Part shown: in pieces, positions 1 to 64,000 of the stretch
Position numbering within the stretch: the stretch's first letter is position 1
Layout of the letters: the number at the start of each line of letters is the position of its first letter
Source of the DNA: Candidatus Omnitrophota bacterium
GTDB lineage: Bacteria; Omnitrophota; Gorgyraeia; Zapsychrales; Fredricksoniimonadaceae
Assembly: GCA_044225175.1 (NCBI GenBank)
Contig: JBGAJA010000006.1
Span: forward strand, 65,049-129,048
Direction: 5' to 3'
DNA length: 64,000 nucleotides
Notes under the pieces: generated by a model
What the model saw: the letters and a program-made list of their open reading frames with translations, nothing else
Told to the model about the DNA's origin: nothing
The model's database searches: none
Position numbers and translations under genes: made by a program

Positions 1-1
1 T

Positions 2-283
2 GTGGAAGATACATACGGTACCAAAAGCGTCAAATTACCGGCAGGACATATGATCCTTTATCCTTCAACTAGTCTTCATCATGTCACGCCAGTCACACGA
101 GGTACTCGCATTTGCTCTTTCTTTTGGATGCAAAGTATGATTCGTGATGATGGGCAAAGAACAATTATGTTTGATCTTGACTCAGCCATACAGCGCATTG
201 GCCGTGATCACCCTAATAGTCCTTATCCCGTTCAGTTAACTGGGATTTATCACAATCTGATTAGACAATGGGCAGAGATGTAA
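2..283 (+). CDS. piuC: C-terminal fragment of a PKHD-type Fe(II)/2-oxoglutarate-dependent hydroxylase (PiuC/YbiX-like); the N-terminus lies before the window
   Basis: The ORF runs in from the window edge. Its C-terminal region (…[19 protein letters not shown]…) resembles the PiuC/YbiX oxygenase family. It sits immediately upstream of a PepSY/PiuB-like gene, which is the canonical piuC-piuB pairing. Confidence 0.5.
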
Positions 284-1449
284 TGGCTCGACAAACCCAT
301 CATAAGCTGACCGTTCGAGACGTTCTTTACCGCGTTCATTTGGTATTTGCCATTGCTACAGGGATAGTTATTTTGATTATATCTGTGACAGGTACAATAC
401 TGGCTTTTCGTCCTCAACTTATTGATTTCGCGGAGCATAAGATTAGATACGTAACAGCGGCGGACAACTCGACTCAATTAAGTTTTAATGAGCTGATATC
501 TAAGGTTCGCCAAGAGTATCCTGACAGTAAGCCTAGAGGGTTAAGTGTTAAGTATGATTCAACAGCAGCTGTTGCAGTGAATTTGGGTAAAGAGGAAGGG
601 ACAGTATATGTAAATCCTTATACTGGTGAAGTTTTAGGTAAGCCTTCCCAAATGACCCATTTCCTTGAGAAAGTTGAAGATTGGCATCGCTGGCTTAATT
701 TAGAAGGGGATTTAAAGCCGATTGGACATCAGATTAAAGGCGCTTGCAATATTGCTTTCTTTATCATGATTGTCACTGGTATTTTTCTGTGGTGGCCGCG
801 CAATTGGAGATGGAAGACTCTTGAGAGCGTTATGAAATTGAATTGGTCGTTGAAAGGTCGCAGCCGTGATTGGAATCAACACAATGTCATTGGCTTTTGG
901 GGTGCTCCTTTTTTAATTGTGATCACCTTGACAGGTGTTGTGATGAGCTATCAATGGGCCAATAATTTAGTGTATCGTATGGCAGGTAATGAGCCCCCTG
1001 TTGCTATGAAAAGGATGGAATCAAGTGAAGCAAATCAATCCAAGGGGAAATCTAAACCAATAGATTATGATATGTTGATTACACAAGCCAAGGAACAAGT
1101 GCCTGGCTGGGCATCAATTAATATGCGTTTGGCAAAGCCTGGTGAGCCTGTCCATATGACAATTGATCAGAATCGATCCGGCAATATTCCTAAACGTTCT
1201 CAATTAACGATTGATCCATCTTCTGGGCAGTTTATTAAATGGGAACCCTACTCGGAGCAGACATTAGGACGCACTTATCGTATATGGGCCCGTTACCTCC
1301 ATACAGGAGAAGCAGGCGGTATTATCGGACAAACAATTGCTTTTTTGGCAGCTCTTGGCACTGTTTTTTTAGTTTGGACAGGTTTTGTTATGGCTTGGCA
1401 AAGATTTTGTGTGTGGCGAAGTAAACGTCAGTATAAAAAGGAGAAATAA
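268..1449 (+). CDS. PepSY-associated transmembrane protein (PiuB-like; iron-uptake associated)
   Basis: 393 aa with an N-terminal TM segment, a periplasmic domain and C-terminal TM segments, the typical PepSY-TM architecture. It overlaps the stop of the upstream oxygenase and is followed by exbB-exbD-tonB. Confidence 0.55.
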
Positions 1450-1452
1450 TTT

Positions 1453-2061
1453 ATGTGGAGTATATTTGTCAAAGGTGGGCCTGTGATGTGGCCGCTTCTT
1501 TTAACTTCTTTGGTTGCGGTGACTGTTGTCGTTGAGAGAATCATTTTTATTATTAGAGAGCGCCGCCGCAGACGATCAGACGTGATTGAAAAGATCTTTG
1601 CTTATGTTGAACGTGGAGACGTTGATAGTGCTGTCAAATGCGGACAAGAAACCCAGGACTTTGTTGCGAAAACACTGGTTTATGGTTTAACACATCGGCA
1701 GCATTCGTTTTCTAATGCACTTTTGTTGGCAGCTAATCAAGAGCTCAAACGTTTTAGTCAGGGACTTTCAACATTAGATACCATCATCACTTTGGCGCCC
1801 CTCTTGGGCCTTTTAGGTACTGTAACAGGGATGATTCGTGCTTTTGGTCTTTTGGGGAATAAAGAATTGGAAGCTCCAACAGTCATTACAGGAGGTATTT
1901 CTGAAGCGTTGATTGCAACTGCCTTTGGACTTTTAATTGCTGTTATTGCACTTATTCCTTTTAATTATTTAAATAGCCGCCTGGAAGATGCCAGACATGA
2001 AATCGAAGATGCAGGGACATACCTTGAACTTTTGATCGTTAAGTTGGTCAATAAAATATGA
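1453..2061 (+). CDS. exbB: MotA/TolQ/ExbB-family proton channel (ExbB)
   Basis: 202 aa with three TM segments and a conserved C-terminal TM region (…TGGISEALIATAFGLLIAVIALIPFNYL…) typical of ExbB/TolQ. It is followed by exbD and tonB. Confidence 0.75.
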   Translation: MWSIFVKGGPVMWPLLLTSLVAVTVVVERIIFIIRERRRRRSDVIEKIFAYVERGDVDSAVKCGQETQDFVAKTLVYGLTHRQHSFSNALLLAANQELKRFSQGLSTLDTIITLAPLLGLLGTVTGMIRAFGLLGNKELEAPTVITGGISEALIATAFGLLIAVIALIPFNYLNSRLEDARHEIEDAGTYLELLIVKLVNKI

Positions 2062-2471
2062 AAATACCTTCACCTATAGCGAAGAAACGAGTCCGTATCG
2101 AGATTATTCCGCTTATTGATATTATCTTTTTTCTTTTAGCCACATTTGTCATGGTTTCTTTATCTATGGTTAAGAATCAAGGTATTTCTGTCAATTTACC
2201 GACAGCGACTACTAGCACTCAACAAGAAATTGAAAAGATTGTCACACTTTCTGTAAGTGAAAATGGAGATATTTATGTGGATAAAGACAAGGTTTCTTTT
2301 GAGGAAATGACTGCCCAATTAACTCATTTAAAAGCAAGTCAACCAAATTTAAAAATCCTCATTAATGGGGATGACAAAGCAGATTTTGGAAAGGCGATTG
2401 GTATTTTGGATGAAGTACGGCGCATCGGAATCACCAAAGTATCTATACGTACAAAAAATCATGCCAAATGA
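2058..2471 (+). CDS. exbD: ExbD/TolR biopolymer transport protein
   Basis: 137 aa with an N-terminal ExbD motif (INIIPLIDIIFFLLATFV; single TM) and a periplasmic domain. Its start overlaps the exbB stop (ATGA coupling). Confidence 0.75.
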   Translation: MKIPSPIAKKRVRIEIIPLIDIIFFLLATFVMVSLSMVKNQGISVNLPTATTSTQQEIEKIVTLSVSENGDIYVDKDKVSFEEMTAQLTHLKASQPNLKILINGDDKADFGKAIGILDEVRRIGITKVSIRTKNHAK

Positions 2472-3144
2472 ACTTAAAGAAGTGAATGTCGTTTCAGAAC
2501 GCGTTGTTTTAAAAGACATGATGTGTCCTTTGATCCGTCTGGATCAATCACGACGCAAAGATAAGTCTGTGAGTTTTTCCATATCAGTTGTTTTGCATGT
2601 GGTGATTTTTCTTTTGGTTGGATTGTCCTTGATTAAGCCGCCGCAGTTTGGGGTTGATCAAGGTCTTGGTGGAATCGAAGTCAATTTGGTTGCTGCGCCA
2701 TCCGAGGTTGTTCCTAAAATGGTTGTTGAGACTCCTGTTGAGGCTCCATCTGAATTTATCGAGAAAGTTATTGAGAAGCCATTGCCACCAGTAGAAGAGA
2801 AACCTATTATAAAAACTGAGGGAAAAAATAAGAATACAGTCCAAACTACTGCAGGAGCCATTTCAGAGGCTAAGCCTGATTATTTAAATAATCCTGCACC
2901 CGCTTATCCAGCAGAGGCAAGACGAAAAGGCTGGGAGGGAACTGTTGTTCTAAAAGCTTTGGTTGATAAAAATGGATTTCCTCAAGAAGTGAAGATCGAA
3001 AAAAGTTCAGGACATTATTCTCTGGATAAGGTAGCATTAGAAGCAGTTAAAAAATGGAAATTTCATCCAGCAAAATTAGGAAGTATGCCAGTTGAATCTT
3101 CGGTCGTTGTTCCAGTGAGATTTGATCTGGACACTTCCAAATAA
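2461..3144 (+). CDS. tonB: TonB-family energy transducer (C-terminal TonB domain)
   Basis: An internal ATG at 2461 immediately follows the exbD stop. The protein has a TM anchor, a Pro/Glu/Val-rich spacer (PVEAPSEFIEKVIEKPLPPVEEKP) and a C-terminal TonB domain (YPAEARRKGWEGTVVLKALVDKNG…). Confidence 0.65.
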   Translation: MPNELKEVNVVSERVVLKDMMCPLIRLDQSRRKDKSVSFSISVVLHVVIFLLVGLSLIKPPQFGVDQGLGGIEVNLVAAPSEVVPKMVVETPVEAPSEFIEKVIEKPLPPVEEKPIIKTEGKNKNTVQTTAGAISEAKPDYLNNPAPAYPAEARRKGWEGTVVLKALVDKNGFPQEVKIEKSSGHYSLDKVALEAVKKWKFHPAKLGSMPVESSVVVPVRFDLDTSK

Positions 3145-3149
3145 TCCGC

Positions 3150-3275
3150 ATGGAAATTCAAACACTTATTGTTTTTGTGATTATTGCTATCAGCCTTTGG
3201 TATTTGACCAAAGGGTTATTGAAATCTCTTAAGAATAAAAAAGATAAGCATTGCTCAGGATGTGGTAAGGATTAA
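3150..3275 (+). CDS. Small FeoB-associated Cys-rich membrane protein (41 aa), missed by the ORF track
   Basis: Manual translation gives MEIQTLIVFVIIAISLWYLTKGLLKSLKNKKDKHCSGCGKD*. It has a single TM helix, a basic stretch and a C-terminal CxxC, matching the FeoB-associated Cys-rich small membrane protein pattern. It sits directly upstream of feoA. Confidence 0.45.
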   Translation: MEIQTLIVFVIIAISLWYLTKGLLKSLKNKKDKHCSGCGKD

Positions 3276-3276
3276 T

Positions 3277-3825
3277 ATGGCTTGGTTTAAAAAATTTTTT
3301 TCAGGTAAGCAAAAAGAATGTATTTGTCAGGAGGCTCCAAAGAGTCTTAGCGAGTCTTCCGTCGGGCAACGCAGTCAAATTAAGTGCCTTGTTGGTGAAG
3401 AAAAGACATGCCAACGTCTAAGGGAGATGGGGTTTTGTGAATCTTCTATGGTTGAGAAGATTGCGGATAGCGGCACATTGATTTGTAAGGTGTGCGATAG
3501 TAAGGTTGTCATCAGTAAAGAGCTGGCGCAAAACATCATTGTGGTAGATGTTTGTCAATTACCAGGCCATATGAATTCTAAGGATGGTTCTAAAATGATG
3601 CTTTTAAGTCAAATGACACTCGGACAAAAAGGTATCATCGATAACTTTGTTGCTGATAGTGATGATTGTGAACGCATTGAAGAAATGGGAGTCACTCCTG
3701 GAGAAATGGTTGAAATCGTTCGCTATGCTCCCTTAGGAGATCCTATTGAGATTAAAATACGTGGTTACCTTCTTTCTTTACGCAAACAGGAAGCAGAGCG
3801 TATTAAAGTAAAACTTCTTTCCTAA
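3277..3825 (+). CDS. feoA: FeoA-domain protein (two tandem FeoA domains)
   Basis: Two SH3-like FeoA repeats (…VGQRSQIKCLVGEEKTCQRLREMGF… and …LGQKGIIDNFVADSDDCERIEEMGVTPGEMVEIV…). It sits immediately upstream of feoB. The ATG at 3277 is the likely start; the track start at 3262 is a non-ATG alternative. Confidence 0.65.
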   Translation: MAWFKKFFSGKQKECICQEAPKSLSESSVGQRSQIKCLVGEEKTCQRLREMGFCESSMVEKIADSGTLICKVCDSKVVISKELAQNIIVVDVCQLPGHMNSKDGSKMMLLSQMTLGQKGIIDNFVADSDDCERIEEMGVTPGEMVEIVRYAPLGDPIEIKIRGYLLSLRKQEAERIKVKLLS

Positions 3826-3829
3826 ATCT

Positions 3830-5944
3830 ATGTCTCAAGAGAATTCTATTAATCCAGAACAAACGATTAAAACAATTGTTCTTGCTGGAAATCCTAATTC
3901 CGGTAAGACAACTCTCTTTAATGCCTTTACTAAGCTTCGTCAGAAGGTTGGCAATTACGCAGGTGTTACTGTGGAAAAGAAAACAGGAACACTTGTATTA
4001 GCCAAAGATCGGGTCGTGAATGTCATTGATCTTCCAGGGACATACAGTCTAGCTGTCCGCTCTCCAGATGAACAAGTAGCCCGCGATGTGTTATTGGGCC
4101 GCACTCCTGAAACTCCCAAACCTGACATGGTTGTTTGTGTGGTGGATGCTGGAAATTTGGAGCGCAATCTTTATTTGGTCAGTCAAATCCAAGACTTAGG
4201 GTTACCCATGGTCATTGCTTTAAATATGATGGATGAAGTTGAGTTAAAAGGCAGAACAATTGATGTGGCTAAGTTATCTCAAAAGTTAGGGGTGCCTGTA
4301 GTTCCGACGGTGGCTAACCAAAATAAAGGGATTGAAGAGCTTAAAGAATTGATTGCTAATGGTGTCCAGGTCCAATACAAGCGTGGGTGGCGTATGGCGC
4401 CTGATTTGGAAGAGGACATTGAACATTTAGTCAGGCTTTTGGTCCAACATGAGGGAATGTCATCCAATGAAGCTTTTGCCGAAGCTCTAGTGTTTATGTC
4501 CGTATGGCCGAATTTAAAGAATGAAGAGAAATCAAATTCCACCAAACGTTTCTATAAACAAGAATTGATCTCTCAGATTAATTTGATTCAAGAGCGTTTG
4601 AGAAAAAAAGGCCTACGTGCTAAAACAGCGGCTATTGAAGCCAGATATGATTGGATTAAATTTATTATCAAAGAATGTGTCACGGATAAAAATAAAAAAG
4701 GTCCTGATCTCACAGAACGCATTGATGCATTTCTAACCCACAGAATTTTTGGTTGGGTGTTCTTTTTAGGGATTATGGGTTTTGTGTTTTATATGATTTT
4801 TACGGTCGCAGCAATTCCGATGGATTTTATTAGCAATATATTTACTCAATTATCCAATTGGGTTAGTTCAGTGATGCCTCCCGGGGATTTGCAGGATTTG
4901 ATTGCTAATGGTGTCATTGCGGGTGTTGGGGGGGTAGTTGTCTTTCTACCTCAAATTTTGATTTTGTTCTTATTTATTGGTCTCTTACAAGATACGGGTT
5001 ATATGGCTCGTGCCGCTTTTATCATGGATCGTGTGATGAATAAAGTAGGACTGCACGGTAAGTCATTTATTCCTTTATTAAGCTCTTTTGCCTGTGCTAT
5101 TCCTGGAATCATGTCTGCTCGAACGATCGAAAGCCCTAAGGACAGACTTGTGACCATTCTAGTTGCTCCTTTAATGAGTTGTTCAGCTAGACTTCCTGTG
5201 TATGCTGTCATGATTGCTGTGATCATGCCTTTAGCCAATGGATGGCAAAAGGCTGGTCTTTTGTTAATTATGTATATGGTTGGTATTACTGGTGCATGTC
5301 TTATGGCTTGGTTGTTCAAATCTACTTTGCTACGTTCTCAAAAGCCTGTTTTTATTATGGAGCTTCCCCCTTATAGACTTCCTTCCTGGAAAGCTGTGTT
5401 CATTCATATGTGGGAACGAAGCGGCCTCTTTCTTAAAAGGGCAGGGACAGTCATTTTAGCTATTTCGATCATTCTTTGGGCCTTAATGACCTATCCTAAG
5501 CATCCAGGTGTAGATAAAAGTGAAGCTTTGAAATTAAGCTATGCAGGACAAGCAGGGACTTTGATTGAACCCATCATTCAGCCGCTAGGCTATGATTGGC
5601 GAGTTGGAATTGGTCTCATTGGTTCTTTTGCAGCCCGTGAAGTCTTTGTTTCAACAATGAGTATCGTTTTTAACTTAGAAGACGATGCTAAGGAAGATAC
5701 ATTGCGAGAAGCCTTTCAAAAAGCCACATGGCCTGATGGCAGGCCATTGTTTACACCTTTGATGTGTATTAGTCTTATGATTTTTTATGTATTTGCCCTT
5801 CAATGCGTGAGCACCATTGCCGTTGTGTATCGAGAGACAAATTCTTGGTTTTGGCCGCTATTTCAATTTGTTTATATGGCAGTTTTGGCTTACTTAGCGG
5901 CTTTATTTGTTTATCAAGTGGGTCATCTATTAGGGTTTTCTTAA
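3830..5944 (+). CDS. feoB: Ferrous iron transporter FeoB (N-terminal GTPase plus polytopic membrane domain)
   Basis: 704 aa with a G1 motif GNPNSGKTTLFN and a DLPG G3 motif, followed by a large membrane domain with the gate motif region. This is the classic FeoB architecture. Confidence 0.9.
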   Translation: MSQENSINPEQTIKTIVLAGNPNSGKTTLFNAFTKLRQKVGNYAGVTVEKKTGTLVLAKDRVVNVIDLPGTYSLAVRSPDEQVARDVLLGRTPETPKPDMVVCVVDAGNLERNLYLVSQIQDLGLPMVIALNMMDEVELKGRTIDVAKLSQKLGVPVVPTVANQNKGIEELKELIANGVQVQYKRGWRMAPDLEEDIEHLVRLLVQHEGMSSNEAFAEALVFMSVWPNLKNEEKSNSTKRFYKQELISQINLIQERLRKKGLRAKTAAIEARYDWIKFIIKECVTDKNKKGPDLTERIDAFLTHRIFGWVFFLGIMGFVFYMIFTVAAIPMDFISNIFTQLSNWVSSVMPPGDLQDLIANGVIAGVGGVVVFLPQILILFLFIGLLQDTGYMARAAFIMDRVMNKVGLHGKSFIPLLSSFACAIPGIMSARTIESPKDRLVTILVAPLMSCSARLPVYAVMIAVIMPLANGWQKAGLLLIMYMVGITGACLMAWLFKSTLLRSQKPVFIMELPPYRLPSWKAVFIHMWERSGLFLKRAGTVILAISIILWALMTYPKHPGVDKSEALKLSYAGQAGTLIEPIIQPLGYDWRVGIGLIGSFAAREVFVSTMSIVFNLEDDAKEDTLREAFQKATWPDGRPLFTPLMCISLMIFYVFALQCVSTIAVVYRETNSWFWPLFQFVYMAVLAYLAALFVYQVGHLLGFS

Positions 5945-5963
5945 AGTTTGCTTTTTTTTCATA

Positions 5964-5984
5964 TTATGAGATACTGTCTCATAA
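5964..5984. promoter_or_regulatory. Perfect 8-bp inverted repeat (TTATGAGA-tactg-TCTCATAA) in the feoB to OMP intergenic region, preceded by a T8 run. It may be an operator or terminator hairpin.
   Basis: Read directly from the sequence at 5951-5984. It lies between the feoB stop and the RBS (AGGAG) of the downstream OMP gene. Confidence 0.25.
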
Positions 5985-6002
5985 ATTAAAGGAGAATCTA
6001 AA

Positions 6003-6857
6003 ATGAAGTTTTCAATGATAATAGTTGTGTGTTTATGTTTGATAAACGTGATGAGAGCAGCAAATAGTTATGGAAGTGAAAAGGACCAGTATCATTTCTT
6101 TAATCCTACGCCACGGGAACTCATGCGTGAGATGTCGACAGATAGGCCAGATAAAACAGAAAGTCCTTACACAGTTGATGCTGGACATTATCAAATTGAA
6201 TCTAGTTTGATTGATTACACATATGATCATAGAAATACAGATCAAACAGACACGCGAGTTGATAACTTCAGCATTTTCCCAACAAATTTTAAAGCTGGCT
6301 TGTTAAGTAATGTGGATCTCCAAATTGTCATGGATCCTTATATTTCTGAACATTCCCAGGGGGATGGGGCAAAGGAAGCAAAGAAAGGCTTTGGTGACAT
6401 TCAAAGCAGACTAAAGGTCAATCTGTGGGGTAATGATGAAGGGGCAACTGCTTTGGCGGTAATGCCTTTTATAAAGTTTCCTACCAACTCTAATGATCTA
6501 GGCAATAATGCTGTAGAAGGAGGAGTAATTGTCCCTTTAGCTATTTCTCTACCGGCACAGTGGAGTATGGGTTTAATGACGGAATTTGATTTTACCCGCA
6601 ATGAAGAAAAGAATTATTTTACTGATTTTATTAACACGATTACATTTGGACACCAAATTATTGGAAATTTAAACGGTTATATTGAGTTTTTCAGCAGTGT
6701 TAATCATGAAGAGGCATCTCAATGGATTGGCACAGTAGATGCTGGATTAACGTATGCTCTTTCCAATGACATTCAATTGGATGGGGGAGTCAATATGGGG
6801 GTCACCAATTCTGCAGACGATTTTAATCCCTTTCTGGGATGCACAATCAGATATTGA
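6003..6857 (+). CDS. Putative outer-membrane beta-barrel protein ('transporter'/MetA-pathway-like OMP family)
   Basis: It has a signal peptide (MKFSMIIVVCLCLINVMRA). Alternating hydrophobic beta-strand patterning and a C-terminal aromatic residue (…GCTIRY) are typical of OM beta-barrels. A strong RBS (AGGAGAATCTAAAATG) precedes the start. Confidence 0.4.
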   Translation: MKFSMIIVVCLCLINVMRAANSYGSEKDQYHFFNPTPRELMREMSTDRPDKTESPYTVDAGHYQIESSLIDYTYDHRNTDQTDTRVDNFSIFPTNFKAGLLSNVDLQIVMDPYISEHSQGDGAKEAKKGFGDIQSRLKVNLWGNDEGATALAVMPFIKFPTNSNDLGNNAVEGGVIVPLAISLPAQWSMGLMTEFDFTRNEEKNYFTDFINTITFGHQIIGNLNGYIEFFSSVNHEEASQWIGTVDAGLTYALSNDIQLDGGVNMGVTNSADDFNPFLGCTIRY

Positions 6858-6890
6858 CGGACATTCTGGTCCGTGTTAAATTTGACCCCA

Positions 6891-7340
6891 ATGTCTAAGA
6901 AAATTCTCACTAAAAGTCCGCAAGAAACTATTAACACCGCTTCAGAGTTCTCCAAGAATTTAAAAGCAGGTGACACTCTCTTATTAGAAGGAGATTTGGG
7001 CTCTGGCAAGACTACATTTGTAAAAGGTTTAGCCAAAGGATTAAAAGCCAAGATCACAGATGTCAATAGTCCCACTTTTGTATTAATGAATATTTACAAG
7101 GGCAGGATTCCCATCTATCATTTTGATCTGTATCGTTTAGAAAAGTCTCAAGAAATTGAATCTCTTAATATTGATGAATATTTGAATGCTGATGGGGTCT
7201 CTGTGATTGAATGGCCTAAGCGTTTAGGTTCCAATATGCCTGAAAATGCTTATTGGATTGAATTTAGACACAAAGATGAACATACGCGAGAAATATGTAT
7301 CTCTTATCCCTTGAAACCTCAACAAAAAGTTTCTCGTTAG
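6891..7340 (+). CDS. tsaE: tRNA threonylcarbamoyladenosine biosynthesis ATPase TsaE (YjeE)
   Basis: Walker A motif LEGDLGSGKTTFVKGLAKGL, characteristic of TsaE, and about 150 aa in length. Confidence 0.8.
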   Translation: MSKKILTKSPQETINTASEFSKNLKAGDTLLLEGDLGSGKTTFVKGLAKGLKAKITDVNSPTFVLMNIYKGRIPIYHFDLYRLEKSQEIESLNIDEYLNADGVSVIEWPKRLGSNMPENAYWIEFRHKDEHTREICISYPLKPQQKVSR

Positions 7341-7969
7341 CAGTTTCCAAAGACGAGAAGATCTTACGATTTCGCAATATGCGAACGGCGAAGATCTTAG
7401 AATCCTCTATTATCACAGCTATTGATCGGCTTTTAAAATCGTGTCATTTAGATCTTCAGAAGATTGATACTTTTGCTATTGGCCTGGGGCCAGGATCTTT
7501 CACCAGCTTAAGAGTAGGGTTATCCACGGTCAAAGGTTTTACATTGGCTTTGAACAAGAATATTGTTGGAATAGGAGGCTTGGACATGATTGCGCAGGGA
7601 GTGGGGAAAATCCAGGCAGATCAAATTTGTGTCATAGTTGATGCAAGGCGAGGGAAGATTTATACCGCAATTTATGATAAAGCTATGGTCCAGAAGACAG
7701 AATATCTATTAACAACGGTTGAAGATATTCTTAAGAAATTAAAAGGCACAACATTGTTTGTTGGAGATGGTTTAAGTTTGTACAAAGGAGTTATTGAAAA
7801 GACTTATCAAGGGCAGTCTATCTTTGCTCCGGAAAAATTTTGGTATCCTAAGGCCCAAGTTTTAGCTAAACTTGGCTTTAAGAAAGCAAAGCAAAAGCAA
7901 TATGATGATCCAGCTAAAATAGTTCCTGTGTACCTCTACCCTCAAGATTGTCAGGTCGACAAACGATGA
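7295..7969 (+). CDS. tsaB: tRNA threonylcarbamoyladenosine biosynthesis protein TsaB (YeaZ)
   Basis: N-terminal LSLETSTKSFSLAV (the LALDTST-like motif of the inactive Kae1/YgjD homolog). It follows tsaE. Confidence 0.75.
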   Translation: MYLLSLETSTKSFSLAVSKDEKILRFRNMRTAKILESSIITAIDRLLKSCHLDLQKIDTFAIGLGPGSFTSLRVGLSTVKGFTLALNKNIVGIGGLDMIAQGVGKIQADQICVIVDARRGKIYTAIYDKAMVQKTEYLLTTVEDILKKLKGTTLFVGDGLSLYKGVIEKTYQGQSIFAPEKFWYPKAQVLAKLGFKKAKQKQYDDPAKIVPVYLYPQDCQVDKR

Positions 7970-9141
7970 CACAAGAAACTCAATACTCTCAAGAAGTAGC
8001 CGTCAAACCTCTCACATGGGTTGAAATTGACTCTAAAGCCATCGAACATAATTGGAAAGAGCTTAAGAAGCTAGCAGCAGCAAATATGGCCTACAATGCA
8101 GGAATTATGCCTGTCATTAAGGCTGATGCCTATGGCCACGGGATGATTCCTATAGCTCAGAATTTATCGGATCTCGGATGCAAGTTCTTTGGTGTTTCAA
8201 ACGTTCAAGAAGGGCTCTCCCTTAGAGAGGCTGGATTTAAACAAAAAATCCTTCTTTTTGAAAGTACCCTTGCTGAAGATGCCAATGCGATTGTCGTAGG
8301 CCAGTTGACTCCCACTGTTTGTAATTTGAAATTAGCTAACAGATTAGATGATTTGGCTAAATCCCAGAACATAGAAATACCTGTCCATATCAAGATTGAT
8401 ACTGGAATGGGACGTTTGGGTGTTGCAGAAGATCAAGTGCTCGATTTTGTTTTAAAGATCAGAGAAGACTTTAAGAATCTGAAATTAGAGGGGATTTATA
8501 CTCATTTTCCCGTCGCAGATACAGATCGTGACTTTACATTTTCTCAAATGAGACGTTTTCGAGACATTGTATTCTCTCTTGAAAATCAGTTTATTACTTT
8601 TACCTATGTCCACGCGGGAAATAGCATGGGACTAGGCGACTATAAGAGTGAGTTGTTTAATTTGGCCCGGCCTGGTCTTATGGTCTATGGGCTTTATCCC
8701 AGCCAAGAAGTTAAGACAAAGGTTCATCTGAAACCAGTCATGTCTGTGAAGGCGAAAATTATTTTTGTCAAAACAATCAAAAAAGGCCAGGGCATTAGCT
8801 ATGGCCATACCTTTAAAGCCAAAGAAGATACAACGATTGCCGTCTTGCCTATTGGCTACAGCAATGGATATTTGCGGGCATTATCCAACAAAGCATTTGT
8901 GTTAATTCAAGGGGTTCGTTGTCCCGTGGTTGGAAGGGTCACTATGGACCAATTGATTATCGATGTCTCAACTGTTTGTCTGTCAGGTCAAATCCCTCGT
9001 ATTGGTCAAGAAGCTGTTCTTGTGGGACACCAAAAAGACCAAACTCTTTCGTGCGATGAGCTAGCCCTTTGGGCTGACACCATCAGCTACGAAATCGTCT
9101 GCTCCTTAGGCAGCCGCCTACCGCGGGTTTATATTTCTTAG
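7966..9141 (+). CDS. alr: Alanine racemase
   Basis: PLP-binding motif VIKADAYGHG plus the C-terminal domain. The start overlaps the tsaB stop (ATGA). Confidence 0.9.
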   Translation: MTQETQYSQEVAVKPLTWVEIDSKAIEHNWKELKKLAAANMAYNAGIMPVIKADAYGHGMIPIAQNLSDLGCKFFGVSNVQEGLSLREAGFKQKILLFESTLAEDANAIVVGQLTPTVCNLKLANRLDDLAKSQNIEIPVHIKIDTGMGRLGVAEDQVLDFVLKIREDFKNLKLEGIYTHFPVADTDRDFTFSQMRRFRDIVFSLENQFITFTYVHAGNSMGLGDYKSELFNLARPGLMVYGLYPSQEVKTKVHLKPVMSVKAKIIFVKTIKKGQGISYGHTFKAKEDTTIAVLPIGYSNGYLRALSNKAFVLIQGVRCPVVGRVTMDQLIIDVSTVCLSGQIPRIGQEAVLVGHQKDQTLSCDELALWADTISYEIVCSLGSRLPRVYIS

Positions 9142-10256
9142 AATTTTGTTTTAATTGCGGTCAATCCGATGATTAAGAAGATAAGAGGAGCAACGAAGGC
9201 GCAGCTCCAGGTGGGGAGTCCGTCGCCTTTTCCTAAGGCAAGACCTACGGCATCAATGACGTAATACGAAAATCCAATAATTAAGGCAATTCCAATCGAC
9301 GTAAATGTAGCAGCTTTTCTTTTGCCTGAACTCGATAATGCAAATGGAAGTCCTGCTAGAACAATTACAATGATTCGCAAGGGCAGAGCGATTTTCTCAA
9401 AGAGATCAACTTTGAGGTTGTTGACGGTTTTAATGGCCCCGCTTCCGGAAAAACGATTGATATAGCTGCTTAATTGTTTGATATTCATAGCATTCACATC
9501 GAGGCGCTGTTTAACAAAGTCTTTTGGTGTTTCTTTAATATCCATGAGTTTTTCTGGATAGACTTTAACTTCTCCTGGGACATTAGGAAGTGCCGAGTTA
9601 TAAGTTGTAATTTGGCAATTATAAAATTTCCAGGCAATTCCAGTCCATACCCCTTTTAAAGCCACAATCTTTTCAACCAGGTTCTGATCTTTGTCATGAC
9701 CAACGATAGAAATACCTTGAAGGACATTGGTATTAGGATCAAATGTATCCACAAAGAATAAACGGTTTTTTAAGCCATATAATGTAAAGTTTTTGATAGT
9801 AGGAAGTCCCTTACTTTTTTCCGAAACAGTGATCTTGATTTTGGCATCCCGAATTTCCTGGTTAACAATCGATGAAGAAGGAACAAAGCATTCGTTAATT
9901 AGAAAAACGCATGCAGAGATGACTAAGGTAAATACCAGTGCTGGCTTCGTAACTTGCCAGAAGTTCATTCCGCTTGTTCGAATAGCTACGATTTCGTTGT
10001 GATTGGAAAGGTTACTATAAGTAAAAAGTACAGCCATCAAGCATCCCATGGTAGATGTATTAACAATGATTCGAGGAAGAAAAGTGATGTAATACTGAAC
10101 TATGGTCTCCCAACCAACTTGTTTTTCTATGAAATCTTGAAGGTTCCCAAAGGCATCTATTAAAATAAACAAAAAGGCAAATGTAATGAGCATGCCTATA
10201 AAAATTCCAGCAATAGATTTGAGGATGTAGCGATCTAGGATGCGCATAATTTCCAA
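9138..10256 (-). CDS. lptG: LPS export ABC permease, LptF/LptG (YjgP/YjgQ) family
   Basis: 372 aa with six TM segments and a large periplasmic beta-jellyroll insert between TM3 and TM4. It is in tandem with a paralog, as lptF-lptG typically are. Confidence 0.7.
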   Translation of the reverse strand: MEIMRILDRYILKSIAGIFIGMLITFAFLFILIDAFGNLQDFIEKQVGWETIVQYYITFLPRIIVNTSTMGCLMAVLFTYSNLSNHNEIVAIRTSGMNFWQVTKPALVFTLVISACVFLINECFVPSSSIVNQEIRDAKIKITVSEKSKGLPTIKNFTLYGLKNRLFFVDTFDPNTNVLQGISIVGHDKDQNLVEKIVALKGVWTGIAWKFYNCQITTYNSALPNVPGEVKVYPEKLMDIKETPKDFVKQRLDVNAMNIKQLSSYINRFSGSGAIKTVNNLKVDLFEKIALPLRIIVIVLAGLPFALSSSGKRKAATFTSIGIALIIGFSYYVIDAVGLALGKGDGLPTWSCAFVAPLIFLIIGLTAIKTKF

Positions 10257-11323
10257 TTCATAATAACCACAACAATGCCTCCAATGATATCAGGAATCCA
10301 CATGGTTAATGCAGGGTTTAAGACATTCTGTGTGGCAATTCCTTGACAGGCCAAAGACAAGATATAGTAGGGTGCCGCAAAAAGAATAGCATAGAGAATA
10401 TTGGCCGATTTAGCTCTTTTATGAGTGATGACAGCAAAAGGAAATCCTAGAAGGATAAACATAAGAGGTGTCAAAGACCAAGCTAGTCTTCGGTGATATT
10501 CCGTGATCAAAGGGGAGGGGTCAATTGCCATCTTTTTTAACTCCTCAGTTCTTTGTTGAAGTTCCTTGAGGGTCATGGCTTTGGGTTTTTTGTCTAATTT
10601 GGTGTTCTTTTTAGACATATCCATGGTAATAAAAGAGTTTTGAAAGTTGAGCTTATAAAAATTGTTGGGATTTTTTAAGTCTGGCTCATCAGAAGTCCCA
10701 TTGATGAGCTTTAACATTAACTTATCCTGTCCAGGAACTTTAACAAATTCGCCTTCTTGAGCTACGATAGTTCGTGTTGGTCTGTTGGCTTGGGGTTGAT
10801 AAATCCTGACCCCATAGAGGCGGTCATTCTCAATGCGATAAATGAAAACGACATATTTATCAAAAGCATTAATAAATGTACCTGGTTCAAGGAGAGCATT
10901 GGGGTTTTGGGCCCCTGTTTGTTGGAGAATTTTCGTCTGAGCATCATAGGCCATTGGAATGACACGGTCGTTAAGGATATGAACAAAAAGACATAATGCA
11001 ATTCCAACCACAATAAGAGGTGTCAATAGTCTTCGTAAGTACACTCCGCTTGCGCGCATGGCAAGAATTTCGTTTTCTGCAGAAAGTTTTCCAAATGTCA
11101 GAATGACTGTCACTAAGCAGGCAATTGGAAGAGTGTAACCTAAGAGTATGGGGATATAAAAAAGAAAGATCTTGCTGATGGCAACTAAAGATACTCCTTT
11201 ATTAATGACTTTGTTGGCAAGCTGGGGAAGGTATCCCAATAAGAATACAGAAGTCAAAACACTGATAGAAATAGTAAAAGGGACTACACATTCATTAAGG
11301 ATATAATTGCGAAGAATTCTCAT
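10235..11323 (-). CDS. lptF: LPS export ABC permease, LptF/LptG (YjgP/YjgQ) family
   Basis: 362 aa with the same architecture as its downstream paralog. Confidence 0.7.
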   Translation of the reverse strand: MRILRNYILNECVVPFTISISVLTSVFLLGYLPQLANKVINKGVSLVAISKIFLFYIPILLGYTLPIACLVTVILTFGKLSAENEILAMRASGVYLRRLLTPLIVVGIALCLFVHILNDRVIPMAYDAQTKILQQTGAQNPNALLEPGTFINAFDKYVVFIYRIENDRLYGVRIYQPQANRPTRTIVAQEGEFVKVPGQDKLMLKLINGTSDEPDLKNPNNFYKLNFQNSFITMDMSKKNTKLDKKPKAMTLKELQQRTEELKKMAIDPSPLITEYHRRLAWSLTPLMFILLGFPFAVITHKRAKSANILYAILFAAPYYILSLACQGIATQNVLNPALTMWIPDIIGGIVVVIMNWKLCAS

Positions 11324-12045
11324 GGGGTTATTGCTAAGGTTAAAACTCCTACATAGGCTGCGCCTGCATCTTTAAGCGATTGAGATGCAGCGTTAGCTGT
11401 GGCTGCTGTTGTTAACAAATCATCGACGATTAATATACTTTTGTCGCCGATCTTTAAAGAATGGTTTATTCTAAAAGCACCCTCTACGTTTGTCCAGCGT
11501 TGTTTTGCATCCAATTTAGTCTGAGTTTCTGTAAACTTGATTCGAGAAATGAGATCCTTTGAGTGGGGGATTTCGTAGTGATCACAAATCATCTGGCTTA
11601 ATAGTTGAGACTGATTAAATCCTCTTTCGCGGTGTCGAGTTGAGTGAATAGGGATAGGAGTTATGATATCAAAGTTGTGGATAGGGACATGATAAGTATC
11701 TATAAATTCTATTATAAGTTTTGTAAATATTCTTCGTAAATGTGTTTTTCCATGATATTTAAATGAGTGTATAAGGTCAGTTAAGGGTTCTTCATAGAGA
11801 CAAGCAGACCAGGCAGCATCAAAATGATAGTTTGTAGTTAAGCAAGAAGGGCAAAGGCCTTGATCATTGAAAATGAGAACATGTCTGGAACAAGTTAAAC
11901 AAAAAGGAGGGCAGTTCATTTTGATCGATGATAAACATGATTGGCATAGCGTGTGTTGATGAGATGAGCCTAAATACTCTTTACATAAAAAGCAATTATC
12001 AGGAAAGATAATTTCTTTGAAACCTTGTAGTAAGTTTTGGATCAT
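11320..12045 (-). CDS. comF: ComF-family protein (double zinc-ribbon plus phosphoribosyltransferase domain)
   Basis: N-terminal CxxC…CxxC pairs and a C-terminal PRTase motif (ILIVDDLLTTAATANAA). Confidence 0.75.
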   Translation of the reverse strand: MIQNLLQGFKEIIFPDNCFLCKEYLGSSHQHTLCQSCLSSIKMNCPPFCLTCSRHVLIFNDQGLCPSCLTTNYHFDAAWSACLYEEPLTDLIHSFKYHGKTHLRRIFTKLIIEFIDTYHVPIHNFDIITPIPIHSTRHRERGFNQSQLLSQMICDHYEIPHSKDLISRIKFTETQTKLDAKQRWTNVEGAFRINHSLKIGDKSILIVDDLLTTAATANAASQSLKDAGAAYVGVLTLAITP

Positions 12046-12171
12046 GAGTCATCTCGACGTATTAAGTTTGTAGATCTCCTCGATAGATACAGAAAATAAA
12101 ATCTATTTTGGATTTGGTTTATCATACCATATAATAAATTTCTCTATTAAAGTTTATCTGTGGAGGTATGT

Positions 12172-12474
12172 ATGAGAAAATCGTTAATCCTTAGTGCTCT
12201 AATTTTGTTGGTTCCACTGACAGCTTGGGCCGGCTATACTTCCAATCTTGTGATTCTTGATAAAAAAGAGATTTCAAAATTATCTGATGAAGAATTAACT
12301 AATGTTTATATGGATACATGGGTTGATGCGCAGGCTCGAAAAGATTTCTTTAATCATTTTGGTATGGCAGGCAAAGACCTTGATGAATATAAGGCTGTCA
12401 TGAAATACCGACTTTTGCTTTTAATGGAAGTGCACAGTCGTAACATAGATATCCCTCAATTTGATCGTTATTAA
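12172..12474 (+). CDS. Hypothetical small secreted protein
   Basis: It has a signal peptide (MRKSLILSALILLVPLTAWA) with an RBS (GGAGG) 5 nt upstream of the ATG at 12172. No family was recognised. Confidence 0.35.
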   Translation: MRKSLILSALILLVPLTAWAGYTSNLVILDKKEISKLSDEELTNVYMDTWVDAQARKDFFNHFGMAGKDLDEYKAVMKYRLLLLMEVHSRNIDIPQFDRY

Positions 12475-12532
12475 ATTCTTGTAAAGACAAGGCATTCCCT
12501 CGTCTCTACATCTTAATTAGAAAGCGAATTCC

Positions 12533-13090
12533 ATGAATACAACTATTGAAGAAGCGCGCAGCAAATTGTTAGGTATTTTGAAAAAAGAGGCCTTTACTAA
12601 GGGCAAATTCATACTTTCTTCCGGAAAAGAGAGTAGTTTTTATCTCGATGCTAGGATCGTCACATTGAGTGCTCCTGGTGCATACTTAACAGGGCGGATC
12701 ATTTTGGATATGGTTAAGAATGATCATATTGACGCCATCGGAGGTCCAACATTGGGCGCAGATCCTATGGTGGGAGCTGTGGCTTCTTTGAGTTATCAAG
12801 CAGAAAACCCTATTCCTACATTTATTATCCGTAAAACTCCCAAGGCCCACGGTAAAGGTCAGCAAGTTGAAGGTCCGGCATTAAAAGAAGGATCTTCTGT
12901 TGTCATTATTGATGATGTGGCCACTACCGGAAAAGCTTTTGTAGAATCAATTGAGGTTCTACAGAAGATGAATGTCAAGATTGTTAAAGCTATTTGTGTT
13001 ATCGATCGAGGTGAAGGGGCCAAAGAAGCTTTGGCCAAATTTAATGTTCCTATGGAGTCTATATTTACGATTGATCAATTTTTATCATGA
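12533..13090 (+). CDS. pyrE: Orotate phosphoribosyltransferase
   Basis: PRPP-binding motif VVIIDDVATTGKAF, the PyrE-typical N-terminal region, and a length of 185 aa. Confidence 0.85.
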   Translation: MNTTIEEARSKLLGILKKEAFTKGKFILSSGKESSFYLDARIVTLSAPGAYLTGRIILDMVKNDHIDAIGGPTLGADPMVGAVASLSYQAENPIPTFIIRKTPKAHGKGQQVEGPALKEGSSVVIIDDVATTGKAFVESIEVLQKMNVKIVKAICVIDRGEGAKEALAKFNVPMESIFTIDQFLS

Positions 13091-13668
13091 CCCTTAAGCT
13101 TATTCTGGCATCCGCATCCCCGCAGCGTAAAAAGCTTATTAAGTTGCTTGGTCTTCCCGTTAAGGTGATTCCAAGTAAGGCCCAGGAGCAAGATGTCATA
13201 ACTAAAGATGTAAAACATTTGGTTGAGTTTAATGCTTTGATAAAGGCAAAAGAGGTTGCTTCCCGTGTTTCCTCAGGAATTATTATTGGTTGTGATACAG
13301 TTGTATTTTCCCACAAAGGCCGTTTGATTTTAAAGCCTAAAGATTTGAAACAAGCTAAATATAATCTGCAAGAATTGATGGAGCATCCTCACTGGGTTTA
13401 TTCAGGACTGGCTTTAATTGATGCTAAATCTGGAAAAACATTAATTGGTTGTGAGAGAACCAAAGTCTTTATGAATCCATTAACCTCAAAATCGATTGAT
13501 CAATATCATCGCAAGGTTTCTCCTCTAGATAAAGCAGGAGGGTTCGACATCGAGGGCACTGGAGCATTGTTTATTCCTCGTATTGAAGGCTGTTATTTTA
13601 ATGTCGTTGGTCTTCCTTTAGCAAAACTCACTAAAATGTTGAAGGCATTTAATGTGAACATATTATGA
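13087..13668 (+). CDS. maf: Maf-family nucleoside triphosphate pyrophosphatase (septum formation protein)
   Basis: N-terminal LILASASPQRKKLI, the canonical Maf start, and about 190 aa in length. Confidence 0.85.
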   Translation: MTLKLILASASPQRKKLIKLLGLPVKVIPSKAQEQDVITKDVKHLVEFNALIKAKEVASRVSSGIIIGCDTVVFSHKGRLILKPKDLKQAKYNLQELMEHPHWVYSGLALIDAKSGKTLIGCERTKVFMNPLTSKSIDQYHRKVSPLDKAGGFDIEGTGALFIPRIEGCYFNVVGLPLAKLTKMLKAFNVNIL

Positions 13669-14444
13669 GATTCTTGAGTCTGTTGATCTGTAGTTTATGC
13701 TTTACAATTTTGATGGGCTGCGAGACCCAATATAATGCAGCTTTGCATCATCAGGAAACCTTATTATATGGAGATGAAAAGGAAAAAAGTATAGGAGCTT
13801 CCGCTGCCCTTTCTGTTGAGAAAACTTCGAAGATTAATACAGATGTGGATGTTAATGAGAGGGTTCGGAGAGTCTTAGATAAGATTGTAGCTGTTTGTGA
13901 TCGTCAAGACTTGGTCTACACTATTCGTGTCGTTGATGAGGATGTGATGAATGCCTTTAGTTTGCCAGGGGGATATGTATATATTTATAAAGGTCTACTC
14001 GATAAAATGGATAATGATGATCAGCTAGCTGGTGTCATAGGCCATGAAGTGGCGCACATTGTAGCCAAACATGCACTCAAACGTCTACAGGCAGCCTATG
14101 GAGCAACTATTCTTGAGGGTGCAGCTGTTGCGAGTGGTCATATCAATATGGCGGCAGGCATGGACCTAGCTATTTCATCTGTTTTTTTCGAGAATTCTAG
14201 AGAAGATGAATTTCAATCGGATCGCTTAGGCCTAAAATATATGTCACTTGCGGGTTATGATCCTCATCAAATGAAGATTATGTTAGGCAAATTGCTTAAA
14301 GCCCAGACAAAACTAGGTCTACAACCTAAAAGTTATTGGAGAAGTCATCCGTACATTCCTCTTCGTATAGCTAAGGTAGACCAAGAGGCTAATGGAAAAG
14401 TTCAATTTAAAGACTATTTAAATTTGACGGGAGAAGAACGATGA
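13665..14444 (+). CDS. M48-family zinc metallopeptidase (lipoprotein-like signal, HExxH)
   Basis: HEVAHIVAKH zinc-binding motif and a signal peptide with a Cys (…FTILMGC). Confidence 0.75.
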   Translation: MRFLSLLICSLCFTILMGCETQYNAALHHQETLLYGDEKEKSIGASAALSVEKTSKINTDVDVNERVRRVLDKIVAVCDRQDLVYTIRVVDEDVMNAFSLPGGYVYIYKGLLDKMDNDDQLAGVIGHEVAHIVAKHALKRLQAAYGATILEGAAVASGHINMAAGMDLAISSVFFENSREDEFQSDRLGLKYMSLAGYDPHQMKIMLGKLLKAQTKLGLQPKSYWRSHPYIPLRIAKVDQEANGKVQFKDYLNLTGEER

Positions 14445-14872
14445 GATCTAATTTTCTTTTCATGGTCTTAGTTTTTTTCAGTCAGAATATTTATGCCTCT
14501 TCAGTTTGCAGTGAAAAAACATGTCTTGAGGTGGAGGTTGTTTCCAAAGAAGAGGATTTGATGCGTGGTTTGCAGGGAAGAAATGGGTTGGGAGAGAATA
14601 AGGGAATGTTCTTTGTGTTTGACCATGAGGATATCTATCGATTTTGGATGAAAGATATGAAATTCTCGATCGATATACTTTGGTTAGATTCAAAAGGAAA
14701 AATTATTAATGTGGCTTCTGCATGTCCACCCTGTCTTCAAGAACCCTGCGAGGTGTATGCCCCTTTAGATAAAGCTAGGTATGTTCTGGAAGTTGCCAGT
14801 GGATATGCTTTAACGCATGACTTTAAAAAAGGCGACACTCTTCAATTGAAAGACATCTTTAAAACTCTATGA
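14441..14872 (+). CDS. DUF192 domain protein (secreted)
   Basis: It has a signal peptide and a DUF192-like core (…MFFVFDHEDIYRFWMKDMKFSIDILWLDSKGKII…). Confidence 0.6.
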   Translation: MRSNFLFMVLVFFSQNIYASSVCSEKTCLEVEVVSKEEDLMRGLQGRNGLGENKGMFFVFDHEDIYRFWMKDMKFSIDILWLDSKGKIINVASACPPCLQEPCEVYAPLDKARYVLEVASGYALTHDFKKGDTLQLKDIFKTL

Positions 14873-15714
14873 TTATCTTTATATGTTTAAGTCTTTTTTT
14901 TCTCATAATTATCTTTCGTTTAGTAGTTGAGAATCGTCAACTTCGTCAAGAAATTCATCATCAAACACAAAAATTAGAAGTAACTATTAAAGAACTTAAA
15001 ACCGCCCAAATTCGTCTCATGGAAAGCGGAAAAACTTCTGCTCTGGCTGCTCTCAGTGCTGGTATTTTGCATCAAATTAGTCAGCCTATTACAGCGATTC
15101 ATGGATTTGTTCGATTTATGAAAAAAGAAATGAAACCTGAAGATGTTTTTTATAAACCGGTTTCAATTATGGAAGAACAATCTACCTACATGCGTGAAAT
15201 GCTTGAAAATCTGATGGAATTAGTTAGGCATCGTAAGATCCAAAAGGATGCGGTTGATGTTAATGTGGTTCTTAATAAGGCTCTAAATTTGCTTAGTGAT
15301 GAGCTGCGTATTCGTCGTATTGGCTGGGATATCAAATTGGACCCTCACATTCCTCAGGTGTTTGCTGATGCGGTTCATCTGCAGCAAGTTTTCATGAATT
15401 TGGCAGTTAATGCAATGGAAGCTTTAATTGAGAAACCTGCAGGTGAGATCAGGGTTTTAGAAGTATCATCTCATTGGGACATCATGCAAGAATCAGCAAT
15501 TATTCGATTTAAAGATAATGGCCCAGGAATGGCACCTGATGTTCAGTCTAAAATCTTTGATCCCTTTTTTTCTACCAAGGAAAAAGGTTCTGGGATAGGA
15601 TTAGCCCTCTGCTATGATTTAATTAATGAGCACGGAGGACATATCAAGGTTGAGAGTAATGAAGAAGGGACCACATTTACAATTGATTTGCCATGTCTTA
15701 AAAGAATCGCCTAG
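14869..15714 (+). CDS. Sensor histidine kinase (one TM, HisKA plus HATPase_c, no obvious sensor domain)
   Basis: H-box region ILHQISQPITAIHGF, then N-box, G1 (DNGPGM) and G2 (GSGIGLAL) motifs. Confidence 0.75.
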   Translation: MIIFICLSLFFLIIIFRLVVENRQLRQEIHHQTQKLEVTIKELKTAQIRLMESGKTSALAALSAGILHQISQPITAIHGFVRFMKKEMKPEDVFYKPVSIMEEQSTYMREMLENLMELVRHRKIQKDAVDVNVVLNKALNLLSDELRIRRIGWDIKLDPHIPQVFADAVHLQQVFMNLAVNAMEALIEKPAGEIRVLEVSSHWDIMQESAIIRFKDNGPGMAPDVQSKIFDPFFSTKEKGSGIGLALCYDLINEHGGHIKVESNEEGTTFTIDLPCLKRIA

Positions 15715-15724
15715 AGGAGAAGCT

Positions 15725-16111
15725 ATGACAATGCCCCCATCAAATCCTATTAAGATATTAGTTGTTGATGATAAGAAGGTGATCCAAGATTTCTTCGAGA
15801 TTACTTTAGGTTATTATGGTCATTTGATTACTGGAGTCCAGGATCCTCGTCTTGCAACCAAGATTGTTAAAGAACATTCTTTTGATATTGCCTTCATTGA
15901 CATGGTGATGCCGGAAAAGGAAGGCGTAGAAGTCTTAAAATCACTTAAAGAAATTTGTCCTACACTGCCTGTAGTTATGATGAGTGGATATTCCATTCAA
16001 GAAAAGAAGGATGAGGCCCTACGTTTAGGGGCCATGGGTTGTCTTAAGAAACCTTTTGAGTTAGAAGATGTTAGAAAAGTAGTTAAACAAGTGATTGATA
16101 GGGATCTATGA
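15725..16111 (+). CDS. Single-domain response regulator (CheY-like receiver, no output domain)
   Basis: KILVVDD … DIAFIDMVMP (the phospho-acceptor Asp) … MMSGY … KKPF. The ATG at 15725 has an AGGAG RBS. The upstream part of the track ORF overlaps the kinase and is probably not translated. Confidence 0.75.
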   Translation: MTMPPSNPIKILVVDDKKVIQDFFEITLGYYGHLITGVQDPRLATKIVKEHSFDIAFIDMVMPEKEGVEVLKSLKEICPTLPVVMMSGYSIQEKKDEALRLGAMGCLKKPFELEDVRKVVKQVIDRDL

Positions 16112-16866
16112 GCACTAAAAACACTGTATCTGATTTACATTTAGATTCTTCTGAAAGAACCCTTCTTCATGGAGAAATTATTCAAAATAAAGTTTTCTTA
16201 AGAAAGCTATACATTGATTTTTATCGACGATTTCAAAAAGTAATCAAAGATCTTCCATCAAATGGATGTTACGTTGAGCTAGGTAGCGGAGGAGGATTCA
16301 TTAAAGAAGTTCTGCCTCGCGTCATCACATCTGATGTAATGCCTCTTCCTATGATTGATCAGCAATTTTCTGCACTTCAAATGCCTTTTGCTTCAGAAAG
16401 TGTCGATGCATTTATGATGATCAATGTTTTTCATCATATTCCTAATGCAGAGCTATTTTTGAAGGAAGCAAGTCGATGCCTTAAAAAAGATGGAAAAATT
16501 ATCATGGTTGAGCCGGCCAACACACCTTTTGCACGATGGATTTACCAGAATTTTCATCATGAAGATTTCGATGTTAAAGGGGAGTGGTTCTTTGAATCAA
16601 AAGGGCCCTTATCTTCGGCTAATGGTGCATTGCCTTTTATTGTTTTTTTGCGTGACCGACTAGAGTTTACAAAGAAATTTCCCGAACTCAGAATTACAAA
16701 AATTGCACCGGATACGCCATTTCGTTATTTGCTTAGCGGAGGGTTATCTTCTAATTTTTCAATGCCGGGATTTTCGTTTGAATTCTTTAGTGCGTTAGAA
16801 AGAGTATTGACGCCAGTTAATCCTCTGTTGGGGATGTTCTACACGATTGAAATTACAAAAACTTGA
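16108..16866 (+). CDS. Class I SAM-dependent methyltransferase
   Basis: Motif I VELGSGGG and motif II/III regions (…DAFMMINVFHHIP…KKDGKIIMVEP). Confidence 0.6.
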   Translation: MSTKNTVSDLHLDSSERTLLHGEIIQNKVFLRKLYIDFYRRFQKVIKDLPSNGCYVELGSGGGFIKEVLPRVITSDVMPLPMIDQQFSALQMPFASESVDAFMMINVFHHIPNAELFLKEASRCLKKDGKIIMVEPANTPFARWIYQNFHHEDFDVKGEWFFESKGPLSSANGALPFIVFLRDRLEFTKKFPELRITKIAPDTPFRYLLSGGLSSNFSMPGFSFEFFSALERVLTPVNPLLGMFYTIEITKT

Positions 16867-18274
16867 TCTTCTTCATCGCAAATCCACACATCTTAAAGAG
16901 TAATAATCCATGCCTGAATCGTTGAATTTGCGTTGTACCGTATTGACGGTTCTTGTAGCGGATAGGAACTTCAACAACCTTAAGATTTTGTTTAATGGCT
17001 CCAAATATGAGGTCAAAATCACCAAAGGGGTCAAAATCACCGAAATAGTGTCGATTGGCAGCTAGTTCTGTGTAATGGTGCCGTAAGATGACCTTCGTAC
17101 CACACAATGTATCTTTGAATCTCTGCCCTAGAAGCCAGCTGAAGAATAGTCCAAAGAATTTATTAGCAATCAGATTTAAGAAACGCATGGCTTCATCTTC
17201 CATAGGATAAACAAGTCTACAACCATTGATAAATTCTCCCTTACCAGTTTGGATTGCGTGATAGAACTTAGGTAATTCTTCAGGGGGTACGGTTAAATCT
17301 GCATCTAAAATCATCAGAATGTCACATGTGGCATGGCTAAATCCTAAGCGGACCGCGTCACCTTTGCCTTTGCCTTGTTGCCTAAAGAGTTTGATGTCCT
17401 TATGAGGATATTTTGACATAACACGCTCAACTTCTTCATAGGTCCCATCCTTAGAATGGCCTTCTACAAAAATAAATTCCTGATGTTTTCCAAATTCAGG
17501 AGTACGTGTTATGGCCGATTCAATATTTCCTTTTTCATTACGACAAGGAACAAGGATCGTTACAGAGTAGTCTTGTCGTAGCTCTATCTGGGGGCGGGCA
17601 ATGATAAAGTGGCTCAAAGTTAAACCATTAAATAAAGGTAGCTTGGCAAGGAACTTGTTGATTACATAACTAATACCCCAAATGTTAACAGGTAAAAGTA
17701 TGGCCCGATCTGTGCGGATATTCTCAAAGTTACTCAAGTTTAGGAAATTGATAATATCTTTTTCTGTTAGCCAATTCTGTCCAATGCGAGGAATAGTAAG
17801 GTGACACTTTTCAGCAGCTTTTAAGATGAGTTGCCATAAATAACTATGATACTCAATAATAATTCTTGTATCAGAAGTGCAGAATTTTCTTAATGAATTA
17901 AAAAAACTTTCAATATCTAAAAGATCCTCTACCAGTACAGGAAGGATGATGTAGTCAAATTTTTCTTGAGAATCAAAATGATCAATAGTGCCTTTGACAA
18001 ATTGAAGATGAGGGTATTTAGATTTTCCAAGTTCAATCATTTTTGGGCTTAAGTCAATGCCGACCCCAATAGAAGGTTCTAGGCTGGCCAATAAATCACC
18101 GGAGCTGCAACCAACAGCTAATATTTTTTTGCCTTTAGGAATAAAAAATCGGTACTGCTTTTGTCTAAGGCTCTCATAATACTTTCGCCGATGACTTAAT
18201 TTCTCATAATGATTGGCAATATGATCGTAGTGTTGTGAAATTTTTTGAAGTGTGATTTGGTCTGAGCTGCTCAT
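16853..18274 (-). CDS. Fusion protein: N-terminal SAM-methyltransferase domain plus C-terminal family-2 glycosyltransferase domain
   Basis: N-terminal motif I ILAVGCSSGDL. The C-terminal half has the GT2 signature (ILVPCRNEKGNIE… ILDADLTVPPEE). Confidence 0.65.
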   Translation of the reverse strand: MSSSDQITLQKISQHYDHIANHYEKLSHRRKYYESLRQKQYRFFIPKGKKILAVGCSSGDLLASLEPSIGVGIDLSPKMIELGKSKYPHLQFVKGTIDHFDSQEKFDYIILPVLVEDLLDIESFFNSLRKFCTSDTRIIIEYHSYLWQLILKAAEKCHLTIPRIGQNWLTEKDIINFLNLSNFENIRTDRAILLPVNIWGISYVINKFLAKLPLFNGLTLSHFIIARPQIELRQDYSVTILVPCRNEKGNIESAITRTPEFGKHQEFIFVEGHSKDGTYEEVERVMSKYPHKDIKLFRQQGKGKGDAVRLGFSHATCDILMILDADLTVPPEELPKFYHAIQTGKGEFINGCRLVYPMEDEAMRFLNLIANKFFGLFFSWLLGQRFKDTLCGTKVILRHHYTELAANRHYFGDFDPFGDFDLIFGAIKQNLKVVEVPIRYKNRQYGTTQIQRFRHGLLLFKMCGFAMKKIKFL

Positions 18275-18285
18275 ACATTCTCTTT

Positions 18286-21200
18286 TTAACGTTGATTTTG
18301 TAAACGATTGTATATCACAGAAAGAAAATAATCTACTTTGCCTTTTGGTTGAAGCTTTAATTCTTTGCTTTTCAAAGCCAATACAAAAGCTTCACGGTAC
18401 TGTCCTTTTTCTAAAGCTGTCATGGAAGCCGCAAATAGAGTTTCCGCCTGTTTTTCAGTAGAGTTAGTCAAAAGAAAAGCATCCGCAAAATCAGATGTTT
18501 TTATCAGCTCAACAGACAAAGGTTGGTCAGAGAAATCAATAGCATATTGATTGTTTATCTTTGGATTAATCAAAATGACATGGGGAAAGTGATTAAGAAG
18601 ATCATCAGCAAAGATCTTCTGCGTAAAGCTGTTAACCCCATAACCGAATGGGCGTTCGCTATAAAGATTGAAATAAAAACTTTGAGGGTATAGTGAGAAA
18701 AGCTCTGAACTTTCTTTAAAGGAGTAAGTAGGGCTTAAAAGGAATGAGAAGTAAGAATTGGCAAACAATAAGGCAGAGTTTTGGTCGAAGAATATATTTC
18801 GATCAGCCGTTGTCATAATAGTTGCTCCGGGATATTGGGCATACAGTTTCTTGTTAAAAGTCAGGATATGGTTTGTTAAGCCTGACAATTGAGTACGGAA
18901 TAACATTGTGTGAATAATGGTTTGAAGACCAAATACCAGAATCAAGACGATCGTTAATCGGATGAAGATTTTCTTTTTGGTTAATTGCTCTAAATAAAAT
19001 ATGGGAAGGATGATGCTTAATAAGCAGATTCCAGGGATCAGATAGTGAGGGGAATAATGGCTTATTGTGATTAGGAATACAAATAAGACACAAGCGTTTA
19101 ATGCCCATAAGAATTGTGCGCTTCGATGGCGGTAGTTTCGAAAGAGTTTAATAGAACTCCAAAGCAATATTCCACCGGTAATTAGTAAGATCACGCAGTA
19201 AGTCCACAGGATTTTATTAAAGAATATACTTAGAAAATGTGGTGCATCAAGGACTCGAGGCCCGCCAAAAAGCAGATTGCCTGAGAATATTCCAATTGTC
19301 CATTTCCATAAAAGGGGGTATTGCGCATAAATCGGAATGGTCCATACAAAAAAAGACATGATAGTCATGCCTATAAAAAGAAGCTTTTTCTTCCACGGGA
19401 CCATGAGGAAGATAAAAATAAATATAGCAAGAAAGTTTAACTTGGTAGCTATGCCTAAGCCAGCGACTAATCCCAAGAGCAATGTTCCTATTAACTCTGC
19501 TTTTGGAGTTCTCGCATAAAATAGAATACATATGGCTATGCCTAGTAAATTGATGATGCTTATTAATAATGGTTCACAGCTAATATTGGCGCTAATAGGA
19601 AGAGTTGCTAAATTGGAATCCAGGGATTTGATGGTCAAAAGAAATAGGCCTGGGATTTGACTTAAAATTGCGGCAATTTTATTACGTGTTTTATAGAAAA
19701 TGTAAGCTGCCAGGGCAGATGATGTCAGAAAGACCCCCAGCACTAAAACAATGTGGATGGCATGCAGATAATATTCAGGATTTAAAAGTACATTATGGAC
19801 TGTATCTGTAATGGGGCGCCCTAAATTTAAGACGCTGATGACACATGCATACAATAATTGAAGTGGAGTCCCAGGATGATCAATATGGGTGATACTGATG
19901 CCTTTTAGAATATGAATTCCATTAAAAAGATAAACATAGCAAGGATCAGCATATTGCCAAAAAGGTCCTGCGGCAGATCTTAAAAGAAAAGATAATAAAG
20001 CAACCACGCAAGGGATTATAAAAACAAAACTATAAGAAGCTAATGTTGAAAGAATGGGATGAGTTCTAAGTTGAATCTGCTCGATAGAATTTTTATAGGA
20101 CCATCTTCGTCCAAAATCCACGATCGGTTTTTCAAAGTACATCCAAGAGAGTTGGGCACATACGATTGTCATTAAGAATGCACCGATCGTTGTGAAAGCA
20201 TCTGTCCATTGAAGAATTTGAGGCGAACTTTGATTTAAAAATAGAGCATGCATCACCCCAGAAATACCCTGATGAAACAAGTACATGCCGTAGGCAATGA
20301 TTCCTAAGCGGACAATCCAAGGATTACGTACAACAGCTGTAATGACTCCTCGTTTTTCACAGAGAGCAATTAACAATACACACGCATATCCGAAGGCCAG
20401 CAACGAATAGCCATACCACACCATATTCTTTGATAGGACGTTTTTGTCTTTGCACATAATGGCAAATACACAAGCAAAGATGATGGCGGTTGTGATATAC
20501 AACAACGGAATACATCGATGAATTAGATTTTTAATAGTCTTTTTACGCAACAGGAGAGCACATAACACCCCAATCATTAAGGCATCCATACGAGAAGGCA
20601 TCATTAAGAAGCCCCAGAACTCACCATGAGGGACATTGGAGAATAAAAGCATTCTCAACACAGGAGCTGAAAAGATCAGAAAGACAACAACATAGGGTAA
20701 GCTGCGTACCGAACAGGCATAAATCAAAAGGGGAAGGACTAGATAGAATTGTTCTTCAACAGCTAAGGACCAAGTTATTCCAAGCCAGGGGCTTCCCCAT
20801 TCATTAATATTGGCCATAGCAAAATTCTGTGTAAAAGTTAAATAATAAGCAAGGCCAATAGATTTAGGGTCGTTGATAAATGATTTTAAATGAGGATTGA
20901 TCGATGGGAAATGAACAATAGCCCATGTGATCACTTGTAAAAGGAGAATCCATAAGATATAAAGCGGTAATATTCGACAAAAACGACGAATGTAAAAGGT
21001 CTGAAAGAAATTGGTTGCGTGTTTATTATTTAATAAGATTCCACCTAATAAAAATCCAGAAAGCACAAAGAACAGATCCACTCCGCTCCACGTTAACCAT
21101 AAGCATTGATAGATTGTTAAAAGCCAGGGAGTCGAATTGATTTGATCAAAAACGGGGCCTTTTTGGATTTGACAGACGACATAGTGCCAAATCAACACTT

Positions 21201-21294
21201 GAAGAATGGCAAGGCCTCTTAGTCCATCCAATTCAGGGATACGAATTGCAGCAACAGAAATAGATTGATTGAAATCTTTAAAAAATTTAATCAT
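18286..21294 (-). CDS. Fusion: N-terminal acyltransferase-3 (OafA/YrhL-type) domain plus a C-terminal ~600-aa polytopic membrane domain. The C-terminal domain is paralogous to the next two genes and belongs to an unrecognised GT-C-like family.
   Basis: AT3 hallmarks: LDGLRGLAIL…H, GVDLFFVLSGFL, FYIRRFCRILPLY. The C-terminal domain starts at …AAGPFWQYADPCYVYLFNGIHILKG and ends with a TPR-like tail (…TEKQAETLF…ALKSKELKLQPKGKVDYFL…). Both regions align with the ORFs at 21298-23037 and 23043-24800. Confidence 0.6.
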   Translation of the reverse strand: MIKFFKDFNQSISVAAIRIPELDGLRGLAILQVLIWHYVVCQIQKGPVFDQINSTPWLLTIYQCLWLTWSGVDLFFVLSGFLLGGILLNNKHATNFFQTFYIRRFCRILPLYILWILLLQVITWAIVHFPSINPHLKSFINDPKSIGLAYYLTFTQNFAMANINEWGSPWLGITWSLAVEEQFYLVLPLLIYACSVRSLPYVVVFLIFSAPVLRMLLFSNVPHGEFWGFLMMPSRMDALMIGVLCALLLRKKTIKNLIHRCIPLLYITTAIIFACVFAIMCKDKNVLSKNMVWYGYSLLAFGYACVLLIALCEKRGVITAVVRNPWIVRLGIIAYGMYLFHQGISGVMHALFLNQSSPQILQWTDAFTTIGAFLMTIVCAQLSWMYFEKPIVDFGRRWSYKNSIEQIQLRTHPILSTLASYSFVFIIPCVVALLSFLLRSAAGPFWQYADPCYVYLFNGIHILKGISITHIDHPGTPLQLLYACVISVLNLGRPITDTVHNVLLNPEYYLHAIHIVLVLGVFLTSSALAAYIFYKTRNKIAAILSQIPGLFLLTIKSLDSNLATLPISANISCEPLLISIINLLGIAICILFYARTPKAELIGTLLLGLVAGLGIATKLNFLAIFIFIFLMVPWKKKLLFIGMTIMSFFVWTIPIYAQYPLLWKWTIGIFSGNLLFGGPRVLDAPHFLSIFFNKILWTYCVILLITGGILLWSSIKLFRNYRHRSAQFLWALNACVLFVFLITISHYSPHYLIPGICLLSIILPIFYLEQLTKKKIFIRLTIVLILVFGLQTIIHTMLFRTQLSGLTNHILTFNKKLYAQYPGATIMTTADRNIFFDQNSALLFANSYFSFLLSPTYSFKESSELFSLYPQSFYFNLYSERPFGYGVNSFTQKIFADDLLNHFPHVILINPKINNQYAIDFSDQPLSVELIKTSDFADAFLLTNSTEKQAETLFAASMTALEKGQYREAFVLALKSKELKLQPKGKVDYFLSVIYNRLQNQR

Positions 21295-21297
21295 GAA

Positions 21298-23037
21298 TTA
21301 CTTCGGGATTTTGTTATAAATGAAAGCCAGCAAATATTCGACCTTGCCCCGCGGCTCATATTTTAAATCTCTACTTTTTAATGCCAGAGCAAAGGCTTGT
21401 TGAAAATCGCCTTTTTGCAAGGCCGCTTCAGCGAGCGATAAAAGTTCATTAGCTTGCTTTTCTGTTGATCCAGTTAATAGATAGGCATTGGCAAACGATG
21501 ATTGGTCAATCTTTTTAAGCGTGTAGGCAGATTGTTCGATATCTGTATTAGAAAGAAAAATGACGCAAGGATAGTTAGCAAGTAAATCTTCTCCATAAAC
21601 TCGTTGTTGAGAATCCCATATTCCATAGCCATCGTATTGGTCTTGAATGATTTTATCTGGATTAAAGTAATAAGCATGAGGGGAAGCTTTTTTTAGTTCT
21701 TCGTTCTCATGATGAAGAGCATATCTATTGCCAAACAGCAGGGCGTATTCTTGGTTAAGGTATAGGGAAACAAGATTGGAGTTAGAAGCAATCACTGTGC
21801 AGTTAGGGTATTGGGAGTAGATCCGGTCATGAAGGCCCATTGTATCATTTGTCAGATTTGATAAATTGTGATGATACATCACCGCTTGAGTTGTGGTTAC
21901 AATCATGAACAATGGCACAAATGACATAACTAGTTTATTAGCTAGTTGAGTCTGGAACAGACGATTAATGCTTAACAAGAATAGGATGGGGCTGGTAGAA
22001 CAGATCCCTAAGACTAAATAATGCCATGAGAAATGTTTGGCAATAATACCAAAATGTAATAATGTCCCGATACATGCTGCCCATAAAAAAAGAGCATTTT
22101 TATTAGTGCGGTCCTTGATGAATTGAATCGAACTTAAAATAAAAGCTCCTAGAGTTATCAAAACGAAGAACCAATGTTGAGGAAAAATATCTTTGAATAA
22201 ATGGGAGGCGAAGGTATTCCAGTCAACTACCCCTGTTGTACCTGAGCCGAGGGCGCCTGTGTGAGTGACAATGCTTTGAGCCCATTGCCATACTAAAGGA
22301 TATTTAGAAAGTATAGGTAATGTGCAGATAAAAAATGATACAAAAGAAACAGTCATCAGAATAAGTTTCTTTCGTCCTGGGGTCACAATGAGGGCTGAGA
22401 TTAAAAATGTAAAGAAAATTAGTCTTGTAGACAGGCCAAGACCACAGACAAGGCCCATAATCAAGATCCATTTTATTTGGGAAGAAGAATCCTTTGCAAA
22501 ATATAAAGCCAAGAAGCATAAAGTAAAAAGATTAACAATACTTATTAATAAAAGCTCAGGGTTTACATTCGCACTGATAGGTAGGATTGGAAGGTTTGAG
22601 GCGTTTGATTTAATGATTAATGCACAAAGCCCAGGCAGTTGTGTTAGCAGTGCAGCCCATCTATTGCTGGTTTTGTGATAAATATAAACAGCTAATAAAA
22701 CATAGGTTACAAAAGTTCCTAGAATTAACAGAAAATGAACTGCCTGAAAATAGAATTCGGGGTGTACTAAAGCTCTGTGGATAATATCTGGAGTTGAAAG
22801 GCCGATATTAAAGATCCAAATTGTAATGAGAATTATCAGTTGAAGAGGAATACCTGGATGTTGAATTAGGGTGGGAGTGATGCCCTTAAGCATATGAAGC
22901 GCATTAAAGTAGTAAATGTACGAAGGATCGCAGTATTGCCAAAGAGGTCCTCCTGCACTCTTAAGAAAGAAAGCCAAGGTGATAATCACTATGGGAATGA
23001 TTAGTGCAAAACTATATGTTTTTAATAATTTCAGCAT
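21298..23037 (-). CDS. Polytopic membrane protein, paralog 2 of the unrecognised GT-C-like family (membrane domain plus C-terminal soluble TPR-like tail)
   Basis: N-terminal …SAGGPLWQYCDPSYIYYFNALHMLKGITPTLIQHPGIPLQL…. C-terminal …AYLLTGSTEKQANELLSLAEAALQKGDFQQAFALALKSRDLKYEPRGKVEYLLAFIYNKI. It is clearly homologous to both neighbours. Confidence 0.55.
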   Translation of the reverse strand: MLKLLKTYSFALIIPIVIITLAFFLKSAGGPLWQYCDPSYIYYFNALHMLKGITPTLIQHPGIPLQLIILITIWIFNIGLSTPDIIHRALVHPEFYFQAVHFLLILGTFVTYVLLAVYIYHKTSNRWAALLTQLPGLCALIIKSNASNLPILPISANVNPELLLISIVNLFTLCFLALYFAKDSSSQIKWILIMGLVCGLGLSTRLIFFTFLISALIVTPGRKKLILMTVSFVSFFICTLPILSKYPLVWQWAQSIVTHTGALGSGTTGVVDWNTFASHLFKDIFPQHWFFVLITLGAFILSSIQFIKDRTNKNALFLWAACIGTLLHFGIIAKHFSWHYLVLGICSTSPILFLLSINRLFQTQLANKLVMSFVPLFMIVTTTQAVMYHHNLSNLTNDTMGLHDRIYSQYPNCTVIASNSNLVSLYLNQEYALLFGNRYALHHENEELKKASPHAYYFNPDKIIQDQYDGYGIWDSQQRVYGEDLLANYPCVIFLSNTDIEQSAYTLKKIDQSSFANAYLLTGSTEKQANELLSLAEAALQKGDFQQAFALALKSRDLKYEPRGKVEYLLAFIYNKIPK

Positions 23038-23042
23038 TGATA

Positions 23043-24800
23043 TTATTCCTTTTGAATGTGCGGGTAGATCAAGCCAAGGTAATATTCAACCTTACCTCGT
23101 GGTTGGAAATTGAGTTCCCTGGCTTTTAAGGCTAACGCGAAAGCTTGTTGATAGTTGCCTTGTTTTAATTGATTCAAAGCTCCTAAGAAAAAGTTCTCTG
23201 CTTGTTTCTCTGTTGAATTAACGAGTAAATAAGCTTGGGCGTATTTAGATTCTTCGATTGGTTTGACAATAAAAGGGTATTGTGAGAAATCAGAATTTAA
23301 TTTAAGAAAAATACTGCAAGAACCTGCATTTAAAAGATCATCAGCATAAATTCTTTGTCCTTTGAAATTTCTAATGCCATATCCATCATCATAATTTTCT
23401 GGCCGGGGCTCTGTTTGTTCGGAATTAAAATAAAATGTTTTAGGATACAAAGCGTAGATCGCTTGGTCAGCTTTATGGAGGGTGCCATAATTGCCTAAGA
23501 ATAAGCCGTGAGATTGCGTCAGGTAAATATTTGTAGCAGTGGTTGCTGAAGGAAGGATGGAGCAGTTGGGATATTGTGTATGAATTTTTCCGCGTATCTG
23601 ATCTAAGTCGTGGGTGAATTCTTTTACTTGATGATAATAAGAATAAGCCTGAAATGAGCTTTGAATGGAAATGAGTACAATAACAATTAATGTGATTCGT
23701 TTCATAAGCACACTGTGAGGAGTCAATTGAAGATAAAATAATAAGAGTATTGGGCCTAATAAAAGCAGAGAGGGAAGAAGATAGTGGAAAGAAAAATGTT
23801 TAGCTGTGATCAGGATCTGAAGAAGGCTTACCAAACAAAGGGTCAATAACATCTGGACATTCCGGTTCTTCCACTGATTCTTAATTCTTATTAAACACCA
23901 TGAAAAAATTCCAAATGTAAAGAATATTAAGAATTTGAAATGAAGTACAATTGCTGTTAAGTGTGACCAAAATTCAGTCCAATTAATCATCTCTTGTTGG
24001 CCTAATCCATAGTGCCCGGAGTGAGTGATTAGACTGATTATCCAATCAAATAGCTTTGGGTATTGAGCAATGATGGGAATGGTCCACACAACAAAGGACA
24101 GTAGGGATATCGCTATAAAAATAGGTTTGATTCTCCAAGAGACAATGAGCAATCCTGCTAAACATAGAGGAAGGAAAACGAGTTTGATCGCTAATCCAAA
24201 TCCACATACGATTGCTAAGAACACGCTGGCTTTCCATTGATCTTTGGGAGTTTGCGCAAAATATAATTTAAGAAAGAAAAGGTTAAAAAGGTTGATGCTG
24301 CTAATAAGAAATGGTTCGGGGCTAACGTTAGATACAATGGGTGTCACAGCAAAACTGGAGTCAAAGGATTGAATAGTTAGAAGACTTAAAGCGGGTAATT
24401 GTATTAATAGCGCTGCACTTAGATCGTTTGTTTTTTTGTAAATAAAATGACCTAGAAGAATAAATGTTGCCGCAGTGAGAATGGTTAAAGTGACAAATGT
24501 CAGATTTAAATAAAATTCTGGGTGAAGAAAAGCTTCATTGGTAATGTCTGTTTTGGAATGGTTAATATTAAAGAGTCGAATGATAGCTAGAATCAGAAGT
24601 TGTAAAGGGGTGCCTGGATGGGCTGTTTGTGTTGGAGAAATGCCATTAAGCATGTGAATGGCATCAAAAAGATATGTATAACAGGGATCAGCATATTGCC
24701 AAAAAGGGCCAGCAGCGCATCTAAGGAAGATTGAGAAAACTAATGTGAGAAAAGGGATAATGAGCAAGAAAGCCCATCGGAATCGGATAATAAAATTCAA
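23043..24800 (-). CDS. Polytopic membrane protein, paralog 3 of the same family
   Basis: N-terminal …AAGPFWQYADPCYTYLFDAIHMLNGISPTQTAHPGTPLQL…. C-terminal …AYLLVNSTEKQAENFF…ALKARELNFQPRGKVEYYLGLIY. Confidence 0.55.
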   Translation of the reverse strand: MNFIIRFRWAFLLIIPFLTLVFSIFLRCAAGPFWQYADPCYTYLFDAIHMLNGISPTQTAHPGTPLQLLILAIIRLFNINHSKTDITNEAFLHPEFYLNLTFVTLTILTAATFILLGHFIYKKTNDLSAALLIQLPALSLLTIQSFDSSFAVTPIVSNVSPEPFLISSINLFNLFFLKLYFAQTPKDQWKASVFLAIVCGFGLAIKLVFLPLCLAGLLIVSWRIKPIFIAISLLSFVVWTIPIIAQYPKLFDWIISLITHSGHYGLGQQEMINWTEFWSHLTAIVLHFKFLIFFTFGIFSWCLIRIKNQWKNRNVQMLLTLCLVSLLQILITAKHFSFHYLLPSLLLLGPILLLFYLQLTPHSVLMKRITLIVIVLISIQSSFQAYSYYHQVKEFTHDLDQIRGKIHTQYPNCSILPSATTATNIYLTQSHGLFLGNYGTLHKADQAIYALYPKTFYFNSEQTEPRPENYDDGYGIRNFKGQRIYADDLLNAGSCSIFLKLNSDFSQYPFIVKPIEESKYAQAYLLVNSTEKQAENFFLGALNQLKQGNYQQAFALALKARELNFQPRGKVEYYLGLIYPHIQKE

Positions 24801-24950
24801 ATACTAGTCCTCATTTATATACAAAATTTATTAATCGGGTTATGGTACTATAAAATAATATTCTTTAAAAGAATTAAAACAATCCAAAAATAAATCTTAA
24901 TAAATTCTCTAAATTACGATATTATGTCTGCAATTAATTAGTCAGAAATT

Positions 24951-25676
24951 ATGTCTAACCTCAATGGCTCCATGGAATCTTCTGTTTTAAAAACATTACA
25001 TGTTGTACGCGGTTCTCGCAGGTACAATTCATGGCTTTATGATCGTATTAAAAGTCATTTGCGTGGTTCTGTGTTAGATATAGGCAGTGGTTTGGGAGAT
25101 ATTGCTCGTCAGTTTGTGAATCCTTCCATTGATGAGGTTGTCCTCTCTGATTATGCTGATGAAATGCTCAATTTATTAACACAAAATCCTCCTCCATTAA
25201 AAAAGTACCGCATCACCAAGTTAGATATTACTAATCCTCACACCTTTAATGATTATCCAAAAGAACAAGCAGATACGATCACTTGTATTAACGTGTTGGA
25301 GCATATTCAAGATGATGTGAGGGCCCTTAAACATATGAAGAGTTTGCTTAAAAAAGGTGGCAAGGTGGTTATTTTTGTTCCCGCATTACCTGCAATTTAT
25401 GGCACTCTAGATACACATGTAGAGCATTATCGACGTTATACCAAAAGAAGTTTGGGCCGAGTTTTTAAAGAGGCAGGTTTTACGGTTCAAGATTCTTATT
25501 ATATGAACATGTTTGGTATTTTAACCTGGTTTTTTGCTGGACGTATATTAAGACAGAAGAAGTTTCACAAAAATGCTTGTCATATGTTGGATCGCATTGT
25601 GCCTTCTTTAAGGGCAATCGAGAATGTTTTTAATCCACCTTTGGGGCAATCATTAATCATGGTTGGGCAATCCTAA
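24951..25676 (+). CDS. Class I SAM-dependent methyltransferase
   Basis: Motif I VLDIGSGLGD and motif post-II …GGKVVIFVPA. It is transcribed divergently from the paralog triplet. Confidence 0.6.
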   Translation: MSNLNGSMESSVLKTLHVVRGSRRYNSWLYDRIKSHLRGSVLDIGSGLGDIARQFVNPSIDEVVLSDYADEMLNLLTQNPPPLKKYRITKLDITNPHTFNDYPKEQADTITCINVLEHIQDDVRALKHMKSLLKKGGKVVIFVPALPAIYGTLDTHVEHYRRYTKRSLGRVFKEAGFTVQDSYYMNMFGILTWFFAGRILRQKKFHKNACHMLDRIVPSLRAIENVFNPPLGQSLIMVGQS

Positions 25677-25682
25677 ATAGTA

Positions 25683-27113
25683 ATGATCTTATTTTCCAAG
25701 ATTCACTCCTTCTATCTTTTTCATGCGCAGTTAATTGAACGAATTTTGTTCTTAATTGCTATTCTTAGCGCTGTTTTAATTCGTTATTCCTTCCTCAATC
25801 GAGGATTCTTTTATGATGAACTCTTTCTCGTAACTCACTTTCTTCAATCGCCTGAGCTTTTCGGTCCTTCTTTTAAAGATTATACAACTGCTAATCATAT
25901 GGGTTATACGATCTGTTCGTATGTGACAAGTCATTTATTTGGCATGAAAGAATGGGCTGTACGTTTGCCAGCCTTATGTTTTGATATAGCAAGTATGTGT
26001 GTCTTTGGGTATTGGACAAGAAAGTATTTTGGAAGAGCAGTTGCATCGGTTGGAATGATTTTATTTGTTTTTTCTCCAGCAAGTATTATTTGGAGCTCCT
26101 CTGCACGCGGATACTCGGCAATGATATTCTTCACATTAGCTTCCAGTATTCTTTATTTTCGTCTGCTACAACAAACTTCCAAAAGAACGCTGTTTTTGTT
26201 CATAGTTACAAACCTTATTGGGTTTTCCTTCCATTTGTATTTTGCTTTTATCGAGATTGTTCAATTGTTTCATTTGGTATTGTTAGCTTTTGCCAGTAGT
26301 CGATTAAACATATCTAGAAAGAATTTGGTTAATTTATCGATAGGGATGGGGATTACATGCATCTTATCGGTTCTTATCTATGCTCCGATCATGTTCAAGT
26401 TTCTCATGCAGCAAACAGGTGTACATGGGGAATTGATTCCATATTTTCCTTTGAAAGTATTTACAGATTTAATATCTGTCTCATGGTTGCCCTTAGGATT
26501 AATTTGTTTGATTGTGATGATTGTTGGATTTAAATATTTTAATCCCAGATTAGTGTATTGGCCCGTCTATGTTTTATTGTTATTCTTGATTCCATTGCCC
26601 ATTTGGTTGTCGAAACCATGGTTTTTATATCCTCGTTTCTTTTCTTTCTTATTGCCTTTTATTTTTCTTGGACTTGCCAATGGGATGGTCATGATTCCCA
26701 GGCTTTTTCCAAAGCCTTTTCAAATCATCCTTGGACTATGTATGGTGGCAGTCCTATGTGCGATTCTGTGGTCTTGGAAGAACAACTCTGCGAATGTCGT
26801 CCAAGAATTCAATAGCACTTTTAAAGAATCTGTGGCCTTTGCTGAAGGTATATCCAATAGTCAGGTGCGCTTTTGTTCATTTGGGAGTGAAGATCAGTTT
26901 TTTCAATATTATTCCAAACGGCCAGTCATTCAATTTAAGACTTTTGAAGAATTTTTATTATTTTATAATCAGAAGATAGATTCTTTGTGTTTTGCTATTA
27001 TGGGACCACCGATGAATGATGAACATAAGAAGATTTTTCTCTTTATGCTCACGCATTCCCAATTTAAATCTTTTGATAAAATTAATGTGTTTCATATAGG
27101 TGAAAGGCTGTAG
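25683..27113 (+). CDS. GT-C membrane glycosyltransferase, GT39/GT83 (PMT/ArnT)-like
   Basis: First-loop acidic motif …FFYDELFLV…, then …WAVRLPALCFDIASMCVFGYWTRKYFGRAVASVGMILFVFSPASIIWSSSARGYSAM…. This is typical of the ArnT/PMT 4-amino-arabinose or mannosyl transferase fold. Confidence 0.5.
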   Translation: MILFSKIHSFYLFHAQLIERILFLIAILSAVLIRYSFLNRGFFYDELFLVTHFLQSPELFGPSFKDYTTANHMGYTICSYVTSHLFGMKEWAVRLPALCFDIASMCVFGYWTRKYFGRAVASVGMILFVFSPASIIWSSSARGYSAMIFFTLASSILYFRLLQQTSKRTLFLFIVTNLIGFSFHLYFAFIEIVQLFHLVLLAFASSRLNISRKNLVNLSIGMGITCILSVLIYAPIMFKFLMQQTGVHGELIPYFPLKVFTDLISVSWLPLGLICLIVMIVGFKYFNPRLVYWPVYVLLLFLIPLPIWLSKPWFLYPRFFSFLLPFIFLGLANGMVMIPRLFPKPFQIILGLCMVAVLCAILWSWKNNSANVVQEFNSTFKESVAFAEGISNSQVRFCSFGSEDQFFQYYSKRPVIQFKTFEEFLLFYNQKIDSLCFAIMGPPMNDEHKKIFLFMLTHSQFKSFDKINVFHIGERL

Positions 27114-28757
27114 ATGATTATTGTTATTCTTTTAGCGCTCTTAGGTTTGCCTTTATACTTTGGTCTTTTTAGCGAGCATATTGTGGGTGGTCATGATGCA
27201 GCATCAGGGCTAATCAGAGCTATTTGCATGGATAAATATTTGGGTGATGGGCAGATATTGCCTCGTTGGCTTCCAGATGTTAATTTTGGCTTTGGTTCTC
27301 CAATGTTCAACTTTTATCCTCCGTTTTTCTATTTTTTATCTGTTGTACTCTCTAAAGTTACGCACAATATGCTCTTAGCTATGAATTGGGTTTGTATTAT
27401 TCTGTGGATTGTTTCAGGGATTGGCATTTATTTGTTAGCGAAAGAATTTTGGGGGCGTAAAGGTGGGTTGGTATCGGCTATTGCCTACATGTATGCTCCG
27501 TATCATATCCAGGATCTTTATGTTCGAGGAGCTTTTGCGGAATTTAGCGCATTTGCATTTTTTCCTTTGATCATTTTAGCCTTTTACAAGATTAGTAAGA
27601 AAATTGAAGTGAAATATGTCGTACTGGGGACGCTGGGTATTACTTCTTTAAGTCTTACTCACAATGTGATGAGTATGCTCTTTCTTCCAGTCTTGATGTC
27701 ATATATTGTTTTCTTATCGATCTTAAGAAAGAATATTTACATTTTTTTGTTTAATTTTGCAATGGTTGTGGTGGGGCTCATGATGGCTGCCTTTTTTTGG
27801 TTGCCCGCATTTAATGAGAAGAGTTCTTTAAACATGCTTCTTTTGGTCCTCTTTCATTATGATTTTCATCAGCACTTTCTTTCTTTAGCTCAATTGTTTA
27901 ATACTCCATGGGCGGTTAATCCTGAGGATCAAACAAAGTTGCCTTATCATGTAGGATTGTTTCCTGTCATTTTAGTGGTGGTTTCTTTAGGTCTTGTGAT
28001 TAAAAGGTTCAAAGAAAATAAAGAGATGTCTCTGCATTATCTATTTTTTCTTTTTGTAACTATTGTCGCTATGTTGTTTACTCTGCCCATTACTGAGATC
28101 ATTTGGGAAAAAGTCATTTTATTAAGATGTATTCAATTTCCATGGCGTTTATTGGCGATCATCAGTTTTTTTGTCTCGTTAATGGCAGGTGGAATCATGC
28201 TCATAAATAAATCAAAAGTGGTTAGTAATTTTATTCTTATTGGAGTCATGATTGTCATTATGCTTTCATCCGCGAAATTAATTTCCAGCATAAAGTTTAA
28301 GAATATAGATCAAGTTAAGATCAAAGAACACCTTTCTGAGCTTACTTTTTTGGGAGAAGGTGAATATACTCCTCGGTGGATTATGAAAGTGCCAACATCA
28401 AAACTGCCAGACAAATTTATGTTCTTACAGGGTAGTGGAACTCTCACAGAATATAAAAAGATTAATGCTGTAGAGCACACTATACGTGTGATGTCTTTTC
28501 AACCTGCCATGTTATGTTTTGGTTCTTTTTATTTTCCAGGATGGGAAGCTTTTATAGATGGTAAGTCAACGCCTCTCAGGGCCGACAATCAATATGGGCT
28601 TGCGGTCTTTGTGGTTCCTCCTGGAGACCATCTAGTGAAAATGGTCTTTAGAACAACTCCTATTCGACAACTAGCTGTGAGGATTTCTTGGGGAGGATTA
28701 ATCTTGTTTATCATTGGATTATTTCTTATTCGAAAATCAAATTGGTCAAGATCATGA
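27114..28757 (+). CDS. YfhO/PTPS-related-domain membrane protein (predicted GT-C glycosyltransferase)
   Basis: N-terminal …GGHDAASGLIRAICMDKYLGDGQILPRWLPDVNFGFGSPMFNFYPP…. The C-terminal …FPGWEAFIDGKSTPL… is typical of the 6-pyruvoyl-tetrahydropterin-synthase-related (YfhO-like) membrane family. Confidence 0.5.
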   Translation: MIIVILLALLGLPLYFGLFSEHIVGGHDAASGLIRAICMDKYLGDGQILPRWLPDVNFGFGSPMFNFYPPFFYFLSVVLSKVTHNMLLAMNWVCIILWIVSGIGIYLLAKEFWGRKGGLVSAIAYMYAPYHIQDLYVRGAFAEFSAFAFFPLIILAFYKISKKIEVKYVVLGTLGITSLSLTHNVMSMLFLPVLMSYIVFLSILRKNIYIFLFNFAMVVVGLMMAAFFWLPAFNEKSSLNMLLLVLFHYDFHQHFLSLAQLFNTPWAVNPEDQTKLPYHVGLFPVILVVVSLGLVIKRFKENKEMSLHYLFFLFVTIVAMLFTLPITEIIWEKVILLRCIQFPWRLLAIISFFVSLMAGGIMLINKSKVVSNFILIGVMIVIMLSSAKLISSIKFKNIDQVKIKEHLSELTFLGEGEYTPRWIMKVPTSKLPDKFMFLQGSGTLTEYKKINAVEHTIRVMSFQPAMLCFGSFYFPGWEAFIDGKSTPLRADNQYGLAVFVVPPGDHLVKMVFRTTPIRQLAVRISWGGLILFIIGLFLIRKSNWSRS

Positions 28758-29467
28758 AAAGCATTTCGATTGTTATTCCAGCAAAAGATGAAGAGAAGCG
28801 TTTGCCGATTTTTCTTAAAACAGTGATTGAATTCTGTAATCGCTCTACACATTCCTATGAGATCATTATTGTTGATGATGGCAGCAAGGATGCTACAGCA
28901 TCTTTGGCACTAGAATTTCAAAAAGAGTTTTCTTCATTGAAGATCATTTCATTGGACCGCAATCACGGAAAAGGTTTTGCGGTCAAGCAAGGATTCTTGG
29001 CTTCCCATGGAGATATTGTTTTATTCTTAGATGCGGATGGTTCAACGTCACCTACGGAAATTGAGCGACATCTATATCTATTAGATCAAGAAAATGATGT
29101 GGTGATTGGATCAAGGGTTTTAAGGGATGGGCAATCTCAGGTTAAGAGTCGTTTTTATCGCAAGATTATGGGTCATGTGTTCAATTATTGTGTCTCATCT
29201 TTTTTGATCAAAGGAATCAAAGATACTCAATGTGGTTTTAAGATGTTTAAAAGTACAGCTGCGAAAAATATATTTCAGAAAGTTTATTTGGAAGGGTTTG
29301 GTTTTGATTTGGAAGTCCTATTCTTGGCGCAAAAGTTTCATTACCGCATTAAAGAAGTTCCCGTCAACTGGTCTCACGTGCAAGGAAGCAAGGTCAATAT
29401 TTGGAAAGATTCTTTACGAATGTTCTTCAATATTCTAGAAATCAAAAAATTACATAAAGATCTTTAG
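28754..29467 (+). CDS. Family-2 glycosyltransferase, polyprenyl-phosphate sugar synthase-like (DPM1/ArnC/GtrB type)
   Basis: ISIVIPAKDEE… IIIVDDGSKD… LFLDADGS…; about 237 aa and soluble. The ATG at 28754 overlaps the previous stop (ATGA). Confidence 0.8.
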   Translation: MKSISIVIPAKDEEKRLPIFLKTVIEFCNRSTHSYEIIIVDDGSKDATASLALEFQKEFSSLKIISLDRNHGKGFAVKQGFLASHGDIVLFLDADGSTSPTEIERHLYLLDQENDVVIGSRVLRDGQSQVKSRFYRKIMGHVFNYCVSSFLIKGIKDTQCGFKMFKSTAAKNIFQKVYLEGFGFDLEVLFLAQKFHYRIKEVPVNWSHVQGSKVNIWKDSLRMFFNILEIKKLHKDL

Positions 29468-30873
29468 TATGCTTTAGGGAGGCCTAGGGCATGGCGCATG
29501 TCCATCCACATGGCACGTGAAGAAGAACAGCTGTCTCCGTGGTAATTCATCAGATAATAGCGGAAGTGATAGTCGTTTTCTTGGTATCGAACCATAAATT
29601 TGACCCAGTCTTCCTTGGTCTTCGCATGCAAAGCTTCTTCTTTGGTCCAGAAACTAAACCAACCCATGCTCTCTTTAGGGTACACTGTAAAATATCCTCT
29701 TAAGAAGACGAATGCAAAGATGATCCCTGTTACTGTGACAATGATAAAGGTGGCTTGCCATCGCTGGGTTAGCATCCATAATCCATAAGCCAATAATAAG
29801 CATGAGAAGGGAAGGGCACTCACAGTTCTTAAATTGCTGGGGAGGCCCCCTTGAGTTAAAGCTGCCGGAATAATAGAAATCAATATATTAATAAATAAAA
29901 AAATAAGCCACCAATGATGCGCTCTTGTAGCTTTAAATTGAAAGATTAAGAACCCAACCAGACATAGAAGTCCTAGAATTTCAACCCAACTTAAAAGTCC
30001 AACGTGTTGGGTAGAATGTTCCCATGAGGGATCTCCCGTTACAAATAAATATTGAGGAGTAAAGTGGGAGAAATAATTCTTTAGGAAAATTTCGGACAAA
30101 TCATGAATGCTTTTGGTTTTTCCAATACTGTGAAGAAATTCTTCATTTGCGATTGAAATGCCTTTAAATCGTTCCTGTAAATTTCCAAACAAAGTACCGT
30201 GAATTAAAGGAATACAAGGGATGACCAAGGCCAAAACAAAGGCGATGAAATTCTTTTTATTAAGAGTTTTTATTTGGAATTGATAGATAAACAATGTGAT
30301 GAGAAATAAAGGAACCTGCATGCGAGCAGGAGGATAGACATACAATGCACACGCAAATAAAAGTCCCGCCCAGACTTTATCTAACACCTTTGGAGAACGA
30401 AGAAAGAAGAATAAGCCCCAAATGATAAATGTGGCACAAAAAGTAGATTCATATCCTATTCTAGAGAGATTCCAACACCACGGAGAAAGGCTTGCTATAA
30501 AAGCTCCTAAGAGACCGTATGAGGTCCCCAAGAGTAGACGTCCTACAAAGAATATGCCAATGACGGTTAAGACATTGAAAAAAGCCGTGAAGGCTCTGAG
30601 TTTATCAACGGTAGGTCCAAATATTTTGACCCATAGAGCAGCAGGATATGCGTACACAGGAGGTTTAGGAGTGCCGTAATGTTGTTCAAAGAATAAGGGA
30701 TGAGGGATGAGATGTGCATCAGTTCCCTGAGTTTCAAGGCATTGAATGCTGACTGCACCTGCCAATTCATCGACATTAAAACCATAAGGAACGTCATCTA
30801 ACCAACAGAAACGAAGGATGTTGATAACGATAATGGTAAGAATAATCAGTGCGCAAGAAATCTTTTTGATCAT
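29464..30873 (-). CDS. GT-C membrane glycosyltransferase, ArnT/PMT (GT83/GT39)-like
   Basis: N-terminal …LRFCWLDDVPYGFNVDELAGA… (the DE motif in the first periplasmic loop), followed by about 12 TM segments. Confidence 0.6.
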   Translation of the reverse strand: MIKKISCALIILTIIVINILRFCWLDDVPYGFNVDELAGAVSIQCLETQGTDAHLIPHPLFFEQHYGTPKPPVYAYPAALWVKIFGPTVDKLRAFTAFFNVLTVIGIFFVGRLLLGTSYGLLGAFIASLSPWCWNLSRIGYESTFCATFIIWGLFFFLRSPKVLDKVWAGLLFACALYVYPPARMQVPLFLITLFIYQFQIKTLNKKNFIAFVLALVIPCIPLIHGTLFGNLQERFKGISIANEEFLHSIGKTKSIHDLSEIFLKNYFSHFTPQYLFVTGDPSWEHSTQHVGLLSWVEILGLLCLVGFLIFQFKATRAHHWWLIFLFINILISIIPAALTQGGLPSNLRTVSALPFSCLLLAYGLWMLTQRWQATFIIVTVTGIIFAFVFLRGYFTVYPKESMGWFSFWTKEEALHAKTKEDWVKFMVRYQENDYHFRYYLMNYHGDSCSSSRAMWMDMRHALGLPKAY

Positions 30874-32285
30874 GTCTTTTTGGGTCGGTAAATATGTGTG
30901 CTATGTCCAAAAAAGCTTTCTGCAGTTTCCATGATAGTCTCTGATAGAGTTGGATGTGGGTGAATGGAAAGTTTTAAATCTTTCGCAACAGAACCCATTT
31001 CAATGGCAAGAACACCTTCCGCAATCATTTCTCCAGCTCCAACTCCAACAATTCCAACGCCTAAGATTCGTTCTGTTTGAGGATCAATGATGAGTTTGGT
31101 TAAACCATCTTGACGATCAAGCGTTAAAGCGCGTCCCGATGCTGCCCAGGGGAATTTAATTACTTTTACATCGCGGCCAGCCTTGAGAGCTTCACCTTCA
31201 GTTAAACCAGCCCAGGCAATTTCAGGATCGGTAAAGACTACAGCAGGGATAGCTTGTGGTTCAAAGGCAACCTTTTGACCGTTAATTGCTTCAACAGCAA
31301 CGCGGCCTTCGTGGGATGCTTTGTGAGCAAGCATTGGATCGCCTGCAATGTCACCAATAGCATAAATATTTTCATCTCCTGTGCGGCGTTGATCATTGAC
31401 TTCAACGAATCCGCGGGGAGTTACTTTAACTTTTGTATTTTCTAATCCTAAATTCTCGGAATTTGGTTTACGACCAATGGAAATGAGGACTTTGTTGTAT
31501 TCGCTTTTAAACTCTTTTCCTTCTTTGTCTTGGAAGGTGACGGCAATACCTTTAGCAGATTCTTCCATTTTTAAGACCTTTGTCTCAAGCATAATGCTTG
31601 CAAACATGCCGGTTACTCGTTTAGTTAAGACAGCAGCTAGATCAGCGTCTGCTCCAGCTAGTAAAGAAGGAAGCATTTCAACGACGGAGACCTTAGAGCC
31701 TAATTCATGATAGACAGTTCCAAGTTCCATGCCAATATAACCACCGCCAATAACAAGTAATGATTCAGGAACGGTTTCCATATCGAGTGCGCCAGTTGAA
31801 TCCCAAATGTGAGGTGATTTGGGAGCAGAAGGTAAAGTTGTTGGCCGGGACCCAGTTGCAAGAATTGCTTTATCAAAGCTAACGTCTTCACTTGTGCCAT
31901 CCATTTTCTTAACCTTAAGAGATGTAGAACTTGTAAAGGAAGCTTCACCTTGAATGTATTTGATTTTGCGTGCTTTAGCCAGTTGTCCTAATCCACCTGT
32001 CAACTTAGAAACAACGCTCTTTTTCCAATCGCGTAGTTTGTTAAAGTCCATCTTAGGTTCAGCATACTCAATACCAAAGTTCTTGGCATGTTTAGCCTCA
32101 GAGATAATTTTAGCTACGTGTAAGAAGGCTTTTGATGGGATGCATCCGCGATAAAGGCAGACGCCACCGGGATTGGTTTCTTTTTCAACGATGGTTACTT
32201 CCATGCCGATATCAGAGGCCAAGAATGCAGCGGAATACCCGCCAGGACCAGCGCCGATGACTACTAATTTGATTGGATTAGCCAT
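30870..32285 (-). CDS. lpd: Dihydrolipoyl dehydrogenase (E3)
   Basis: FAD motif LVVIGAGPGGYSAA and the redox disulfide GGVCLYRGCIPSK. The internal ATG is the likely start, overlapping the E2 stop by 1 nt (TAATG on the minus strand). Confidence 0.9.
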   Translation of the reverse strand: MANPIKLVVIGAGPGGYSAAFLASDIGMEVTIVEKETNPGGVCLYRGCIPSKAFLHVAKIISEAKHAKNFGIEYAEPKMDFNKLRDWKKSVVSKLTGGLGQLAKARKIKYIQGEASFTSSTSLKVKKMDGTSEDVSFDKAILATGSRPTTLPSAPKSPHIWDSTGALDMETVPESLLVIGGGYIGMELGTVYHELGSKVSVVEMLPSLLAGADADLAAVLTKRVTGMFASIMLETKVLKMEESAKGIAVTFQDKEGKEFKSEYNKVLISIGRKPNSENLGLENTKVKVTPRGFVEVNDQRRTGDENIYAIGDIAGDPMLAHKASHEGRVAVEAINGQKVAFEPQAIPAVVFTDPEIAWAGLTEGEALKAGRDVKVIKFPWAASGRALTLDRQDGLTKLIIDPQTERILGVGIVGVGAGEMIAEGVLAIEMGSVAKDLKLSIHPHPTLSETIMETAESFFGHSTHIYRPKKT

Positions 32286-33925
32286 TACAGTAAACCCTCC
32301 ACAGTAGAAGGTTGTTCTAAGGCTTGGGCAACCCAACGGATAAAGCGAGCGCCATCTGCGCCATCTACGATGCGATGGTCATAGGATAGTGATAAAGGAA
32401 GCATCATTTTTGGAACGAATGCCCCGTCCACAAATACAGGCTCCATGACACCACGAGAAACACCTAAAATGGCTACTTCAGGCCAGTTAACAATGGGAGT
32501 AAAGAAGCTTCCACCAATGCCGCCTAAGTTGGAGATGGTGAATGTGCCGCCTTGTAAATCTTCGATTGAAATCTTACGAGTTCTAGCTTTTTCAGCGACC
32601 GCAGTTAATGCGTCAGAGATTTCGTTAACGCTTAGGCGATCAACATTCTTAATAGTTGGAACAAGAAGCCCACGATCAGTATCAACGGCAACACCAATAT
32701 TAATAAAGTCTTTGTAAACGACTTCATTGGTTGTCATATCTACAGATGAATTGAATTGTGGGAATTTCTTTAAACCAACAGCAATAATTTTAATTAAATA
32801 AGCAGTAATTGAAAGTTTACGTGTAGAAGTTGAAGCTGCTTTACGGATCTTTTCAATTTCTGTGATATCCACTTTTTCACATTGGGTCACGTGTGGGATC
32901 ATGCTCCAGGCAGAGGAGAGATGTTCAGCTGTTTTGCGGCGAACATTGCTCATAGCTTCACGTTTAGATGTTCCCCATTTGTTAAAGTCTGGTAATGCAG
33001 GGATGGCAGGACCAACTGGGCCTTGACCACGAGACATATTTAAAGCTTTGGAGAATTTCTTAACATCATCAATGGAAATACGTCCGCCAGCGCCGCTTCC
33101 GGTCACTTGGCCTAAATCAATTCCAATTTCACGCGCAAATAAACGAACAGAGGGAGCAGCTGCCAGATTCTTTCGAACAGGAGGATGTCCTGTTGTGGTC
33201 ACAGGGGCAGCTTCAGCAGCTTTGACAGCTTGAGGAGTTGAAACTGATGCGGCCTTTTCAGCCGAAGGCTGACCAGCCTTTGGCTGGGGCTGAGGTTTCG
33301 CAGAAGCAGTTGCACCGGACAGAATTTTGAATACAGGTTGTCCAACCTTAATGACATCACCTGATTTGACTAAAATTTCTTTAATGACACCCGCTTCAGG
33401 GGATGGAACTTCCAAAACAGCTTTGTCGGTTTCAAGTTCAAGGATGTTTTGACCCTTTGTGATAGTGTCTTCAGCTTTGACTAAGACTTTTGTGACTGTT
33501 CCTTTATCGAGATTTTCACCAAGAGCAGGAAGTAAGAGATCTTTAACGGTAGCTGGGCCCGACGCTGCTGGTGCTTTTGCTTCGCTTGCAGGAGCTTCTT
33601 GTTGTGGGGCTGCAGGAGCAGCTTTGGGAGCTTCTGTTTTTGTTTGAGCTGCAGCAGGTGCAGCGGCGCCACCTCCGCCGGAGGCGGATCCGCCTTCGGC
33701 GGATAGATTGAAGACAGGTTGGCCAATCTTAATAACATCGCCTGCTTTGACCAGAATTTCGCTCACTGTTCCTTCTTGGTTAGAAGGAATCTCTACAACA
33801 GCTTTATCGGTTTCAAGTTCAAGGATGTTTTGACCTTTTTTCAAAGAGTCGCCAACCTTAACTAAAACCTTAGTTACTGTTCCTTGGGTAATGTTTTCAC
33901 CGATTTCGGGTAATTTTAATTCCAT
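32285..33925 (-). CDS. aceF: Dihydrolipoamide acetyltransferase E2 with two lipoyl domains
   Basis: Two …ELETDKA… lipoyl-lysine motifs, Ala/Pro-rich linkers, an E3-binding domain, and a catalytic domain with DHR (…LSLSYDHRIVDGA). Confidence 0.9.
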   Translation of the reverse strand: MELKLPEIGENITQGTVTKVLVKVGDSLKKGQNILELETDKAVVEIPSNQEGTVSEILVKAGDVIKIGQPVFNLSAEGGSASGGGGAAAPAAAQTKTEAPKAAPAAPQQEAPASEAKAPAASGPATVKDLLLPALGENLDKGTVTKVLVKAEDTITKGQNILELETDKAVLEVPSPEAGVIKEILVKSGDVIKVGQPVFKILSGATASAKPQPQPKAGQPSAEKAASVSTPQAVKAAEAAPVTTTGHPPVRKNLAAAPSVRLFAREIGIDLGQVTGSGAGGRISIDDVKKFSKALNMSRGQGPVGPAIPALPDFNKWGTSKREAMSNVRRKTAEHLSSAWSMIPHVTQCEKVDITEIEKIRKAASTSTRKLSITAYLIKIIAVGLKKFPQFNSSVDMTTNEVVYKDFINIGVAVDTDRGLLVPTIKNVDRLSVNEISDALTAVAEKARTRKISIEDLQGGTFTISNLGGIGGSFFTPIVNWPEVAILGVSRGVMEPVFVDGAFVPKMMLPLSLSYDHRIVDGADGARFIRWVAQALEQPSTVEGLL

Positions 33926-33933
33926 AAATTCCT

Positions 33934-36606
33934 TTATGATGTCATTGGATTCAATTTATCTGGATTGATCTTCAATTCTGTTTTAGCTTTTGATAATGAA
34001 TCTTGGGTAATTTTCTTGGCTGCAAATAAATCAACCAAAGTTGCCCACACAATATGTTTAGCATCCACTTCAAAGAAGTCGCGCAATGCTTCACGGCTCT
34101 CAGAACGGCCAAAGCCATCTGTTCCAAGAACAGTATAGGAAGCTGGCATCCATTGACGGATGGAGTCCGGCATGGCTTTTAAGTTGTCAGAGGCTGCAAT
34201 GAATACGCCTTCTTCGTTTTTAAGTAAAGTTGCCACATAAGGAGCCTTAGCATTCTTGGTTCCACGTAACATATTGTCACGCTCTGCATGTAGCGCATCG
34301 CGACGAAGTTCGTTGTAACTTGTAACTGACCAAACATCCGTTGCAACGTTATATTTTTCTTCCAAGATCTTTTGAGCTTCAAGAACTTGGTTCATGATGG
34401 CGCCACTTCCCATCAAATGAGCGCGCATTTCAGATTTCTTGGTTGATTTGCTAAAGCGATACATGCCTTTCAAGACGCCTTCTTTAACGCCTTGGGGCAT
34501 GACAGGCATAGCATAGTTTTCATTGCTAACACTTAAATAGTAGAAGATGCTTTCTTGCTTTTCATACATGCGATAAATACCGTCGCGGATGATTAAGGCG
34601 ATTTCAAAAGCAAAGGCAGGATCATAGCAGATCACATTGGGAACGGAAGAAAGAAGCATATGAGAATGACCATCTTGATGCTGTAAACCTTCTCCGTTTA
34701 ATGTGGTACGACCTGCTGTTCCGCCAACTAAGAATCCTTTGCAACGTAAATCAGCCGCTGCCCAGATTAAATCTCCAACGCGTTGAGGTCCAAACATGGA
34801 GTAATAAGTGTAGAAAGGAATCATATTGATATTGTGATTCGCATAAGCACAACCAGCAGCAATAAAGGAGGAGATAGCACCTGCTTCATTGATACCTTCT
34901 TCAAGGATTTGGCCGTCTTTTGCTTCTTTGTAATACATTAAACTTTCTGAATCCACAGGTTCATATAACTGACCTGCATGAGCATAAATACCAATTTGAC
35001 GGAATAAACCTTCCATACCAAATGTGCGCGCTTCATCAGGAATGATGGGAACAATTAACTTTCCAATTTTTTCATCGCGAAGCAACTTGGATAAGACGCG
35101 GACGTAAACCATGGTTGTGGATACGGCGCGTCCTTCAGTTCCTTTAAAAAACTCTTCAAATAATTCTTCTGAAGGAGTTGAAAGTGGTGTGGTTGTGGTG
35201 CTTCGTTGGGGTAAGTAACCGCCTAAAGCTTTACGGCGTTCTTGTAAGTATTTCATTTCTGGAGAATCATCGGCTGGACGATAGAAGGGGGTTTTGACAA
35301 CTTCAGCATCTGAAAGAGGAATATTAAAACGGGTGCGGAATTCTTTAAGTTCTTGTTCATTCATCTTCTTTTGCTGATGGGTAATATTTTTTCCTTCACC
35401 GCTTTCACCTAAACCATAACCTTTGACAGTTTTGGCTAAGATGACTGTTGGAGCACCTTTGTATTCAACGGCCGCTTTATAAGCAGCGTAAACTTTTTCA
35501 GGATCATGTCCACCGCGACGCATTTTTTGAATTTGTTCATCGGATAAATGTTTAACCATGTCTTGCAAGCGTGGATCATTGAAGAACTTTTCACGAACAT
35601 AGGAGCCAGAGGAGACGGTGTACTTTTGATATTCACCGTCTAAGACTTCTCCCATACGTTTAGCTAAATGACCTTCTGTATCTTTTTCTAATAAATCATC
35701 CCAATCATCACCCCAAACAACCTTGATAACGTTCCAACCAGCCCCGCGGAAAAGAGCTTCTAATTCTTGAATGATCTTTCCATTTCCACGAACAGGACCA
35801 TCTAAGCGTTGCAAGTTGCAGTTGATGACAAAAATAAGATTGTCTAATTTTTCACGAGAGGCCATGGTTAAGGCGCCTAAAGATTCTGGTTCATCGCTTT
35901 CACCATCACCCATGTAAACCCAAACTTTGTGATCATCTTTAGCTTTAAGACCACGATCTTCTAAATAACGTGTGAAGCGGGCTTGATAGATTCCCATAAT
36001 TGGAGCTAAACCCATTGAAACTGTAGGGAATTGCCAAAAGTTTGGCATAAGCCAAGGGTGTGGATAAGATGATAAGCCTTGAACAGGTTGAAGTTCGCGG
36101 CGAAAGTTCTTTAAGTTTTCTTCAGTTAATCGCCCTTCTACGAAAGCGCGGGCATATATCCCTGGAGAGGCGTGTCCCTGAAAATACACCAAATCTCCTG
36201 AAAAAGTGGTTGGACTTGCCCTAAAAAAGTGGTTAAAACCTATTTCATATAGGGTTGCAGAGGAGGCAAAGGTAGATATATGACCACCGATTCCATCCGT
36301 GTTTTTGTTCGCTTTGACAACCATGGCCATAGCATTCCAGCGAATAATACTCTTAATGCGGCGTTCTAACTCACGGTTTCCTGGAAAAGCAGGTTGTTTA
36401 TCTTTGGCGATTGTATTGATATAAGGGGTGTTTAATGTGAAAGGGAGTGTAACTCCGCTTTCTTGTGCTCTAATTTGAAGTTGTTGGAGAAGATATTGCA
36501 CACGGTCTGGGGTTCCGTTTGATAAGACATAGTCCAGTGAAGCTAACCATTCTTTTAACTCAATATCATCCATAACGTTTGGTTTTTTAACATTGGGTTC
36601 ATCCAT
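33934..36606 (-). CDS. aceE: Pyruvate dehydrogenase E1 component, homodimeric type
   Basis: 890 aa with a ThDP-binding region (…GDGESDEPE…NLIFVINCNLQRLDGPVRGN…) typical of AceE. Confidence 0.9.
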   Translation of the reverse strand: MDEPNVKKPNVMDDIELKEWLASLDYVLSNGTPDRVQYLLQQLQIRAQESGVTLPFTLNTPYINTIAKDKQPAFPGNRELERRIKSIIRWNAMAMVVKANKNTDGIGGHISTFASSATLYEIGFNHFFRASPTTFSGDLVYFQGHASPGIYARAFVEGRLTEENLKNFRRELQPVQGLSSYPHPWLMPNFWQFPTVSMGLAPIMGIYQARFTRYLEDRGLKAKDDHKVWVYMGDGESDEPESLGALTMASREKLDNLIFVINCNLQRLDGPVRGNGKIIQELEALFRGAGWNVIKVVWGDDWDDLLEKDTEGHLAKRMGEVLDGEYQKYTVSSGSYVREKFFNDPRLQDMVKHLSDEQIQKMRRGGHDPEKVYAAYKAAVEYKGAPTVILAKTVKGYGLGESGEGKNITHQQKKMNEQELKEFRTRFNIPLSDAEVVKTPFYRPADDSPEMKYLQERRKALGGYLPQRSTTTTPLSTPSEELFEEFFKGTEGRAVSTTMVYVRVLSKLLRDEKIGKLIVPIIPDEARTFGMEGLFRQIGIYAHAGQLYEPVDSESLMYYKEAKDGQILEEGINEAGAISSFIAAGCAYANHNINMIPFYTYYSMFGPQRVGDLIWAAADLRCKGFLVGGTAGRTTLNGEGLQHQDGHSHMLLSSVPNVICYDPAFAFEIALIIRDGIYRMYEKQESIFYYLSVSNENYAMPVMPQGVKEGVLKGMYRFSKSTKKSEMRAHLMGSGAIMNQVLEAQKILEEKYNVATDVWSVTSYNELRRDALHAERDNMLRGTKNAKAPYVATLLKNEEGVFIAASDNLKAMPDSIRQWMPASYTVLGTDGFGRSESREALRDFFEVDAKHIVWATLVDLFAAKKITQDSLSKAKTELKINPDKLNPMTS

Positions 36607-36720
36607 AACAATTTACTCCTGATATAGTTACATTGATTAAAAATCGGGGTATTCTAGTATGCAAATTTATGATTGGCAAGGGGAAAACCGTATTTCAAAG
36701 ATATTTTACTGTTATTTATC

Positions 36721-36748
36721 GTAGAGACGCAAGATTTTGCGTCTCTAC
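36721..36748. terminator. Perfect 10-bp stem-loop (GTAGAGACGC-aagatttt-GCGTCTCTAC) between the tRNA-Leu and the PDH operon
   Basis: Read directly from the sequence. On the plus strand it is followed by a moderately T-rich tract, but not on the minus strand. It could be a terminator or insulator; the strand is uncertain. Confidence 0.3.
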
Positions 36749-36763
36749 GGAATATTTTAATTA

Positions 36764-36848
36764 TGGTGCCCGAGGAGAGATTTGAACTCTCAAGGCTTTC
36801 GCCATACGCTTCTGAGACGTACGCGTATACCAATTCCGCCACCCGGGC
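36764..36848 (-). tRNA. tRNA-Leu (anticodon CAG), type II with a long variable arm; CCA encoded
   Basis: Manual fold of the reverse complement: acceptor stem GCCCGGG/CTCGGGC, a 3-bp D-stem, the anticodon stem TACGT/GCGTA with loop CT-CAG-AA, a long variable arm, a T-arm containing TTCAAATC, then discriminator A and CCA. Confidence 0.8.
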
Positions 36849-36956
36849 AAACAAGGCGCTCAGTATAAAGCTCAAGCCTTTCCCTGTCAATGGTTCGACT
36901 GGAACATCCTAAACAGGTTAATTGGCATTAAGTATTTATATATTGTATACTTCTGC

Positions 36957-39900
36957 ATGCGCAAAAATTTAAGAAGAGTTTTATCCCTAGGGGTTTTATT
37001 TGCCTTTTTGATCACTAGTCTGGGCCCAATTCCAAGTGCTCACGCTCAGGAGCTTGCCTTACCAAAACCTGGGGTGATGGTTCATTTAAGCCCTGCGGTC
37101 AATCCACCCATCCTAAAGGGTTTGAAGGTTCATACGGATAATCCTTTTAGATTTGACTTTATCCTGGATAAAGGTGATTCCGAGCAAGGCTCAACCAATG
37201 CAGGATTGAAAGAAGAATCCAGCCGCTTAATTAAGTATTTTCTAGCTAGTCTAACTATCCCTGAGAAAGATCTCTGGGTGAACTTATCTCCCTACGAAAA
37301 AGATCGAATCATCCCCAATAGCTTTGGTTTAACCGAAATGGGTCGCGATCTCCTAGCTCAGGATTATATCCTCAAACAGATCACCGCATCTTTAATCTAT
37401 CCGGAAGATGAAATAGGAAAGAAGTTCTGGAAGAGAATTTATGAAGAAGCTCAAGTTAGGTATGGGACAACAAATATCCCAGTAAACACTTTTAACAAAG
37501 TTTGGATCGTCCCACAGAAAGCTGTGGTGTATGAGAATGCCAAGGCTGGTACGGCTTATGTTGTTGAATCCAGGTTGAAGGTGATGTTGGAAGAGGATTA
37601 TTTGGCGATGGGTAAAAATATCGTAGGGACGACCCCCCGTGGGCGCCCTTTACCAGGGCAGGTACAGGGGCCTGCCCCTACGGAAACAAATAAAATCGGA
37701 TCCCAAATCATCCACGAAATCGTCATCCCCGAATTAACCAAAGAAATCAACGAAGGCTCAAATTTTGTCCAACTTAGGCAGGTTTATAGTTCCTTGATTC
37801 TAGCTACATGGTACAAGAAAAAGATCAAAGATTCGATATTGGCACGAATTTATGCGGATAAGAATAAGATAGCAGGAGTGGGATATTCTTCCAGTGTCAT
37901 GGCGAGCGAACGTAGTGAGCGCGGCAATCTTTCTAAAAAGATTGCTTCGTCGCCTTTGGCTCCTCGCAATGACACGGAGGAAATCTACCAACGCTACCTC
38001 CAAGCCTTCAAAAGAGGCGCTTACAACTATATCAAAGTAGAAATTGACCCTGTTACTCAGCAATCCATTTCCAGGAAGTATTTTTCTGGTGGAATGCTTA
38101 TAAAACCTGATATTGAAACCACTCAAATTCTTCCTTCGATGTCTCCTGTCCAGTCCTCTGTTGTTGTTTCTGCTGATTTAGCAATGAGCTCAGACCTTAC
38201 ATCAGAGTTAGCTGGTAAAGAGCCTGGAGGGGAAGATCGTGGAAGAAAGAGTCTAGAAGCGCTTAGAGCAATTAAATATGAAGATATTAATGTTAATCAA
38301 GGAACAGGGTTAAAGGAATTGGTTAGGGAGGCGCTGGGTGTAAGTAGTAAAAGAAAGGCTTCTGGGGTAAAGGTATCTGCAGAAGAATATGTAGGCAAGA
38401 TGCAGCGAGGTGAGAGGATTATTGATCAAGTGCCGCAAGCGGTAGATACGATCATGGGTAGGATAGATTTGGGTAAGTTAAATGACATTAATGCCTATGA
38501 TAAGAAAACTATTGTGGCTGATTTATTAAGAGATTTATGGATAGCGGATTTATTGGGGTTGTTAAATGTGGATTTGATATCAACTTTTGGATTTTCGAGT
38601 TTTACGACAATGTTAGTAAAGAAAAGAATTCTTACTAAAGTTTCTTTAAGACCGACAGTCAGATTTGAAGATTATTGGGTTATTAGGAATCGTATCATTC
38701 AGGGTGAGATTATAAATAATCAAATTTATAAAGGTAATGAGGGACAGATTAAATGGGTTAGGCAGATGAAGGACGATGGAAAGATTAATTCGACCAATTT
38801 AAGACATATTTACAATATCTTGGAAGAAGAGTGGGTAAAGCTACTTAATTGGCAAGGAATGAGTATGCCTCTGGAGGAGGCCGAGAAAGTCAGAGTGTTA
38901 GTTGAAGCATTAGTTAAGGATAAAGAACAAATGAAGCTTTATCGAGGCAACGTCGGTCAGATTAAATGGGTGAGAGAAATGAAGAAAGCAAACAGAATTA
39001 CCTCAACCAATCTGGGAAGTATTTATAGCGTGTTGGAAAACGAGTGGATCAAGACAGAAGTCCTTAATTGGCAATACATCAATATGCCTTTAGAAGAAGC
39101 AGAGAAAGTTAGAACTTTAATTGAAGCATTAATTCAGGATCGAGATCAGATGAGACGTTATCAAGGCAATGCTGGTCAGATCAGATGGGCAAGGCAAATG
39201 AAGGATGAAGAGAAGATTGTCTCAACACATCTAGGAAATATTTATAGTGTGTTAGATGAAGAATGGATCAAGACAGAAAACCTTAATTGGCAAAAGATAA
39301 ACATGTCTTTAGAGGAGGCTGAGAAGGTTAGAGTGTTAATTGAAGCATTGGTTCAGGATCCTAACCAAGTAAGGCTTTATCAAGGTAATGCTGGCCAGAT
39401 CAGATGGATAAGACAAATGAATGATGAACGGAAGATTGCCTCAACACATCCAGGAAATATTTATACTGTGTTGGATGAAGAATGGATCGAGACAGAAAAT
39501 CTTAATTGGCAAAAGATGAATATGCCTTTAGAAGAGGCAGAGAAAGTCAGAGTATTAGTGGAAGCATTGGTTCAGGATCCAGATCAGATGAGACGGTATC
39601 AAGGTAATGCCGGCCAGATCAGATGGGTAAGGCAAATGAAGGATGAGGGAAAGATTGCCTCAACACATCTAGGGCATATTTATAGTGCATTTGATGAAGA
39701 ATGGGTCAATACAGAAAATCTTAATTGGGAAAAGATGAATATGCCTTTAGAAGAGGCAGAGAAAGTCAGAAAGTTAATTGAAGCGTTAGTTCAGGATCGA
39801 GATCAGATGAGGCGGTATCAAGGCAATGCCGGCCAAATCAGATGGGTAAGGCAAATGAAGGATGAGGGGAAGATCAACGCTACTAATTTAGCTAGTATTT

Positions 39901-42179
39901 ATAGTGTTTTGGAAGGTGAATGGGTAAAGCCGGATGTGCTTAATTGGAAAAAGATGGATATGCCTCTGGAGGAAGCAGAGAAGATAAGAGAGATGATTCA
40001 AAAATTAGTTCAAGACCCTAAACAGGTGGAGTTATATAAAAATAATGCTGGGCAGATTAAATGGGTAAGACAGATGAAGGATGGCGGCAAGATTGCCTCA
40101 ACTCACTTGTCTAATATTTATAGTGTCTTGGAAGAAGAGTGGATAAAGCCTGATGAGCTTAATTGGCAACAGATGAATATGTCTTTAAAGGAAGCGGAGA
40201 AGATAAGAGAGATGATTCAAAAATTAGTTCAAGACCCTAAACAGGTGGAGTTGTATAAAAATAATCCTGGCCAGATCAGATGGGCAAGGCAAATGAAGGA
40301 TGAGGGTAAGATTAATTCGACTTATTTAGGCAATGTTTATAGTGTCTTAGATAAAGAATGGGTAAATGCGGATGTGCTTAATTGGCAAAATATACACATG
40401 TTATTAAAAGAAGCAGAGGCCCAGCAGCTATCTCAAGAACCTCCTGATCAAGCTATGTTAAGCGCTGTCCCAGATGTCGTGGCATTATTAGAAGAAAAAC
40501 AACGGCAAGGCATGATAGATCAATATTTAGGCTCCATGATGCATTATGCAAAGTTTGGAGATTTAGCTATTTATTATTTGATACGTGATGTTCGCTCTAA
40601 AACTGGTTTTTTAAAACCAATTTCTCCGGCAACGTTTGCTGCCAGTATGAATACTCTTCTTGCGCCTCAACTTAAAGAGATTGGCTTTACTTTTAAGAAA
40701 GGATCTTTAACTGAAGAGGTATATTCGGGATTGGAACAATGGTTAAAAAAAATCTCCTTCGATCAACTCTCTTCCTATGGAAGTATGGCAGGATTAATTC
40801 GTCTAATCAAACAGATCGAAGCAGATAAAGATGGTGATTTAAGTAAATTAAAAGGGGTCCATCTAAGTCAATTAACTGCATTGCTTCATGCATCGAGGAA
40901 TGTTGAGCTTATATCAGGTCATGCTATACAGAAGTGGGAGCTTCCATATCTAACTATGAGTATGGAAAAGTTTCAGGCTCTAGAAGCTTGGGCTGAAAAA
41001 ACAAAGGAATTATCTAATTATGGAAACATGAAAGGTTTGGTTTTGCTGGTTCAAGAAATTATGTCTGGGAAAGATGATGATTTAAAGAAATTGCAAGATG
41101 CGGATTTGTATGATCTTACGATGGTGCTTCATTCATCCGAAAATATTAAAGCTTTAACAGCTCGAACCATTCCAGGTTGGAATATGCCTCGGGTTAATAT
41201 GTCGGTCCGGCAATTTTATGCTATTCAACTTTGGCTTAAGAAGCAAGACGCATACAAATATAATAAGATGTCAGGTTTGATTTTATTGGTTGGAGAAATT
41301 GAAAGTGGAAAAGAACTCGATCTCAAAGTTCTAAAAGGAGTTAACCTCAGTTCATTGACTTCATTGCTTTCTTCAAGGGAGAATATGGAAGCTTTGACAG
41401 GTCAGTTCATGAAAGATTGGGATATTCCAAATATTAAAATGACCATAAAACAATTTACTGCTTTGCGTCTTTGGGCAAGAGAACAAGAAAGCAGATTAGC
41501 TATATATGGAAGTATGCAGGGATTGATTACTTTAATCGATGAAATCAATAAAGGTCAAGATCCACATTTGAAGGTTTTGCAAGGGATCAATTTGGGATAC
41601 TTAACTCACCTTCTTCATTTTTCTGAGAATATTGAAGCGTTAACCGGACAATATATTGAAAGTTGGGATATGCCGTTTGTCAATATGTCCATGAAACAGT
41701 TTCAAGCGCTTTATCAATGGATTATAAAACAGAAATCTAATTTAGAGCAATATGGAAGTGAGAAAGGTTTGGAAGAATTGCTTAAGAAAATTGAGGCAGG
41801 GGAAGCTGAGTTGAGTCCATTGAAAGGGATCAATCTAAAACCTCTAACATTATTTCTTTCTTCCCCTAAAAATATTAGAGATTTATCAGGCCGAGATATT
41901 GCAGGTTGGAATATGCCTATTTTGAAAACTACATATGCGGAAGCTCTTAGAGATTTTGGAATTAAAGATCAGGCGATGTCAAAATCTACCCCAGGTGGTA
42001 TTGATTTAACCACTGCTTCAATGAATTTGGAAACTGAAACTCAAAATAGTAACGAAGAATTTAAATTCAATATTGACCCCGCAATGCTCAAACAACTTCA
42101 AAACGCTCCAGGTTTTTATCCCATCATCATGAATATCACACGTTTACAAGATTTGAAAACTTTCCTGGTAAGTCCATAA
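36957..42179 (+). CDS. Giant secreted repeat protein (1740 aa). It has a signal peptide, a conserved ~330-aa N-terminal module shared with the ORF at 49678, 8x 73-aa repeats, 5x ~80-aa repeats, and a conserved C-terminal module.
   Basis: A single uninterrupted ORF with signal peptide …SLGPIPSAHA. Its N-terminal and C-terminal (…GGIDLTTASMNLE…GFYPIIMNITRL…) regions align with those of the 49678-53736 protein. The internal repeats were read directly. No known family was recognised. Confidence 0.7.
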   Translation: MRKNLRRVLSLGVLFAFLITSLGPIPSAHAQELALPKPGVMVHLSPAVNPPILKGLKVHTDNPFRFDFILDKGDSEQGSTNAGLKEESSRLIKYFLASLTIPEKDLWVNLSPYEKDRIIPNSFGLTEMGRDLLAQDYILKQITASLIYPEDEIGKKFWKRIYEEAQVRYGTTNIPVNTFNKVWIVPQKAVVYENAKAGTAYVVESRLKVMLEEDYLAMGKNIVGTTPRGRPLPGQVQGPAPTETNKIGSQIIHEIVIPELTKEINEGSNFVQLRQVYSSLILATWYKKKIKDSILARIYADKNKIAGVGYSSSVMASERSERGNLSKKIASSPLAPRNDTEEIYQRYLQAFKRGAYNYIKVEIDPVTQQSISRKYFSGGMLIKPDIETTQILPSMSPVQSSVVVSADLAMSSDLTSELAGKEPGGEDRGRKSLEALRAIKYEDINVNQGTGLKELVREALGVSSKRKASGVKVSAEEYVGKMQRGERIIDQVPQAVDTIMGRIDLGKLNDINAYDKKTIVADLLRDLWIADLLGLLNVDLISTFGFSSFTTMLVKKRILTKVSLRPTVRFEDYWVIRNRIIQGEIINNQIYKGNEGQIKWVRQMKDDGKINSTNLRHIYNILEEEWVKLLNWQGMSMPLEEAEKVRVLVEALVKDKEQMKLYRGNVGQIKWVREMKKANRITSTNLGSIYSVLENEWIKTEVLNWQYINMPLEEAEKVRTLIEALIQDRDQMRRYQGNAGQIRWARQMKDEEKIVSTHLGNIYSVLDEEWIKTENLNWQKINMSLEEAEKVRVLIEALVQDPNQVRLYQGNAGQIRWIRQMNDERKIASTHPGNIYTVLDEEWIETENLNWQKMNMPLEEAEKVRVLVEALVQDPDQMRRYQGNAGQIRWVRQMKDEGKIASTHLGHIYSAFDEEWVNTENLNWEKMNMPLEEAEKVRKLIEALVQDRDQMRRYQGNAGQIRWVRQMKDEGKINATNLASIYSVLEGEWVKPDVLNWKKMDMPLEEAEKIREMIQKLVQDPKQVELYKNNAGQIKWVRQMKDGGKIASTHLSNIYSVLEEEWIKPDELNWQQMNMSLKEAEKIREMIQKLVQDPKQVELYKNNPGQIRWARQMKDEGKINSTYLGNVYSVLDKEWVNADVLNWQNIHMLLKEAEAQQLSQEPPDQAMLSAVPDVVALLEEKQRQGMIDQYLGSMMHYAKFGDLAIYYLIRDVRSKTGFLKPISPATFAASMNTLLAPQLKEIGFTFKKGSLTEEVYSGLEQWLKKISFDQLSSYGSMAGLIRLIKQIEADKDGDLSKLKGVHLSQLTALLHASRNVELISGHAIQKWELPYLTMSMEKFQALEAWAEKTKELSNYGNMKGLVLLVQEIMSGKDDDLKKLQDADLYDLTMVLHSSENIKALTARTIPGWNMPRVNMSVRQFYAIQLWLKKQDAYKYNKMSGLILLVGEIESGKELDLKVLKGVNLSSLTSLLSSRENMEALTGQFMKDWDIPNIKMTIKQFTALRLWAREQESRLAIYGSMQGLITLIDEINKGQDPHLKVLQGINLGYLTHLLHFSENIEALTGQYIESWDMPFVNMSMKQFQALYQWIIKQKSNLEQYGSEKGLEELLKKIEAGEAELSPLKGINLKPLTLFLSSPKNIRDLSGRDIAGWNMPILKTTYAEALRDFGIKDQAMSKSTPGGIDLTTASMNLETETQNSNEEFKFNIDPAMLKQLQNAPGFYPIIMNITRLQDLKTFLVSP
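38727..40478 (+). repeat. Eight in-frame tandem repeats (one 213-bp unit, then seven 219-bp units) inside the giant gene. Units 3-6 are nearly identical at the DNA level.
   Basis: Unit consensus: YQGNAGQIRWVRQMKDEGKIASTHLGNIYSVLDEEWIKTENLNWQKMNMPLEEAEKVRVLIEALVQDPDQMRR. Unit starts (TAT codons) are at 38727, 38940, 39159, 39378, 39597, 39816, 40035 and 40254. Confidence 0.85.
40776..41985 (+). repeat. Five in-frame, more diverged tandem repeats of ~240-246 bp (~80 aa) inside the giant gene
   Basis: Unit pattern: YGSM.GL..L..EI..G.D.DLK.L.G.NL..LT.LL.S.ENI.ALTG..I..W.MP.…M…QF.AL..W. Unit starts are near 40776, 41019, 41259, 41505 and 41751. Confidence 0.7.
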
Positions 42180-42239
42180 ACAAAACTTCACATTTAAAAT
42201 CTGTTGAAGATTTTTCCAAGATATATATAATGCACAGCT

Positions 42240-44228
42240 ATGAATAAAACTACTTCTATTGATAACTTCAAAGAAGCACCGAAAGCCTCCTCACCTCAAG
42301 AAAGTCCCAAAGAAAATTTAAAAGTTTTATCGCATCCCTTTATCACAGAACATGATATCTACCTTTTCAAAGAAGGAAATCACTTTAGACTTTACGAGAA
42401 ATTAGGCGCTCATCAGATCGTTGTGGATGGGAAGCCGGGTGTTCATTTTGCCGTTTGGGCCCCGAATGCTAAGAAGGTTTCTGTTATTGGGAACTTCAAT
42501 GGCTGGAATCGTTCTTCTCATTCTTTAAACCCCCGCTGGGATCATTCTGGGATTTGGGAAGGTTTTGTTCCGGGAATCTCTAAGGGTGAAATCTACAAAT
42601 ATTTCATTGTTTCTAGTCAGGACTATTATCAAGTTGAGAAACAGGATCCTTTTGCCATTTATAATGAAGTAGCTCCCAACACAGCTTCTATAGTATGGGA
42701 TTTAGATTATGAATGGAAGGATCAGCCATGGATGGAGAGCCGTTACAAGAAGAATAGTTTAAATGCTCCTATGTCCATCTACGAGATGCATTTAGGTTCT
42801 TGGAAGAAGGTTGTTGAAGATAATGGTCGTTTCTTGACGTACCGTGAAATGGCAGATCAATTACCTGAATATCTTAAATACATGGGGTATACCCACGTCG
42901 AATTTTTGCCAGTTATGGAGCATCCTTTCTATGGTTCCTGGGGATATCAAACTTTAGGCTATTTTTCAACCACCAGTCGCTACGGTACGCCGCAAGATTT
43001 TATGCATTTGGTCGACTGCCTGCATAAAAATAATATTGGTGTCATTCTAGATTGGGTTCCATCTCACTTTCCGACGGATGAACATGGTTTATCTTACTTT
43101 GATGGAACACATTTATTTGAACATACAGATCCTAGAAAAGGCTATCACCCAGATTGGAAGAGTTCCATTTTTAATTATGGACGTAATGAAGTTCGTGAGT
43201 TTTTAATTTCTTCTGCCATGTTTTGGATGGAGAAATTTCATATTGATGGACTTCGGGTAGATGCTGTTGCCTCCATGTTGTATTTGGATTATTCCCGCCA
43301 ACAGGGCGAGTGGATTCCAAATGAATATGGCGGGCGTGAGAATTTAGATGCCATGTTCTTTATTCGTAAATTAAATGAAACAATTTATTCTAACTTTCCT
43401 GACACACAAATGATTGCAGAGGAATCTACCGCATGGCAAGGTGTTTCAAGGCCAAATTATCTAGGCGGATTGGGATTTGGGATCAAATGGAATATGGGAT
43501 GGATGCACGATACGCTCGTTTACATGAGTAAAGATCCTATCTATCGTAAATACCATCAGAATGATCTAACATTCTCATTTTTATACGCCTACACAGAAAA
43601 TTTTATGTTGTCTTTATCCCATGATGAAGTGACTCATGGAAAAGGGTCCTTGATTTCTAAAATGCCTGGTGATTTTTGGCAGAAATTTGCTAATCTTCGA
43701 CTACTAATGGGCTATATGTTTGCCCATCCAGGTAAGAAGTTGAATTTTATGGGAACTGAGTTTGCCCAATGGGAAGATTGGAATCATGATCATTCTCTGC
43801 AATGGCATTTATTGAACTATGAGCCTCATAAAGGAATTCTTCAATTGGTCAAAGACTTAAATCACTTGTATCGTTCAGAGCCAGCTCTCTATGAATGTGA
43901 TTTTACTCCAGATGGTTTTGAATGGATTGATTTCAGTGATTACCAAAAAAGTATCATTTGCTTCATGAGAAAGTCTTTTGCTAATAATAGCCAGATCATT
44001 GCTGTTTGTAATTTTACACCCCAAACTTGGCATAATTATTCAATCGGTGTTCCGTATGCAGGAATATGGAGAGAAGTTTTAAACACTGATGCATCCATAT
44101 ATGGAGGATCCAATCAAGGTAATGGAGGAGCTCTTCAGGCCCAGAATTATTCCAGCCATGGAAGACCTTTTTCATTATCATTAACTATTCCTCCACTAAG
44201 CATTTTGTTTTTAAAAAATGTTAAATAA
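42240..44228 (+). CDS. glgB: 1,4-alpha-glucan branching enzyme (GH13)
   Basis: Includes the motif YMGYTHVEFLPVMEHPFYGSWGYQTLGYF. Confidence 0.9.
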   Translation: MNKTTSIDNFKEAPKASSPQESPKENLKVLSHPFITEHDIYLFKEGNHFRLYEKLGAHQIVVDGKPGVHFAVWAPNAKKVSVIGNFNGWNRSSHSLNPRWDHSGIWEGFVPGISKGEIYKYFIVSSQDYYQVEKQDPFAIYNEVAPNTASIVWDLDYEWKDQPWMESRYKKNSLNAPMSIYEMHLGSWKKVVEDNGRFLTYREMADQLPEYLKYMGYTHVEFLPVMEHPFYGSWGYQTLGYFSTTSRYGTPQDFMHLVDCLHKNNIGVILDWVPSHFPTDEHGLSYFDGTHLFEHTDPRKGYHPDWKSSIFNYGRNEVREFLISSAMFWMEKFHIDGLRVDAVASMLYLDYSRQQGEWIPNEYGGRENLDAMFFIRKLNETIYSNFPDTQMIAEESTAWQGVSRPNYLGGLGFGIKWNMGWMHDTLVYMSKDPIYRKYHQNDLTFSFLYAYTENFMLSLSHDEVTHGKGSLISKMPGDFWQKFANLRLLMGYMFAHPGKKLNFMGTEFAQWEDWNHDHSLQWHLLNYEPHKGILQLVKDLNHLYRSEPALYECDFTPDGFEWIDFSDYQKSIICFMRKSFANNSQIIAVCNFTPQTWHNYSIGVPYAGIWREVLNTDASIYGGSNQGNGGALQAQNYSSHGRPFSLSLTIPPLSILFLKNVK

Positions 44229-44247
44229 TTATTATCAAGGAGAGGTT

Positions 44248-44544
44248 ATGAAAGATAAGATTATAGAAGCGGCAGGGAAAACATGGAGATTTTTAGGGCA
44301 AAATGGTGAAGTGAATGTTGATCAATTACCTAAAGTTCTCAAAGAAAAAGAACATGTTATTTTTCAAGCTCTTGGCTGGCTGGCCCGTGAGGATAAATTA
44401 AGTTATTCTACCAAGAATCGTCGTACGTTCGTTACGCTCGTTGAAGGTGAGTTGCAAGCTTTTAATAGTTTGATGTATAACATTCAACAAGACCAAAGTG
44501 CCCCCCAAAAAACTAAGGGTTCAAACGGAAGGCTTAAGAAATAA
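44248..44544 (+). CDS. Hypothetical small protein (possible winged-helix fold)
   Basis: 98 aa from the ATG at 44248, with a GGAGAGG RBS. It lies between glgB and the GH57 gene. No family was recognised. Confidence 0.3.
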   Translation: MKDKIIEAAGKTWRFLGQNGEVNVDQLPKVLKEKEHVIFQALGWLAREDKLSYSTKNRRTFVTLVEGELQAFNSLMYNIQQDQSAPQKTKGSNGRLKK

Positions 44545-44557
44545 TTAGAAAGTATTT

Positions 44558-47011
44558 ATGAATCGTTTCGTTTGCATCCATGGTCATTTCTATCAGCCGC
44601 CTCGAGAAAATCCTTGGTTGAATGAAGTTGAACTTCAAGAATCTGCTCATCCTTATCATGATTGGAATGAGCGCATTAATGCTGAGTGTTATGCGCGTAA
44701 TGCCTTTTCACGCATCCTAGATGATAAGCAAAGAATCATTGATATCGTCAATAATTACTCCAAAATTAGTTTTAATTTTGGTCCTACTTTATTTTCCTGG
44801 TTAGAGCAAAAAGCCCCTCAAACATATGAAGCTATTTTAGAAGCTGATCGCAATAGTCAAAAGAATTTCTCTGGTCATGGCAGTGCTTTAGCGCAGGTTT
44901 ATAACCATATGATTATGCCCTTAGCTAATACGAGGGATAAACGCACCCAAATATTATGGGGAATTAAAGATTTTGAATATCGATTCAATCGAAAGCCTGA
45001 AGGGATGTGGCTTGGCGAAACGGCAGTTGATTTAGAAACTCTTGATATTATGGCTGAGTATGATGTGAAATTTACAATCTTAGCGCCTCATCAAGGGAAG
45101 ATGATCAGGAAAATTAAGGATGTCCAATGGCAGGACCTTCAAGGGCAAAAGGTGGATTATCGTCGAGCTTATCTTTGTCGATTACCTTCGGGAAGATCTA
45201 TCAGCATTTTCTTTTATGAAGGATCTATTGCTCAAGAAGTTGCTTTTAATGGGCTTTTAAATAATGGAGGAAATTTTGCTCATCGCCTGATGTCTAATTT
45301 TGAAAATCATAATCATGAACCTCAATTAGTGAATATTGCGACTGATGGGGAGACATATGGGCATCATCATAAATTTGGCGATATGGCTTTAGCCTACTGT
45401 TTACAGTCAATGGAATCTCAGGAACACACTCAATTAACGATTTATGGCGAATATTTAGAGAAATTTCCTCCTACATATGAAGTCATGATTGAAGAGAATT
45501 CATCATGGAGTTGTTTTCATGGTATTGAAAGATGGAGATCTAATTGCGGTTGTCATACCGGCGGGCAGCCAGGATGGAATCAGCATTGGCGCAAACCTTT
45601 AAGGGAAGCATTGGATTGGCTGCGAGATGAGCTGGCTAAAGTTTACGAAGAGGAGATTAGTACTTTTGCGCCAGAAGCCTGGATTCTTAGAAATCAATAT
45701 ATTGAGTTAATCCTGGATCGTACTCCTGAGAATACTCAGAAATTCATTGATAATCATATTTCTAAACCTTTAAATGAAGAAGAACGCATCAAACTATTTA
45801 AGCTTCTGGAAATGCAATACAACGCTCTTTTGATGTATACCTCTTGCGGCTGGTTTTTTGCAGATATTTCTGGGATTGAGACCATACAAATTCTTAAATA
45901 TGCTGCGCGCGCTATTCAATTGGCCCATGAAGCAACATCGGTTGATTTAGAAGAAGGGTTTATAAGAAGATTGGAAGAATCGCGTAGTAATGTGCCGGAA
46001 TACAAAAATGGGGCCCATGTTTATAAGACTTTTGTCAAACCTTCGATCGTCGATCTTCCTAGAGTATCAGCCCATTATGCCGTAAGCTCTTTGTTTGAAC
46101 ATTATCCTCCTAAGATTCAAATGTATTGTTACACCATTGAAACTGAATTTTATGAACTCAAAGAGGCTGGACGTTTACGTTTGGCTTTGGGGTATGGCTG
46201 GGTTTCTTCGAATATTACAGGGGAGAAAGCCCATGTGCGATTTGCTGTATTGCATTTGGGGGACCATAATTTCATTGGCGGGATGGATTATCAGAAAAAT
46301 GATGATTTTACTCAGATTTATAATGTATTGTCTGAAGCTTTTTTAGAGAGTAATGTCTCTGAGATCATTCATTTGATCAACATTTACTTTGATGCAAGAA
46401 ATTATTCTTTGTGGGACTTATTCAAGCAGGAACAAGAAACAATATTGAACCATGTTTTACATTCCACCATTGAAGATATGGAATATTCTTTTCGTCAGAT
46501 TTATGAATACCACTATCCTTTAATGCAGATCAAAAATGATACTAGGCTTCCTTTGCCAAGGATGTTAACTACCGTCGTAGAATTCATTCTGACTCGAGAC
46601 TTGGTTGCATTGATAGAGCAGGAAAACTTGCAGGTCGATAAGATGAAGGGGCTTGTTGAGCAAATGAAGAGGTGGGATTTTAAAAGGGATCAAGCTAACT
46701 TTGGATTCCTGGCTAGTAAACGGATGAATGTGTTTATGGAAAAACTTCTGGATCACCCAGATAATATTGAACTTCTTGAGAATGTTACGGTGACTTTTGA
46801 ATTATTAAACCAATTAAACTTCGATTTAGATTTATGGAAAGCACAGAATATTTATTTTTCTTTGGTACTTAAGATTTATCCTGAAATATTAAGCCAAACG
46901 CCAAAAGATGCTTTGGCATTACGTTGGATTGCGTGGATTGAACGTTTGGGAGATGTTTTACAGGTAACCTATAATTCTTCTTCCACTGTTAAAGGACCAG
47001 CTTATATATGA
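44558..47011 (+). CDS. Glycoside hydrolase family 57 protein with C-terminal DUF3536-like extension
   Basis: N-terminal …CIHGHFYQPPRENPW… is the hallmark GH57 start, followed by …DGETYGHHH…. The protein is 817 aa. Confidence 0.8.
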   Translation: MNRFVCIHGHFYQPPRENPWLNEVELQESAHPYHDWNERINAECYARNAFSRILDDKQRIIDIVNNYSKISFNFGPTLFSWLEQKAPQTYEAILEADRNSQKNFSGHGSALAQVYNHMIMPLANTRDKRTQILWGIKDFEYRFNRKPEGMWLGETAVDLETLDIMAEYDVKFTILAPHQGKMIRKIKDVQWQDLQGQKVDYRRAYLCRLPSGRSISIFFYEGSIAQEVAFNGLLNNGGNFAHRLMSNFENHNHEPQLVNIATDGETYGHHHKFGDMALAYCLQSMESQEHTQLTIYGEYLEKFPPTYEVMIEENSSWSCFHGIERWRSNCGCHTGGQPGWNQHWRKPLREALDWLRDELAKVYEEEISTFAPEAWILRNQYIELILDRTPENTQKFIDNHISKPLNEEERIKLFKLLEMQYNALLMYTSCGWFFADISGIETIQILKYAARAIQLAHEATSVDLEEGFIRRLEESRSNVPEYKNGAHVYKTFVKPSIVDLPRVSAHYAVSSLFEHYPPKIQMYCYTIETEFYELKEAGRLRLALGYGWVSSNITGEKAHVRFAVLHLGDHNFIGGMDYQKNDDFTQIYNVLSEAFLESNVSEIIHLINIYFDARNYSLWDLFKQEQETILNHVLHSTIEDMEYSFRQIYEYHYPLMQIKNDTRLPLPRMLTTVVEFILTRDLVALIEQENLQVDKMKGLVEQMKRWDFKRDQANFGFLASKRMNVFMEKLLDHPDNIELLENVTVTFELLNQLNFDLDLWKAQNIYFSLVLKIYPEILSQTPKDALALRWIAWIERLGDVLQVTYNSSSTVKGPAYI

Positions 47012-48507
47012 GTCACAGAGCAAGCGGCATACTTCTTCATATCAGTTGTTTACCATCTAATTATGGAATTGGAGATTTTGGTCCCCATGCTTATGCCTTT
47101 ATAGATTTTCTTAAGAATTCTGGCCAAACCTATTGGCAAATGCTTCCACTTAATCCGACCGATGGGATTAATGGTCATTCTCCTTATAGCTGTTTTTCCG
47201 CTTTTGCTGGAAATTCTTTATTGATTAGCCCTGATTTCTTAGTCATTGATGGTTTTCTTAAGCCAGGTGATTTAAAAAACAATCCAGACTTTGAAAAAGA
47301 TCAAATTGATTATCCTAAAGTAATTCCTTTCAAGCACAAACTTCTGGATTTAGCTTTTAAGAATTTCCAAGCGCAGGAGAGGAAAGCTGATTATGATGAT
47401 TTTCTGGTACAAAATAAATCTTGGTTAATTGATTTTGCTATTTTTTCCGCTGCTAAATCTAAATATTCGGGTCTTTGTTGGGAGCAATGGCCAGCTACTT
47501 TGAAGGACCGTAATTCACGTACTTTGGCTACTTTTGCTAAAAAACATTCGGACGAAATTGAGCTGACCAAATTCACCCAATATGTATTTTATCGTCAATG
47601 GGGGCGATTAAAGGCTTATGCTAATAGTAAGGGGATCAGCATTATTGGCGATATTCCCATTTATGTGAATTATGATAGTGTGGATGTATGGTGTCATAGG
47701 TCTTATTTCAAATTGGATAAAAAAGGCGAATTGAAATTTATCAGCGGCTGTCCGCCCGATTATTTTTCTAAAACTGGCCAACGCTGGGGAAATCCAGTCT
47801 ATGATTGGGTAAATATTAAGAAAAATAAATATTCATGGTGGGTCAAGCGTATTGCTCATAATTTGTCGATGTTTGATTATTTACGTATTGATCATTTTCG
47901 TGGTTTTTGTTCTTTTTGGCAGATTCCAGCTCATGAAAAGCTCGCTGTCTTTGGACAGTGGATCAAAGGTCCAGGAGAAGAATTCTTTAATTATTTACTT
48001 AGACATTTTAAATATCTGCCTCTTATTGCAGAAGATTTAGGTGAGGTCAGTAATGAAGTTTTGCTTTTAATGCGTCGATTTCAGTTTCCTGGAATGAGAG
48101 TATTGTTATTTGCTTTTACAGGGGAACCTAAAAGAAATCCACATGTACCAGCTAACTATCCGGAAAATTCTGTAGCCTATACGGGAACCCACGATAATAA
48201 TACTGTCCAAGGCTGGTACTATCAGGAAGCCAAGGAGCATGAGAGAGCCAATATTAAAATTGTTCTGGGAGTCAAGCCTGTTCCTCGACAATTACATTGG
48301 CAAATGATAGAAGCACTCTTTAAATCGAAATCGAATACTGTGATTGTTCCTTTACAAGATGTTTTTGGCCTGGATGCTTCTTCACGAATGAATACGCCGG
48401 CAACTAAATCTCATAATTGGAGATGGCGTTTTGAAGCAGGAGCATTAACAGCCTCCTTATCTGCTAAACTTTTAAGAATTACTCGTCGAACAAAGAGGAG
48501 CGAATAA
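47008..48507 (+). CDS. malQ: 4-alpha-glucanotransferase (amylomaltase, GH77)
   Basis: ASGILLHISCLPSNYGIGDFG at the N-terminus, plus …GDIPIYV… and …LRIDHFRGF…. Confidence 0.85.
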   Translation: MSHRASGILLHISCLPSNYGIGDFGPHAYAFIDFLKNSGQTYWQMLPLNPTDGINGHSPYSCFSAFAGNSLLISPDFLVIDGFLKPGDLKNNPDFEKDQIDYPKVIPFKHKLLDLAFKNFQAQERKADYDDFLVQNKSWLIDFAIFSAAKSKYSGLCWEQWPATLKDRNSRTLATFAKKHSDEIELTKFTQYVFYRQWGRLKAYANSKGISIIGDIPIYVNYDSVDVWCHRSYFKLDKKGELKFISGCPPDYFSKTGQRWGNPVYDWVNIKKNKYSWWVKRIAHNLSMFDYLRIDHFRGFCSFWQIPAHEKLAVFGQWIKGPGEEFFNYLLRHFKYLPLIAEDLGEVSNEVLLLMRRFQFPGMRVLLFAFTGEPKRNPHVPANYPENSVAYTGTHDNNTVQGWYYQEAKEHERANIKIVLGVKPVPRQLHWQMIEALFKSKSNTVIVPLQDVFGLDASSRMNTPATKSHNWRWRFEAGALTASLSAKLLRITRRTKRSE

Positions 48508-49128
48508 ATGAATTTATCAAAACAAACATTAACAGTGATTATTATTGTGTGTGTAATCGCTCTTGTGGTTGGTCTTAAAGGTTTGCATTCAAAATCCCCA
48601 GTCAATGTGGATCCAGTGGTAGCCAGGAGCTTAGGATCTGATAAAGCCAGAGTCAATATTGTTGAATTTATTGATTTTGAGTGTCCCGCTTGTGCTCAGG
48701 GATCAAAGATTCTAAAAGACTATGTGGCTAAATATCCCGACCAAATCTATTTGCAAGTAAAATATTATCCTTTGATGAACGTTCATCATCATGCTCTTCA
48801 GGTAGCTGCCTATGGTGAATGTGTGGCTCGACAAGGGAAGTTTTGGCAGTTCTTTGAGCCCTTAATGGTGCAGCAGGCTCAATGGTCCCAATTAGTCAAT
48901 GCCCAAGGTATATTTGACCAAATTGCTCAGGCTGCTGGAGTTAACATGGCTCAATTAAAAACGTGTGTTTCTTCGGATGATGTATCTACAAAGATTATGG
49001 CTGAAAAGAATATTGGCCGCTCGCTGGGAGTGCAGTCAACACCCACATATTTTATTAATACTAAGATGGTTGTAGGAACAAAGTCTTTGAAAGAAGAATT
49101 AGATACGTATTTTCCTAAGGCAAAGTAG
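48508..49128 (+). CDS. DsbA-family thiol:disulfide oxidoreductase (membrane-anchored)
   Basis: An N-terminal TM anchor and a thioredoxin-fold active site FECPACAQ. The start immediately follows the malQ stop. Confidence 0.7.
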   Translation: MNLSKQTLTVIIIVCVIALVVGLKGLHSKSPVNVDPVVARSLGSDKARVNIVEFIDFECPACAQGSKILKDYVAKYPDQIYLQVKYYPLMNVHHHALQVAAYGECVARQGKFWQFFEPLMVQQAQWSQLVNAQGIFDQIAQAAGVNMAQLKTCVSSDDVSTKIMAEKNIGRSLGVQSTPTYFINTKMVVGTKSLKEELDTYFPKAK

Positions 49129-49162
49129 AGACGGGGCATGCCTCGTCTGTACAAAATCAAAT

Positions 49163-49597
49163 ATGGCCGCTCTATTACGAATCTTCATAGGCTCAATTTT
49201 CTTAGTTTCTGGTTTAGAGAAATTAATAAGTCCTTATCAGAATTTTATGTATGTTATACAAGGCTATGAACTTTTTCCTTCATGGATGGAAAAACTTATT
49301 GCCGTAACTGTTCCATGGGTTGAAGTGTTTGTTGGAATCTTTTTGGTTGTGGGATTGTGGATTAATTTATCTTTAAAAGGAGCTTTATTATTCTTTGGCT
49401 GCTTTATCATAATTGTAGGACAGGCTCTTGTAAGGCGTTTGCCCATTGATCAATGTGGCTGTTTCGGTGAAAGTATTCATATTCCACCTCAATATATCCT
49501 CGTTTTTGACAGTTTTATGCTTTTAACTGTGTTTTGGCTTCTTCGAAACATGACTAAAGCTCAGCGGTTTAGCTTAGATAAGAAAACGTTTTCTTAA
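49163..49597 (+). CDS. MauE/DoxX-family membrane protein
   Basis: Four TM helices and a conserved CGCFG motif (…DQCGCFGES…), characteristic of the MauE-like family. These are frequently paired with DsbA/thioredoxin-like partners. Confidence 0.5.
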   Translation: MAALLRIFIGSIFLVSGLEKLISPYQNFMYVIQGYELFPSWMEKLIAVTVPWVEVFVGIFLVVGLWINLSLKGALLFFGCFIIIVGQALVRRLPIDQCGCFGESIHIPPQYILVFDSFMLLTVFWLLRNMTKAQRFSLDKKTFS

Positions 49598-49677
49598 ACT
49601 ATCCCTCCAGACCTTGACATTCCCTTTGCACATGGCATACTTTTATAGAAGATAAAAATTGTGGATGAGGAATTTAA

Positions 49678-52600
49678 ATGAAGCAAAATACTTTTAACCC
49701 CAAAAAAGTAGCATATCAAAACCTGCGTAAAACAATTACAAGCGTTGTTCTCACAGCTTTTTTTTGTACTTCCTTACATAATCCATCTTATGCACAATCT
49801 GTATCGGGCAATATGCCTTGGATGCCAAAGCCAGGGGTAATTGTCCGTTTAAGCCCTGAATTTAAACCAGCACATTTACTGGGAATGACCATTCATGGGG
49901 ACAATGCTTTAAAGTTTGATTTTATTGTTCATCGTGGTGATAACCCATTAACTGAAGATCAGAAAAAAGAAGAATATAATAAGCTTATTAAATATTTTCT
50001 AGCTTCTTTGACTATTCCTGATGAAAACCAATGGGTCAACCTTTCGCCTTATGAAAAGAACCGCATTATTAAGGAAGACTTTGGAACAACAGAAATGGGA
50101 CGTGATCTTTTAGCCCAGGATTACGTGTTAAAACAAATCACATCCAGTCTTATTTATCCTGAAGATAATCTAGGAAAGAAGTTTTGGGATAAGGTGTATG
50201 ACCGTGCTTGGAAAGAATATGGCACAACAAATGTCCCTGTAAATACCTTTAATAAGGTTTGGATTATTCCTGATGAAGCAGTTGTTTATGAAAGCGGTAA
50301 TACTGCTTATGTGCTTCGTAATCATTTGAAGGTCATGTTGGAAGAAGATTATGTCTCTTTAGATAAACATAGTGGAATTACAAATAATAAACCTACTGTT
50401 AGCAATACCAATAAAGCACATAGCCTGGCTTCACAAATTATTAAGGACATTGTTCTCCCTGAGTTAGAAAGGGAAGTTAATGAAGGGCAGAATTTTGCTA
50501 ATCTTCGTCAGATTTATAGCGGGATGATTTTGGCTACATGGTACAAGAAAGCATTGAAAGAAAGTTTATTAGGACAAATTTATGTTAATCGATCTAAGGT
50601 CAAAGGAGTTGAACAGAACCCTCAAAATAATCAAGTCATTTATCAGCAATACTTAAAAGCCTTTAAGAAAGGTGTATTTAACTACATTAAAGAAGATGTA
50701 GACAAATACACCAAGGAGAGTATTCCTCGTAAATATTTCTCTGGTGGAACAATCAACGATTATGCCCAGGTCACAAAATTCTTAAAAAAAGGAGATTCTT
50801 TGCCAGAGAACATTGATTTTGCTTCTCTTGCAACAGGGATTGCTGACCTTGCGACTGTGGTAATTGATGGTTCAGGTAATAATGCAAGTTTTAATGGTCG
50901 CGATTCAGTAGTGGAAGTTCTTAGGTTATTACAAGGAGGAGGCCTTTCTAATGCAGAAAGAAATGGGTGGCAGGCGTTGGGAAGGTTGGCGGGAACAGAA
51001 GCTTTGGAAGTCAAAAGAAGAATTATGGATGCTGAGTTAATCGTGTATGACAGAGAAGGAAGGGCTATTAGAAGAACATTCTTTAACGGAAACTCTTTGA
51101 TAGACCAAGTTCAAATTTTATTTAAGGAAGGTCAACAGGTTCTTTTTCTTGATGAATCTTCTGAAGTATCAAGTAGCAGTCAAATGGTTGCTGTCCCTTC
51201 GGTCAGGGGAAATTCAAAAGGAATTATCCTTTCTGAGACATCTAGAGCCCCTGAAATAGCGCGTAAATTAGGAGCTCTGTTTTCTTCATTGATCTACATA
51301 ACAGAAACTAAACCTACAATAACGTATCTTGGTTTGTATCCTTCATTAGATAGAGGTTCCAAAGATTTTCAAAAAGGGCCAAATGCCATTGATAAAAATA
51401 ATAAAGATAAGACTACCTCTGCGTATAAACTTAATGGGTTTACAACTCTACCGGTAGTTCTGAGTCAAAGTATGAATGAAAGGGTATTAGAAAGAAGCAT
51501 AGGTACTTTTAGTAATCGAAAAAGAGGAATGGTAGGTGTTGCTGTTGAGTCGTTTGAAAAAATACCTAATGGGTTACTTGCACTTTCAAATGAAAGATTT
51601 TATTTAGTCTCTATTTATGTGCAAGTTCCTTCTAGTATCCCTCACGTGGATACTGGCAGAAATTCTGCGATAACTGTTAACTTTTATATGACAAAATCTG
51701 AGCTAGATCAATTTACGAGTTTGATTCAACAGTCACCTGAAGCATTGATTTATGCGTTTCAAGAAAATTCAGACGTAAATCTTAGTAATATTTTTAAAGG
51801 GATGATGGGAGATGCGCTGAAAGAGGGTATAGGGTTCTATGGTCCTACTAATTTAGGTCAATATCCGTTGGAAGGTCTTATATCTTCTGACGAGTTAAGG
51901 TCTATTATTTCAGCTGATGCGGCATTGATTGCGGGGAAAGATAAGGCCCTTTTAGAAAAAGTATTCCTAGGAACTCTTCAGATGTTGAGTAAATCTGGAC
52001 TATTGGGAGATGAGGTAGCACGAGAAAGAGTATATGAACGTTTATTTCCTCATTTAAAACCTTTGAGAGGTATGATTTCTACTGCATTGACAAACAAACC
52101 TACTATTGAGAGTGTACAAGAAATACCAGAATTTGTGGCTGCAGTTAACAATTTATTTACACCAGAGCAGGTAGCGCGTGATTTTACTAGTTTTTCAAAA
52201 GATGCACGAGATATTAGTAATCTAAAACAAGTTTTTATTAATGATTTCAATCAATTCTTAAGATTAATCAAAAACTTTTCTGAGACTAGAGTTGTATTAA
52301 GTGCTAATAAAATCATTCTTTCAGATGTTCTTTCGGATTTATATGATCTCTCCAATAAAATAATCCAGAATAAGACTTCTGTTGTAGAGTTGCAAAAAGC
52401 AGTTGAGGCTCTTCTTTTAAAACAACCGGAAGCCGCTCGACCATCCTTAAGGGAGATTTTATTAAAAGAAGTAAAAAGAATGCATAGTCAATTGAAGCTA
52501 AAAGAAGTCGTGTTGGAGAAAAGCAATCAAGTATTAGCAGATTTAAAAGCAAGAGGGGTGATTGGTGAGCTAGATGCAGTTAATGCAAGGGAGAAATTGA

Positions 52601-53736
52601 TAAATCTAAGAGTACTTGTTGAACAGAATCCTAAAGTGGGAGCTATTGCACAGATCGGAGAACTCAAGAATCGAATCGCTGCATTATTTAATGGAGATGG
52701 TAATGTTTTGCCTGGAGTGTCTAAAGCTGAGATTGCCGCTCTTCGGACATTTTTAGAAGAGGATTTAAGTAGTTATTTAGAGTTAATTACAGCTTTTTCT
52801 AAAACGCGAGAAGCTTTAAAAGGTGATCCAGATTCTTGGGATGCTATTATCTTTGATTTATACGCTATTGATAGGCATGATTTGGAGAGAATCTTTGCTA
52901 AGGTGTTATCAAAAGTTCCTGAAATTATTAAACTAATAGGAACTCCAAATCAAGAGGCAGGGAGAGAGGCTTTAACTGCTGATTTAAATGCTATCAAAGA
53001 TAATGCCATGTCATCGATAAATAGGGTAAACACACCTGGAGTTAATCGATTTGGGGATTCAATAGTTCCTCCCGTGGAAAGAAGTTCAAACACAGGAGCA
53101 TACGAGAGAGGGACTCTTCCTCAAGATCAAAGGGGGGCATTTCGACTACCATCTCAACAAGAAGACCCACAGCCTCTACCTCGTCAAGAAGATAGTACTA
53201 CGATAACTCTATCTCAAGGTGCTACATTTAATATCTTTCCTGATGAAGCAAAGTTTAACCGATTGGTTATCTCAAATTCTTCTGATTCTAAAATAATAGA
53301 GTTCACTCTGGGGGAGATTCAGAATCTTAAAGAGGGGAATTATAATGGATTTACTGTTACTAGAAATGAAGGAGAGTTGCCTAAAGTAGGAGAAATAACT
53401 GCACCGTGGAAACTCCAAGAAATGTCGAGACGGTCTGTGACAATAACTGCCACTAGAGATTTAAGAATTACAACTTTTACGAATCCAGCCATGCTTAATA
53501 GTACATCGGATAAACAAGATAAACTTGGTGGTATCGATTTAAATTCAGCCAATTTGAATTTACAAATTAAACGTGATGGTAAAGGTGTTCCATTACCTTT
53601 GAATCAACAGGACATGGCGCAACTCATGCAAATTCAAGGCTTTATTCCCAAAATCATTGAAATCACGCCTGCTGCCGGTCTTCCAATCTTCAGTGAACTC
53701 AAACAAAAGCTAAAACCTGCAAGTAGCTTATCGTAA
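49678..53736 (+). CDS. Giant secreted protein (1352 aa) that is a paralog of the 36957 gene. The N- and C-terminal modules are shared; the ~900-aa middle is non-repetitive and unrelated.
   Basis: Signal peptide …NPSYAQS. The N-terminal region aligns with the first giant protein. The C-terminus …GGIDLNSANLNL…GFIPKIIEITP… matches the first protein's C-terminus. Confidence 0.65.
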   Translation: MKQNTFNPKKVAYQNLRKTITSVVLTAFFCTSLHNPSYAQSVSGNMPWMPKPGVIVRLSPEFKPAHLLGMTIHGDNALKFDFIVHRGDNPLTEDQKKEEYNKLIKYFLASLTIPDENQWVNLSPYEKNRIIKEDFGTTEMGRDLLAQDYVLKQITSSLIYPEDNLGKKFWDKVYDRAWKEYGTTNVPVNTFNKVWIIPDEAVVYESGNTAYVLRNHLKVMLEEDYVSLDKHSGITNNKPTVSNTNKAHSLASQIIKDIVLPELEREVNEGQNFANLRQIYSGMILATWYKKALKESLLGQIYVNRSKVKGVEQNPQNNQVIYQQYLKAFKKGVFNYIKEDVDKYTKESIPRKYFSGGTINDYAQVTKFLKKGDSLPENIDFASLATGIADLATVVIDGSGNNASFNGRDSVVEVLRLLQGGGLSNAERNGWQALGRLAGTEALEVKRRIMDAELIVYDREGRAIRRTFFNGNSLIDQVQILFKEGQQVLFLDESSEVSSSSQMVAVPSVRGNSKGIILSETSRAPEIARKLGALFSSLIYITETKPTITYLGLYPSLDRGSKDFQKGPNAIDKNNKDKTTSAYKLNGFTTLPVVLSQSMNERVLERSIGTFSNRKRGMVGVAVESFEKIPNGLLALSNERFYLVSIYVQVPSSIPHVDTGRNSAITVNFYMTKSELDQFTSLIQQSPEALIYAFQENSDVNLSNIFKGMMGDALKEGIGFYGPTNLGQYPLEGLISSDELRSIISADAALIAGKDKALLEKVFLGTLQMLSKSGLLGDEVARERVYERLFPHLKPLRGMISTALTNKPTIESVQEIPEFVAAVNNLFTPEQVARDFTSFSKDARDISNLKQVFINDFNQFLRLIKNFSETRVVLSANKIILSDVLSDLYDLSNKIIQNKTSVVELQKAVEALLLKQPEAARPSLREILLKEVKRMHSQLKLKEVVLEKSNQVLADLKARGVIGELDAVNAREKLINLRVLVEQNPKVGAIAQIGELKNRIAALFNGDGNVLPGVSKAEIAALRTFLEEDLSSYLELITAFSKTREALKGDPDSWDAIIFDLYAIDRHDLERIFAKVLSKVPEIIKLIGTPNQEAGREALTADLNAIKDNAMSSINRVNTPGVNRFGDSIVPPVERSSNTGAYERGTLPQDQRGAFRLPSQQEDPQPLPRQEDSTTITLSQGATFNIFPDEAKFNRLVISNSSDSKIIEFTLGEIQNLKEGNYNGFTVTRNEGELPKVGEITAPWKLQEMSRRSVTITATRDLRITTFTNPAMLNSTSDKQDKLGGIDLNSANLNLQIKRDGKGVPLPLNQQDMAQLMQIQGFIPKIIEITPAAGLPIFSELKQKLKPASSLS

Positions 53737-53801
53737 TTGTTATCGTCAACAACCTGCCTTTTTGTTGGTAATGATCTTCTGCTATTGATATACTAAATAT
53801 T

Positions 53802-54194
53802 ATGATTAAAGGTAAGTACAAAATCGTCTATGATGGGCGATGCAGTTTTTGTGTTAGTTGTATCCGTGATTTAAAGATTATGGATTGGTTTAAGAAATGT
53901 GAATTTGCGGACTATCATGCCGCATCAGATTTAAAAGAATTGCATTCCACTTTAGATCCGAAGGTGGCTGCCAGTCAAATTCACTTGATAACCCCTGAAG
54001 GAAAGATCTATGGAGGATTTTTTGCTATCCGACAAACTGCATGGCTGATGCCTCTCATGTATCCCTTATTGCTTGTTATGTATTTACCTTTTGCTAATAA
54101 GATTGGGTCAGCTATGTATCGTTGGATTGCTTTAAACCGTTATATTCTTCATTCCCATCAAGGCTGCAAAGATAATCACTGTTTTAGACCATGA
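53802..54194 (+). CDS. DCC-family thiol-disulfide oxidoreductase (DUF393)
   Basis: N-terminal IVYDGRCSFCVSCIRDL (CxxC) and a length of 130 aa. Confidence 0.6.
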   Translation: MIKGKYKIVYDGRCSFCVSCIRDLKIMDWFKKCEFADYHAASDLKELHSTLDPKVAASQIHLITPEGKIYGGFFAIRQTAWLMPLMYPLLLVMYLPFANKIGSAMYRWIALNRYILHSHQGCKDNHCFRP

Positions 54195-55303
54195 TTACAC
54201 ATAAAGATATCCCCAAATTTATTTGGATCCACACCATATTAATCATGGGTATTGGATTGATTGCCCTTTATAGTGCTTCTTTTAATAACTCACGCGTAGG
54301 ACAGAATGTGTTTTATGACCAACTTGTTTGTGCCTTTCTTGGGCTTATGGTCATGATGTTTTTGGCCTATTTTGATTATCGCCGGTTCTTTGATATTGCC
54401 TATGTCATTTATGGTTTCAGTCTTATTTTTCTTTTCTTTGTATTGTTTTTGGGACGTGAAGCGCTTGGTGCTACTCGTTGGTTTTCTATAGGAGGATTTA
54501 GTTTTCAGCCCTCTGAATTCAGTAAATTGGCGGTTATTTTATTTCTTGGAAGGTATTTAAGTTTGCGCAGGCCAAAACTATCTTTTAATTTTTCAGGAAA
54601 TTTAAGAGGTGTGTGGGATGATTTAGTCTTTCCTTTGATCATTATAGGTATTTCAGTGCTTTTGGTTTTTAAACAGCCTGATTTGGGTACGGCAATTTTG
54701 ATATTTGGAATTTTTATAGTGATGATTTATGCGAGCGGCATTGCTCATAAGCTTTTTCTTGGTTTTATAATTACTATTCTAGCGTTAGCGCCTTTTGTCT
54801 GGCATTTCTTGAAACCATATCAGAAGACTCGATTAACTGTGTTTTTAGATCCGAGTCATGATCCAACGGGAGCGGGTTATACAATCACTCAGTCCAAAAT
54901 CGCTGTTGGTTCTGGACAGCTTTGGGGAAAGGGATGGCTTTCTGGAACTCAAAATCAATTGAATTTTCTTCCAGAAAGACACACAGATTTTATTTTTTCA
55001 GTTATTGGAGAGGAGTGGGGGCTGATGGGAGCCTTATTCTTAGTATATTGTTACATCATGATTATTTATTGCGGATTTACGATAGCTAATTTTAACAAAG
55101 ATCGTTTTGGCCAACTGGTAACTATCGGAATTGTAGCGATATTAGCAATGCAGGTAGTGATTAATATTGCTATGGTAATTGGCTTATGTCCTGTTGTAGG
55201 AATTACCCTTCCATTTATTAGTTATGGACGCACTTCATTTATTGTTTTTGCTTTAATGATTGGCTTTTTGTTGAGCTTGAGCCGAAAAAGATCCATATTT
55301 TAA
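54191..55303 (+). CDS. SEDS-family peptidoglycan glycosyltransferase (FtsW/RodA/SpoVE)
   Basis: About 10 TM segments, with a conserved …SEFSKLAVILFLG… region and a …PERHTDFIFSVIGEEWG… motif. Confidence 0.8.
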   Translation: MITHKDIPKFIWIHTILIMGIGLIALYSASFNNSRVGQNVFYDQLVCAFLGLMVMMFLAYFDYRRFFDIAYVIYGFSLIFLFFVLFLGREALGATRWFSIGGFSFQPSEFSKLAVILFLGRYLSLRRPKLSFNFSGNLRGVWDDLVFPLIIIGISVLLVFKQPDLGTAILIFGIFIVMIYASGIAHKLFLGFIITILALAPFVWHFLKPYQKTRLTVFLDPSHDPTGAGYTITQSKIAVGSGQLWGKGWLSGTQNQLNFLPERHTDFIFSVIGEEWGLMGALFLVYCYIMIIYCGFTIANFNKDRFGQLVTIGIVAILAMQVVINIAMVIGLCPVVGITLPFISYGRTSFIVFALMIGFLLSLSRKRSIF

Positions 55304-55376
55304 AGTCAATTTTTTATCCTAAATGGTAATTTTGTGATAAAATTCGACATGCTATATTCACAAAAAGGACAGTTCT

Positions 55377-55826
55377 ATGAAACATTTTCGTAAAATTATC
55401 AATAAGCAACTTGGGGAGATTTTAGTCGAACGGGGAATTATTACCCGTATGCAGCTGGAACAAGCTTTAAAAATTCAAAAAGAACAGAATATTCTTTTTG
55501 GAGAAGCTTTAGTGAGTTTGCAATATACGACTGAAGAAAATATTGTTCAAGCGCTCACAGCTCAGTACGGTTTCCCATACCTGCCTTTATCTAATTATGA
55601 AATTTCCCCTGAAGTCTTATCGGTTATTCCTGCCAACATTTGTAATAAGTATTGTCTTATTCCTATTGATAAAATTGGTAAGAGTTTGACTTTGGCAATG
55701 GCTAATCCTTTAAATTTGAGTGCTTTGGAAGATGTTGAATTGGTTACAAATTGTATGGTCCAAGCCTTTGTCAGCACAGCGACAGATATTAAATCAGCCA
55801 TCAAGCGATACTATGAATCAAGTTAA
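55377..55826 (+). CDS. Standalone T2SSE_N/MshEN-domain protein (putative c-di-GMP receptor)
   Basis: 149 aa consisting only of the GspE/PilB N-terminal domain. QLGEILVERGIITRMQLEQALKIQ matches the 24-residue MshEN motif RLGxxLLxxGLLxxxxLxxxLxxQ at every defined position except R1 to Q. Confidence 0.6.
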   Translation: MKHFRKIINKQLGEILVERGIITRMQLEQALKIQKEQNILFGEALVSLQYTTEENIVQALTAQYGFPYLPLSNYEISPEVLSVIPANICNKYCLIPIDKIGKSLTLAMANPLNLSALEDVELVTNCMVQAFVSTATDIKSAIKRYYESS

Positions 55827-55855
55827 TGGTTTTATAGTGCCATTAATACTTAATT

Positions 55856-57574
55856 ATGCCCCCTCTTAACCAGCGTCTTATAGATATTTTTCAAAGAGAC
55901 AATCTCATCCCTTCCTCTGATATTGAACGTGCTGTCAAAGAGCATCAAAGTTCAGGACAAGAATTTAGTAGCATCCTCCTTAAGCTTAAGCTTATTTCAG
56001 AAGACCAATTAGCCATGTCCATTAGCGAAGCGCTTGATATCCCTATCATAAATTTATCTGTATTTAAGATTGATCCTACCTTGATCAAGCTGGTTCCTCG
56101 TTCCATGGCCAACAAATATCATTTGATTCCATTATCTCGTATCGGAGATCAATTGACGCTGGCAATTAAAGATCCTTTAAATATTTTTGCCATTGATAAT
56201 GTGAGGGCTGCGACCGGAATGACAGTCAATGTGGTCATGGCCAGATCTAAAGATATTCAAATGGCTATCAATAAGCTTTATACGGAAGAATCAACAGATA
56301 CTCTCGATGATATTTTAAAGGACATCAAGGAGTCTGAAGATCTAGAACTGGTCAAAGAGGGCCCTGCAAGTTCAAATAACAAAGAAGTGGAAGATCTCTC
56401 CAAAGAAGCTCCCATTATTACTTTAACAAATACGATTATTCTCCAGGCTATCTCTGCCAAGGCGAGTGATATTTTTATAGAGCCCATGGAAAATGCTCTT
56501 AGGATCAGGTATCGGGTGGATGGTTTTATTCGAGAGATGGATCGTATGTCTAAAGTCCTTCATTTTTCAATCATTTCTCGTATTAAGGTCATTTCTAATC
56601 TGGATATTGCAGAACATCGTCTGCCTCAGGATGGCCGATTTCGCATCAGTGATTCTAAGGGGGATGAAATTGATTTTCGTGTCAGTGTTCTTCCGACTGC
56701 ATTGGGCGAAAAGATTGTTATGAGAGTTTTGGATAAGAACCTAGACATGTTAGATTTAGATAAATTAGGATTTGAAGAGGATTCGTTGGTGAGGCTAAAA
56801 GAAGTTTGCACAAGACCACATGGATTGATCTTGGCTTGCGGTCCGACGGGAAGTGGAAAGACAACGACTCTATACTCCATACTTAAAGCTATTGATGATC
56901 CGGGAAAAAATATTATTACCGTTGAAGATCCTGTTGAGTTTCAGATGAAAGGTTTTAATCAGGTCAATATCCGTTCTGAGGTCGGATTGACATTTCCTTC
57001 AGCGTTACGGTCTATCCTTCGGCAAGATCCTGATGTAATTTTAATCGGAGAAATTCGAGATTCTGAGACGTTGGATATTGCTGTCAAAGCAGCTTTGACA
57101 GGCCACTTGGTTGTCTCTTCTTTACACACAACAACTGCGGCCGGTTCCATTACTCGTATGATTAACATGGGTGTTGAACCTTTTCTGGTATGTTCTTCTG
57201 TTGTTGCCATTGTAGCTCAGCGTCTCATTCGTCGTTTGTGTATTAAATGCCGCCAGTCCTATACTTTATCTCCTGAAGGTATTAAAGAGTTTCAAGTCAA
57301 CGAACTTATGCCTAATCACAACATGGTCTTTTATAAGCCTAAGGGATGTGATCATTGTTTTAATACGGGATACAAAGGGCGGGTTGGAATTACAGAAACA
57401 TTGGTGCTGACTGCTGAGATTAGAGAGTTGGTTTTAGCTCGTGCCTCTGAGATGGATATTAAGAAAAGTGCTAGAAAAAGTGGTATGAAAACAATGAGAG
57501 AAGATGCTGTTATGAAAGCTTGTCGGGGATTTACGAGTTTAGAAGAAGTGGTTCGTTTAACCATGTATGATTAA
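55856..57574 (+). CDS. pilB: Type IV pilus assembly ATPase PilB (GspE family), copy 1
   Basis: N-terminal MshEN/T2SSE_N domains, Walker A GPTGSGKTT, Asp-box, Walker B, His-box and a tetracysteine motif (CIKC…CDHC). Confidence 0.85.
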   Translation: MPPLNQRLIDIFQRDNLIPSSDIERAVKEHQSSGQEFSSILLKLKLISEDQLAMSISEALDIPIINLSVFKIDPTLIKLVPRSMANKYHLIPLSRIGDQLTLAIKDPLNIFAIDNVRAATGMTVNVVMARSKDIQMAINKLYTEESTDTLDDILKDIKESEDLELVKEGPASSNNKEVEDLSKEAPIITLTNTIILQAISAKASDIFIEPMENALRIRYRVDGFIREMDRMSKVLHFSIISRIKVISNLDIAEHRLPQDGRFRISDSKGDEIDFRVSVLPTALGEKIVMRVLDKNLDMLDLDKLGFEEDSLVRLKEVCTRPHGLILACGPTGSGKTTTLYSILKAIDDPGKNIITVEDPVEFQMKGFNQVNIRSEVGLTFPSALRSILRQDPDVILIGEIRDSETLDIAVKAALTGHLVVSSLHTTTAAGSITRMINMGVEPFLVCSSVVAIVAQRLIRRLCIKCRQSYTLSPEGIKEFQVNELMPNHNMVFYKPKGCDHCFNTGYKGRVGITETLVLTAEIRELVLARASEMDIKKSARKSGMKTMREDAVMKACRGFTSLEEVVRLTMYD

Positions 57575-57586
57575 CATATTTAACTT

Positions 57587-59290
57587 ATGGAATCGACTAG
57601 AGATAAAATATTCAATGCGCTTCGTCAATTGCCTAATGTTAATCAGGCAGATTTAAATGTATTGATGGTGGCGGGACGAGAGAAAGAATCGAGCCTTACT
57701 AAAGCTTTGATTAAGCAAGGCATTATTTCCGAGAAGGATTTGCTGATTTTGCTTATTCGTGAACTTCGAATTCCTTCCATTGATCTAGGTAAATATCGTT
57801 TAGAAGAACGATTAAAAGAATATATCCCTGAGAAAACTGCTAAACAATACAATATTGTTCCTCTTTCTATATTTGGTGAAACGCTTACGATTGCTGTATC
57901 TGATCCTTTGAATGTTTTTCTTGCTGATGATTTAAGAAATATCACCGGTAAGACTATAGACATTGTTCTTGCTAGCGACTCCCAAATCTCACGTGCTATA
58001 GACCAGTTTTATGCTTCCGCTTCTGAAACTTTAGCTAAAGTGACTGAAAATATGCCAGAAGCAAGTTTAGATATTATTGATGAAAGTGGTGATCAATTCA
58101 ATTTTGGTTCTGAGGTAGGGGAACAAGCGCCTGTTATTCGTATGGTCAATTTGATTATTAAGGAAGCTATTCGTCAGAGGGCTTCAGATATTCATATGGA
58201 ACCAACAGAGACAGGGATGAGAGTTAGATACCGTATTGATGGGATTTTGCAAGACATTATGACGGTTCCCTTTGAAAGTCAAAATGCTGTTGTTGTTCGT
58301 ATTAAAATCATGTCTCGTCTAGACATTACTTCATTTCAAACCCCTCAAGACGGTCGTTTTAAGATGCGTATGCCAAGCGGGGAGATTGATTTTCGTATTT
58401 CTTTACTTCCGACGACCCATGGACAAAAAGTAGTCATGAGAGTCTTAGATAAAGCAAATCTTTCTGTGGGTTTGAATAAATTAGGTTTTTCAAAAAGGTC
58501 TATGGAGATATTAGAAGAAGCCATTTATAAACCATTTGGAATGATTCTCATTACAGGGCCTACGGGAAGTGGAAAGTCAACGACCCTTTATTCATTGATT
58601 AATAAATTGAATACTCCGGAACGAAACATAATTACTGTCGAGGAGCCTGTTGAATATTTGATTGAAGGTTTAACGCAGATTGAAGTCAGACAAGACATTG
58701 GTTTGACCTTTGCTACTGGATTACGAGCTATTCTTCGTCAGTCTCCAGATATTGTCATGGTGGGAGAAATTCGCGATAAAGAAACAGCGGATATTTCGAT
58801 CAAGGCTTCTTTAACAGGACAAATGGTCCTGTCTACCTTACACACGAATGATGCGGCAGGAGCATTGACTCGTCTTGTTGATATAGGATTAGAACCATTT
58901 CTTGTTGCCTCCAGTTTGGTTGTCGTATGTGCTCAAAGGCTTTGTCGCCGGCTTTGTCCTCATTGTAAGGTCCCCGTTGAGGTTCCGGAGTCTGCCTTAA
59001 GAAGAATCAAAGATAAAGTTAAACCCGGGACAGTTTTTTATGAAGGCAAGGGATGTGATCGATGTCGTCATAAGGGATATTTAGGTCGTATGGGGGTCAC
59101 GGAGATTTTGCAAATAGATGATCATATTCGTGACATGTTGCTGCGAGGAGAATCATCAGATGCTATTTCACATTATGCGCAAGAAAAACAAGGGATGAAA
59201 TTGCTTTTCGATGATGGCCTTGATAAAATGTTTCAAGGTGAGACGACATTATCAGAAGTTATGCGTATTGCTTCAGCAGGATCAGAGTAA
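57587..59290 (+). CDS. Type IV pilus assembly ATPase PilB/GspE family, copy 2
   Basis: Same domain set: GPTGSGKST, and CPHC…CDRC. Confidence 0.85.
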   Translation: MESTRDKIFNALRQLPNVNQADLNVLMVAGREKESSLTKALIKQGIISEKDLLILLIRELRIPSIDLGKYRLEERLKEYIPEKTAKQYNIVPLSIFGETLTIAVSDPLNVFLADDLRNITGKTIDIVLASDSQISRAIDQFYASASETLAKVTENMPEASLDIIDESGDQFNFGSEVGEQAPVIRMVNLIIKEAIRQRASDIHMEPTETGMRVRYRIDGILQDIMTVPFESQNAVVVRIKIMSRLDITSFQTPQDGRFKMRMPSGEIDFRISLLPTTHGQKVVMRVLDKANLSVGLNKLGFSKRSMEILEEAIYKPFGMILITGPTGSGKSTTLYSLINKLNTPERNIITVEEPVEYLIEGLTQIEVRQDIGLTFATGLRAILRQSPDIVMVGEIRDKETADISIKASLTGQMVLSTLHTNDAAGALTRLVDIGLEPFLVASSLVVVCAQRLCRRLCPHCKVPVEVPESALRRIKDKVKPGTVFYEGKGCDRCRHKGYLGRMGVTEILQIDDHIRDMLLRGESSDAISHYAQEKQGMKLLFDDGLDKMFQGETTLSEVMRIASAGSE

Positions 59291-59300
59291 TGGAGGGAAA

Positions 59301-59726
59301 ATGGATCAGAAGTTGATGATAGGGGAGATTTTAATTAAGCGTAAGCTTATCACACAAGAGCAGCTTGATGAGGCGCTTGATATACAGAAAAAAGAAAAAG
59401 GTTTTATAGGTGAAATTTTAGTTAAGTTGGGGTATCTTGAAGAGCAAGATATTGTAGTAGCTTTGGTTGTCCAATGTGATTTGCCCTACATTGCCATAAA
59501 TAAGTACGACGTTATGCCAGAGATTCTCAAAATGATCCCTAAGGATGTGGCGATGAGAGAGAGAATTGTTCCATTGGACTGTATTGGAAATATTTTGAGT
59601 GTGGTGATGATGAGTCCTTGCAGTGAAGAAAAGAAAGTTTATTTGGAAGAAATAACAAAGTGTAAAGTGGCTACTTTTATTTCAACTAAGACTGAAATTG
59701 ATCAAGCAATTCAACGTTTGTATTAA
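59301..59726 (+). CDS. Standalone T2SSE_N/MshEN-like domain protein, second copy
   Basis: 141 aa from the ATG at 59301, with a GGAGGG RBS. MIGEILIKRKLITQEQLDEALDIQ matches the MshEN motif except that the central Gly is Lys. Confidence 0.55.
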   Translation: MDQKLMIGEILIKRKLITQEQLDEALDIQKKEKGFIGEILVKLGYLEEQDIVVALVVQCDLPYIAINKYDVMPEILKMIPKDVAMRERIVPLDCIGNILSVVMMSPCSEEKKVYLEEITKCKVATFISTKTEIDQAIQRLY

Positions 59727-59743
59727 TAAATTGAGGTCTAAAT

Positions 59744-60961
59744 ATGCCAACATACAAATATGTAGCTCGTGATCAAGAAGGTAAAAATGTTTCAGGTAAA
59801 ATTGCTGCTGATAATGAGACTTTAATTGTTGCGGAACTTCGTAAACGAAATTTAATTATTGTTACAATTGACGAGGAAAGATCTTCTTCTGCTCAAACTG
59901 CTACCCCTAAGTTTAAGGGGGGCAAGAAAATGAAGTCTGAAGACATTGTTATTTTTACCCGTCAATTCGCCACAATGGTGGATGCGGGCATTCCCATTTT
60001 ACAATGTCTGGAAGCATTAGGGGAGCAAGCTTCAAATCCTTCGTTTAAATCAACAATCAGCGTTATTCGAGAAGATATTCAGCTAGGAAGTAGCCTTTCT
60101 TCAGCATTTGCAAAGCATCCTCAGGTATTTGATCAATTGTACATCAATATGTTAAGGGTTGGGGAAACGGGGGGTATTCTAAGTACGATTCTTGATCGTG
60201 TTGCATTGTATTTAGAAAAATCTGAGAAATTGAAACAGAAAGTTCAAGCGGCTATGATCTATCCTGCAGTTGTAGTAGGAATGGCTTTAGCGATCACAAC
60301 ACTACTTCTTGTTAAGGTTGTTCCAACATTTGCCCAGATTTACGATTCTTTAGGTCAGAAATTGCCTGCTATGACGCAAGTGTTAATTGATACTAGTAAT
60401 TTTCTGCAGCATCAGTTTATTTTAATCATTGGTATCATTGTTGCGGTGGTTGTTGGATTTAACAGATACCGTAAAACTAAACAAGGAAGGTACCAAACAG
60501 ATTCAATTGCATTACAATTGCCTATTTTTGGAGATTTAATTTGTAAAGTCTCGGTTAGTCGTTTTAGCCGAACTTTCTCTACGTTATCTCAAAGTGGGGT
60601 TGCGATTTTGGAAACATTAGATATTGTTGGCAAAACTTGTGGAAATAGTGTGATTGAGGCTTTAGTTGATGAGGTTAAGCTGAGTGTGCGTGAAGGTGAA
60701 AGTATTGCTATTCCTTTGTCTAAAAGTAAAGTTTTCCCCCCCATGGTTACGCGTATGATTTCAATTGGAGAAAAATCAGGTCAACTTGAAAAAATGCTTT
60801 CTAAAGTTGCTGAATTCTATGATGATCAAGTTGACACTGCGGTTGAAGGTTTGACTAAGTTAATTGAGCCTTTGATCATCGCTTTCTTGGGAATCGTGGT
60901 TGGTTTTATTGTCGTTGCTTTATTTATGCCAATTTTAAATTTAACTGCAAACATGCGTTAA
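59744..60961 (+). CDS. pilC: Type IV pilus inner-membrane platform protein PilC (GspF family)
   Basis: 405 aa with two GspF repeats and three TM segments. Confidence 0.85.
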   Translation: MPTYKYVARDQEGKNVSGKIAADNETLIVAELRKRNLIIVTIDEERSSSAQTATPKFKGGKKMKSEDIVIFTRQFATMVDAGIPILQCLEALGEQASNPSFKSTISVIREDIQLGSSLSSAFAKHPQVFDQLYINMLRVGETGGILSTILDRVALYLEKSEKLKQKVQAAMIYPAVVVGMALAITTLLLVKVVPTFAQIYDSLGQKLPAMTQVLIDTSNFLQHQFILIIGIIVAVVVGFNRYRKTKQGRYQTDSIALQLPIFGDLICKVSVSRFSRTFSTLSQSGVAILETLDIVGKTCGNSVIEALVDEVKLSVREGESIAIPLSKSKVFPPMVTRMISIGEKSGQLEKMLSKVAEFYDDQVDTAVEGLTKLIEPLIIAFLGIVVGFIVVALFMPILNLTANMR

Positions 60962-60967
60962 TCATTT

Positions 60968-61963
60968 ATGAAGCCCGTGAAGATATTTCAGTTTTTCTTA
61001 ACAGTATTCATTTCTTTTGTTTGCTTTCCGGCAAAAGCAGAGGAAGCTTTCTCGGAGAATTTAGCTCAGAGTTTGGTTGAGCTGAAGAATAATGTGGAGC
61101 AATTAACTGTCTCCAATCAAACTCTGGCGCTAAAAAATGATCAACTCAAAGCAGATTTAAAAGGCATTCAAATTACTTCCCAGAAATTGTTGCAAGAAAA
61201 TAGTCGTCTTGAAGCGGATAAAGCTAAATTACAGGAATCAACCCCTCTTAAAGCTGAGCAAATTGAGCGAGAAAATAAAAACATTGCTGATTTGGATCAA
61301 CAAATCGCCTCTTTGGCTCAGCAAACTAAAGATTTTCAAAATACTTTGGAAAGTAAGGAAAAAGAAGAAAAAGATTTGTCTGGGCAAATGCAACAATTAT
61401 CTCAACCGAAGGAAAAGGTTTCAGAAGACCTGCCTGTTAATTTATCAAAAGTTTTATTACAGAAGCAAAAAGAAAAACTTGCCATACTTAAATTGATTTC
61501 TGAGAGTGAGAACCGTCAGCAAATGTTGCAGGAGAAATTCTTAGATTCTAAGAAAGTCGTTCCTGGAGAAGGTAGTCTTGATAATGATAAAACGCCTAAA
61601 AAGGAATACCTTAATGCTCAGATTGTCCAATTGCAAGATGAAATTGGGCGTCTCAACGCGTTTTTAAGTGCTGATTCAAAAAGTGGTTGGAGTGAACAGC
61701 AAATTCAAGAGTTAGAGGGAAGTGTTAATAAGTTAGAGAGAAATAGCGAGGAATTAAGAGCATTAATTAAAAGAATGCAATTTAAGGCCCAACAATTAGA
61801 CAGCAAAAAAGATCAAAATTATGAACATGCTAAGATTCAATCACAGCTTGACCAACTTAAACGCGACAGGCGTAGTTTAAAAATTGATTTGGCTGAACTC
61901 CAGCAGCAAATGGTTATTTTAGACAAAAGAAAATCTTCTCTGGAAGCGCTTTCTAGAAAATAG
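60968..61963 (+). CDS. Secreted coiled-coil protein (Q/K/E/L-rich), hypothetical
   Basis: It has a signal peptide (…FVCFPAKA) followed by about 300 aa of heptad-like coiled coil. It lies between pilC and the pilin gene. Confidence 0.4.
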   Translation: MKPVKIFQFFLTVFISFVCFPAKAEEAFSENLAQSLVELKNNVEQLTVSNQTLALKNDQLKADLKGIQITSQKLLQENSRLEADKAKLQESTPLKAEQIERENKNIADLDQQIASLAQQTKDFQNTLESKEKEEKDLSGQMQQLSQPKEKVSEDLPVNLSKVLLQKQKEKLAILKLISESENRQQMLQEKFLDSKKVVPGEGSLDNDKTPKKEYLNAQIVQLQDEIGRLNAFLSADSKSGWSEQQIQELEGSVNKLERNSEELRALIKRMQFKAQQLDSKKDQNYEHAKIQSQLDQLKRDRRSLKIDLAELQQQMVILDKRKSSLEALSRK

Positions 61964-62418
61964 AAACCATTGATATTAAAAGGTTTATGTCATTTTATCG
62001 GTGGCCAAATTTGACAGTCTTCTGGGAGGATGCTACACTTTAGGTGTGGTTGTATAGCTATTTGATAAAGGGATTTTTAAACACCGGGATTACTGGGGAA
62101 ATGCAGATTGAGAGAATACAATGTCCTTCTATATACTCAATAATGCTCAATCCTGCCTAAAATGCTCCTAATCCAAACAAAAGACAGATGGACTGTGTCT
62201 TTAAAAGATGAGAAAATTAAAGACAAAAAAGAACATTTTGTTCTTTAAAAAAGCAAATCGTTGTTTTAGTATACTGGCAACGAGAAAGGAGGAGCTAAGC
62301 AAAAAGGTTTTGTCTTAGTAGTTGTTGAGATCTTTAAGGGAAAAATCTCGTTATCATACATACAAAATACTCTTAAAACTCAATACATTTTAATGGTTTA
62401 ATTTTAAGGAGAATAAAC

Positions 62419-62820
62419 ATGAGAAAATTCACATCTAAATCTTCAGGGTTCACATTAGTGGAAATTATGATCGTTGTTGCGATCATCGCTTTATTAGCGG
62501 CAATCGCAATTCCAAACTTGCTTCGTGCTAAGATGTCAGCTAATGACGCTTTAGCTAAAGCAACCATTCGTTCTATGTCAACTGCAGCTGAAAGTTTTGC
62601 TACAGCCCAACAAGGTAATTATCCAGCTGATGAAGCATCATTAACAAATGCTACTCCACCATATGCTAATAAAGCATATTGTACTCAAACCATTTCGGGT
62701 TATACGTATACTTGCCCAACAATGGATACAAGTGGTTATACTTTTGTGGCAACACCTGTAACTACTGGGACATCAGGTTCAACAACATACACAGTTACAA
62801 CAGGTGGTGTTTTGAACTAA
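62419..62820 (+). CDS. Type IV pilin (prepilin with N-terminal cleavage/methylation motif)
   Basis: MRKFTSKSSG|FTLVEIMIVVAIIALLAAIAIPNLL gives G-1, F+1 and E+5. The C-terminal half is Thr/Ser/Gly-rich. Confidence 0.75.
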   Translation: MRKFTSKSSGFTLVEIMIVVAIIALLAAIAIPNLLRAKMSANDALAKATIRSMSTAAESFATAQQGNYPADEASLTNATPPYANKAYCTQTISGYTYTCPTMDTSGYTFVATPVTTGTSGSTTYTVTTGGVLN

Positions 62821-62845
62821 GCTGTAAAGCATTAAATGGTTTATT

Positions 62846-62880
62846 AAAGACCTCGCTAGTATTAGCGAGGTCTTTTTTTA
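62846..62880. terminator. Rho-independent terminator (13-bp stem AAAGACCTCGCTA/TAGCGAGGTCTTT, then a T-run) after the pilin gene. It may be bidirectional with the convergent DUF2079 gene.
   Basis: Read directly from the sequence. A T7 tract follows on the plus strand, and the stop codon of the minus-strand gene lies within it. Confidence 0.55.
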
Positions 62881-63999
62881 TGGGTGGATTTGTTTATAAA
62901 CTCGAATACTGTTGCGGTTAAAGATTTCAGTGTAGCGGTCATCTTGGGTGGCCTCGTTAGTATCCAAAATCATATACTCGCCTTTACGTGGATCACTTAA
63001 TAGAAAATAGTCTCTTCTACTTGAAAAATACCCTGCTAGATATTTAGGAATGCTGACAGATGCTTCTTTTGGAATCAAAAGGGCAGCTTCATTTAATGTT
63101 TTAGTGTAAATTTTGTTCTCTTTTAGGCTTAAATAATCACTCCAAAGAAAGAAATGGCTCACTGTGCATACTAGTAAGAACCAGGAAAGAGTTGTTTGAA
63201 TCTTATGGAGAGGAAGTTTAAATTTATTGAGTAAATTTAAAGAGAGCTTGCTAACGGTAGCCGCGCAGGCAATGATCAGGAAACAGCTTATGATGATGTT
63301 ATAGTGCCATGTAGGATATATTAATGGACGAGATGCTAAGAGATTAATAAGTAGTTCTGGCAATCCGATAAGAAAAATCACAGAACCAAAGGGAAGGAAC
63401 ACGATTAAAGGTGACAAAAGGAGGTAAACTAAACAAAACTTATTCCATTGTCCTAAATTTGTCTCCTTTAGCCCCAAAATTATATTATTGAGTATAGAAG
63501 TGTCAGCATGGGTGAAGTTTCTTTTAATTTCAACAATCAACCACGCTGGAGCCGGATCAACATTATAAATCATTTGAAAATGAGACATGATCCACAGTGA
63601 AAAAAAGGCCCAGAAGATTCCTAGAATAATAGGAGTTAAAATCCATTCTTTTTGTCGTCTCAACACGAGAGCATAGAGCCCAAGCATGACCGAGATAATG
63701 GCTAGATGCTCCTTAACGCTTAGGGATATCAATAGAAAAAGAATAAACTCCCTGAATTTACTCTTTAAGAAGAAATAAAAGCAGAATAGCAGAAAAGGAG
63801 GCAGAAATACCATTTCATGAGGTGCATTAAAGTTTTGTCCAACTATAAAGGGAAAGAATAAATAACTAATTGAGAAAAGTAGAGCAGCTTTTTCATTAAG
63901 AAAATGCTTAGCAACAAGAAAAAAAGGGAAAGCGGAGAATCCTATAAAACATGTTTTAAGTATAAGAAGTGTTTGAGGGGATGGGTACAGTGCGTACAA
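62878..63999 (-). CDS. DUF2079-like polytopic membrane protein, N-terminally truncated by the window end
   Basis: 373 aa in window. It is highly hydrophobic and shows DUF2079-like features (…VAKHFLNEKAALLFSISYLFFPFIVGQNFNAPHEMVF…). The ORF runs to the window edge. Confidence 0.4.
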   Translation of the reverse strand: MYALYPSPQTLLILKTCFIGFSAFPFFLVAKHFLNEKAALLFSISYLFFPFIVGQNFNAPHEMVFLPPFLLFCFYFFLKSKFREFILFLLISLSVKEHLAIISVMLGLYALVLRRQKEWILTPIILGIFWAFFSLWIMSHFQMIYNVDPAPAWLIVEIKRNFTHADTSILNNIILGLKETNLGQWNKFCLVYLLLSPLIVFLPFGSVIFLIGLPELLINLLASRPLIYPTWHYNIIISCFLIIACAATVSKLSLNLLNKFKLPLHKIQTTLSWFLLVCTVSHFFLWSDYLSLKENKIYTKTLNEAALLIPKEASVSIPKYLAGYFSSRRDYFLLSDPRKGEYMILDTNEATQDDRYTEIFNRNSIRVYKQIHP

Positions 64000-64000
64000 T

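Follow-up and report, generated by a model that had tools for sequence, protein, structure and literature searches.

Two paralogues of a large Omnitrophota protein family with conserved terminal modules and divergent central regions

Two long open reading frames, P1 and P2, lie on one strand of the 64,000-nucleotide stretch of Omnitrophota DNA analysed here (the window). An earlier note on this DNA described them as giant secreted proteins that have their ends in common and nothing in between. Omnitrophota are a candidate phylum whose members have a diderm envelope and are mostly ultra-small bacteria that depend on a host or live as predators, and the presence of LptF/LptG, ExbB and TonB genes in the window indicates that this organism possesses an outer membrane. 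For the only Omnitrophota predator studied so far, a transfer of molecules into the prey has been reported (PMC13153191).

Architecture of P1 and P2

The features of P1 are as follows.

36922..36951, + strand: promoter-like TTGGCA-18-TATACT upstream of P1 (consensus scan)
36957..42179, + strand: P1, family member of 1740 aa, with signal peptide, N module, two repeat arrays and C module
36957..37046, + strand: Sec-type signal peptide, aa 1-30 (sequence read by eye)
37059..38093, + strand: N module (head), aa 35-379, LPKPG ... RKYFSGG
38175..38186, + strand: D-L-A-M junction motif, aa 407-410, 28 aa past the N module
38724..40445, + strand: repeat array A, 8 tandem 73-aa copies, aa 590-1163 (repeat register)
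40446..40457, + strand: D-Q-A-M, aa 1164-1167, exactly between array A and the lead-in to array B
40698..41918, + strand: repeat array B, 5 copies of ~81 aa, aa 1248-1654 (37-48% unit identity)
41967..41978, + strand: D-Q-A-M, aa 1671-1674, end 5 residues before GGIDL
41979..42176, + strand: C module (tail), aa 1675-1740 (profile, 86.5 bits)

Those of P2 are:

49614..49641, + strand: promoter-like TTGACA-16-(TG)CATACT, 36 nt upstream of the P2 start (consensus match only)
49678..53736, + strand: P2, family member of 1352 aa, with signal peptide, N module, orphan cargo and C module
49678..49794, + strand: Sec-type signal peptide, aa 1-39 (sequence read by eye, family logo)
49822..50748, + strand: N module, aa 49-357, MPKPG ... 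RKYFSGG (alignments with P1 and the family)
50749..53511, + strand: cargo, aa 358-1278, orphan
52999..53010, + strand: D-N-A-M, aa 1108-1111, within the cargo
P2 aa 1269: N-P-A-M, also within the cargo
53512..53733, + strand: C module, aa 1279-1352, GGIDLNSANLNLQ...GFIPKIIEITP... (profile, 56.2 bits, aa 1279-1347)

Both reading frames exist as described and are present in NCBI (P0121 and P0384) on one 135,075-bp contig. The two proteins align at 45% identity over 513 columns (BLASTP, E 1e-111), and the N module alone at 52.6% over 350 aa (tblastn, E 1.5e-115); every motif string quoted in the earlier note occurs in this alignment. The head of P2 represents a subtype that has diverged further; its median identity to those of other members is 59%. 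The C-terminal similarity is weak pairwise (BLASTP, 29% identity, E 3e-4). A profile built from 122 family members other than P1 and P2 scored 86.5 bits on P1 aa 1675-1737 (pattern GGIDL...DPAML.QLQNAPGF.P.I.NI...L..FL) and 56.2 bits on P2 and matched no other ORF in the window, so that the claimed C module holds as well.

Sec-type signal peptides were read by eye at the start of both sequences: MRKNLRR, 16 hydrophobic residues and AHA/Q in P1, and a basic n-region, 15 hydrophobic residues and SYA/Q in P2, where the slash marks predicted cleavage after aa 30 and aa 39, respectively. The family logo at this site reads A-Q-A/Q-[ED]-F-x-L-P-x-P-G. Cleavage of both proteins is inferred; a signal peptide judged in this way might instead escape cleavage and anchor the protein in the inner membrane. 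The promoter-like site of P1 ends 5 nt before the start codon, and the mRNA therefore looks leaderless; P2 carries GAGGA 7 nt before its ATG. The total count of promoter consensus matches in the region was not above that of shuffles; a -10-like ATACT within 22 nt of the ATG was found in 23 of 71 family genes versus 11 of 429 control ORFs.

The middle of P1 does consist of two tandem-repeat families, both of which look helical. The units of array A are 53-68% identical (by TRF on the DNA, period 219, 6.9 copies and 79% matches at 38844-40361) and have no relative in PDB or Pfam; the repeat of array B is common only to locus L038 among all sampled relatives. The middle of P2 is unrelated to that of P1, as had been stated, and is almost, though not entirely, non-repetitive, with one weak internal duplication (aa ~781-900 versus 985-1062, E 1e-4). 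It also has a proline/glutamine-rich stretch at ~aa 1110-1165. It matches no Pfam or NCBIfam family and, among 5.8 billion proteins, no homologue but P2 itself.

Could the pair have arisen artificially, through duplication of a contig end, chimeric assembly or a wrongly called ORF? Genes of this family do break assemblies: many database matches are fragments ending just after the head, and several copies in metagenome-assembled genomes are split by stops or frameshifts. The two heads, however, are only 53% identical in protein and ~68% in DNA, ordinary glycogen-metabolism and thiol-disulfide genes fill the 7.5 kb between the copies, and both ORFs are uninterrupted, with a complete architecture known from thousands of independent sequences. 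This explanation was rejected and can practically be dismissed; P1 and P2 are two paralogues within a very large Omnitrophota family.

The family and its conserved ends

An exhaustive HMMER search found the N module in 7,984 cluster representatives (6,045 at E<=1e-30), always N-terminal and beginning within about the first 120 residues. The GGIDL tail was present in 122 of the 143 best representatives, 54-91 aa from the C-terminus; of the full-length representatives, about 85% have both modules and ~15% no recognisable tail. Within 1.07 Mb of genome loci both modules occurred on 59 ORFs, and ORFs with a single module were almost all cut by contig ends, a stop or a frameshift. The common layout is a Sec signal peptide, a head of ~330 aa (LPxPG...KYFSGG), cargo and a tail of ~60 aa (GGIDL...PVIINIQP...FLG). 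All named matches are from Omnitrophota bar one Minisyncoccia-labelled fragment, as are all 80 genome loci, bins titled Planctomycetales excepted, and at least 8-10 copies lie scattered through some genomes. The family thus seems very large and restricted to this phylum, with members in the thousands, a point that the earlier note had missed. It is apparently undescribed so far; a term search of two papers on giant Omnitrophota proteins (10.1101/2023.11.21.568195; 10.64898/2026.06.07.730766) gave no mention of its head or tail. Members range from 438 to >3,400 aa (median ~1,200), which makes the label "giant" a relative one. The smallest, P0080, found on 5 contigs, is a natural minimal member of 438 aa that consists of signal peptide, head, a 15-aa linker and tail. 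Internal TM-like segments are absent in 89 of the 143 members and in both P1 and P2.

Constraint on the head at the protein level is strong. Heads from one genome have a median identity of 76% and heads from different genomes one of 74%, and one pair from the same genome (L016/L023) is 91% identical in protein and only 76% in DNA. There are about 37 invariant columns, and many of these are polar and fall in clusters in WVNLSPYEK, TEMGRDLL..DY.LKQ and NKVWI. The predicted structure is alpha/beta with nine helices, and the most conserved stretch falls in a loop region. As the earlier note had found, neither module could be assigned to a known family: comparisons with Pfam, NCBIfam, PDB sequences and solved folds all ended without a match. 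The tail is not the CTD of a T9SS, nor the barrel of an autotransporter, nor LPXTG or any other CTERM signal, and the head is not a TPS domain, having neither a match nor the expected fold.

One alternative is that the head itself does the work, as an enzyme or a ligand-binding domain of the periplasm or outer leaflet, and that the middle only tunes, targets or regulates it, so that members would be envelope-resident proteins and not carriers of exported cargo. An identity of ~75% among thousands of old paralogues exceeds what is usual for pure secretion domains, and clustered invariant polar residues with a conserved modelled loop resemble a binding or active site. Yet the head resembles no enzyme or binding fold, and the reading leaves unexplained the second conserved module with which almost all members end, the swapping of up to 3,000 aa between fixed borders and the avoidance of cysteine in the whole protein, cargo included. 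We consider it unlikely.

Head and tail diverge together (Mantel r 0.57; 0 of 500 permutations above 0.195), which bears on a further, similarly improbable explanation, a head-to-tail surface polymer. Here the tail of one member would dock into another member's head, for instance through strand complementation of the kind known from chaperone-usher pili, and the paralogues would build a mixed fibre or surface layer displaying their variable middles, with the cargo-less P0080 as a pure structural subunit. The nearly constant pairing of the modules and their conservation in all paralogues of a genome are what mutual compatibility requires; the tail, for which AlphaFold2 gave no confident fold in P0080 (pLDDT <50), behaves as expected of a segment that folds upon binding; and S-layer-type proteins are typically cysteine-free, which matches the scarcity of cysteine in this family. 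On the other hand, the sole model containing both head and tail shows no confident packing between them, co-divergence is equally explained by the descent of two ends of one gene together, and it is hard to see why a surface lattice would carry enzymes that require nucleotides.

Exchangeable cargo and a putative bipartite handle

The cargo ranges from ~15 to 3,000 aa and its borders are sharp: similarity ends at YFSGG and returns within 0-7 residues of GGID. Cargo similarity was observed in 105 of 11,935 pairs and in none of the 97 pairs with heads at least 85% identical, a rarity exaggerated by clustering of the sample at 50% identity, which removes close full-length relatives. Together with the ~85% co-occurrence of the modules, these observations uphold the earlier picture of conserved export or anchor modules with exchangeable cargo. 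Recognised cargo is rare and mostly consists of nucleotide- or SAM-dependent enzymes or repeats. The domains in 77 members include GGDEF (3 members), protein kinases, PP2C, methyltransferases, HAD, HATPase_c, uridine kinase, HTH, RNAP alpha-CTD, HEAT, pentapeptide repeats, subtilase and peptidase M23; HD and HAD domains were also seen on fragments. These signalling-type enzymes and repeats are closer in appearance to a set of effectors than to adhesins or polymorphic toxins. Since known domains are missing from most cargo, the term effector rests on a minority of members. Adhesin-type domains did not turn up, contrary to the analogy once drawn.

A polymorphic toxin for contact-dependent competition, with a trafficking head, a variable toxin and a neighbouring immunity gene, was likewise suggested. 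The modular design, a trafficking-like head before a hypervariable remainder, the many paralogues per genome and the single occurrences of peptidase M23 and subtilase would suit such a system. The variable part, however, is internal and followed by a conserved tail; toxin domains of the nuclease, deaminase, ADP-ribosyltransferase or pore-forming type did not appear among the 77 scanned members; defence-system models gave no match; and no conserved small immunity-type gene lies downstream at the 80 loci. In the window, glgB follows P1 and the gene of a DCC1 oxidoreductase follows P2. With toxin domains, candidate immunity gene and conserved neighbours all unseen, this interpretation is very improbable. 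Nor was any gene conserved beside family members across the 80 loci, where partner machinery was not found. The type IV pilus/T2SS-like genes just downstream of P2 are not recurrent neighbours of the family, and their proximity is therefore probably coincidental.

Cysteine makes up 0.10% of family residues, versus 1.22% in 36 further proteins encoded by the window and 1.10% across 296 ORFs from the neighbourhood, a depletion of about 11-fold. P1 has none in 1740 aa, and the sole cysteine of P2 (aa 30) lies within the signal peptide, leaving the mature protein cysteine-free. Such scarcity is known for autotransporter passengers and S-layer proteins and fits any extracytoplasmic fate, not outer-membrane translocation specifically. 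The motif D-x-A-M is ~9-fold enriched in the family and often close to module junctions, as in P1; that the junction copies are processing or linker sites is speculative. Neither this motif nor the depletion of cysteine had been noticed in the earlier note.

The explanation that we favour, with about even confidence, is that head and tail form a phylum-specific bipartite handle for export, sorting or anchoring, which carries exchangeable cargo, possibly effectors. The protein would leave the cytoplasm unfolded via Sec, with cleavage after A-x-A, as its sequence suggests. The invariant head and tail would then be recognised by the cell's machinery as a common handle, a role suggested by their pattern of conservation, and the protein would be moved past the periplasm or fixed at the cell surface. 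The middle would be the working part, two repeat arrays in P1 and an orphan domain set in P2, and may act outside the producer, whether on the producer's own surface or within a host or prey cell attached to it; the depletion of cysteine and cargo types that need ATP, GTP or SAM point to this. New cargo would arise by replacement between two fixed Gly-Gly borders.

Comparison with known systems

The exoproteins of two-partner secretion (TpsA/CdiA, type Vb) resemble the family in their conserved module of 250-330 aa at the N-terminus, placed directly after a Sec signal, their long, variable and often repetitive remainder, scarcity of cysteine, multiple paralogues and swappable functional parts. 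The TPS domain, however, is a right-handed beta-helix (PF05860), whereas the family head has no Pfam match and is modelled as alpha/beta. TpsA proteins lack a conserved C-terminal module, and tpsA adjoins the gene of its transporter TpsB, in contrast to the family genes, beside which no conserved neighbour was seen. T9SS cargo, a feature of Bacteroidota and their relatives, combines a Sec signal and very diverse cargo with a small C-terminal domain common to many paralogues, which is an outer-membrane sorting signal. Models of this domain do not match the family tail, whose motif set (GGIDL / DPAML / PVIINIQP) differs, and T9SS cargo has no common N-terminal module.

Polymorphic toxins (Rhs, CdiA-CT, MafB) likewise have conserved trafficking parts, sharply bounded exchangeable parts and many paralogues. 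Their variable part is C-terminal and not enclosed by two conserved modules, it holds known toxins instead of signalling-type enzymes, repeats and orphan domains, and it is accompanied by immunity genes. Classical autotransporters (type Va) are Sec-dependent, with a large cysteine-poor passenger, and need their C-terminal part for export, as is proposed for the family; that part is a beta-barrel of 250-300 aa (PF03797), whereas the ~60-aa tail has no match and no region of barrel length was seen.

The giant proteins of Omnitrophota itself are 10,000 to 147,000 aa long and mostly rich in TM helices, with SecA-like, C39 or S8 domains, and lie beside conserved T2SS-like loci (West-Roberts et al. 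2023, 10.1101/2023.11.21.568195; Nielsen & Lui 2026, 10.64898/2026.06.07.730766). Family members, at 0.4-3.4 kaa, often without internal TM-like segments and with no conserved neighbour, differ from them. What the giants ('Archaeovorin' and 'Dockerin' types), discussed in the same papers as tools for predation or host attachment, have in common with the family is the phylum, predicted export or membrane association and a modular, repetitive content.

The P1 and P2 genes and their surroundings

Two giant open reading frames had been claimed, and both were confirmed on the plus strand of the window by ORF listing and translation.

36957-42179, plus strand: P1, 1740 aa
P1 aa 1-30: signal peptide, cleavage predicted after aa 30 (AHA, then Q)
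P1 aa 35-379: N-terminal module (head)
49678-53736, plus strand: P2, 1352 aa
P2 aa 1-39: signal peptide, cleavage predicted after aa 39 (SYA, then Q)
P2 aa 49-357: N-terminal module (head)

Each protein begins with the signal peptide ascribed to it: a basic n-region precedes 15-16 hydrophobic core residues, and an A-x-A-type site follows. The common N-terminal module described in the earlier note is evident upon BLASTP comparison of P1 with P2 (45% identity over ~510 columns, E 1e-111), its core reaching 52.6% identity over 350 aa (E 1e-115). The common C-terminal module, or tail, is weak in the pairwise alignment (E 3e-4) and unambiguous by a profile of 122 other family members, with scores of 86.5 bits at P1 aa 1675-1737 and 56.2 bits at P2 aa 1279-1347. 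Neither head nor tail was found in any further ORF of the window. The middle of P1, referred to here as its cargo, consists as described of two tandem-repeat families, eight 73-aa units (repeat A, aa 590-1163) and five 81-aa units (repeat B, aa 1248-1654), and repeat B is common to one sampled relative only, at locus L038. The middle of P2 is indeed unrelated to that of P1, and in a collection of 5.8 billion proteins it has no homologue except P2 itself. It had also been called non-repetitive, which does not strictly hold because of a weak two-copy internal duplication: aa ~781-900 (52020-52380) match aa 985-1062 (52630-52865) with 26% identity (E 1e-4). The duplication falls in the helical part of the cargo. 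An assembly artefact could mimic such a pair of paralogs. The DNA of the common region is only ~68% identical, which indicates an old paralogy, and we give the artefact essentially no weight.

P1 is followed by glgB and P2 by a gene for a DCC1 oxidoreductase. Between the two lie genes for GlgB, a small winged-helix protein, a GH57 enzyme, MalQ, DsbA and a MauE/DoxX protein; upstream of P1 are pyruvate dehydrogenase E1/E2/E3 genes on the opposite strand and a tRNA-Leu, and the DCC1 oxidoreductase gene downstream of P2 is joined by FtsW/RodA and type IV pilus / T2SS-like genes. The presence of LptF/LptG, ExbB, TonB and FeoAB elsewhere in the window indicates the chromosome of an outer-membrane bacterium. 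DsbA and MauE/DoxX (48508-49597) and the DCC1-like oxidoreductase (53802-54194) flank P2, whose mature form lacks cysteine; this setting of three thiol-disulfide genes is probably a coincidence. The type IV pilus / T2SS-like cluster just 3′ of P2 (55377-60961) comprises an MshEN-only ORF, two tandem GspE/PilB-type ATPases and one GspF/PilC protein. According to two reports (bioRxiv 10.1101/2023.11.21.568195; 10.64898/2026.06.07.730766), T2SS-like loci adjoin giant genes of Omnitrophota; across 80 loci with family genes, such a cluster was not a recurrent neighbor.

Farther upstream of P1, three tandem paralogues (18286-24800) are ~40% identical over ~590 aa, and the part common to them matches no Pfam family.

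18286-21294, minus strand: tandem paralogue with an extra N-terminal Acyl_transf_3 domain
21298-23037, minus strand: tandem paralogue
23043-24800, minus strand: tandem paralogue
29464-30873, minus strand: PMT_2-type membrane glycosyltransferase, 6 kb upstream of P1

PMT_2 genes 40% identical to the window copy are also located immediately 5′ of family genes at two other loci (L010, 8379-9806; L027, 8384-9811), which are too few cases to claim a link.

A −35/−10-like pair, TTGGCA-18-TATACT (36922-36951), ends 5 nt ahead of the P1 ATG, so the P1 mRNA is predicted to be leaderless. Elements of the form (C/T)ATACTT within 22 nt of the ATG were observed for 23/71 family genes versus 11/429 control ORFs, and Shine-Dalgarno-like motifs are rarer in the family (9/71 versus 98/429). 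P2 is unlike P1, with a promoter-like site 36 nt upstream and GAGGA 7 nt ahead of its ATG.

A family with constant ends and changing middles

Operationally, the family is defined by a Sec-type signal peptide with the LPxPG...KYFSGG module no more than ~5-10 residues behind it, by a GGIDL...PVIINIQP...FLG tail starting 54-91 residues from the C-terminus and by a mature protein nearly free of cysteine; P1 and P2 have all three. An exhaustive HMMER search of 1.84 billion cluster representatives with the P1 head returned 7,984 proteins at E<=1e-3, of which 6,045 also pass E<=1e-30. The head begins within approximately the first 120 residues in each of the 150 matches listed. The source names on the matches are all Omnitrophica/Omnitrophota, with the exception of one fragment labeled Minisyncoccia. 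Among 143 representatives (P0121-P0263), which are 627 to 3,414 aa long, 122 have a GGI[DN]x tail 54-91 residues from the C-terminus, with the consensus GGIDLTpaNmNLQTQN.G..IKFH.DPAML.QLQNAPGFVPVIINIQP...L..FLG. The smallest natural version, P0080 (438 aa), consists of a signal peptide, the head, a 15-residue linker and the tail, and occurs on five contigs, beside another family member.

The search for further members with different middles, suggested in the earlier note, yielded at least 587 genomic loci (one genome per species). The best 80 of these come from Omnitrophota MAGs or from bins titled ‘uncultured Planctomycetales’, which we take to be placeholder names; single genomes can supply many loci, JABDGZ01 accounting for 8 loci with at least 10 genes and JADFYF01 for 6 loci. 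When 1.07 Mb of loci was scanned with both profiles, the head was found in 87 ORFs, the tail in 67 and both in 59, and the ORFs with a single module are nearly all cut by a contig end or are the pieces of a gene that a stop or frameshift has divided. Separate head and tail ORFs arising from a single in-frame stop or frameshift are located at L006 (~4692), L069 (~889), L009 (~12868) and L080 (~11221), and pseudogenes, sequencing errors or something else are candidate readings of these split MAG genes. The occurrence of tails without heads was addressed by this two-profile scan together with the context of two tail fragments. A word-indexed homologue search lists only proteins of roughly query length (<=608 aa for the 347-aa query), so contig-end fragments dominate and full-length members, whose architecture emerged from the exhaustive HMMER search, are hidden; with the 66-aa tail profile, it gave fragments of 58-129 aa and is silent on head-less tails. 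Of the two fragments, one is an orphan tail (L082, 5884-6219; 113 bits) that lies behind a response-regulator ORF, 3′ of an intact family gene, and the other is a 370-aa ORF (L081, 523-1632) in which the head is absent and the tail is weak (24 bits). Both resemble remnants or pieces of broken genes, and rare tail-only proteins are a possible alternative.

The head is unusually constrained, with a median identity of 76% among paralogues of a genome and 74% between genomes. Recent gene conversion was considered as a cause and is ruled out by a same-genome pair (L016/L023), in which the heads are 91% identical in protein and 76% in DNA, indicating purifying selection instead. Among 155 non-redundant members, heads have a median identity of 74% and tails one of 57%, and the two modules co-diverge (Mantel r 0.57, exceeding all 500 permutations). 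Related middles were observed in only 105/11,935 pairs, a statistic from a library clustered at 50% identity, which hides close full-length relatives and overstates the rarity of common cargo. The clustering does not affect the observation that many near-identical heads are attached to unrelated cargo: none of the 97 pairs with heads >=85% identical showed cargo similarity, in agreement with the claim of different middles between like ends. The borders are sharp. In pairs with near-identical heads, similarity ends one residue past ...RKYFSGG and restarts 0-7 residues from GGID....

Only a minority of the 77 full-length members scanned has a Pfam domain in the cargo. These domains include GGDEF (3 members), protein kinases, PP2C, several methyltransferases, HAD, HATPase_c and uridine kinase, as well as HTH, RNAP alpha-CTD, HEAT and pentapeptide repeats, one subtilase and one peptidase M23; HD and HAD domains are also present on fragments. 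The likeness to adhesins drawn in the earlier note finds no counterpart here, since none of the 77 members has an adhesin-type domain, and classical toxin domains are likewise absent from them. Most of the cargo is uncharacterised, and the P1 repeats and the P2 middle are part of that large majority.

Cysteine, D-x-A-M and a possible export handle

Two family traits were not part of the earlier description. The first is the avoidance of cysteine: P1 has none in 1740 residues, and the only one in P2, Cys30, is in the signal peptide. The mean cysteine content is 0.10% in the family versus 1.22% in 36 other window proteins and 1.10% in 296 neighboring ORFs, and 40% of family ORFs lack cysteine altogether, versus 5% of neighbors. 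Cysteine avoidance, as in autotransporters and S-layers, is typical of proteins that cross the outer membrane unfolded or live extracellularly. The second trait is the tetrapeptide D-x-A-M, which occurs 2.5 times per 1,000 family residues compared with 0.28 expected from composition and 0.39 in other window proteins. It is thus ~9-fold enriched and often close to module or domain junctions: 233 copies lie within 60 residues past the head, 102 within 30 residues ahead of the tail and 201 within the cargo. The tail itself contains a copy, DPAML. D-x-A-M may mark sites of processing or serve as part of a linker.

38175-38186, plus strand: D-x-A-M in P1, aa 407
40446-40457, plus strand: D-x-A-M in P1, aa 1164, exactly between repeat arrays A and B
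41967-41978, plus strand: D-x-A-M in P1, aa 1671
52999-53010, plus strand: D-x-A-M in P2, aa 1108

A common system of delivery or display whose payload diversifies would be expected to leave just such a pattern, with an invariant head and tail around near-unlimited middles. The signal peptides point to Sec export and cleavage, and head and tail together may form a common handle by which the proteins are exported beyond the periplasm, attached to the surface or assembled, with the cargo presumably acting outside the producer. The periplasm does not support enzymes dependent on GTP, ATP or SAM, so these would either act in the cytoplasm of another cell or not be exported; export is favored by the conserved A-x-A site and the positive-inside n-region, and the avoidance of cysteine fits it. 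The only studied Omnitrophota predator appears to transfer molecules into prey (PMC13153191). On a bolder and less probable view, the proteins would be cysteine-free, Sec-exported proproteins that are recognised through a bipartite N/C handle, with possible cleavage at the Gly-Gly borders or at D-x-A-M sites. The cargoes, including nucleotide-dependent signaling enzymes with targets in prokaryotic physiology (c-di-GMP synthesis, phosphorylation, transcription), would be delivered onto or into an attached host or prey cell.

Against export by such a handle stand the failure to find partner machinery or a conserved neighbor in 80 loci, a tail without a confident structure and a cargo that is mostly uninterpretable. 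Taken as a whole, we consider this reading evenly poised between right and wrong. Two other explanations appear less probable. One would make the head itself the functional unit, as an N-terminal enzyme or binding domain; the constraint on the head could suit it. It would leave the co-diverging tail to one side. The other would join the proteins head to tail into a surface polymer, for which paired, co-diverging ends might be suitable; the AlphaFold2 model of the minimal member (pLDDT 61, tail <50) is too poor to judge head-tail packing.

Omnitrophota are widespread, mostly uncultured and ultra-small and are thought to live on or prey upon other microbes. The family comprises at least ~8,000 sequence clusters, with at least 8-10 copies in some genomes, and combines invariant ends with almost unlimited middles. 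It is tempting, if rather doubtful, to propose that export by head and tail is an undescribed sorting or secretion route specific to Omnitrophota, and the family the main effector repertoire of these predatory/parasitic nanobacteria. If the delivery or display reading is right, candidates for secreted effectors or surface proteins could be listed for any Omnitrophota genome by the rule LPxPG...KYFSGG, cargo, GGIDL.... It would also add two new domains to the catalogue of bacterial sorting signals, the modeled head being without a detectable known fold, and open a large pool of uncharacterised cargo domains. Border processing and final location would become testable in the Velamenicoccus enrichment and in metaproteomes.

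Comparison with known systems

In line with the earlier statement that neither module could be assigned to a known family, no credible match to head or tail was found in Pfam, NCBIfam, PADLOC or PHROGs, and none to the P2 cargo. PADLOC (anti-phage defence) gave no match for P1 or P2, PHROGs gave weak matches only, inside the P1 repeats and without a passing stretch, and no BFVD fold match was obtained. PDB sequences gave nothing below E 0.2 with either protein or with the head, tail and repeat A profiles. Matches of P1 to Rrn6_HB and L21e were rejected, being in or driven by the repeats and without a credible stretch, as was a relationship between head and tail, for which hhalign aligns the SGG/GGIDL motif alone (1.9% probability). 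No description of the family was retrieved by full-text and in-paper term searches, including ‘GGIDL’, whose incomplete coverage makes this absence of evidence only. Term searches of the consulted papers on Omnitrophota biology and giant proteins likewise returned no mention. Clustering of the flanking ORFs of the 80 loci gave no recurrent partner gene; the largest cluster looks like a putative antisense ORF of the family gene itself.

The defining features of TpsA/CdiA proteins, T9SS cargo, autotransporters and polymorphic toxins that were tested all fail in this family. The N-terminal TPS domain of TpsA is a beta-helix (PF05860). The head lacks PF05860 (no Pfam match at E<=1), its AlphaFold2 model, of reasonable confidence (pLDDT 80.6, pTM 0.70), is an alpha/beta structure with three beta-hairpins, nine helices, long ones among them, and two variable low-confidence loops, and no solved beta-helix relative appeared; the absence of Pfam, NCBIfam and PDB matches and the modeled fold indicate that it is not a TPS domain. 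TpsA also pairs with an adjacent or co-occurring TpsB of the Omp85 family; the flanks of the 80 loci, the only regions covered, hold no conserved neighbor, a result that bears on a linked transporter only. For the tail, P1 and P2 have no type A or B CTD match of the T9SS (Pfam, NCBIfam, E<=1) and no match to PF03797; a type Va autotransporter ends in a beta-barrel translocator of ~250-300 aa, compared with ~60 aa for the conserved tail. CTERM signals, the substrates of sortase, exosortase, archaeosortase and rhombosortase, end the protein with a short motif, a TM helix and basic residues, in that order. No NCBIfam CTERM match (LPXTG, PEP-CTERM, GlyGly-CTERM and the like) was found, and in a hydropathy scan neither the P1 nor the P2 tail showed a TM-like segment, the longest hydrophobic run being ~7 residues (PVIINI). 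These searches and the lack of a TM segment rule out a T9SS CTD, an autotransporter barrel and a sortase-type CTERM signal as the identity of the tail. Type I (RTX) substrates lack an N-terminal signal peptide and have an uncleaved C-terminal signal, usually with GGxGxD repeats; this class was ruled out by the N-terminal Sec-type signals and the absence of an RTX/hemolysin-type calcium-binding repeat match.

The likeness to polymorphic toxins fares no better. Those proteins carry a C-terminal toxin domain with an adjacent immunity gene, whereas the variable region here is internal, no toxin family was found in 77 members and the search for conserved neighbors in 80 loci yielded no candidate for an immunity gene. 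A toxin-immunity system, which could account for variable payloads on constant ends, is therefore less probable than export by head and tail. What the family has in common with TpsA/CdiA, T9SS cargo, autotransporters and polymorphic toxins is their logic, in which conserved trafficking parts are combined with a swappable payload.

Follow-up and report, generated by a model that had tools for sequence, protein, structure and literature searches.

Several bacterial surface proteins carry tandem repeats that vary in copy number, among them the streptococcal Alp/Rib proteins, the staphylococcal SD-repeat proteins (PMC3324548), and the mycoplasma Vlp/Vsa proteins. The protein described here, encoded within a 64,000-nucleotide stretch of DNA that was analyzed as a whole (the window), resembles them in having in-frame units of tens of residues and a signal peptide, and its first repeat array resembles theirs in that similarity peaks among the central units and that units show evidence of exchange. 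In those systems, however, the units are identical or near-identical in DNA and strain differences are documented, whereas the units of the window array are 60 to 88% identical, with dS of at least 0.31, and under purifying selection, and the array is that of a single genome. A second comparison is with the TPR/Sel1, HEAT/ARM, and PPR proteins. Like these, the array (termed A-type below) consists of all-alpha tandem units, is predicted to be continuous, and probably forms a binding scaffold, but its unit of about 73 aa has five helices, in contrast to the 34 to 47 aa and two or three helices of the known helical repeats, and it has neither a Pfam repeat model nor a fold match in the PDB. Finally, MARTX toxins and T9SS cargo proteins have conserved terminal modules around variable internal domains, with a C-terminal sorting domain in T9SS cargo. 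The family to which the window protein belongs shares only the logic of this layout, with no similarity of sequence or fold detected: the window protein has neither the glycine-rich RTX repeats nor the cysteine-protease domain of MARTX toxins, and it has no match in NCBIfam, which we take to hold models of the T9SS C-terminal domain.

Closer to hand are the long proteins of Omnitrophota, which combine signal peptides, repeated domains with decayed nucleotide tandems, and a mixture of "cytoplasmic-type" domains (10.64898/2026.06.07.730766; 10.1101/2023.11.21.568195). The window protein shares with them the phylum, the signal peptide, and the decayed repeats. Those studies are concerned with giant proteins (those with 10,000 aa or more were clustered) and with repeats annotated by Pfam (10.64898/2026.06.07.730766; 10.1101/2023.11.21.568195). 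The window protein is shorter, at 1740 aa, and no Pfam model exists for its repeat or its terminal domains.

Layout of the protein and its two arrays

The repeats lie in an open reading frame of 1740 codons plus a stop at 36957 to 42179 on the forward strand, as are all of its parts described below. Its translation contains two repeat arrays, and the product is identical to P0001 in an NCBI-derived protein collection, which is encoded on a 135-kb contig. Tandem domain repeats are already known in signal-peptide-bearing bacterial proteins, and the present case is an ordinary, unannotated example. The N terminus (36957 to 37046) has the makeup of a predicted Sec signal peptide, in which MRKNLRR is followed by a hydrophobic core and by a cleavage site between AHA and QE that was placed by the -3/-1 rule. 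Consistent with this assignment, aa 5 to 28 were the sole hydrophobic segment of the 1740-aa protein in a Kyte-Doolittle scan. Going by its signal-like N terminus, the protein is probably exported. A conserved N-terminal domain follows (37047 to 38156), which was recognized from matches across a large family whose source-named members are mostly from Omnitrophota. One of its loops contains a palindromic in-frame insertion, an inverted repeat at 37894 to 37975 that encodes ...SVMASERSERGNLSKKIASSPLAPRNDT..., and the N-domains of homologues bear other short peptide insertions. The domain that we call head A (…GERIIDQVPQAVDTIMGRIDLGKLN…DLLRDLWIADLLGL…VRFEDYWVIRNRII) lies immediately upstream of the first array, within the approximate boundaries 38244 to 38726. 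Its motifs, G-E-x-I-I-D…V-D-T-x-x-G-x-I-D-L…L-N and R-D-L-W-I-A-x-x-L-G-L, also stand upstream of A-type repeats in P0002, P0007, P0121, P0126, and P0135.

The A-type array of eight units occupies 38727 to 40460, as judged from Tandem Repeats Finder, translations, a unit HMM, and alignment. Tandem Repeats Finder reported the interval 38844 to 40361 (6.9 copies with a period of 219 bp, 79% matches without indels, and a score of 1378), and the unit HMM found exactly 8 domains, spanning aa 591 to 1168, with E values of 1e-35 to 1e-45. The first unit starts at 38727 and has 213 bp (71 aa); units 2 to 7, of 219 bp each (73 aa), start at 38940, 39159, 39378, 39597, 39816, and 40035, and all units are in frame 0 of the open reading frame. 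These analyses bear out the unit starts and the in-frame tandem spacing put forward in an earlier reading based on the letters of the DNA and its open reading frames (the sequence-only reading). That reading had counted one 213-bp unit and seven of 219 bp, and here one correction is needed: the eighth unit, starting at 40254, is incomplete, its similarity being gone after about 150 nt (near 40404) and its last 70 nt or so having 20 to 46% identity to the other units, so that six full 219-bp units stand beside the 213-bp one. Over the eight units, 22 of the 73 columns are invariant, and the units conform to the profile Y-x-G-N-x-G-Q-I-x-[WF]…S-T-x-L…W…L-x-W…M-P-L-E-E-A.

A linker and a second head (head B, …YAKFGDLAIYYLIRDVRSKTGFLKPIS…; 40461 to 40775) lead into a B-type array of five units of 80 to 83 aa at 40776 to 41972, with unit starts at 40776, 41019, 41259, 41505, and 41751. 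An HMM built from the units of P0003 detected all five (E values of 1e-10 to 4e-29). Because the B-type units are just 55 to 61% identical in nucleotides, the array is missed by Tandem Repeats Finder. Head B is common to P0003 and P0004, in which B-type arrays (7 and 9 units, respectively) follow their own head without A-type repeats. As the A module (in P0002) and the B module (in P0003 and P0004) are separate elsewhere, the window protein combines the two. The A and B profiles gave a colinear but weak alignment in hhalign (P = 0.0035, probability 9%). A conserved C-terminal tail (41973 to 42176; …TPGGIDLT…DPAMLKQLQNAPGFYPIIMNI…) completes the protein. The B-type array had not been remarked on in the sequence-only reading.

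Divergence and exchange among the A-type units

In-frame tandem units in a protein with a signal peptide could constitute a contingency locus, at which RecA-mediated unequal exchange changes the number of units and thus yields length or antigenic variants of a surface protein. The sequence-only reading had suggested a possible contingency locus, describing the middle units as near-identical and their expansion as recent and ongoing. In keeping with such a locus, the unit lengths of 213 and 219 bp are multiples of three, so that the frame would be kept on gain or loss of a unit, which is possible in principle in this gene. The central units are also more alike than those at the edges, and the gradient in the identity matrix agrees with the earlier statement that the flanking units are the more diverged. 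The extent of the divergence tells against the proposal. Units 3 to 6, said to be only a few nucleotides apart, differ at 27 to 65 positions per 219 nt: 33 between units 3 and 4, 37 between 3 and 5, 27 between 4 and 5, and 57, 65, and 57 between unit 6 and units 3, 4, and 5, respectively. Whereas units 3 to 5 are mutually 83 to 88% identical, unit 6 is only 70 to 74% identical to them and partners with unit 7 (82% identity, 40 differences). Pairs other than those within units 3 to 5 and that of units 6 and 7 have 60 to 77% identity, and over all pairs the range is 27 to 100 differences per 219 nt. Even the closest pair, units 4 and 5, has dS of 0.31 as estimated by the method of Nei and Gojobori; values of 0.59 to 0.88 were obtained for units 3 and 4, 3 and 5, and 6 and 7, and in most of the other pairs dS is above 1 or saturated. 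With the youngest pair at 0.31 and most pairs at 0.6 or more or saturated, the description of near-identical units and of a recent or ongoing expansion is not supported.

Units of size-variable surface proteins are expected to be about 95 to 100% identical in DNA, and no pair in this array exceeds 88%. Homologous recombination drops steeply at such divergence, and the exact runs that units share are short: the longest exact repeat has 56 nt (at 39978 and 40197), and the others mostly have 9 to 32 nt. dN/dS, obtained by the same method, was 0.11 to 0.34 over all unit pairs, and the many synonymous changes together with these low ratios show that each copy is held individually by purifying selection. 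Simple-sequence tracts of the kind that drive phase variation are absent between 36600 and 42200, where one C6 and one A8 run are present and no unit of 2 to 9 nt reaches four copies, and P0002, 51% identical to the window protein, likewise has 8 units. Searches of about 15 billion proteins and of two contig collections brought up no variant alleles of the array. Close relatives, too, were absent from the collections searched. The 90% cluster of the protein has a single member, and no relative of more than 51% identity was present in the protein collections searched. A second protein search, with aa 432 to 1273, returned P0002 as its lone match, and protein-pattern scans of genome and metagenome contig collections with this region gave zero matches. 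Synteny sought through the neighboring glgB gene produced matches of at most 66% identity, all from other phyla. Given the differences among units 3 to 6, the dN/dS values, the absence of simple-sequence tracts, and the equal unit number of P0002, the proposal of a contingency locus is not supported, and we regard it as improbable.

Exchange between units has nevertheless left traces that are in line with past recombination of the kind such a locus would use. Over roughly the first 60 nt, unit 6 is 93 to 95% identical to unit 5, and over about the last 70 nt it is 91 to 100% identical to unit 7, which makes it a mosaic. Gene-conversion patches of this sort show that exchange of sequence between units still takes place and count against a fully stable array.

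The array might instead have been collapsed, expanded, or assembled as a chimera from short metagenomic reads, and it had been flagged earlier as a likely site of short-read collapse. The contig is apparently metagenome assembled and the sequence has been seen only once, and records of related repeat proteins are often partial; two examples annotated as such, P0125 and P0162, come from contigs 3.1 and 9.8 kb long, which may end inside arrays. Here, however, all units are distinct, the frame of 1740 codons is intact, and substitutions between units are biased toward synonymous changes. Moreover, just two 55-mers and no 77-mers recur in the array, and with so few recurring words collapse in a de Bruijn assembly is not expected. 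Collapse at this site is therefore unlikely, and an artifact in any of these forms is, in our judgment, very improbable indeed. As a diverged domain array and not a hypervariable locus, the repeat region should be taken neither for a marker of antigenic variation nor for an assembly hazard.

Origin, fold, and spread of the A-type repeat

Among the 120 best whole-protein homologues, the A-type repeat is found in only two, P0002, whose 8 units each have 71 aa, and P0007, which is 33% identical to the window protein and has 7 A-type units. A unit-by-unit identity matrix against P0002 shows no diagonal, and units are 51 to 82% identical within the window protein but 38 to 63% identical to any unit of P0002. 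In a neighbor-joining tree, all eight units of the window array fall in a single clade, separate from those of P0002 and P0007. This clustering by protein, together with the mosaic structure of unit 6, indicates that lineage-specific duplication and gene conversion shaped the array. The homologous expansion proposed earlier is thus supported by the tree and the mosaic as a process of duplication and conversion over evolutionary time, although not, at dS of 0.31 or more, as one that is still under way. For long Omnitrophota proteins, a 2026 preprint concluded that most of the repeats stem from old duplications and that their tandems have decayed at the nucleotide level (10.64898/2026.06.07.730766), and the window array agrees with its general conclusion on repeat age.

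Overall, we assign a probability of about 0.65 to the reading that the A-type repeats are an old, diverged, and constrained array of helical domains in a protein with a signal peptide, stable and not hypermutable, with a presumed scaffold role. Unit duplication and gene conversion built the array in its own lineage and partly homogenized it, and the A-type copies then diverged by 12 to 40% in DNA, each under purifying selection. The eight helical units may stack as one elongated array, as suggested by the modeling of three units as a single confident body, and the A array and the five B units might together provide a multivalent scaffold, for binding or as a spacer, outside the cytoplasm. The most likely role of the arrays is that of a scaffold with a structural or binding function, and on this evidence the A-type array appears to act as a stable structural array and not as a hypermutable size switch.

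AlphaFold2 (AF2) modeling of units 3 to 5 gave an all-helical best model with a mean pLDDT of 90 and a pTM of 0.82, from a shallow, largely self-derived alignment of 11 rows made of in-register triplets; two of the five models were confident and the other three scored 61 to 67. In the predicted structure, each unit has five helices, namely, a helix of 14 residues, two short ones, a 16-residue helix (PLEEAEKVR…) that is preceded by an L-N-W loop, and a final short helix. Most of the conserved residues have aromatic or aliphatic side chains (Y1, I8, W10, M14, I20, Y29, W36, L42, W44, M49, and L51), which fits a folded core. Foldseek searches with the A-type model returned nothing at an E value of 0.001 or below in the PDB or BFVD, sequence searches of the PDB with the repeat and with the N-domain gave no matches, and the A-type repeat has no accepted family in Pfam, NCBIfam, PHROGs, or PADLOC. 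As modeled, then, the A-type unit is a helical domain of an undescribed family of about 73 aa.

In Pfam and NCBIfam, the protein matched the unrelated families Rrn6_HB, Ribosomal_L21e, Mt_ATP_synt, and Transpeptidase, and no match was to TPR, Sel1, HEAT, SLH, or PG-binding models. These matches have whole-protein scores that are summed over the repeats, as do those in PHROGs and PADLOC, and we judged all of them spurious. No stretch was individually significant in Ribosomal_L21e, Mt_ATP_synt, or Transpeptidase. Rrn6_HB had one significant stretch (aa 940 to 1091; 41.2 bits against a cutoff of 26.4), and this match was judged spurious because it covers just the C-terminal half of the model, which represents a yeast RNA polymerase I factor. 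The same pattern of summed scores recurs in other A-repeat proteins.

When a profile of the eight units was compared with 1.84 billion representative proteins, 37 matched at an E value of 0.001 or below, with 1 to 10 matched stretches each. Thirty-three of the 36 A-repeat proteins that were redetected with a unit profile contain tandem arrays of 2 to 9 units, and the other three have a single unit. Periods are mostly 60 to 75 aa, and mean identity within an array ranges from 29% to 100%. The few named members derive from metagenome-assembled genomes of Omnitrophota and Elusimicrobia. The helical repeat of about 73 aa, whose fold is confidently predicted, is known from only 37 protein clusters, lacks a counterpart in Pfam, NCBIfam, and the PDB, and represents an unannotated family. 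Some of the other A-type arrays are much younger than the one in the window, with units up to 98 to 100% identical, and two A-repeat proteins that share a 90% cluster do not have the same unit content. Both observations, like the partial records on short contigs, lend the improbable contingency reading weak support. Together with the conversion patches, they leave room for occasional copy-number change in an array that is otherwise best described as stable.

Terminal domains and the wider family

Matches to the 1740-aa protein number more than 4000, most of them through the terminal regions only. The majority span 21 to 25% of the query, corresponding to the N-domain, at 57 to 70% identity. 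Judged from these sequences, the family has a common layout of signal peptide, conserved N-domain, variable middle, and conserved "GGIDL" C-terminal tail. The N-domain, of about 350 to 370 aa, follows the signal peptide and is conserved in hundreds of homologues. The tail, of about 65 aa, lies at the extreme C terminus in all of the 120 best matches, 117 of which have the motif GG[IV]D[LF]. The few members whose source is named are from Candidatus Omnitrophica/Omnitrophota, with the exception of one Phenylobacterium record. We found no description of the N-domain/"GGIDL"-tail family in the searchable literature. This unannotated family, seen mostly in Omnitrophota and with conserved ends around diverse middles, is a more interesting lead than the repeat.

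The architecture of the family prompts a different view of the arrays, in which the N-domain and the C-terminal tail would form an export or surface-display cassette common to the whole family and possibly serve delivery directed at a host or prey, while the A and B arrays would be swappable targeting or binding modules, shuffled between proteins and with unit numbers tuned by unequal exchange. Both ends are present in each of the 120 best homologues, around unrelated middles of 489 to 2477 aa, and the precomputed Pfam domains in these middles are very diverse, including methyltransferase, kinase, HATPase, GGDEF, and receiver domains. Head and repeat also occur together as separate modules in other proteins (the A module in P0002, the B module in P0003 and P0004), in agreement with module shuffling, and two paralogs are found inside the 64-kb window. 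However, no similarity to known secretion, sorting, or translocation domains was detected, and the N-domain itself matched nothing in Pfam, NCBIfam, or the PDB. Its AF2 model was of low confidence (pLDDT 58), so that a fold search with it was uninformative. The proposal draws on architecture. Nor were there conserved neighbors at the loci examined: the genes around P0002, P0007, and P0003 are housekeeping or unrelated genes that vary by locus, and genomic context accordingly allows no inference. We therefore treat the cassette as a tentative and rather unlikely account of the protein as a whole, and retain the stable scaffold array as the preferred reading.

Omnitrophota include suspected predators or parasites, and exported modular proteins of this kind would be plausible interaction factors. 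The window itself contains a further example of the family layout: a paralog at 49678 to 53736 has an N-domain (49822 to 50754, 52.6% identity) and a similar tail (…GGIDLNS…).

A large protein family with a hypervariable middle

The protein encoded by the repeat gene (36957-42179, plus strand) has the conserved ends, at 36957-38156 (N-terminal) and 41973-42176 (C-terminal), of a family of more than 4,000 proteins, mostly labeled Omnitrophota where the source gives an organism. The order of parts in this family is a signal peptide, a conserved N-domain of ~350 aa, a hypervariable middle and a conserved "GGIDL" tail of ~65 aa. The middle spans 489-2477 aa among family members and its Pfam domains are highly diverse; neither the N-domain nor the tail had a match in Pfam, NCBIfam or PDB. 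Two family paralogs are found within the 64-kb window, with a paralog at 49678-53736.

Within a loop of the N-domain lies an in-frame palindromic element of ~82 bp (37894-37975), which reads GTGTCATGGCGAG…GGCAATCTT / AAGATTGC…CTCGCAATGACAC and has one further partial match, of 12 nt, at 4912-4923 on the minus strand. The N-domains of homologues hold different short peptide insertions (VIPAKAGIQ…, SLPLVGRVREGGD and PTRGHV…). Together, these insertions look like translated MITE/REP-like repeats that are tolerated inside coding sequence.

Neighborhood of the repeat gene

The gene is flanked on one side by the divergently transcribed aceE (pyruvate dehydrogenase E1; 33934-36606, minus strand) and on the other by a glycogen-metabolism cluster (42240-48507, plus strand) comprising glgB and malQ together with genes for a small wHTH DUF2582 protein and a GH57/DUF3536 protein. 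Neither of the two examined loci of homologues that share the A-type (71-73-aa) repeat, P0002 and P0007, is syntenic with this arrangement. Between aceE and the repeat gene is a strong hairpin with a 14-bp stem (36719-36750, plus strand); the tail that follows the stem is T-poor, and the hairpin is therefore not convincing as an intrinsic terminator.

Repeat arrays in the same gene and in relatives

Downstream of the A-type array, the same open reading frame carries a second tandem array, of five B-type units of 80-83 aa (40776-41972, plus strand), which Tandem Repeats Finder did not detect because its units are just 55-61% identical to one another in nucleotides. The B-type unit may be a distant relative of the A-type unit. 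Two homologues with B-type repeats only also bear arrays, that of P0003 consisting of 6.6 copies of 249 bp with 83% matches, the other being in P0004.

Two close relatives with A-like 62-aa repeats, P0127 and P0155, fall in one 90% cluster, and their arrays are not alike in unit order or content; the first and third units of P0127 have the same sequence. Partial annotation and short contigs mark several related records, P0125, P0162 and P0163 among those considered, and these contigs may end inside repeat arrays. Younger arrays of the A-like family therefore seem to be variable and may break assemblies.

In the window, GC skew peaks at +0.35 in the 38001-40000 interval, over the repeat array, versus ~0.1 elsewhere, and AT skew there is +0.15, probably reflecting the E/K/Q-rich, purine-rich codon usage of the array.

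Follow-up and report, generated by a model that had tools for sequence, protein, structure and literature searches.

In the bacterium studied, and throughout its phylum Candidatus Omnitrophota, the two assembly motors of a type IV pilus operon have lost sensor residues that one or two separate small proteins keep, and detachable subunits are therefore the probable sensors of c-di-GMP. We somewhat favour a reading in which an MshEN sensor domain, now detached, works in trans on two PilB ATPases that form an obligate pair. The stand-alone proteins sM1 and, where present, sM2 would bind c-di-GMP and dock on the motor, the docking being suggested by one fused homolog and by gene order. PilB1 is the candidate docking partner of sM1, which would provide it, in trans, with one more N-terminal GSPII domain. 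The presumed effect of docking is to license or tune pilus assembly on a single PilC platform. Seen as a whole, this would be an (MshEN)n-T2SSE ATPase, Thermus PilF being one example, in 'split' form.

The motor module and its two small genes

The window, meaning the whole 64 kb stretch of DNA that was analysed, comes from a Candidatus Omnitrophota MAG. Its gene cluster is the motor module of an Omnitrophota type IVa pilus, with genes for a coiled-coil protein and a pilin downstream of it. On the + strand, the module begins with sM1 (149 aa; 55377–55826), a stand-alone MshEN-domain protein consisting of an MshEN_N bundle of four helices together with a T2SSE_N1 subdomain. Two full-length PilB-type ATPases with degenerate N-terminal MshEN domains follow, PilB1 (572 aa; 55856–57574) and PilB2 (567 aa; 57587–59290). 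A second stand-alone MshEN-domain protein, sM2 (141 aa; 59301–59726), precedes the platform protein PilC (59744–60961). An earlier, sequence-only reading had given this order and these sizes, and both were confirmed. PilC matches T2SSF (216 bits, two repeats) and the PilC and GspF models (∼416–421 bits). It is single-copy in the cluster and comes after PilB2 or sM2 in all related loci that reach that far.

The coiled-coil gene (60968–61963, + strand) starts 6 nt past PilC, and gaps between genes are 6–29 nt from sM1 through to this gene. Its product has an N-terminal hydrophobic segment, belongs to no Pfam family and gives only weak matches to SMC-type coiled coils; homologs occupy the same place downstream of PilC in most related loci. 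The type IV pilin (62419–62820, + strand) carries a prepilin N-methylation motif (N_methyl, 33 bits), has PilA and GspG-type matches and occurs in one to three copies per related locus. A terminator-like hairpin with a 13-bp stem and a T-run (62846–62875, + strand) ends the cluster. No GGDEF, EAL, HD-GYP or PilZ protein is encoded in the window.

Pfam MshEN scores above its gathering score in sM1 (69 bits), PilB1 (77 bits), PilB2 and sM2 (48 bits), which bears out the assignment of the small proteins to this family. The mechanical ORF for sM2 spans 59211–59726; we place its start at the ATG at 59301 because a GGAGGG Shine-Dalgarno sequence precedes that codon and orthologs are 139–164 aa long (n = 43).

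Both small ORFs are homologous to ATPase N-termini and adjoin ATPase genes, as might be seen if frameshifts or assembly errors had cut them from larger genes. The chance of this is negligible. The adjacent ATPases are complete, each with an MshEN domain of its own, and sM2 has its own Shine-Dalgarno sequence. The two small proteins share 40% identity, compared with 22–29% to either ATPase N-terminus. sM1 is found in at least 542 species genomes and is 147–157 aa long in 80 of 80 independent ones. Separate metagenomes hold 2678 homologs of sM1 (the best 120 of the 2678 are all 146–157 aa) and 487 of sM2 (about 140–152 aa). The test for frameshift fragments proposed with the sequence-only reading thus came out against them on homolog counts and constant lengths, and we rejected fragments of ATPase genes on the conservation of length across species genomes. 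sM1 and sM2 are genuine genes. sM2 is present in 43 of 60 complete loci and has been lost repeatedly among related loci; it is therefore dispensable.

Two PilB-type motors

By their sequences, PilB1 and PilB2 qualify as catalytically intact PilB-type assembly motors. They match Pfam T2SSE at 445 and 437 bits and the TIGR02538 PilB model at 628 and 599 bits, compared with 442 and 462 bits for TfpB; on the pilT_fam model they reach 182 and 192 bits, both below the cut-off. Geobacter PilB is the best PDB match of both (526 and 519 bits). The two ATPases are 42% identical to each other, and they lie adjacent and have co-diverged across the phylum. Among 70 PilB1 and 64 PilB2 orthologs, no variation occurs in the residues of Walker A, the Asp box, Walker B and the tetracysteine motif, or in the LHT histidine of the His box. 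The Walker A/B motifs, His boxes and tetracysteine motifs of both ATPases had been described as intact, which holds except in the His box of PilB2. Its first histidine is a clade-specific glutamine in all PilB2 orthologs (GQ instead of GH); this Gln412 is invariant, and the position is His in 20/20 PilB1 proteins and 19/20 outgroups. Two separate pilus systems, once suggested for the tandem, are unlikely given the sole PilC and two ATPases that sit side by side and co-diverge.

Predicted c-di-GMP residues in the small proteins and the motors

AF2 models suggest that sM1 and sM2 each form a whole MshEN domain standing on its own (pLDDT 91.2 and 91.9), and their sequences keep the predicted c-di-GMP residues. 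In Foldseek searches, the sM1 model was closest to the GSPII-A domain of PilF (TM 0.87), with c-di-GMP-bound MshEN (5HTL) at TM 0.70; the latter was the best match of the sM2 model (TM 0.84). PDB entries 7LKM–7LKO were among the fold matches of both models, and sM1 matches each of the three PilF GSPII domains. The double c-di-GMP motif occupies 53 residues in each protein: residues 11–63 of sM1 (55407–55565, + strand; QLGEILVERGIITRMQLEQALKIQ, spacer KEQNI, LFGEALVSLQYTTEENIVQALTAQ) and residues 6–58 of sM2 (59316–59474, + strand; MIGEILIKRKLITQEQLDEALDIQ, spacer KKEKG, FIGEILVKLGYLEEQDIVVALVVQ). The second half-motif of each protein had been left out of the sequence-only reading.

NCBIfam NF053729 (c-di-GMP_motif), a 53-residue model with a cut-off of 38 bits, is passed by sM1 (57.6 bits, E = 8e-16) and sM2 (60.4 bits, E = 1e-16) and by 65 of 65 sM1-family members tested. 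PilB1 fails it at 24 bits and PilB2 gives no match. Against the 22 positions of the relaxed published motif, sM1 fits 18 and sM2 19; shuffled N-termini fit 12 on average and 16 at most.

The critical position-3 glycine divides the four families along the same line. It is kept in motifs I and II of 81/81 and 72/81 sM1 orthologs and of 42/44 and 36/44 sM2 orthologs, versus 0/76 and 2/76 for PilB1 and 0/67 and 6/67 for PilB2, and this split between small proteins and ATPases holds across 80 species of the phylum. In an independent metagenome sample, both glycines were kept in 0/8 PilB1 and 0/9 PilB2 proteins, versus 21/71 other PilB-like ATPases. In Vibrio cholerae MshE, G11L made binding undetectable and G40I lowered affinity 72-fold (PMC5013675). 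As judged from these residues, the ATPases' own MshEN domains appear to lack what is needed to hold c-di-GMP. Their degenerate N-terminal motifs had previously gone unnoticed. Gln24 is likewise retained in the small proteins, in 79/81 (motif I) and 72/81 (motif II) sM1 orthologs and 42/44 and 35/44 sM2 orthologs.

The position-1 arginine is missing from both half-motifs of both small proteins. Motif I has Gln in sM1 (Gln or His in orthologs) and Met in sM2 (Leu in most orthologs); motif II has Leu in sM1 and Phe in sM2. The sM1 motif had been called essentially perfect, which is overstated because of this missing arginine. For sM2, a match save for the central glycine had been reported: that glycine is indeed absent, but so is the arginine. 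Altering the equivalent Arg9 of MshE changed binding less than fivefold (PMC5013675).

Relatives: gene order, a fusion and c-di-GMP genes

The order RodA, sM1, PilB1, PilB2, (sM2), PilC recurs in 80 species genomes. An unbiased search seeded with PilB2 found an sM1-like ORF ahead of 8 of 8 informative PilB1–PilB2 tandems. One related metagenome contig encodes a fused PilB1, a PilB2-like protein and PilC. In the fused homolog (P0139, 765 aa), an sM1-like MshEN is joined to a degenerate PilB1_N-like MshEN and a T2SSE domain. The first domain matches sM1 best (119 bits) and the second the PilB1 N-terminus (99 bits), and the core branches beside the PilB1 clade.

Genes related to c-di-GMP recur in the cluster among relatives. 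A (REC-)HD-GYP gene sits in the sM2 slot of L076, L079, L080, L082 and L083, and in L035 the stretch from PilB2 to sM2 contains REC-GGDEF(GGEEF) and GGDEF-AAA-HEAT genes. In 24 of 69 loci the gene immediately upstream of sM1 is a HAMP-GAF-GGDEF(degenerate) one, frequently with an overlap into the sM1 start; these upstream GGDEF proteins of relatives have degenerate active sites. Taken with the motif-model split, the glycine split and the fusion, the repeated HD-GYP/GGDEF insertion argues for the trans-acting c-di-GMP sensor or adaptor layer that the sequence-only reading had put forward.

Alternative explanations

The small proteins could instead be c-di-GMP-independent structural adaptors, 'landing pads' or extra N1-ring subunits that join the PilB1/PilB2 motor to PilM, PilC or others. 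We judge this rather unlikely, yet the strongest of the alternatives. The closest fold to the sM1 model, whose alpha-1 is N-terminally extended (residues 2–18, low confidence), is GSPII-A of Thermus PilF, a non-binding domain for which a structural adaptor role has been proposed (PMC12002112). QYGFPYLPL, the stretch conserved best, and the surface of MshEN_C both lie outside the nucleotide site. The absence of position-1 Arg from all half-motifs and of any c-di-GMP gene from the window would also suit an adaptor. Motif conservation, moreover, is not sufficient for binding: PilF GSPII-A does not bind even with the consensus restored (PMC12002112). Pure scaffolding, however, would not need the selective retention of Gly3, the hydrophobic triad and Gln24, which the small proteins keep and both ATPases have lost, and this counts against it. 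The ligand-bound MshEN is the best fit of the sM2 model, and HD-GYP and GGDEF genes have been inserted repeatedly in the cluster. A role as decoys is a good deal less probable. Here the free N1/MshEN would compete with the N-terminal domains of the ATPases themselves for a docking site on the platform (a PilM/GspL-like partner or PilC), with assembly braked until c-di-GMP or a change in expression gives release. Both small proteins do have a complete N1 subdomain, MshEN_C, to which GspL binds in type II secretion, and PDB 2BH1 and 4PHT are among their fold matches. But an sM1-like domain is covalently joined to the ATPase in the fused homolog, which is easier to reconcile with a co-operating subunit than with a competitor, and every genome has sM1 29 nt upstream of the ATPases and co-transcribed with them.

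A different question is whether PilB2 took over the role of PilT, so that one paralog extends and the other retracts, rather than both co-operating in extension. This is improbable, if less so than decoys. PilB2 fills exactly the PilT slot of the pilB-pilT-pilC operons of other bacteria. As the sequence-only reading had noted, the window has no PilT-family ATPase: tblastn with the ATPase core turned up no additional PilB/PilT-like gene across the 64 kb, nor was a PilT-like gene present within 10 kb in 80 related loci, a survey confined to the window and these flanks. In Geobacter PilB, the inter-subunit Thr is contacted by the His-box residue at whose position PilB2 has its invariant Gln. The proposed division into extension and retraction keeps positional support only, since the tandem consists of two PilB-type ATPases and no PilT-type one. 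PilB2 has all the assembly-ATPase hallmarks: an N1/MshEN region, the tetracysteine Zn motif, a PilB score far above its PilT score, and solved relatives that point the same way (PilB ∼519 bits, PilT ∼139 bits). Two extension ATPases serving one pilus have a precedent in Acinetobacter baylyi PilB and TfpB (PMC11656802).

Comparison with known systems

Vibrio cholerae MshE, Myxococcus xanthus PilB and Clostridium perfringens PilB2 have the MshEN fold and the double motif of 53 residues in common with the window proteins. In MshE and its kin, too, c-di-GMP is linked to an ATPase of type IV pilus assembly (PMC5013675, PMC11656802). Their ATPases sense it with their own N-terminus, whereas here the intact motifs are on separate proteins of 141–149 aa and, compared with the MshE-type motif, lack position-1 Arg. 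Thermus thermophilus PilF likewise has several MshEN/GSPII domains per motor, with binding and non-binding copies mixed (PMC12002112), and (MshEN)2-4-T2SSE ATPases occur in Deinococcus-Thermus, Clostridia, Dictyoglomi and Nitrospiraceae (Wang 2016 Suppl. Table 4). A fused sM1–PilB1 homolog exists among relatives, whereas in the window a gene of its own encodes the extra domain. Binding of c-di-GMP in PilF falls to the ATPase-proximal domains, B and C, while here the ATPase-fused domain is degenerate and the detached one keeps the motif.

In the FimX-PilZ-PilB complex of Xanthomonas citri and Pseudomonas aeruginosa, a degenerate GGDEF-EAL protein serves as receptor, with PilZ as the bridge. For this system, experiments have shown PA4526 to be a non-binder (Wang 2016 supplement). 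The candidate receptor here is instead a paralog of the ATPase N-terminal domain, and the cluster has no PilZ or EAL protein. The two full-length assembly-type ATPases of A. baylyi also serve one pilus system (PMC11656802), but PilB1 and PilB2 are encoded by adjacent, phylum-wide co-diverged genes, both score as PilB rather than TfpB, and in the operon the second gene stands in place of PilT. Through its shared domain, P. aeruginosa PA3740 resembles sM1 and sM2 as a stand-alone MshEN-type protein without an ATPase. Its N1 subdomain is highly diverged, unlike theirs, and PMC5013675 does not describe it as a neighbour or partner of a PilB motor. PA3740 is among the experimentally tested c-di-GMP binders and is linked to swarming (PMC5013675).

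Organization and distribution of the motor cluster

The motor cluster encodes two intact assembly-type ATPases, whose sensor domains are degenerate, together with one or two free MshEN proteins that keep the sensor residues. It comprises seven genes, all on the + strand and separated by very short spacers. The first is sM1 (55377-55826, 149 aa), a small stand-alone MshEN protein by Pfam. It is followed by the full-length ATPases PilB1 (55856-57574, 572 aa) and PilB2 (57587-59290, 567 aa), both with MshEN and T2SSE domains, by a second small MshEN protein, sM2 (59301-59726, 141 aa), and by PilC (59744-60961, 405 aa, T2SSF), which is present in a single copy. The genes form a single, tightly packed operon. 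A coiled-coil protein (60968-61963, 331 aa) and a pilin with a Pfam N-methylation motif (62419-62820, 133 aa) complete the cluster; the pilin gene is separated from the gene before it by ∼450 nt and has a strong terminator-like hairpin on its 3′ side (62846-62875). The remaining genes of the window (GC ∼38%) are housekeeping genes, including TonB/ExbBD, FeoAB, LptFG, glycosyltransferases, the pyruvate dehydrogenase complex, glycogen enzymes and RodA. A search of the 64-kb window for GGDEF, EAL, HD-GYP, PilZ, PilT and PilMNOPQ genes found none, confirming the initial remark that it holds no PilT-family ATPase.

The order RodA, sM1, PilB1, PilB2, (sM2), PilC is kept in 80 species loci wherever the contig reaches, and PilB1 and PilB2 are adjacent wherever a contig covers both. 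Of 60 complete loci, 43 have the sM2 gene, which, when mapped on the PilB1+PilB2 tree, was lost several times independently. In a second, independent and unbiased metagenome sample, seeded with PilB2 patterns, an sM1-like ORF precedes 8/8 informative PilB1-PilB2 tandems, and clear stand-alone MshEN ORFs occur only beside such clusters, with two ambiguous overlapping MshEN ORFs at other loci. Tandem PilB-like ATPases also occur in more distant lineages (L124:4165-7572 and L153:4026-7701), where they have no stand-alone MshEN gene; the N-termini of the L153 pair are near-identical. In third-party assemblies, many genomes with this Omnitrophota-type cluster (L001, L005, L007 and others) bear the title ‘uncultured Planctomycetales bacterium’, which is probably a labelling issue, not true taxonomic spread.

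The small MshEN proteins are genuine genes

The sequence-only reading had named frameshift fragments of larger ATPase genes as one outcome that would undo it. At E ≤ 1e-3, sM1 has 2678 homologs, the best 120 of which are all 146-157 aa long with 68-100% identity, and its relatives are encoded in at least 542 species-representative genomes. Its length is 147-157 aa in 80/80 fetched loci; sM2 is 139-164 aa across 43 loci and has 487 homologs of similar size. The two share 40% identity, against 22-29% between either of them and the ATPase N-termini. Fragmentation is therefore ruled out by conserved length and independent recurrence, and the small ORFs are real genes. The mechanical ORF of sM2 begins at 59211 (59211-59726). 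A GGAGGG Shine-Dalgarno sequence precedes the ATG at 59301, and a length of 141 aa fits the ortholog lengths; both support 141 aa as the likely size of sM2 over the 162 aa apparently given in the public annotation of the genome (P0271).

Databases label proteins of the sM1/sM2 type ‘hypothetical protein’ or ‘type IV pilus assembly protein PilB’. Among the best 150 sM1-like cluster representatives, 54 are ≤200 aa and 23 are multi-MshEN ATPases. Other putative fusions occur in two sM1-like cluster representatives: in P0152 (454 aa), MshEN is joined to what by eye resembles a DnaA-type AAA+ module, and P0171 (723 aa) combines MshEN with a PilZ-like segment and a long, apparently extracellular region.

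The c-di-GMP motif is kept in the small proteins and lost from the ATPases

MshEN (Pfam PF05157, curated cut-off 23.1 bits) is the c-di-GMP receptor domain of Wang et al. 2016. All four proteins exceed the cut-off (sM1 69.2, PilB1 76.8, PilB2 81.1 and sM2 48.0 bits). The NCBIfam model NF053729 describes the 53-residue c-di-GMP module itself, a 24-residue motif repeated across a 5-residue spacer, with a cut-off of 38 bits. Both sM1 (57.6 bits) and sM2 (60.4 bits) lie above this value, PilB1 (24.0 bits) lies below it and PilB2 is unmatched. All 65 sM1-family members tested match NF053729 at E ≤ 0.001, and sM1 and sM2 both have a spacer of exactly 5 residues.

For residue counts, the published motif, two copies of RLGxx(L/V/I)(L/V/I)xxG(L/V/I)(L/V/I)xxxxLxxxLxxQ around a 5-residue spacer (PMC5013675), was placed on every ortholog. 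The position-3 glycine is found in motif I of 81/81 and motif II of 72/81 sM1 proteins, and in 42/44 and 36/44 sM2 proteins, respectively. The corresponding counts are 0/76 and 2/76 for PilB1 and 0/67 and 6/67 for PilB2. In the window, these glycines are G13 and G42 of sM1 and G8 and G37 of sM2, whereas the ATPases carry Ile/Ser (PilB1) and Phe/Thr (PilB2). Gln24 and the hydrophobic motif positions follow the same pattern of retention in the small proteins and loss in the ATPases. In the independent PilB2-seeded metagenome sample, both glycines were kept in 0/8 PilB1 and 0/9 PilB2 orthologs, compared with 21/71 other PilB-like ATPases. The backbone amides of the position-3 glycines touch guanine; in Vibrio cholerae MshE, G11L leaves no detectable binding and G40I weakens c-di-GMP binding 72-fold (PMC5013675).

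The motif of sM1 had been called essentially perfect, which overstates the match. The position-1 Arg, even when relaxed to R/K/P/N, is missing from all four half-motifs, being replaced by Gln and Leu in sM1 and by Met and Phe in sM2; orthologs carry Gln/His and Leu in sM1 and Leu and Phe/Leu in sM2. Alteration of the equivalent Arg9 in V. cholerae MshE shifts binding <5-fold (PMC5013675).

Predicted structures and a natural gene fusion

AlphaFold2 models of sM1 and sM2 (pLDDT 91.2 and 91.9) both show the full two-subdomain MshEN fold, defined as the four-helix bundle of MshEN_N plus the alpha/beta T2SSE_N1 subdomain. The sM2 model lies nearest to c-di-GMP-bound V. cholerae MshEN (5HTL; TM 0.84, rmsd 2.2 Å), followed by E-value by c-di-GMP-bound GSPII-B entries of PilF. 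The nearest structure to the sM1 model is Thermus PilF GSPII-A (TM 0.87) and only then 5HTL (TM 0.70), and its alpha-1 is extended and of low confidence. Because of these two features, the model makes c-di-GMP binding by sM1 no more than plausible. GSPII-A is itself a case in which sequence alone misleads on c-di-GMP binding (PMC12002112).

In one related metagenome contig (L081), the genes after that of a 765-aa protein (P0139) encode a PilB2-like ATPase and PilC. Of the two MshEN domains of P0139, the first is nearest to sM1, with both glycines intact, and the second is degenerate and nearest to the PilB1 N-terminus; the ATPase core of P0139 branches next to the PilB1 clade. By these sequence relationships, P0139 is a natural sM1-PilB1 gene fusion, which argues that sM1 and PilB1 co-operate physically.

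Recurrent c-di-GMP genes in related clusters

Genes of c-di-GMP metabolism or sensing are embedded recurrently in the clusters of relatives and provide an independent link to this second messenger. Regex matches to HD-GYP and GGDEF in related loci were confirmed with Pfam; EAL and PilZ regex screens of the same loci returned only obvious false positives. An HD-GYP-type phosphodiesterase gene occupies the PilB2-PilC slot, the usual place of sM2, in five loci (L076:4269-4895, L079:11789-12862, L080:5669-6736 and L082:11821-12861, all HD_5, and L083), and a receiver domain was confirmed in the L079 and L080 proteins. The interval between PilB2 and sM2 in L035 contains genes for a REC-GGDEF protein, whose GGEEF site is canonical, and for a GGDEF-AAA-HEAT protein. 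A HAMP-GAF-GGDEF gene lies directly upstream of sM1 in 24/69 loci (L027, L029, L031, L033-L036, L040, L042, L043, L045, L046, L048-L051, L054, L055, L061, L062, L064, L069, L073 and L079), often overlapping the sM1 start codon. It encodes a membrane protein of ∼475 aa, located between RodA and sM1, with a degenerate active site (GDHEF, AEHEF and similar) and without an RxxD I-site. For this protein, a role as sensor or scaffold is more likely than cyclase activity. The window's own lineage lacks the HD-GYP and GGDEF insertions.

An ancient pair of assembly ATPases

The T2SSE core of both ATPases (Walker A, Asp box, an atypical Walker B that bears the catalytic Glu, and Arg fingers) and the LHT histidine of the His box are invariant in 70 PilB1 and 64 PilB2 orthologs. 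All four Zn-motif cysteines are likewise kept (70/70 and 64/64), and MshEN lies at residues 60-146 in each protein. The N1/GSPII domain and the tetracysteine Zn motif are the marks that separate assembly ATPases from PilT. The Walker and tetracysteine motifs are thus intact, as first described; the same claim for the His boxes holds for PilB1 and for the LHT histidine of both, and fails at residue 412 of PilB2, where the first His is Gln (TGQMV...LHT) in 64/64 orthologs. This position is His in 20/20 PilB1 proteins and 19/20 outgroup PilBs. In Geobacter PilB, the equivalent residue, H413, sandwiches T411 at an inter-subunit nucleotide-sensing contact (PMC5424180).

PilB is the top NCBIfam model for both proteins (TIGR02538; PilB1 628.2, PilB2 598.7 bits), ahead of GspE (584 and 585) and TfpB (442 and 462). 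Both scores fall below the equivalog cut-off of 675.65, so that by profile the two would be classed as PilB-like, short of certified equivalogs. PilT/PilU was taken to mean a protein of ∼350 aa without N1 domain or Zn motif and with at least 319.1 bits to TIGR01420; PilB1 and PilB2 score 182 and 192, compared with ∼480 for genuine PilT elsewhere. The best solved relatives of both are Geobacter and Myxococcus PilB (∼490-526 bits), then Thermus PilF, then GspE, with PilT structures at only ∼84-139 bits. Profile scores and this ranking rule out either protein as PilT-like.

PilB1 and PilB2 share 42% identity overall, rising to 46% within the core. Each paralog forms a clade in 30/30 bootstraps with congruent internal topologies, and a joint exclusive clade appears in 0/30; from this we conclude that they are an old pair whose members diverged together across the phylum. 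The data give no support to a recent, lineage-specific tandem duplication: the joint clade is missing, and PilB1 and PilB2 are as distant from each other (46% core identity) as from the PilBs of other phyla.

Possible modes of control and of motor action

On balance, we infer that both sM1 and sM2 are c-di-GMP receptors that dock on the motor, with PilB1 as the docking site of sM1, and that they license or tune pilus assembly on the single PilC platform. In trans, they would be the functional equivalent of the additional GSPII domains of PilF-type ATPases. The proposal of a trans-acting c-di-GMP sensor layer in the sequence-only reading gains from the motif split, the sM1-PilB1 fusion and the embedded c-di-GMP genes, with binding and docking as its conjectural parts. 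The main rival account holds that sM1 and sM2 are ligand-independent adaptor subunits, much as PilF GSPII-A. The structural proximity of sM1 to that very domain speaks for it, and the retained glycines and recurrent c-di-GMP genes speak for ligand sensing; we regard the adaptor account as possible but rather unlikely. The cluster differs from both kinds of known system. ATPases of the (MshEN)n-T2SSE, or Thermus PilF, type carry at least two MshEN domains and the ATPase in one polypeptide, whereas the window encodes sM1 and PilB1 as individual ORFs that use different reading frames and are separated by 29 nt; only P0139 in L081 is a multi-MshEN ATPase of this kind. The FimX-PilZ-PilB system uses a PilZ adaptor and a GGDEF-EAL receptor, neither of which is among the window's 49 ORFs of at least 120 aa, where Pfam found no PilZ, EAL or GGDEF domain.

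How the two ATPases share their work can be approached from gene order and phylogeny. Two separate pilus systems, as once suggested, are unlikely with one PilC, adjacent ATPases and congruent trees. In the PilB2-seeded sample, other bacteria show the operon order pilB-pilT-pilC, with PilT at ∼480 bits (TIGR01420), and PilB2 therefore fills the PilT position. Between a split into extension and retraction and co-operation in extension, the latter is somewhat more likely. Such co-operation could be a division of labour between separate hexamers, as proposed for Acinetobacter baylyi PilB and TfpB (PMC11656802), or a hetero-hexamer. A bolder scheme would make PilB1-PilB2 one obligate heteromeric motor (e.g. 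an alternating 3+3 hexamer) with sM1 and sM2 as paralog-specific, detachable c-di-GMP-sensing subunits of the N1 ring; a single machine would then extend and retract in a lineage with no PilT next to its pilus genes, and c-di-GMP occupancy would set its direction or duty cycle. Strict adjacency, congruent phylogenies, the single PilC, the location of PilB2 in the PilT slot and the invariant His-to-Gln change at an inter-subunit nucleotide-sensing residue are all consistent with this scheme, which we nonetheless consider improbable.

Relation to known systems and significance

It is established that c-di-GMP controls pilus assembly through MshEN, that some ATPases carry several MshEN domains, and that PilBs which do not bind c-di-GMP can be served by receptors acting in trans, such as FimX-PilZ (PMC5013675, PMC8389850, PMC11656802). 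The domain architectures tabulated by Wang et al. include (MshEN)2-4-T2SSE fusions and PA3740, and no MshEN-only protein partnered with PilB (PMC5013675). A non-exhaustive search of the literature on stand-alone MshEN proteins and on PilB, PilT and c-di-GMP in Omnitrophota gave no description of this arrangement; the Omnitrophota literature searched notes type IVa pili without mention of PilB, PilT or c-di-GMP. Within the searchable literature, the pairing of free MshEN proteins with two PilBs is undescribed.

The main value of the cluster is as a natural ‘split’ system for MshEN control of PilB, combined with a clean obligate PilB pair. The contribution of MshEN/N1 to PilB control was called ‘poorly understood’ in a 2024 review, and c-di-GMP leaves ATPase rates unchanged in the single case cited there (PMC11656802). 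Here the sensor domain and the motor are naturally separate proteins, so that ligand binding, docking and motor output could each be measured on its own with purified parts. The obligate, co-diverging PilB1-PilB2 pair with its single PilC is likewise a test case for hetero-oligomers versus divided labour. Omnitrophota are ultra-small and probably host-dependent, and type IVa pili are thought to attach them to hosts (PMC10066038). A c-di-GMP-gated pilus motor, if true, would be a first concrete regulatory handle on this host-attachment lifestyle.

Other features of the region

The rodA gene (54191-55303) sits directly 5′ of the motor cluster in the window and in most related loci, and one related contig has a full mreB-mreC-(mreD)-pbp2-rodA set in this position (L082:3115-7947). 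Further upstream in the window, a protein of 1352 aa (49678-53736) has a hydrophobic segment at its N-terminus and no Pfam family; two related loci (L002 and L003) conserve parts of it ahead of their pilus clusters. In a 1740-aa ORF (36957-42179), a unit of 219 bp (73 aa) is repeated 6.9 times in tandem at 38844-40361, with 79% identity; the only Pfam matches of the ORF look spurious, and GC skew is locally strong (0.35). Three further ORFs (579, 585 and 476 aa) without a Pfam match (21298-24800 on the − strand and 25683-27113 on the + strand) lie inside a region rich in glycosyltransferases and methyltransferases.
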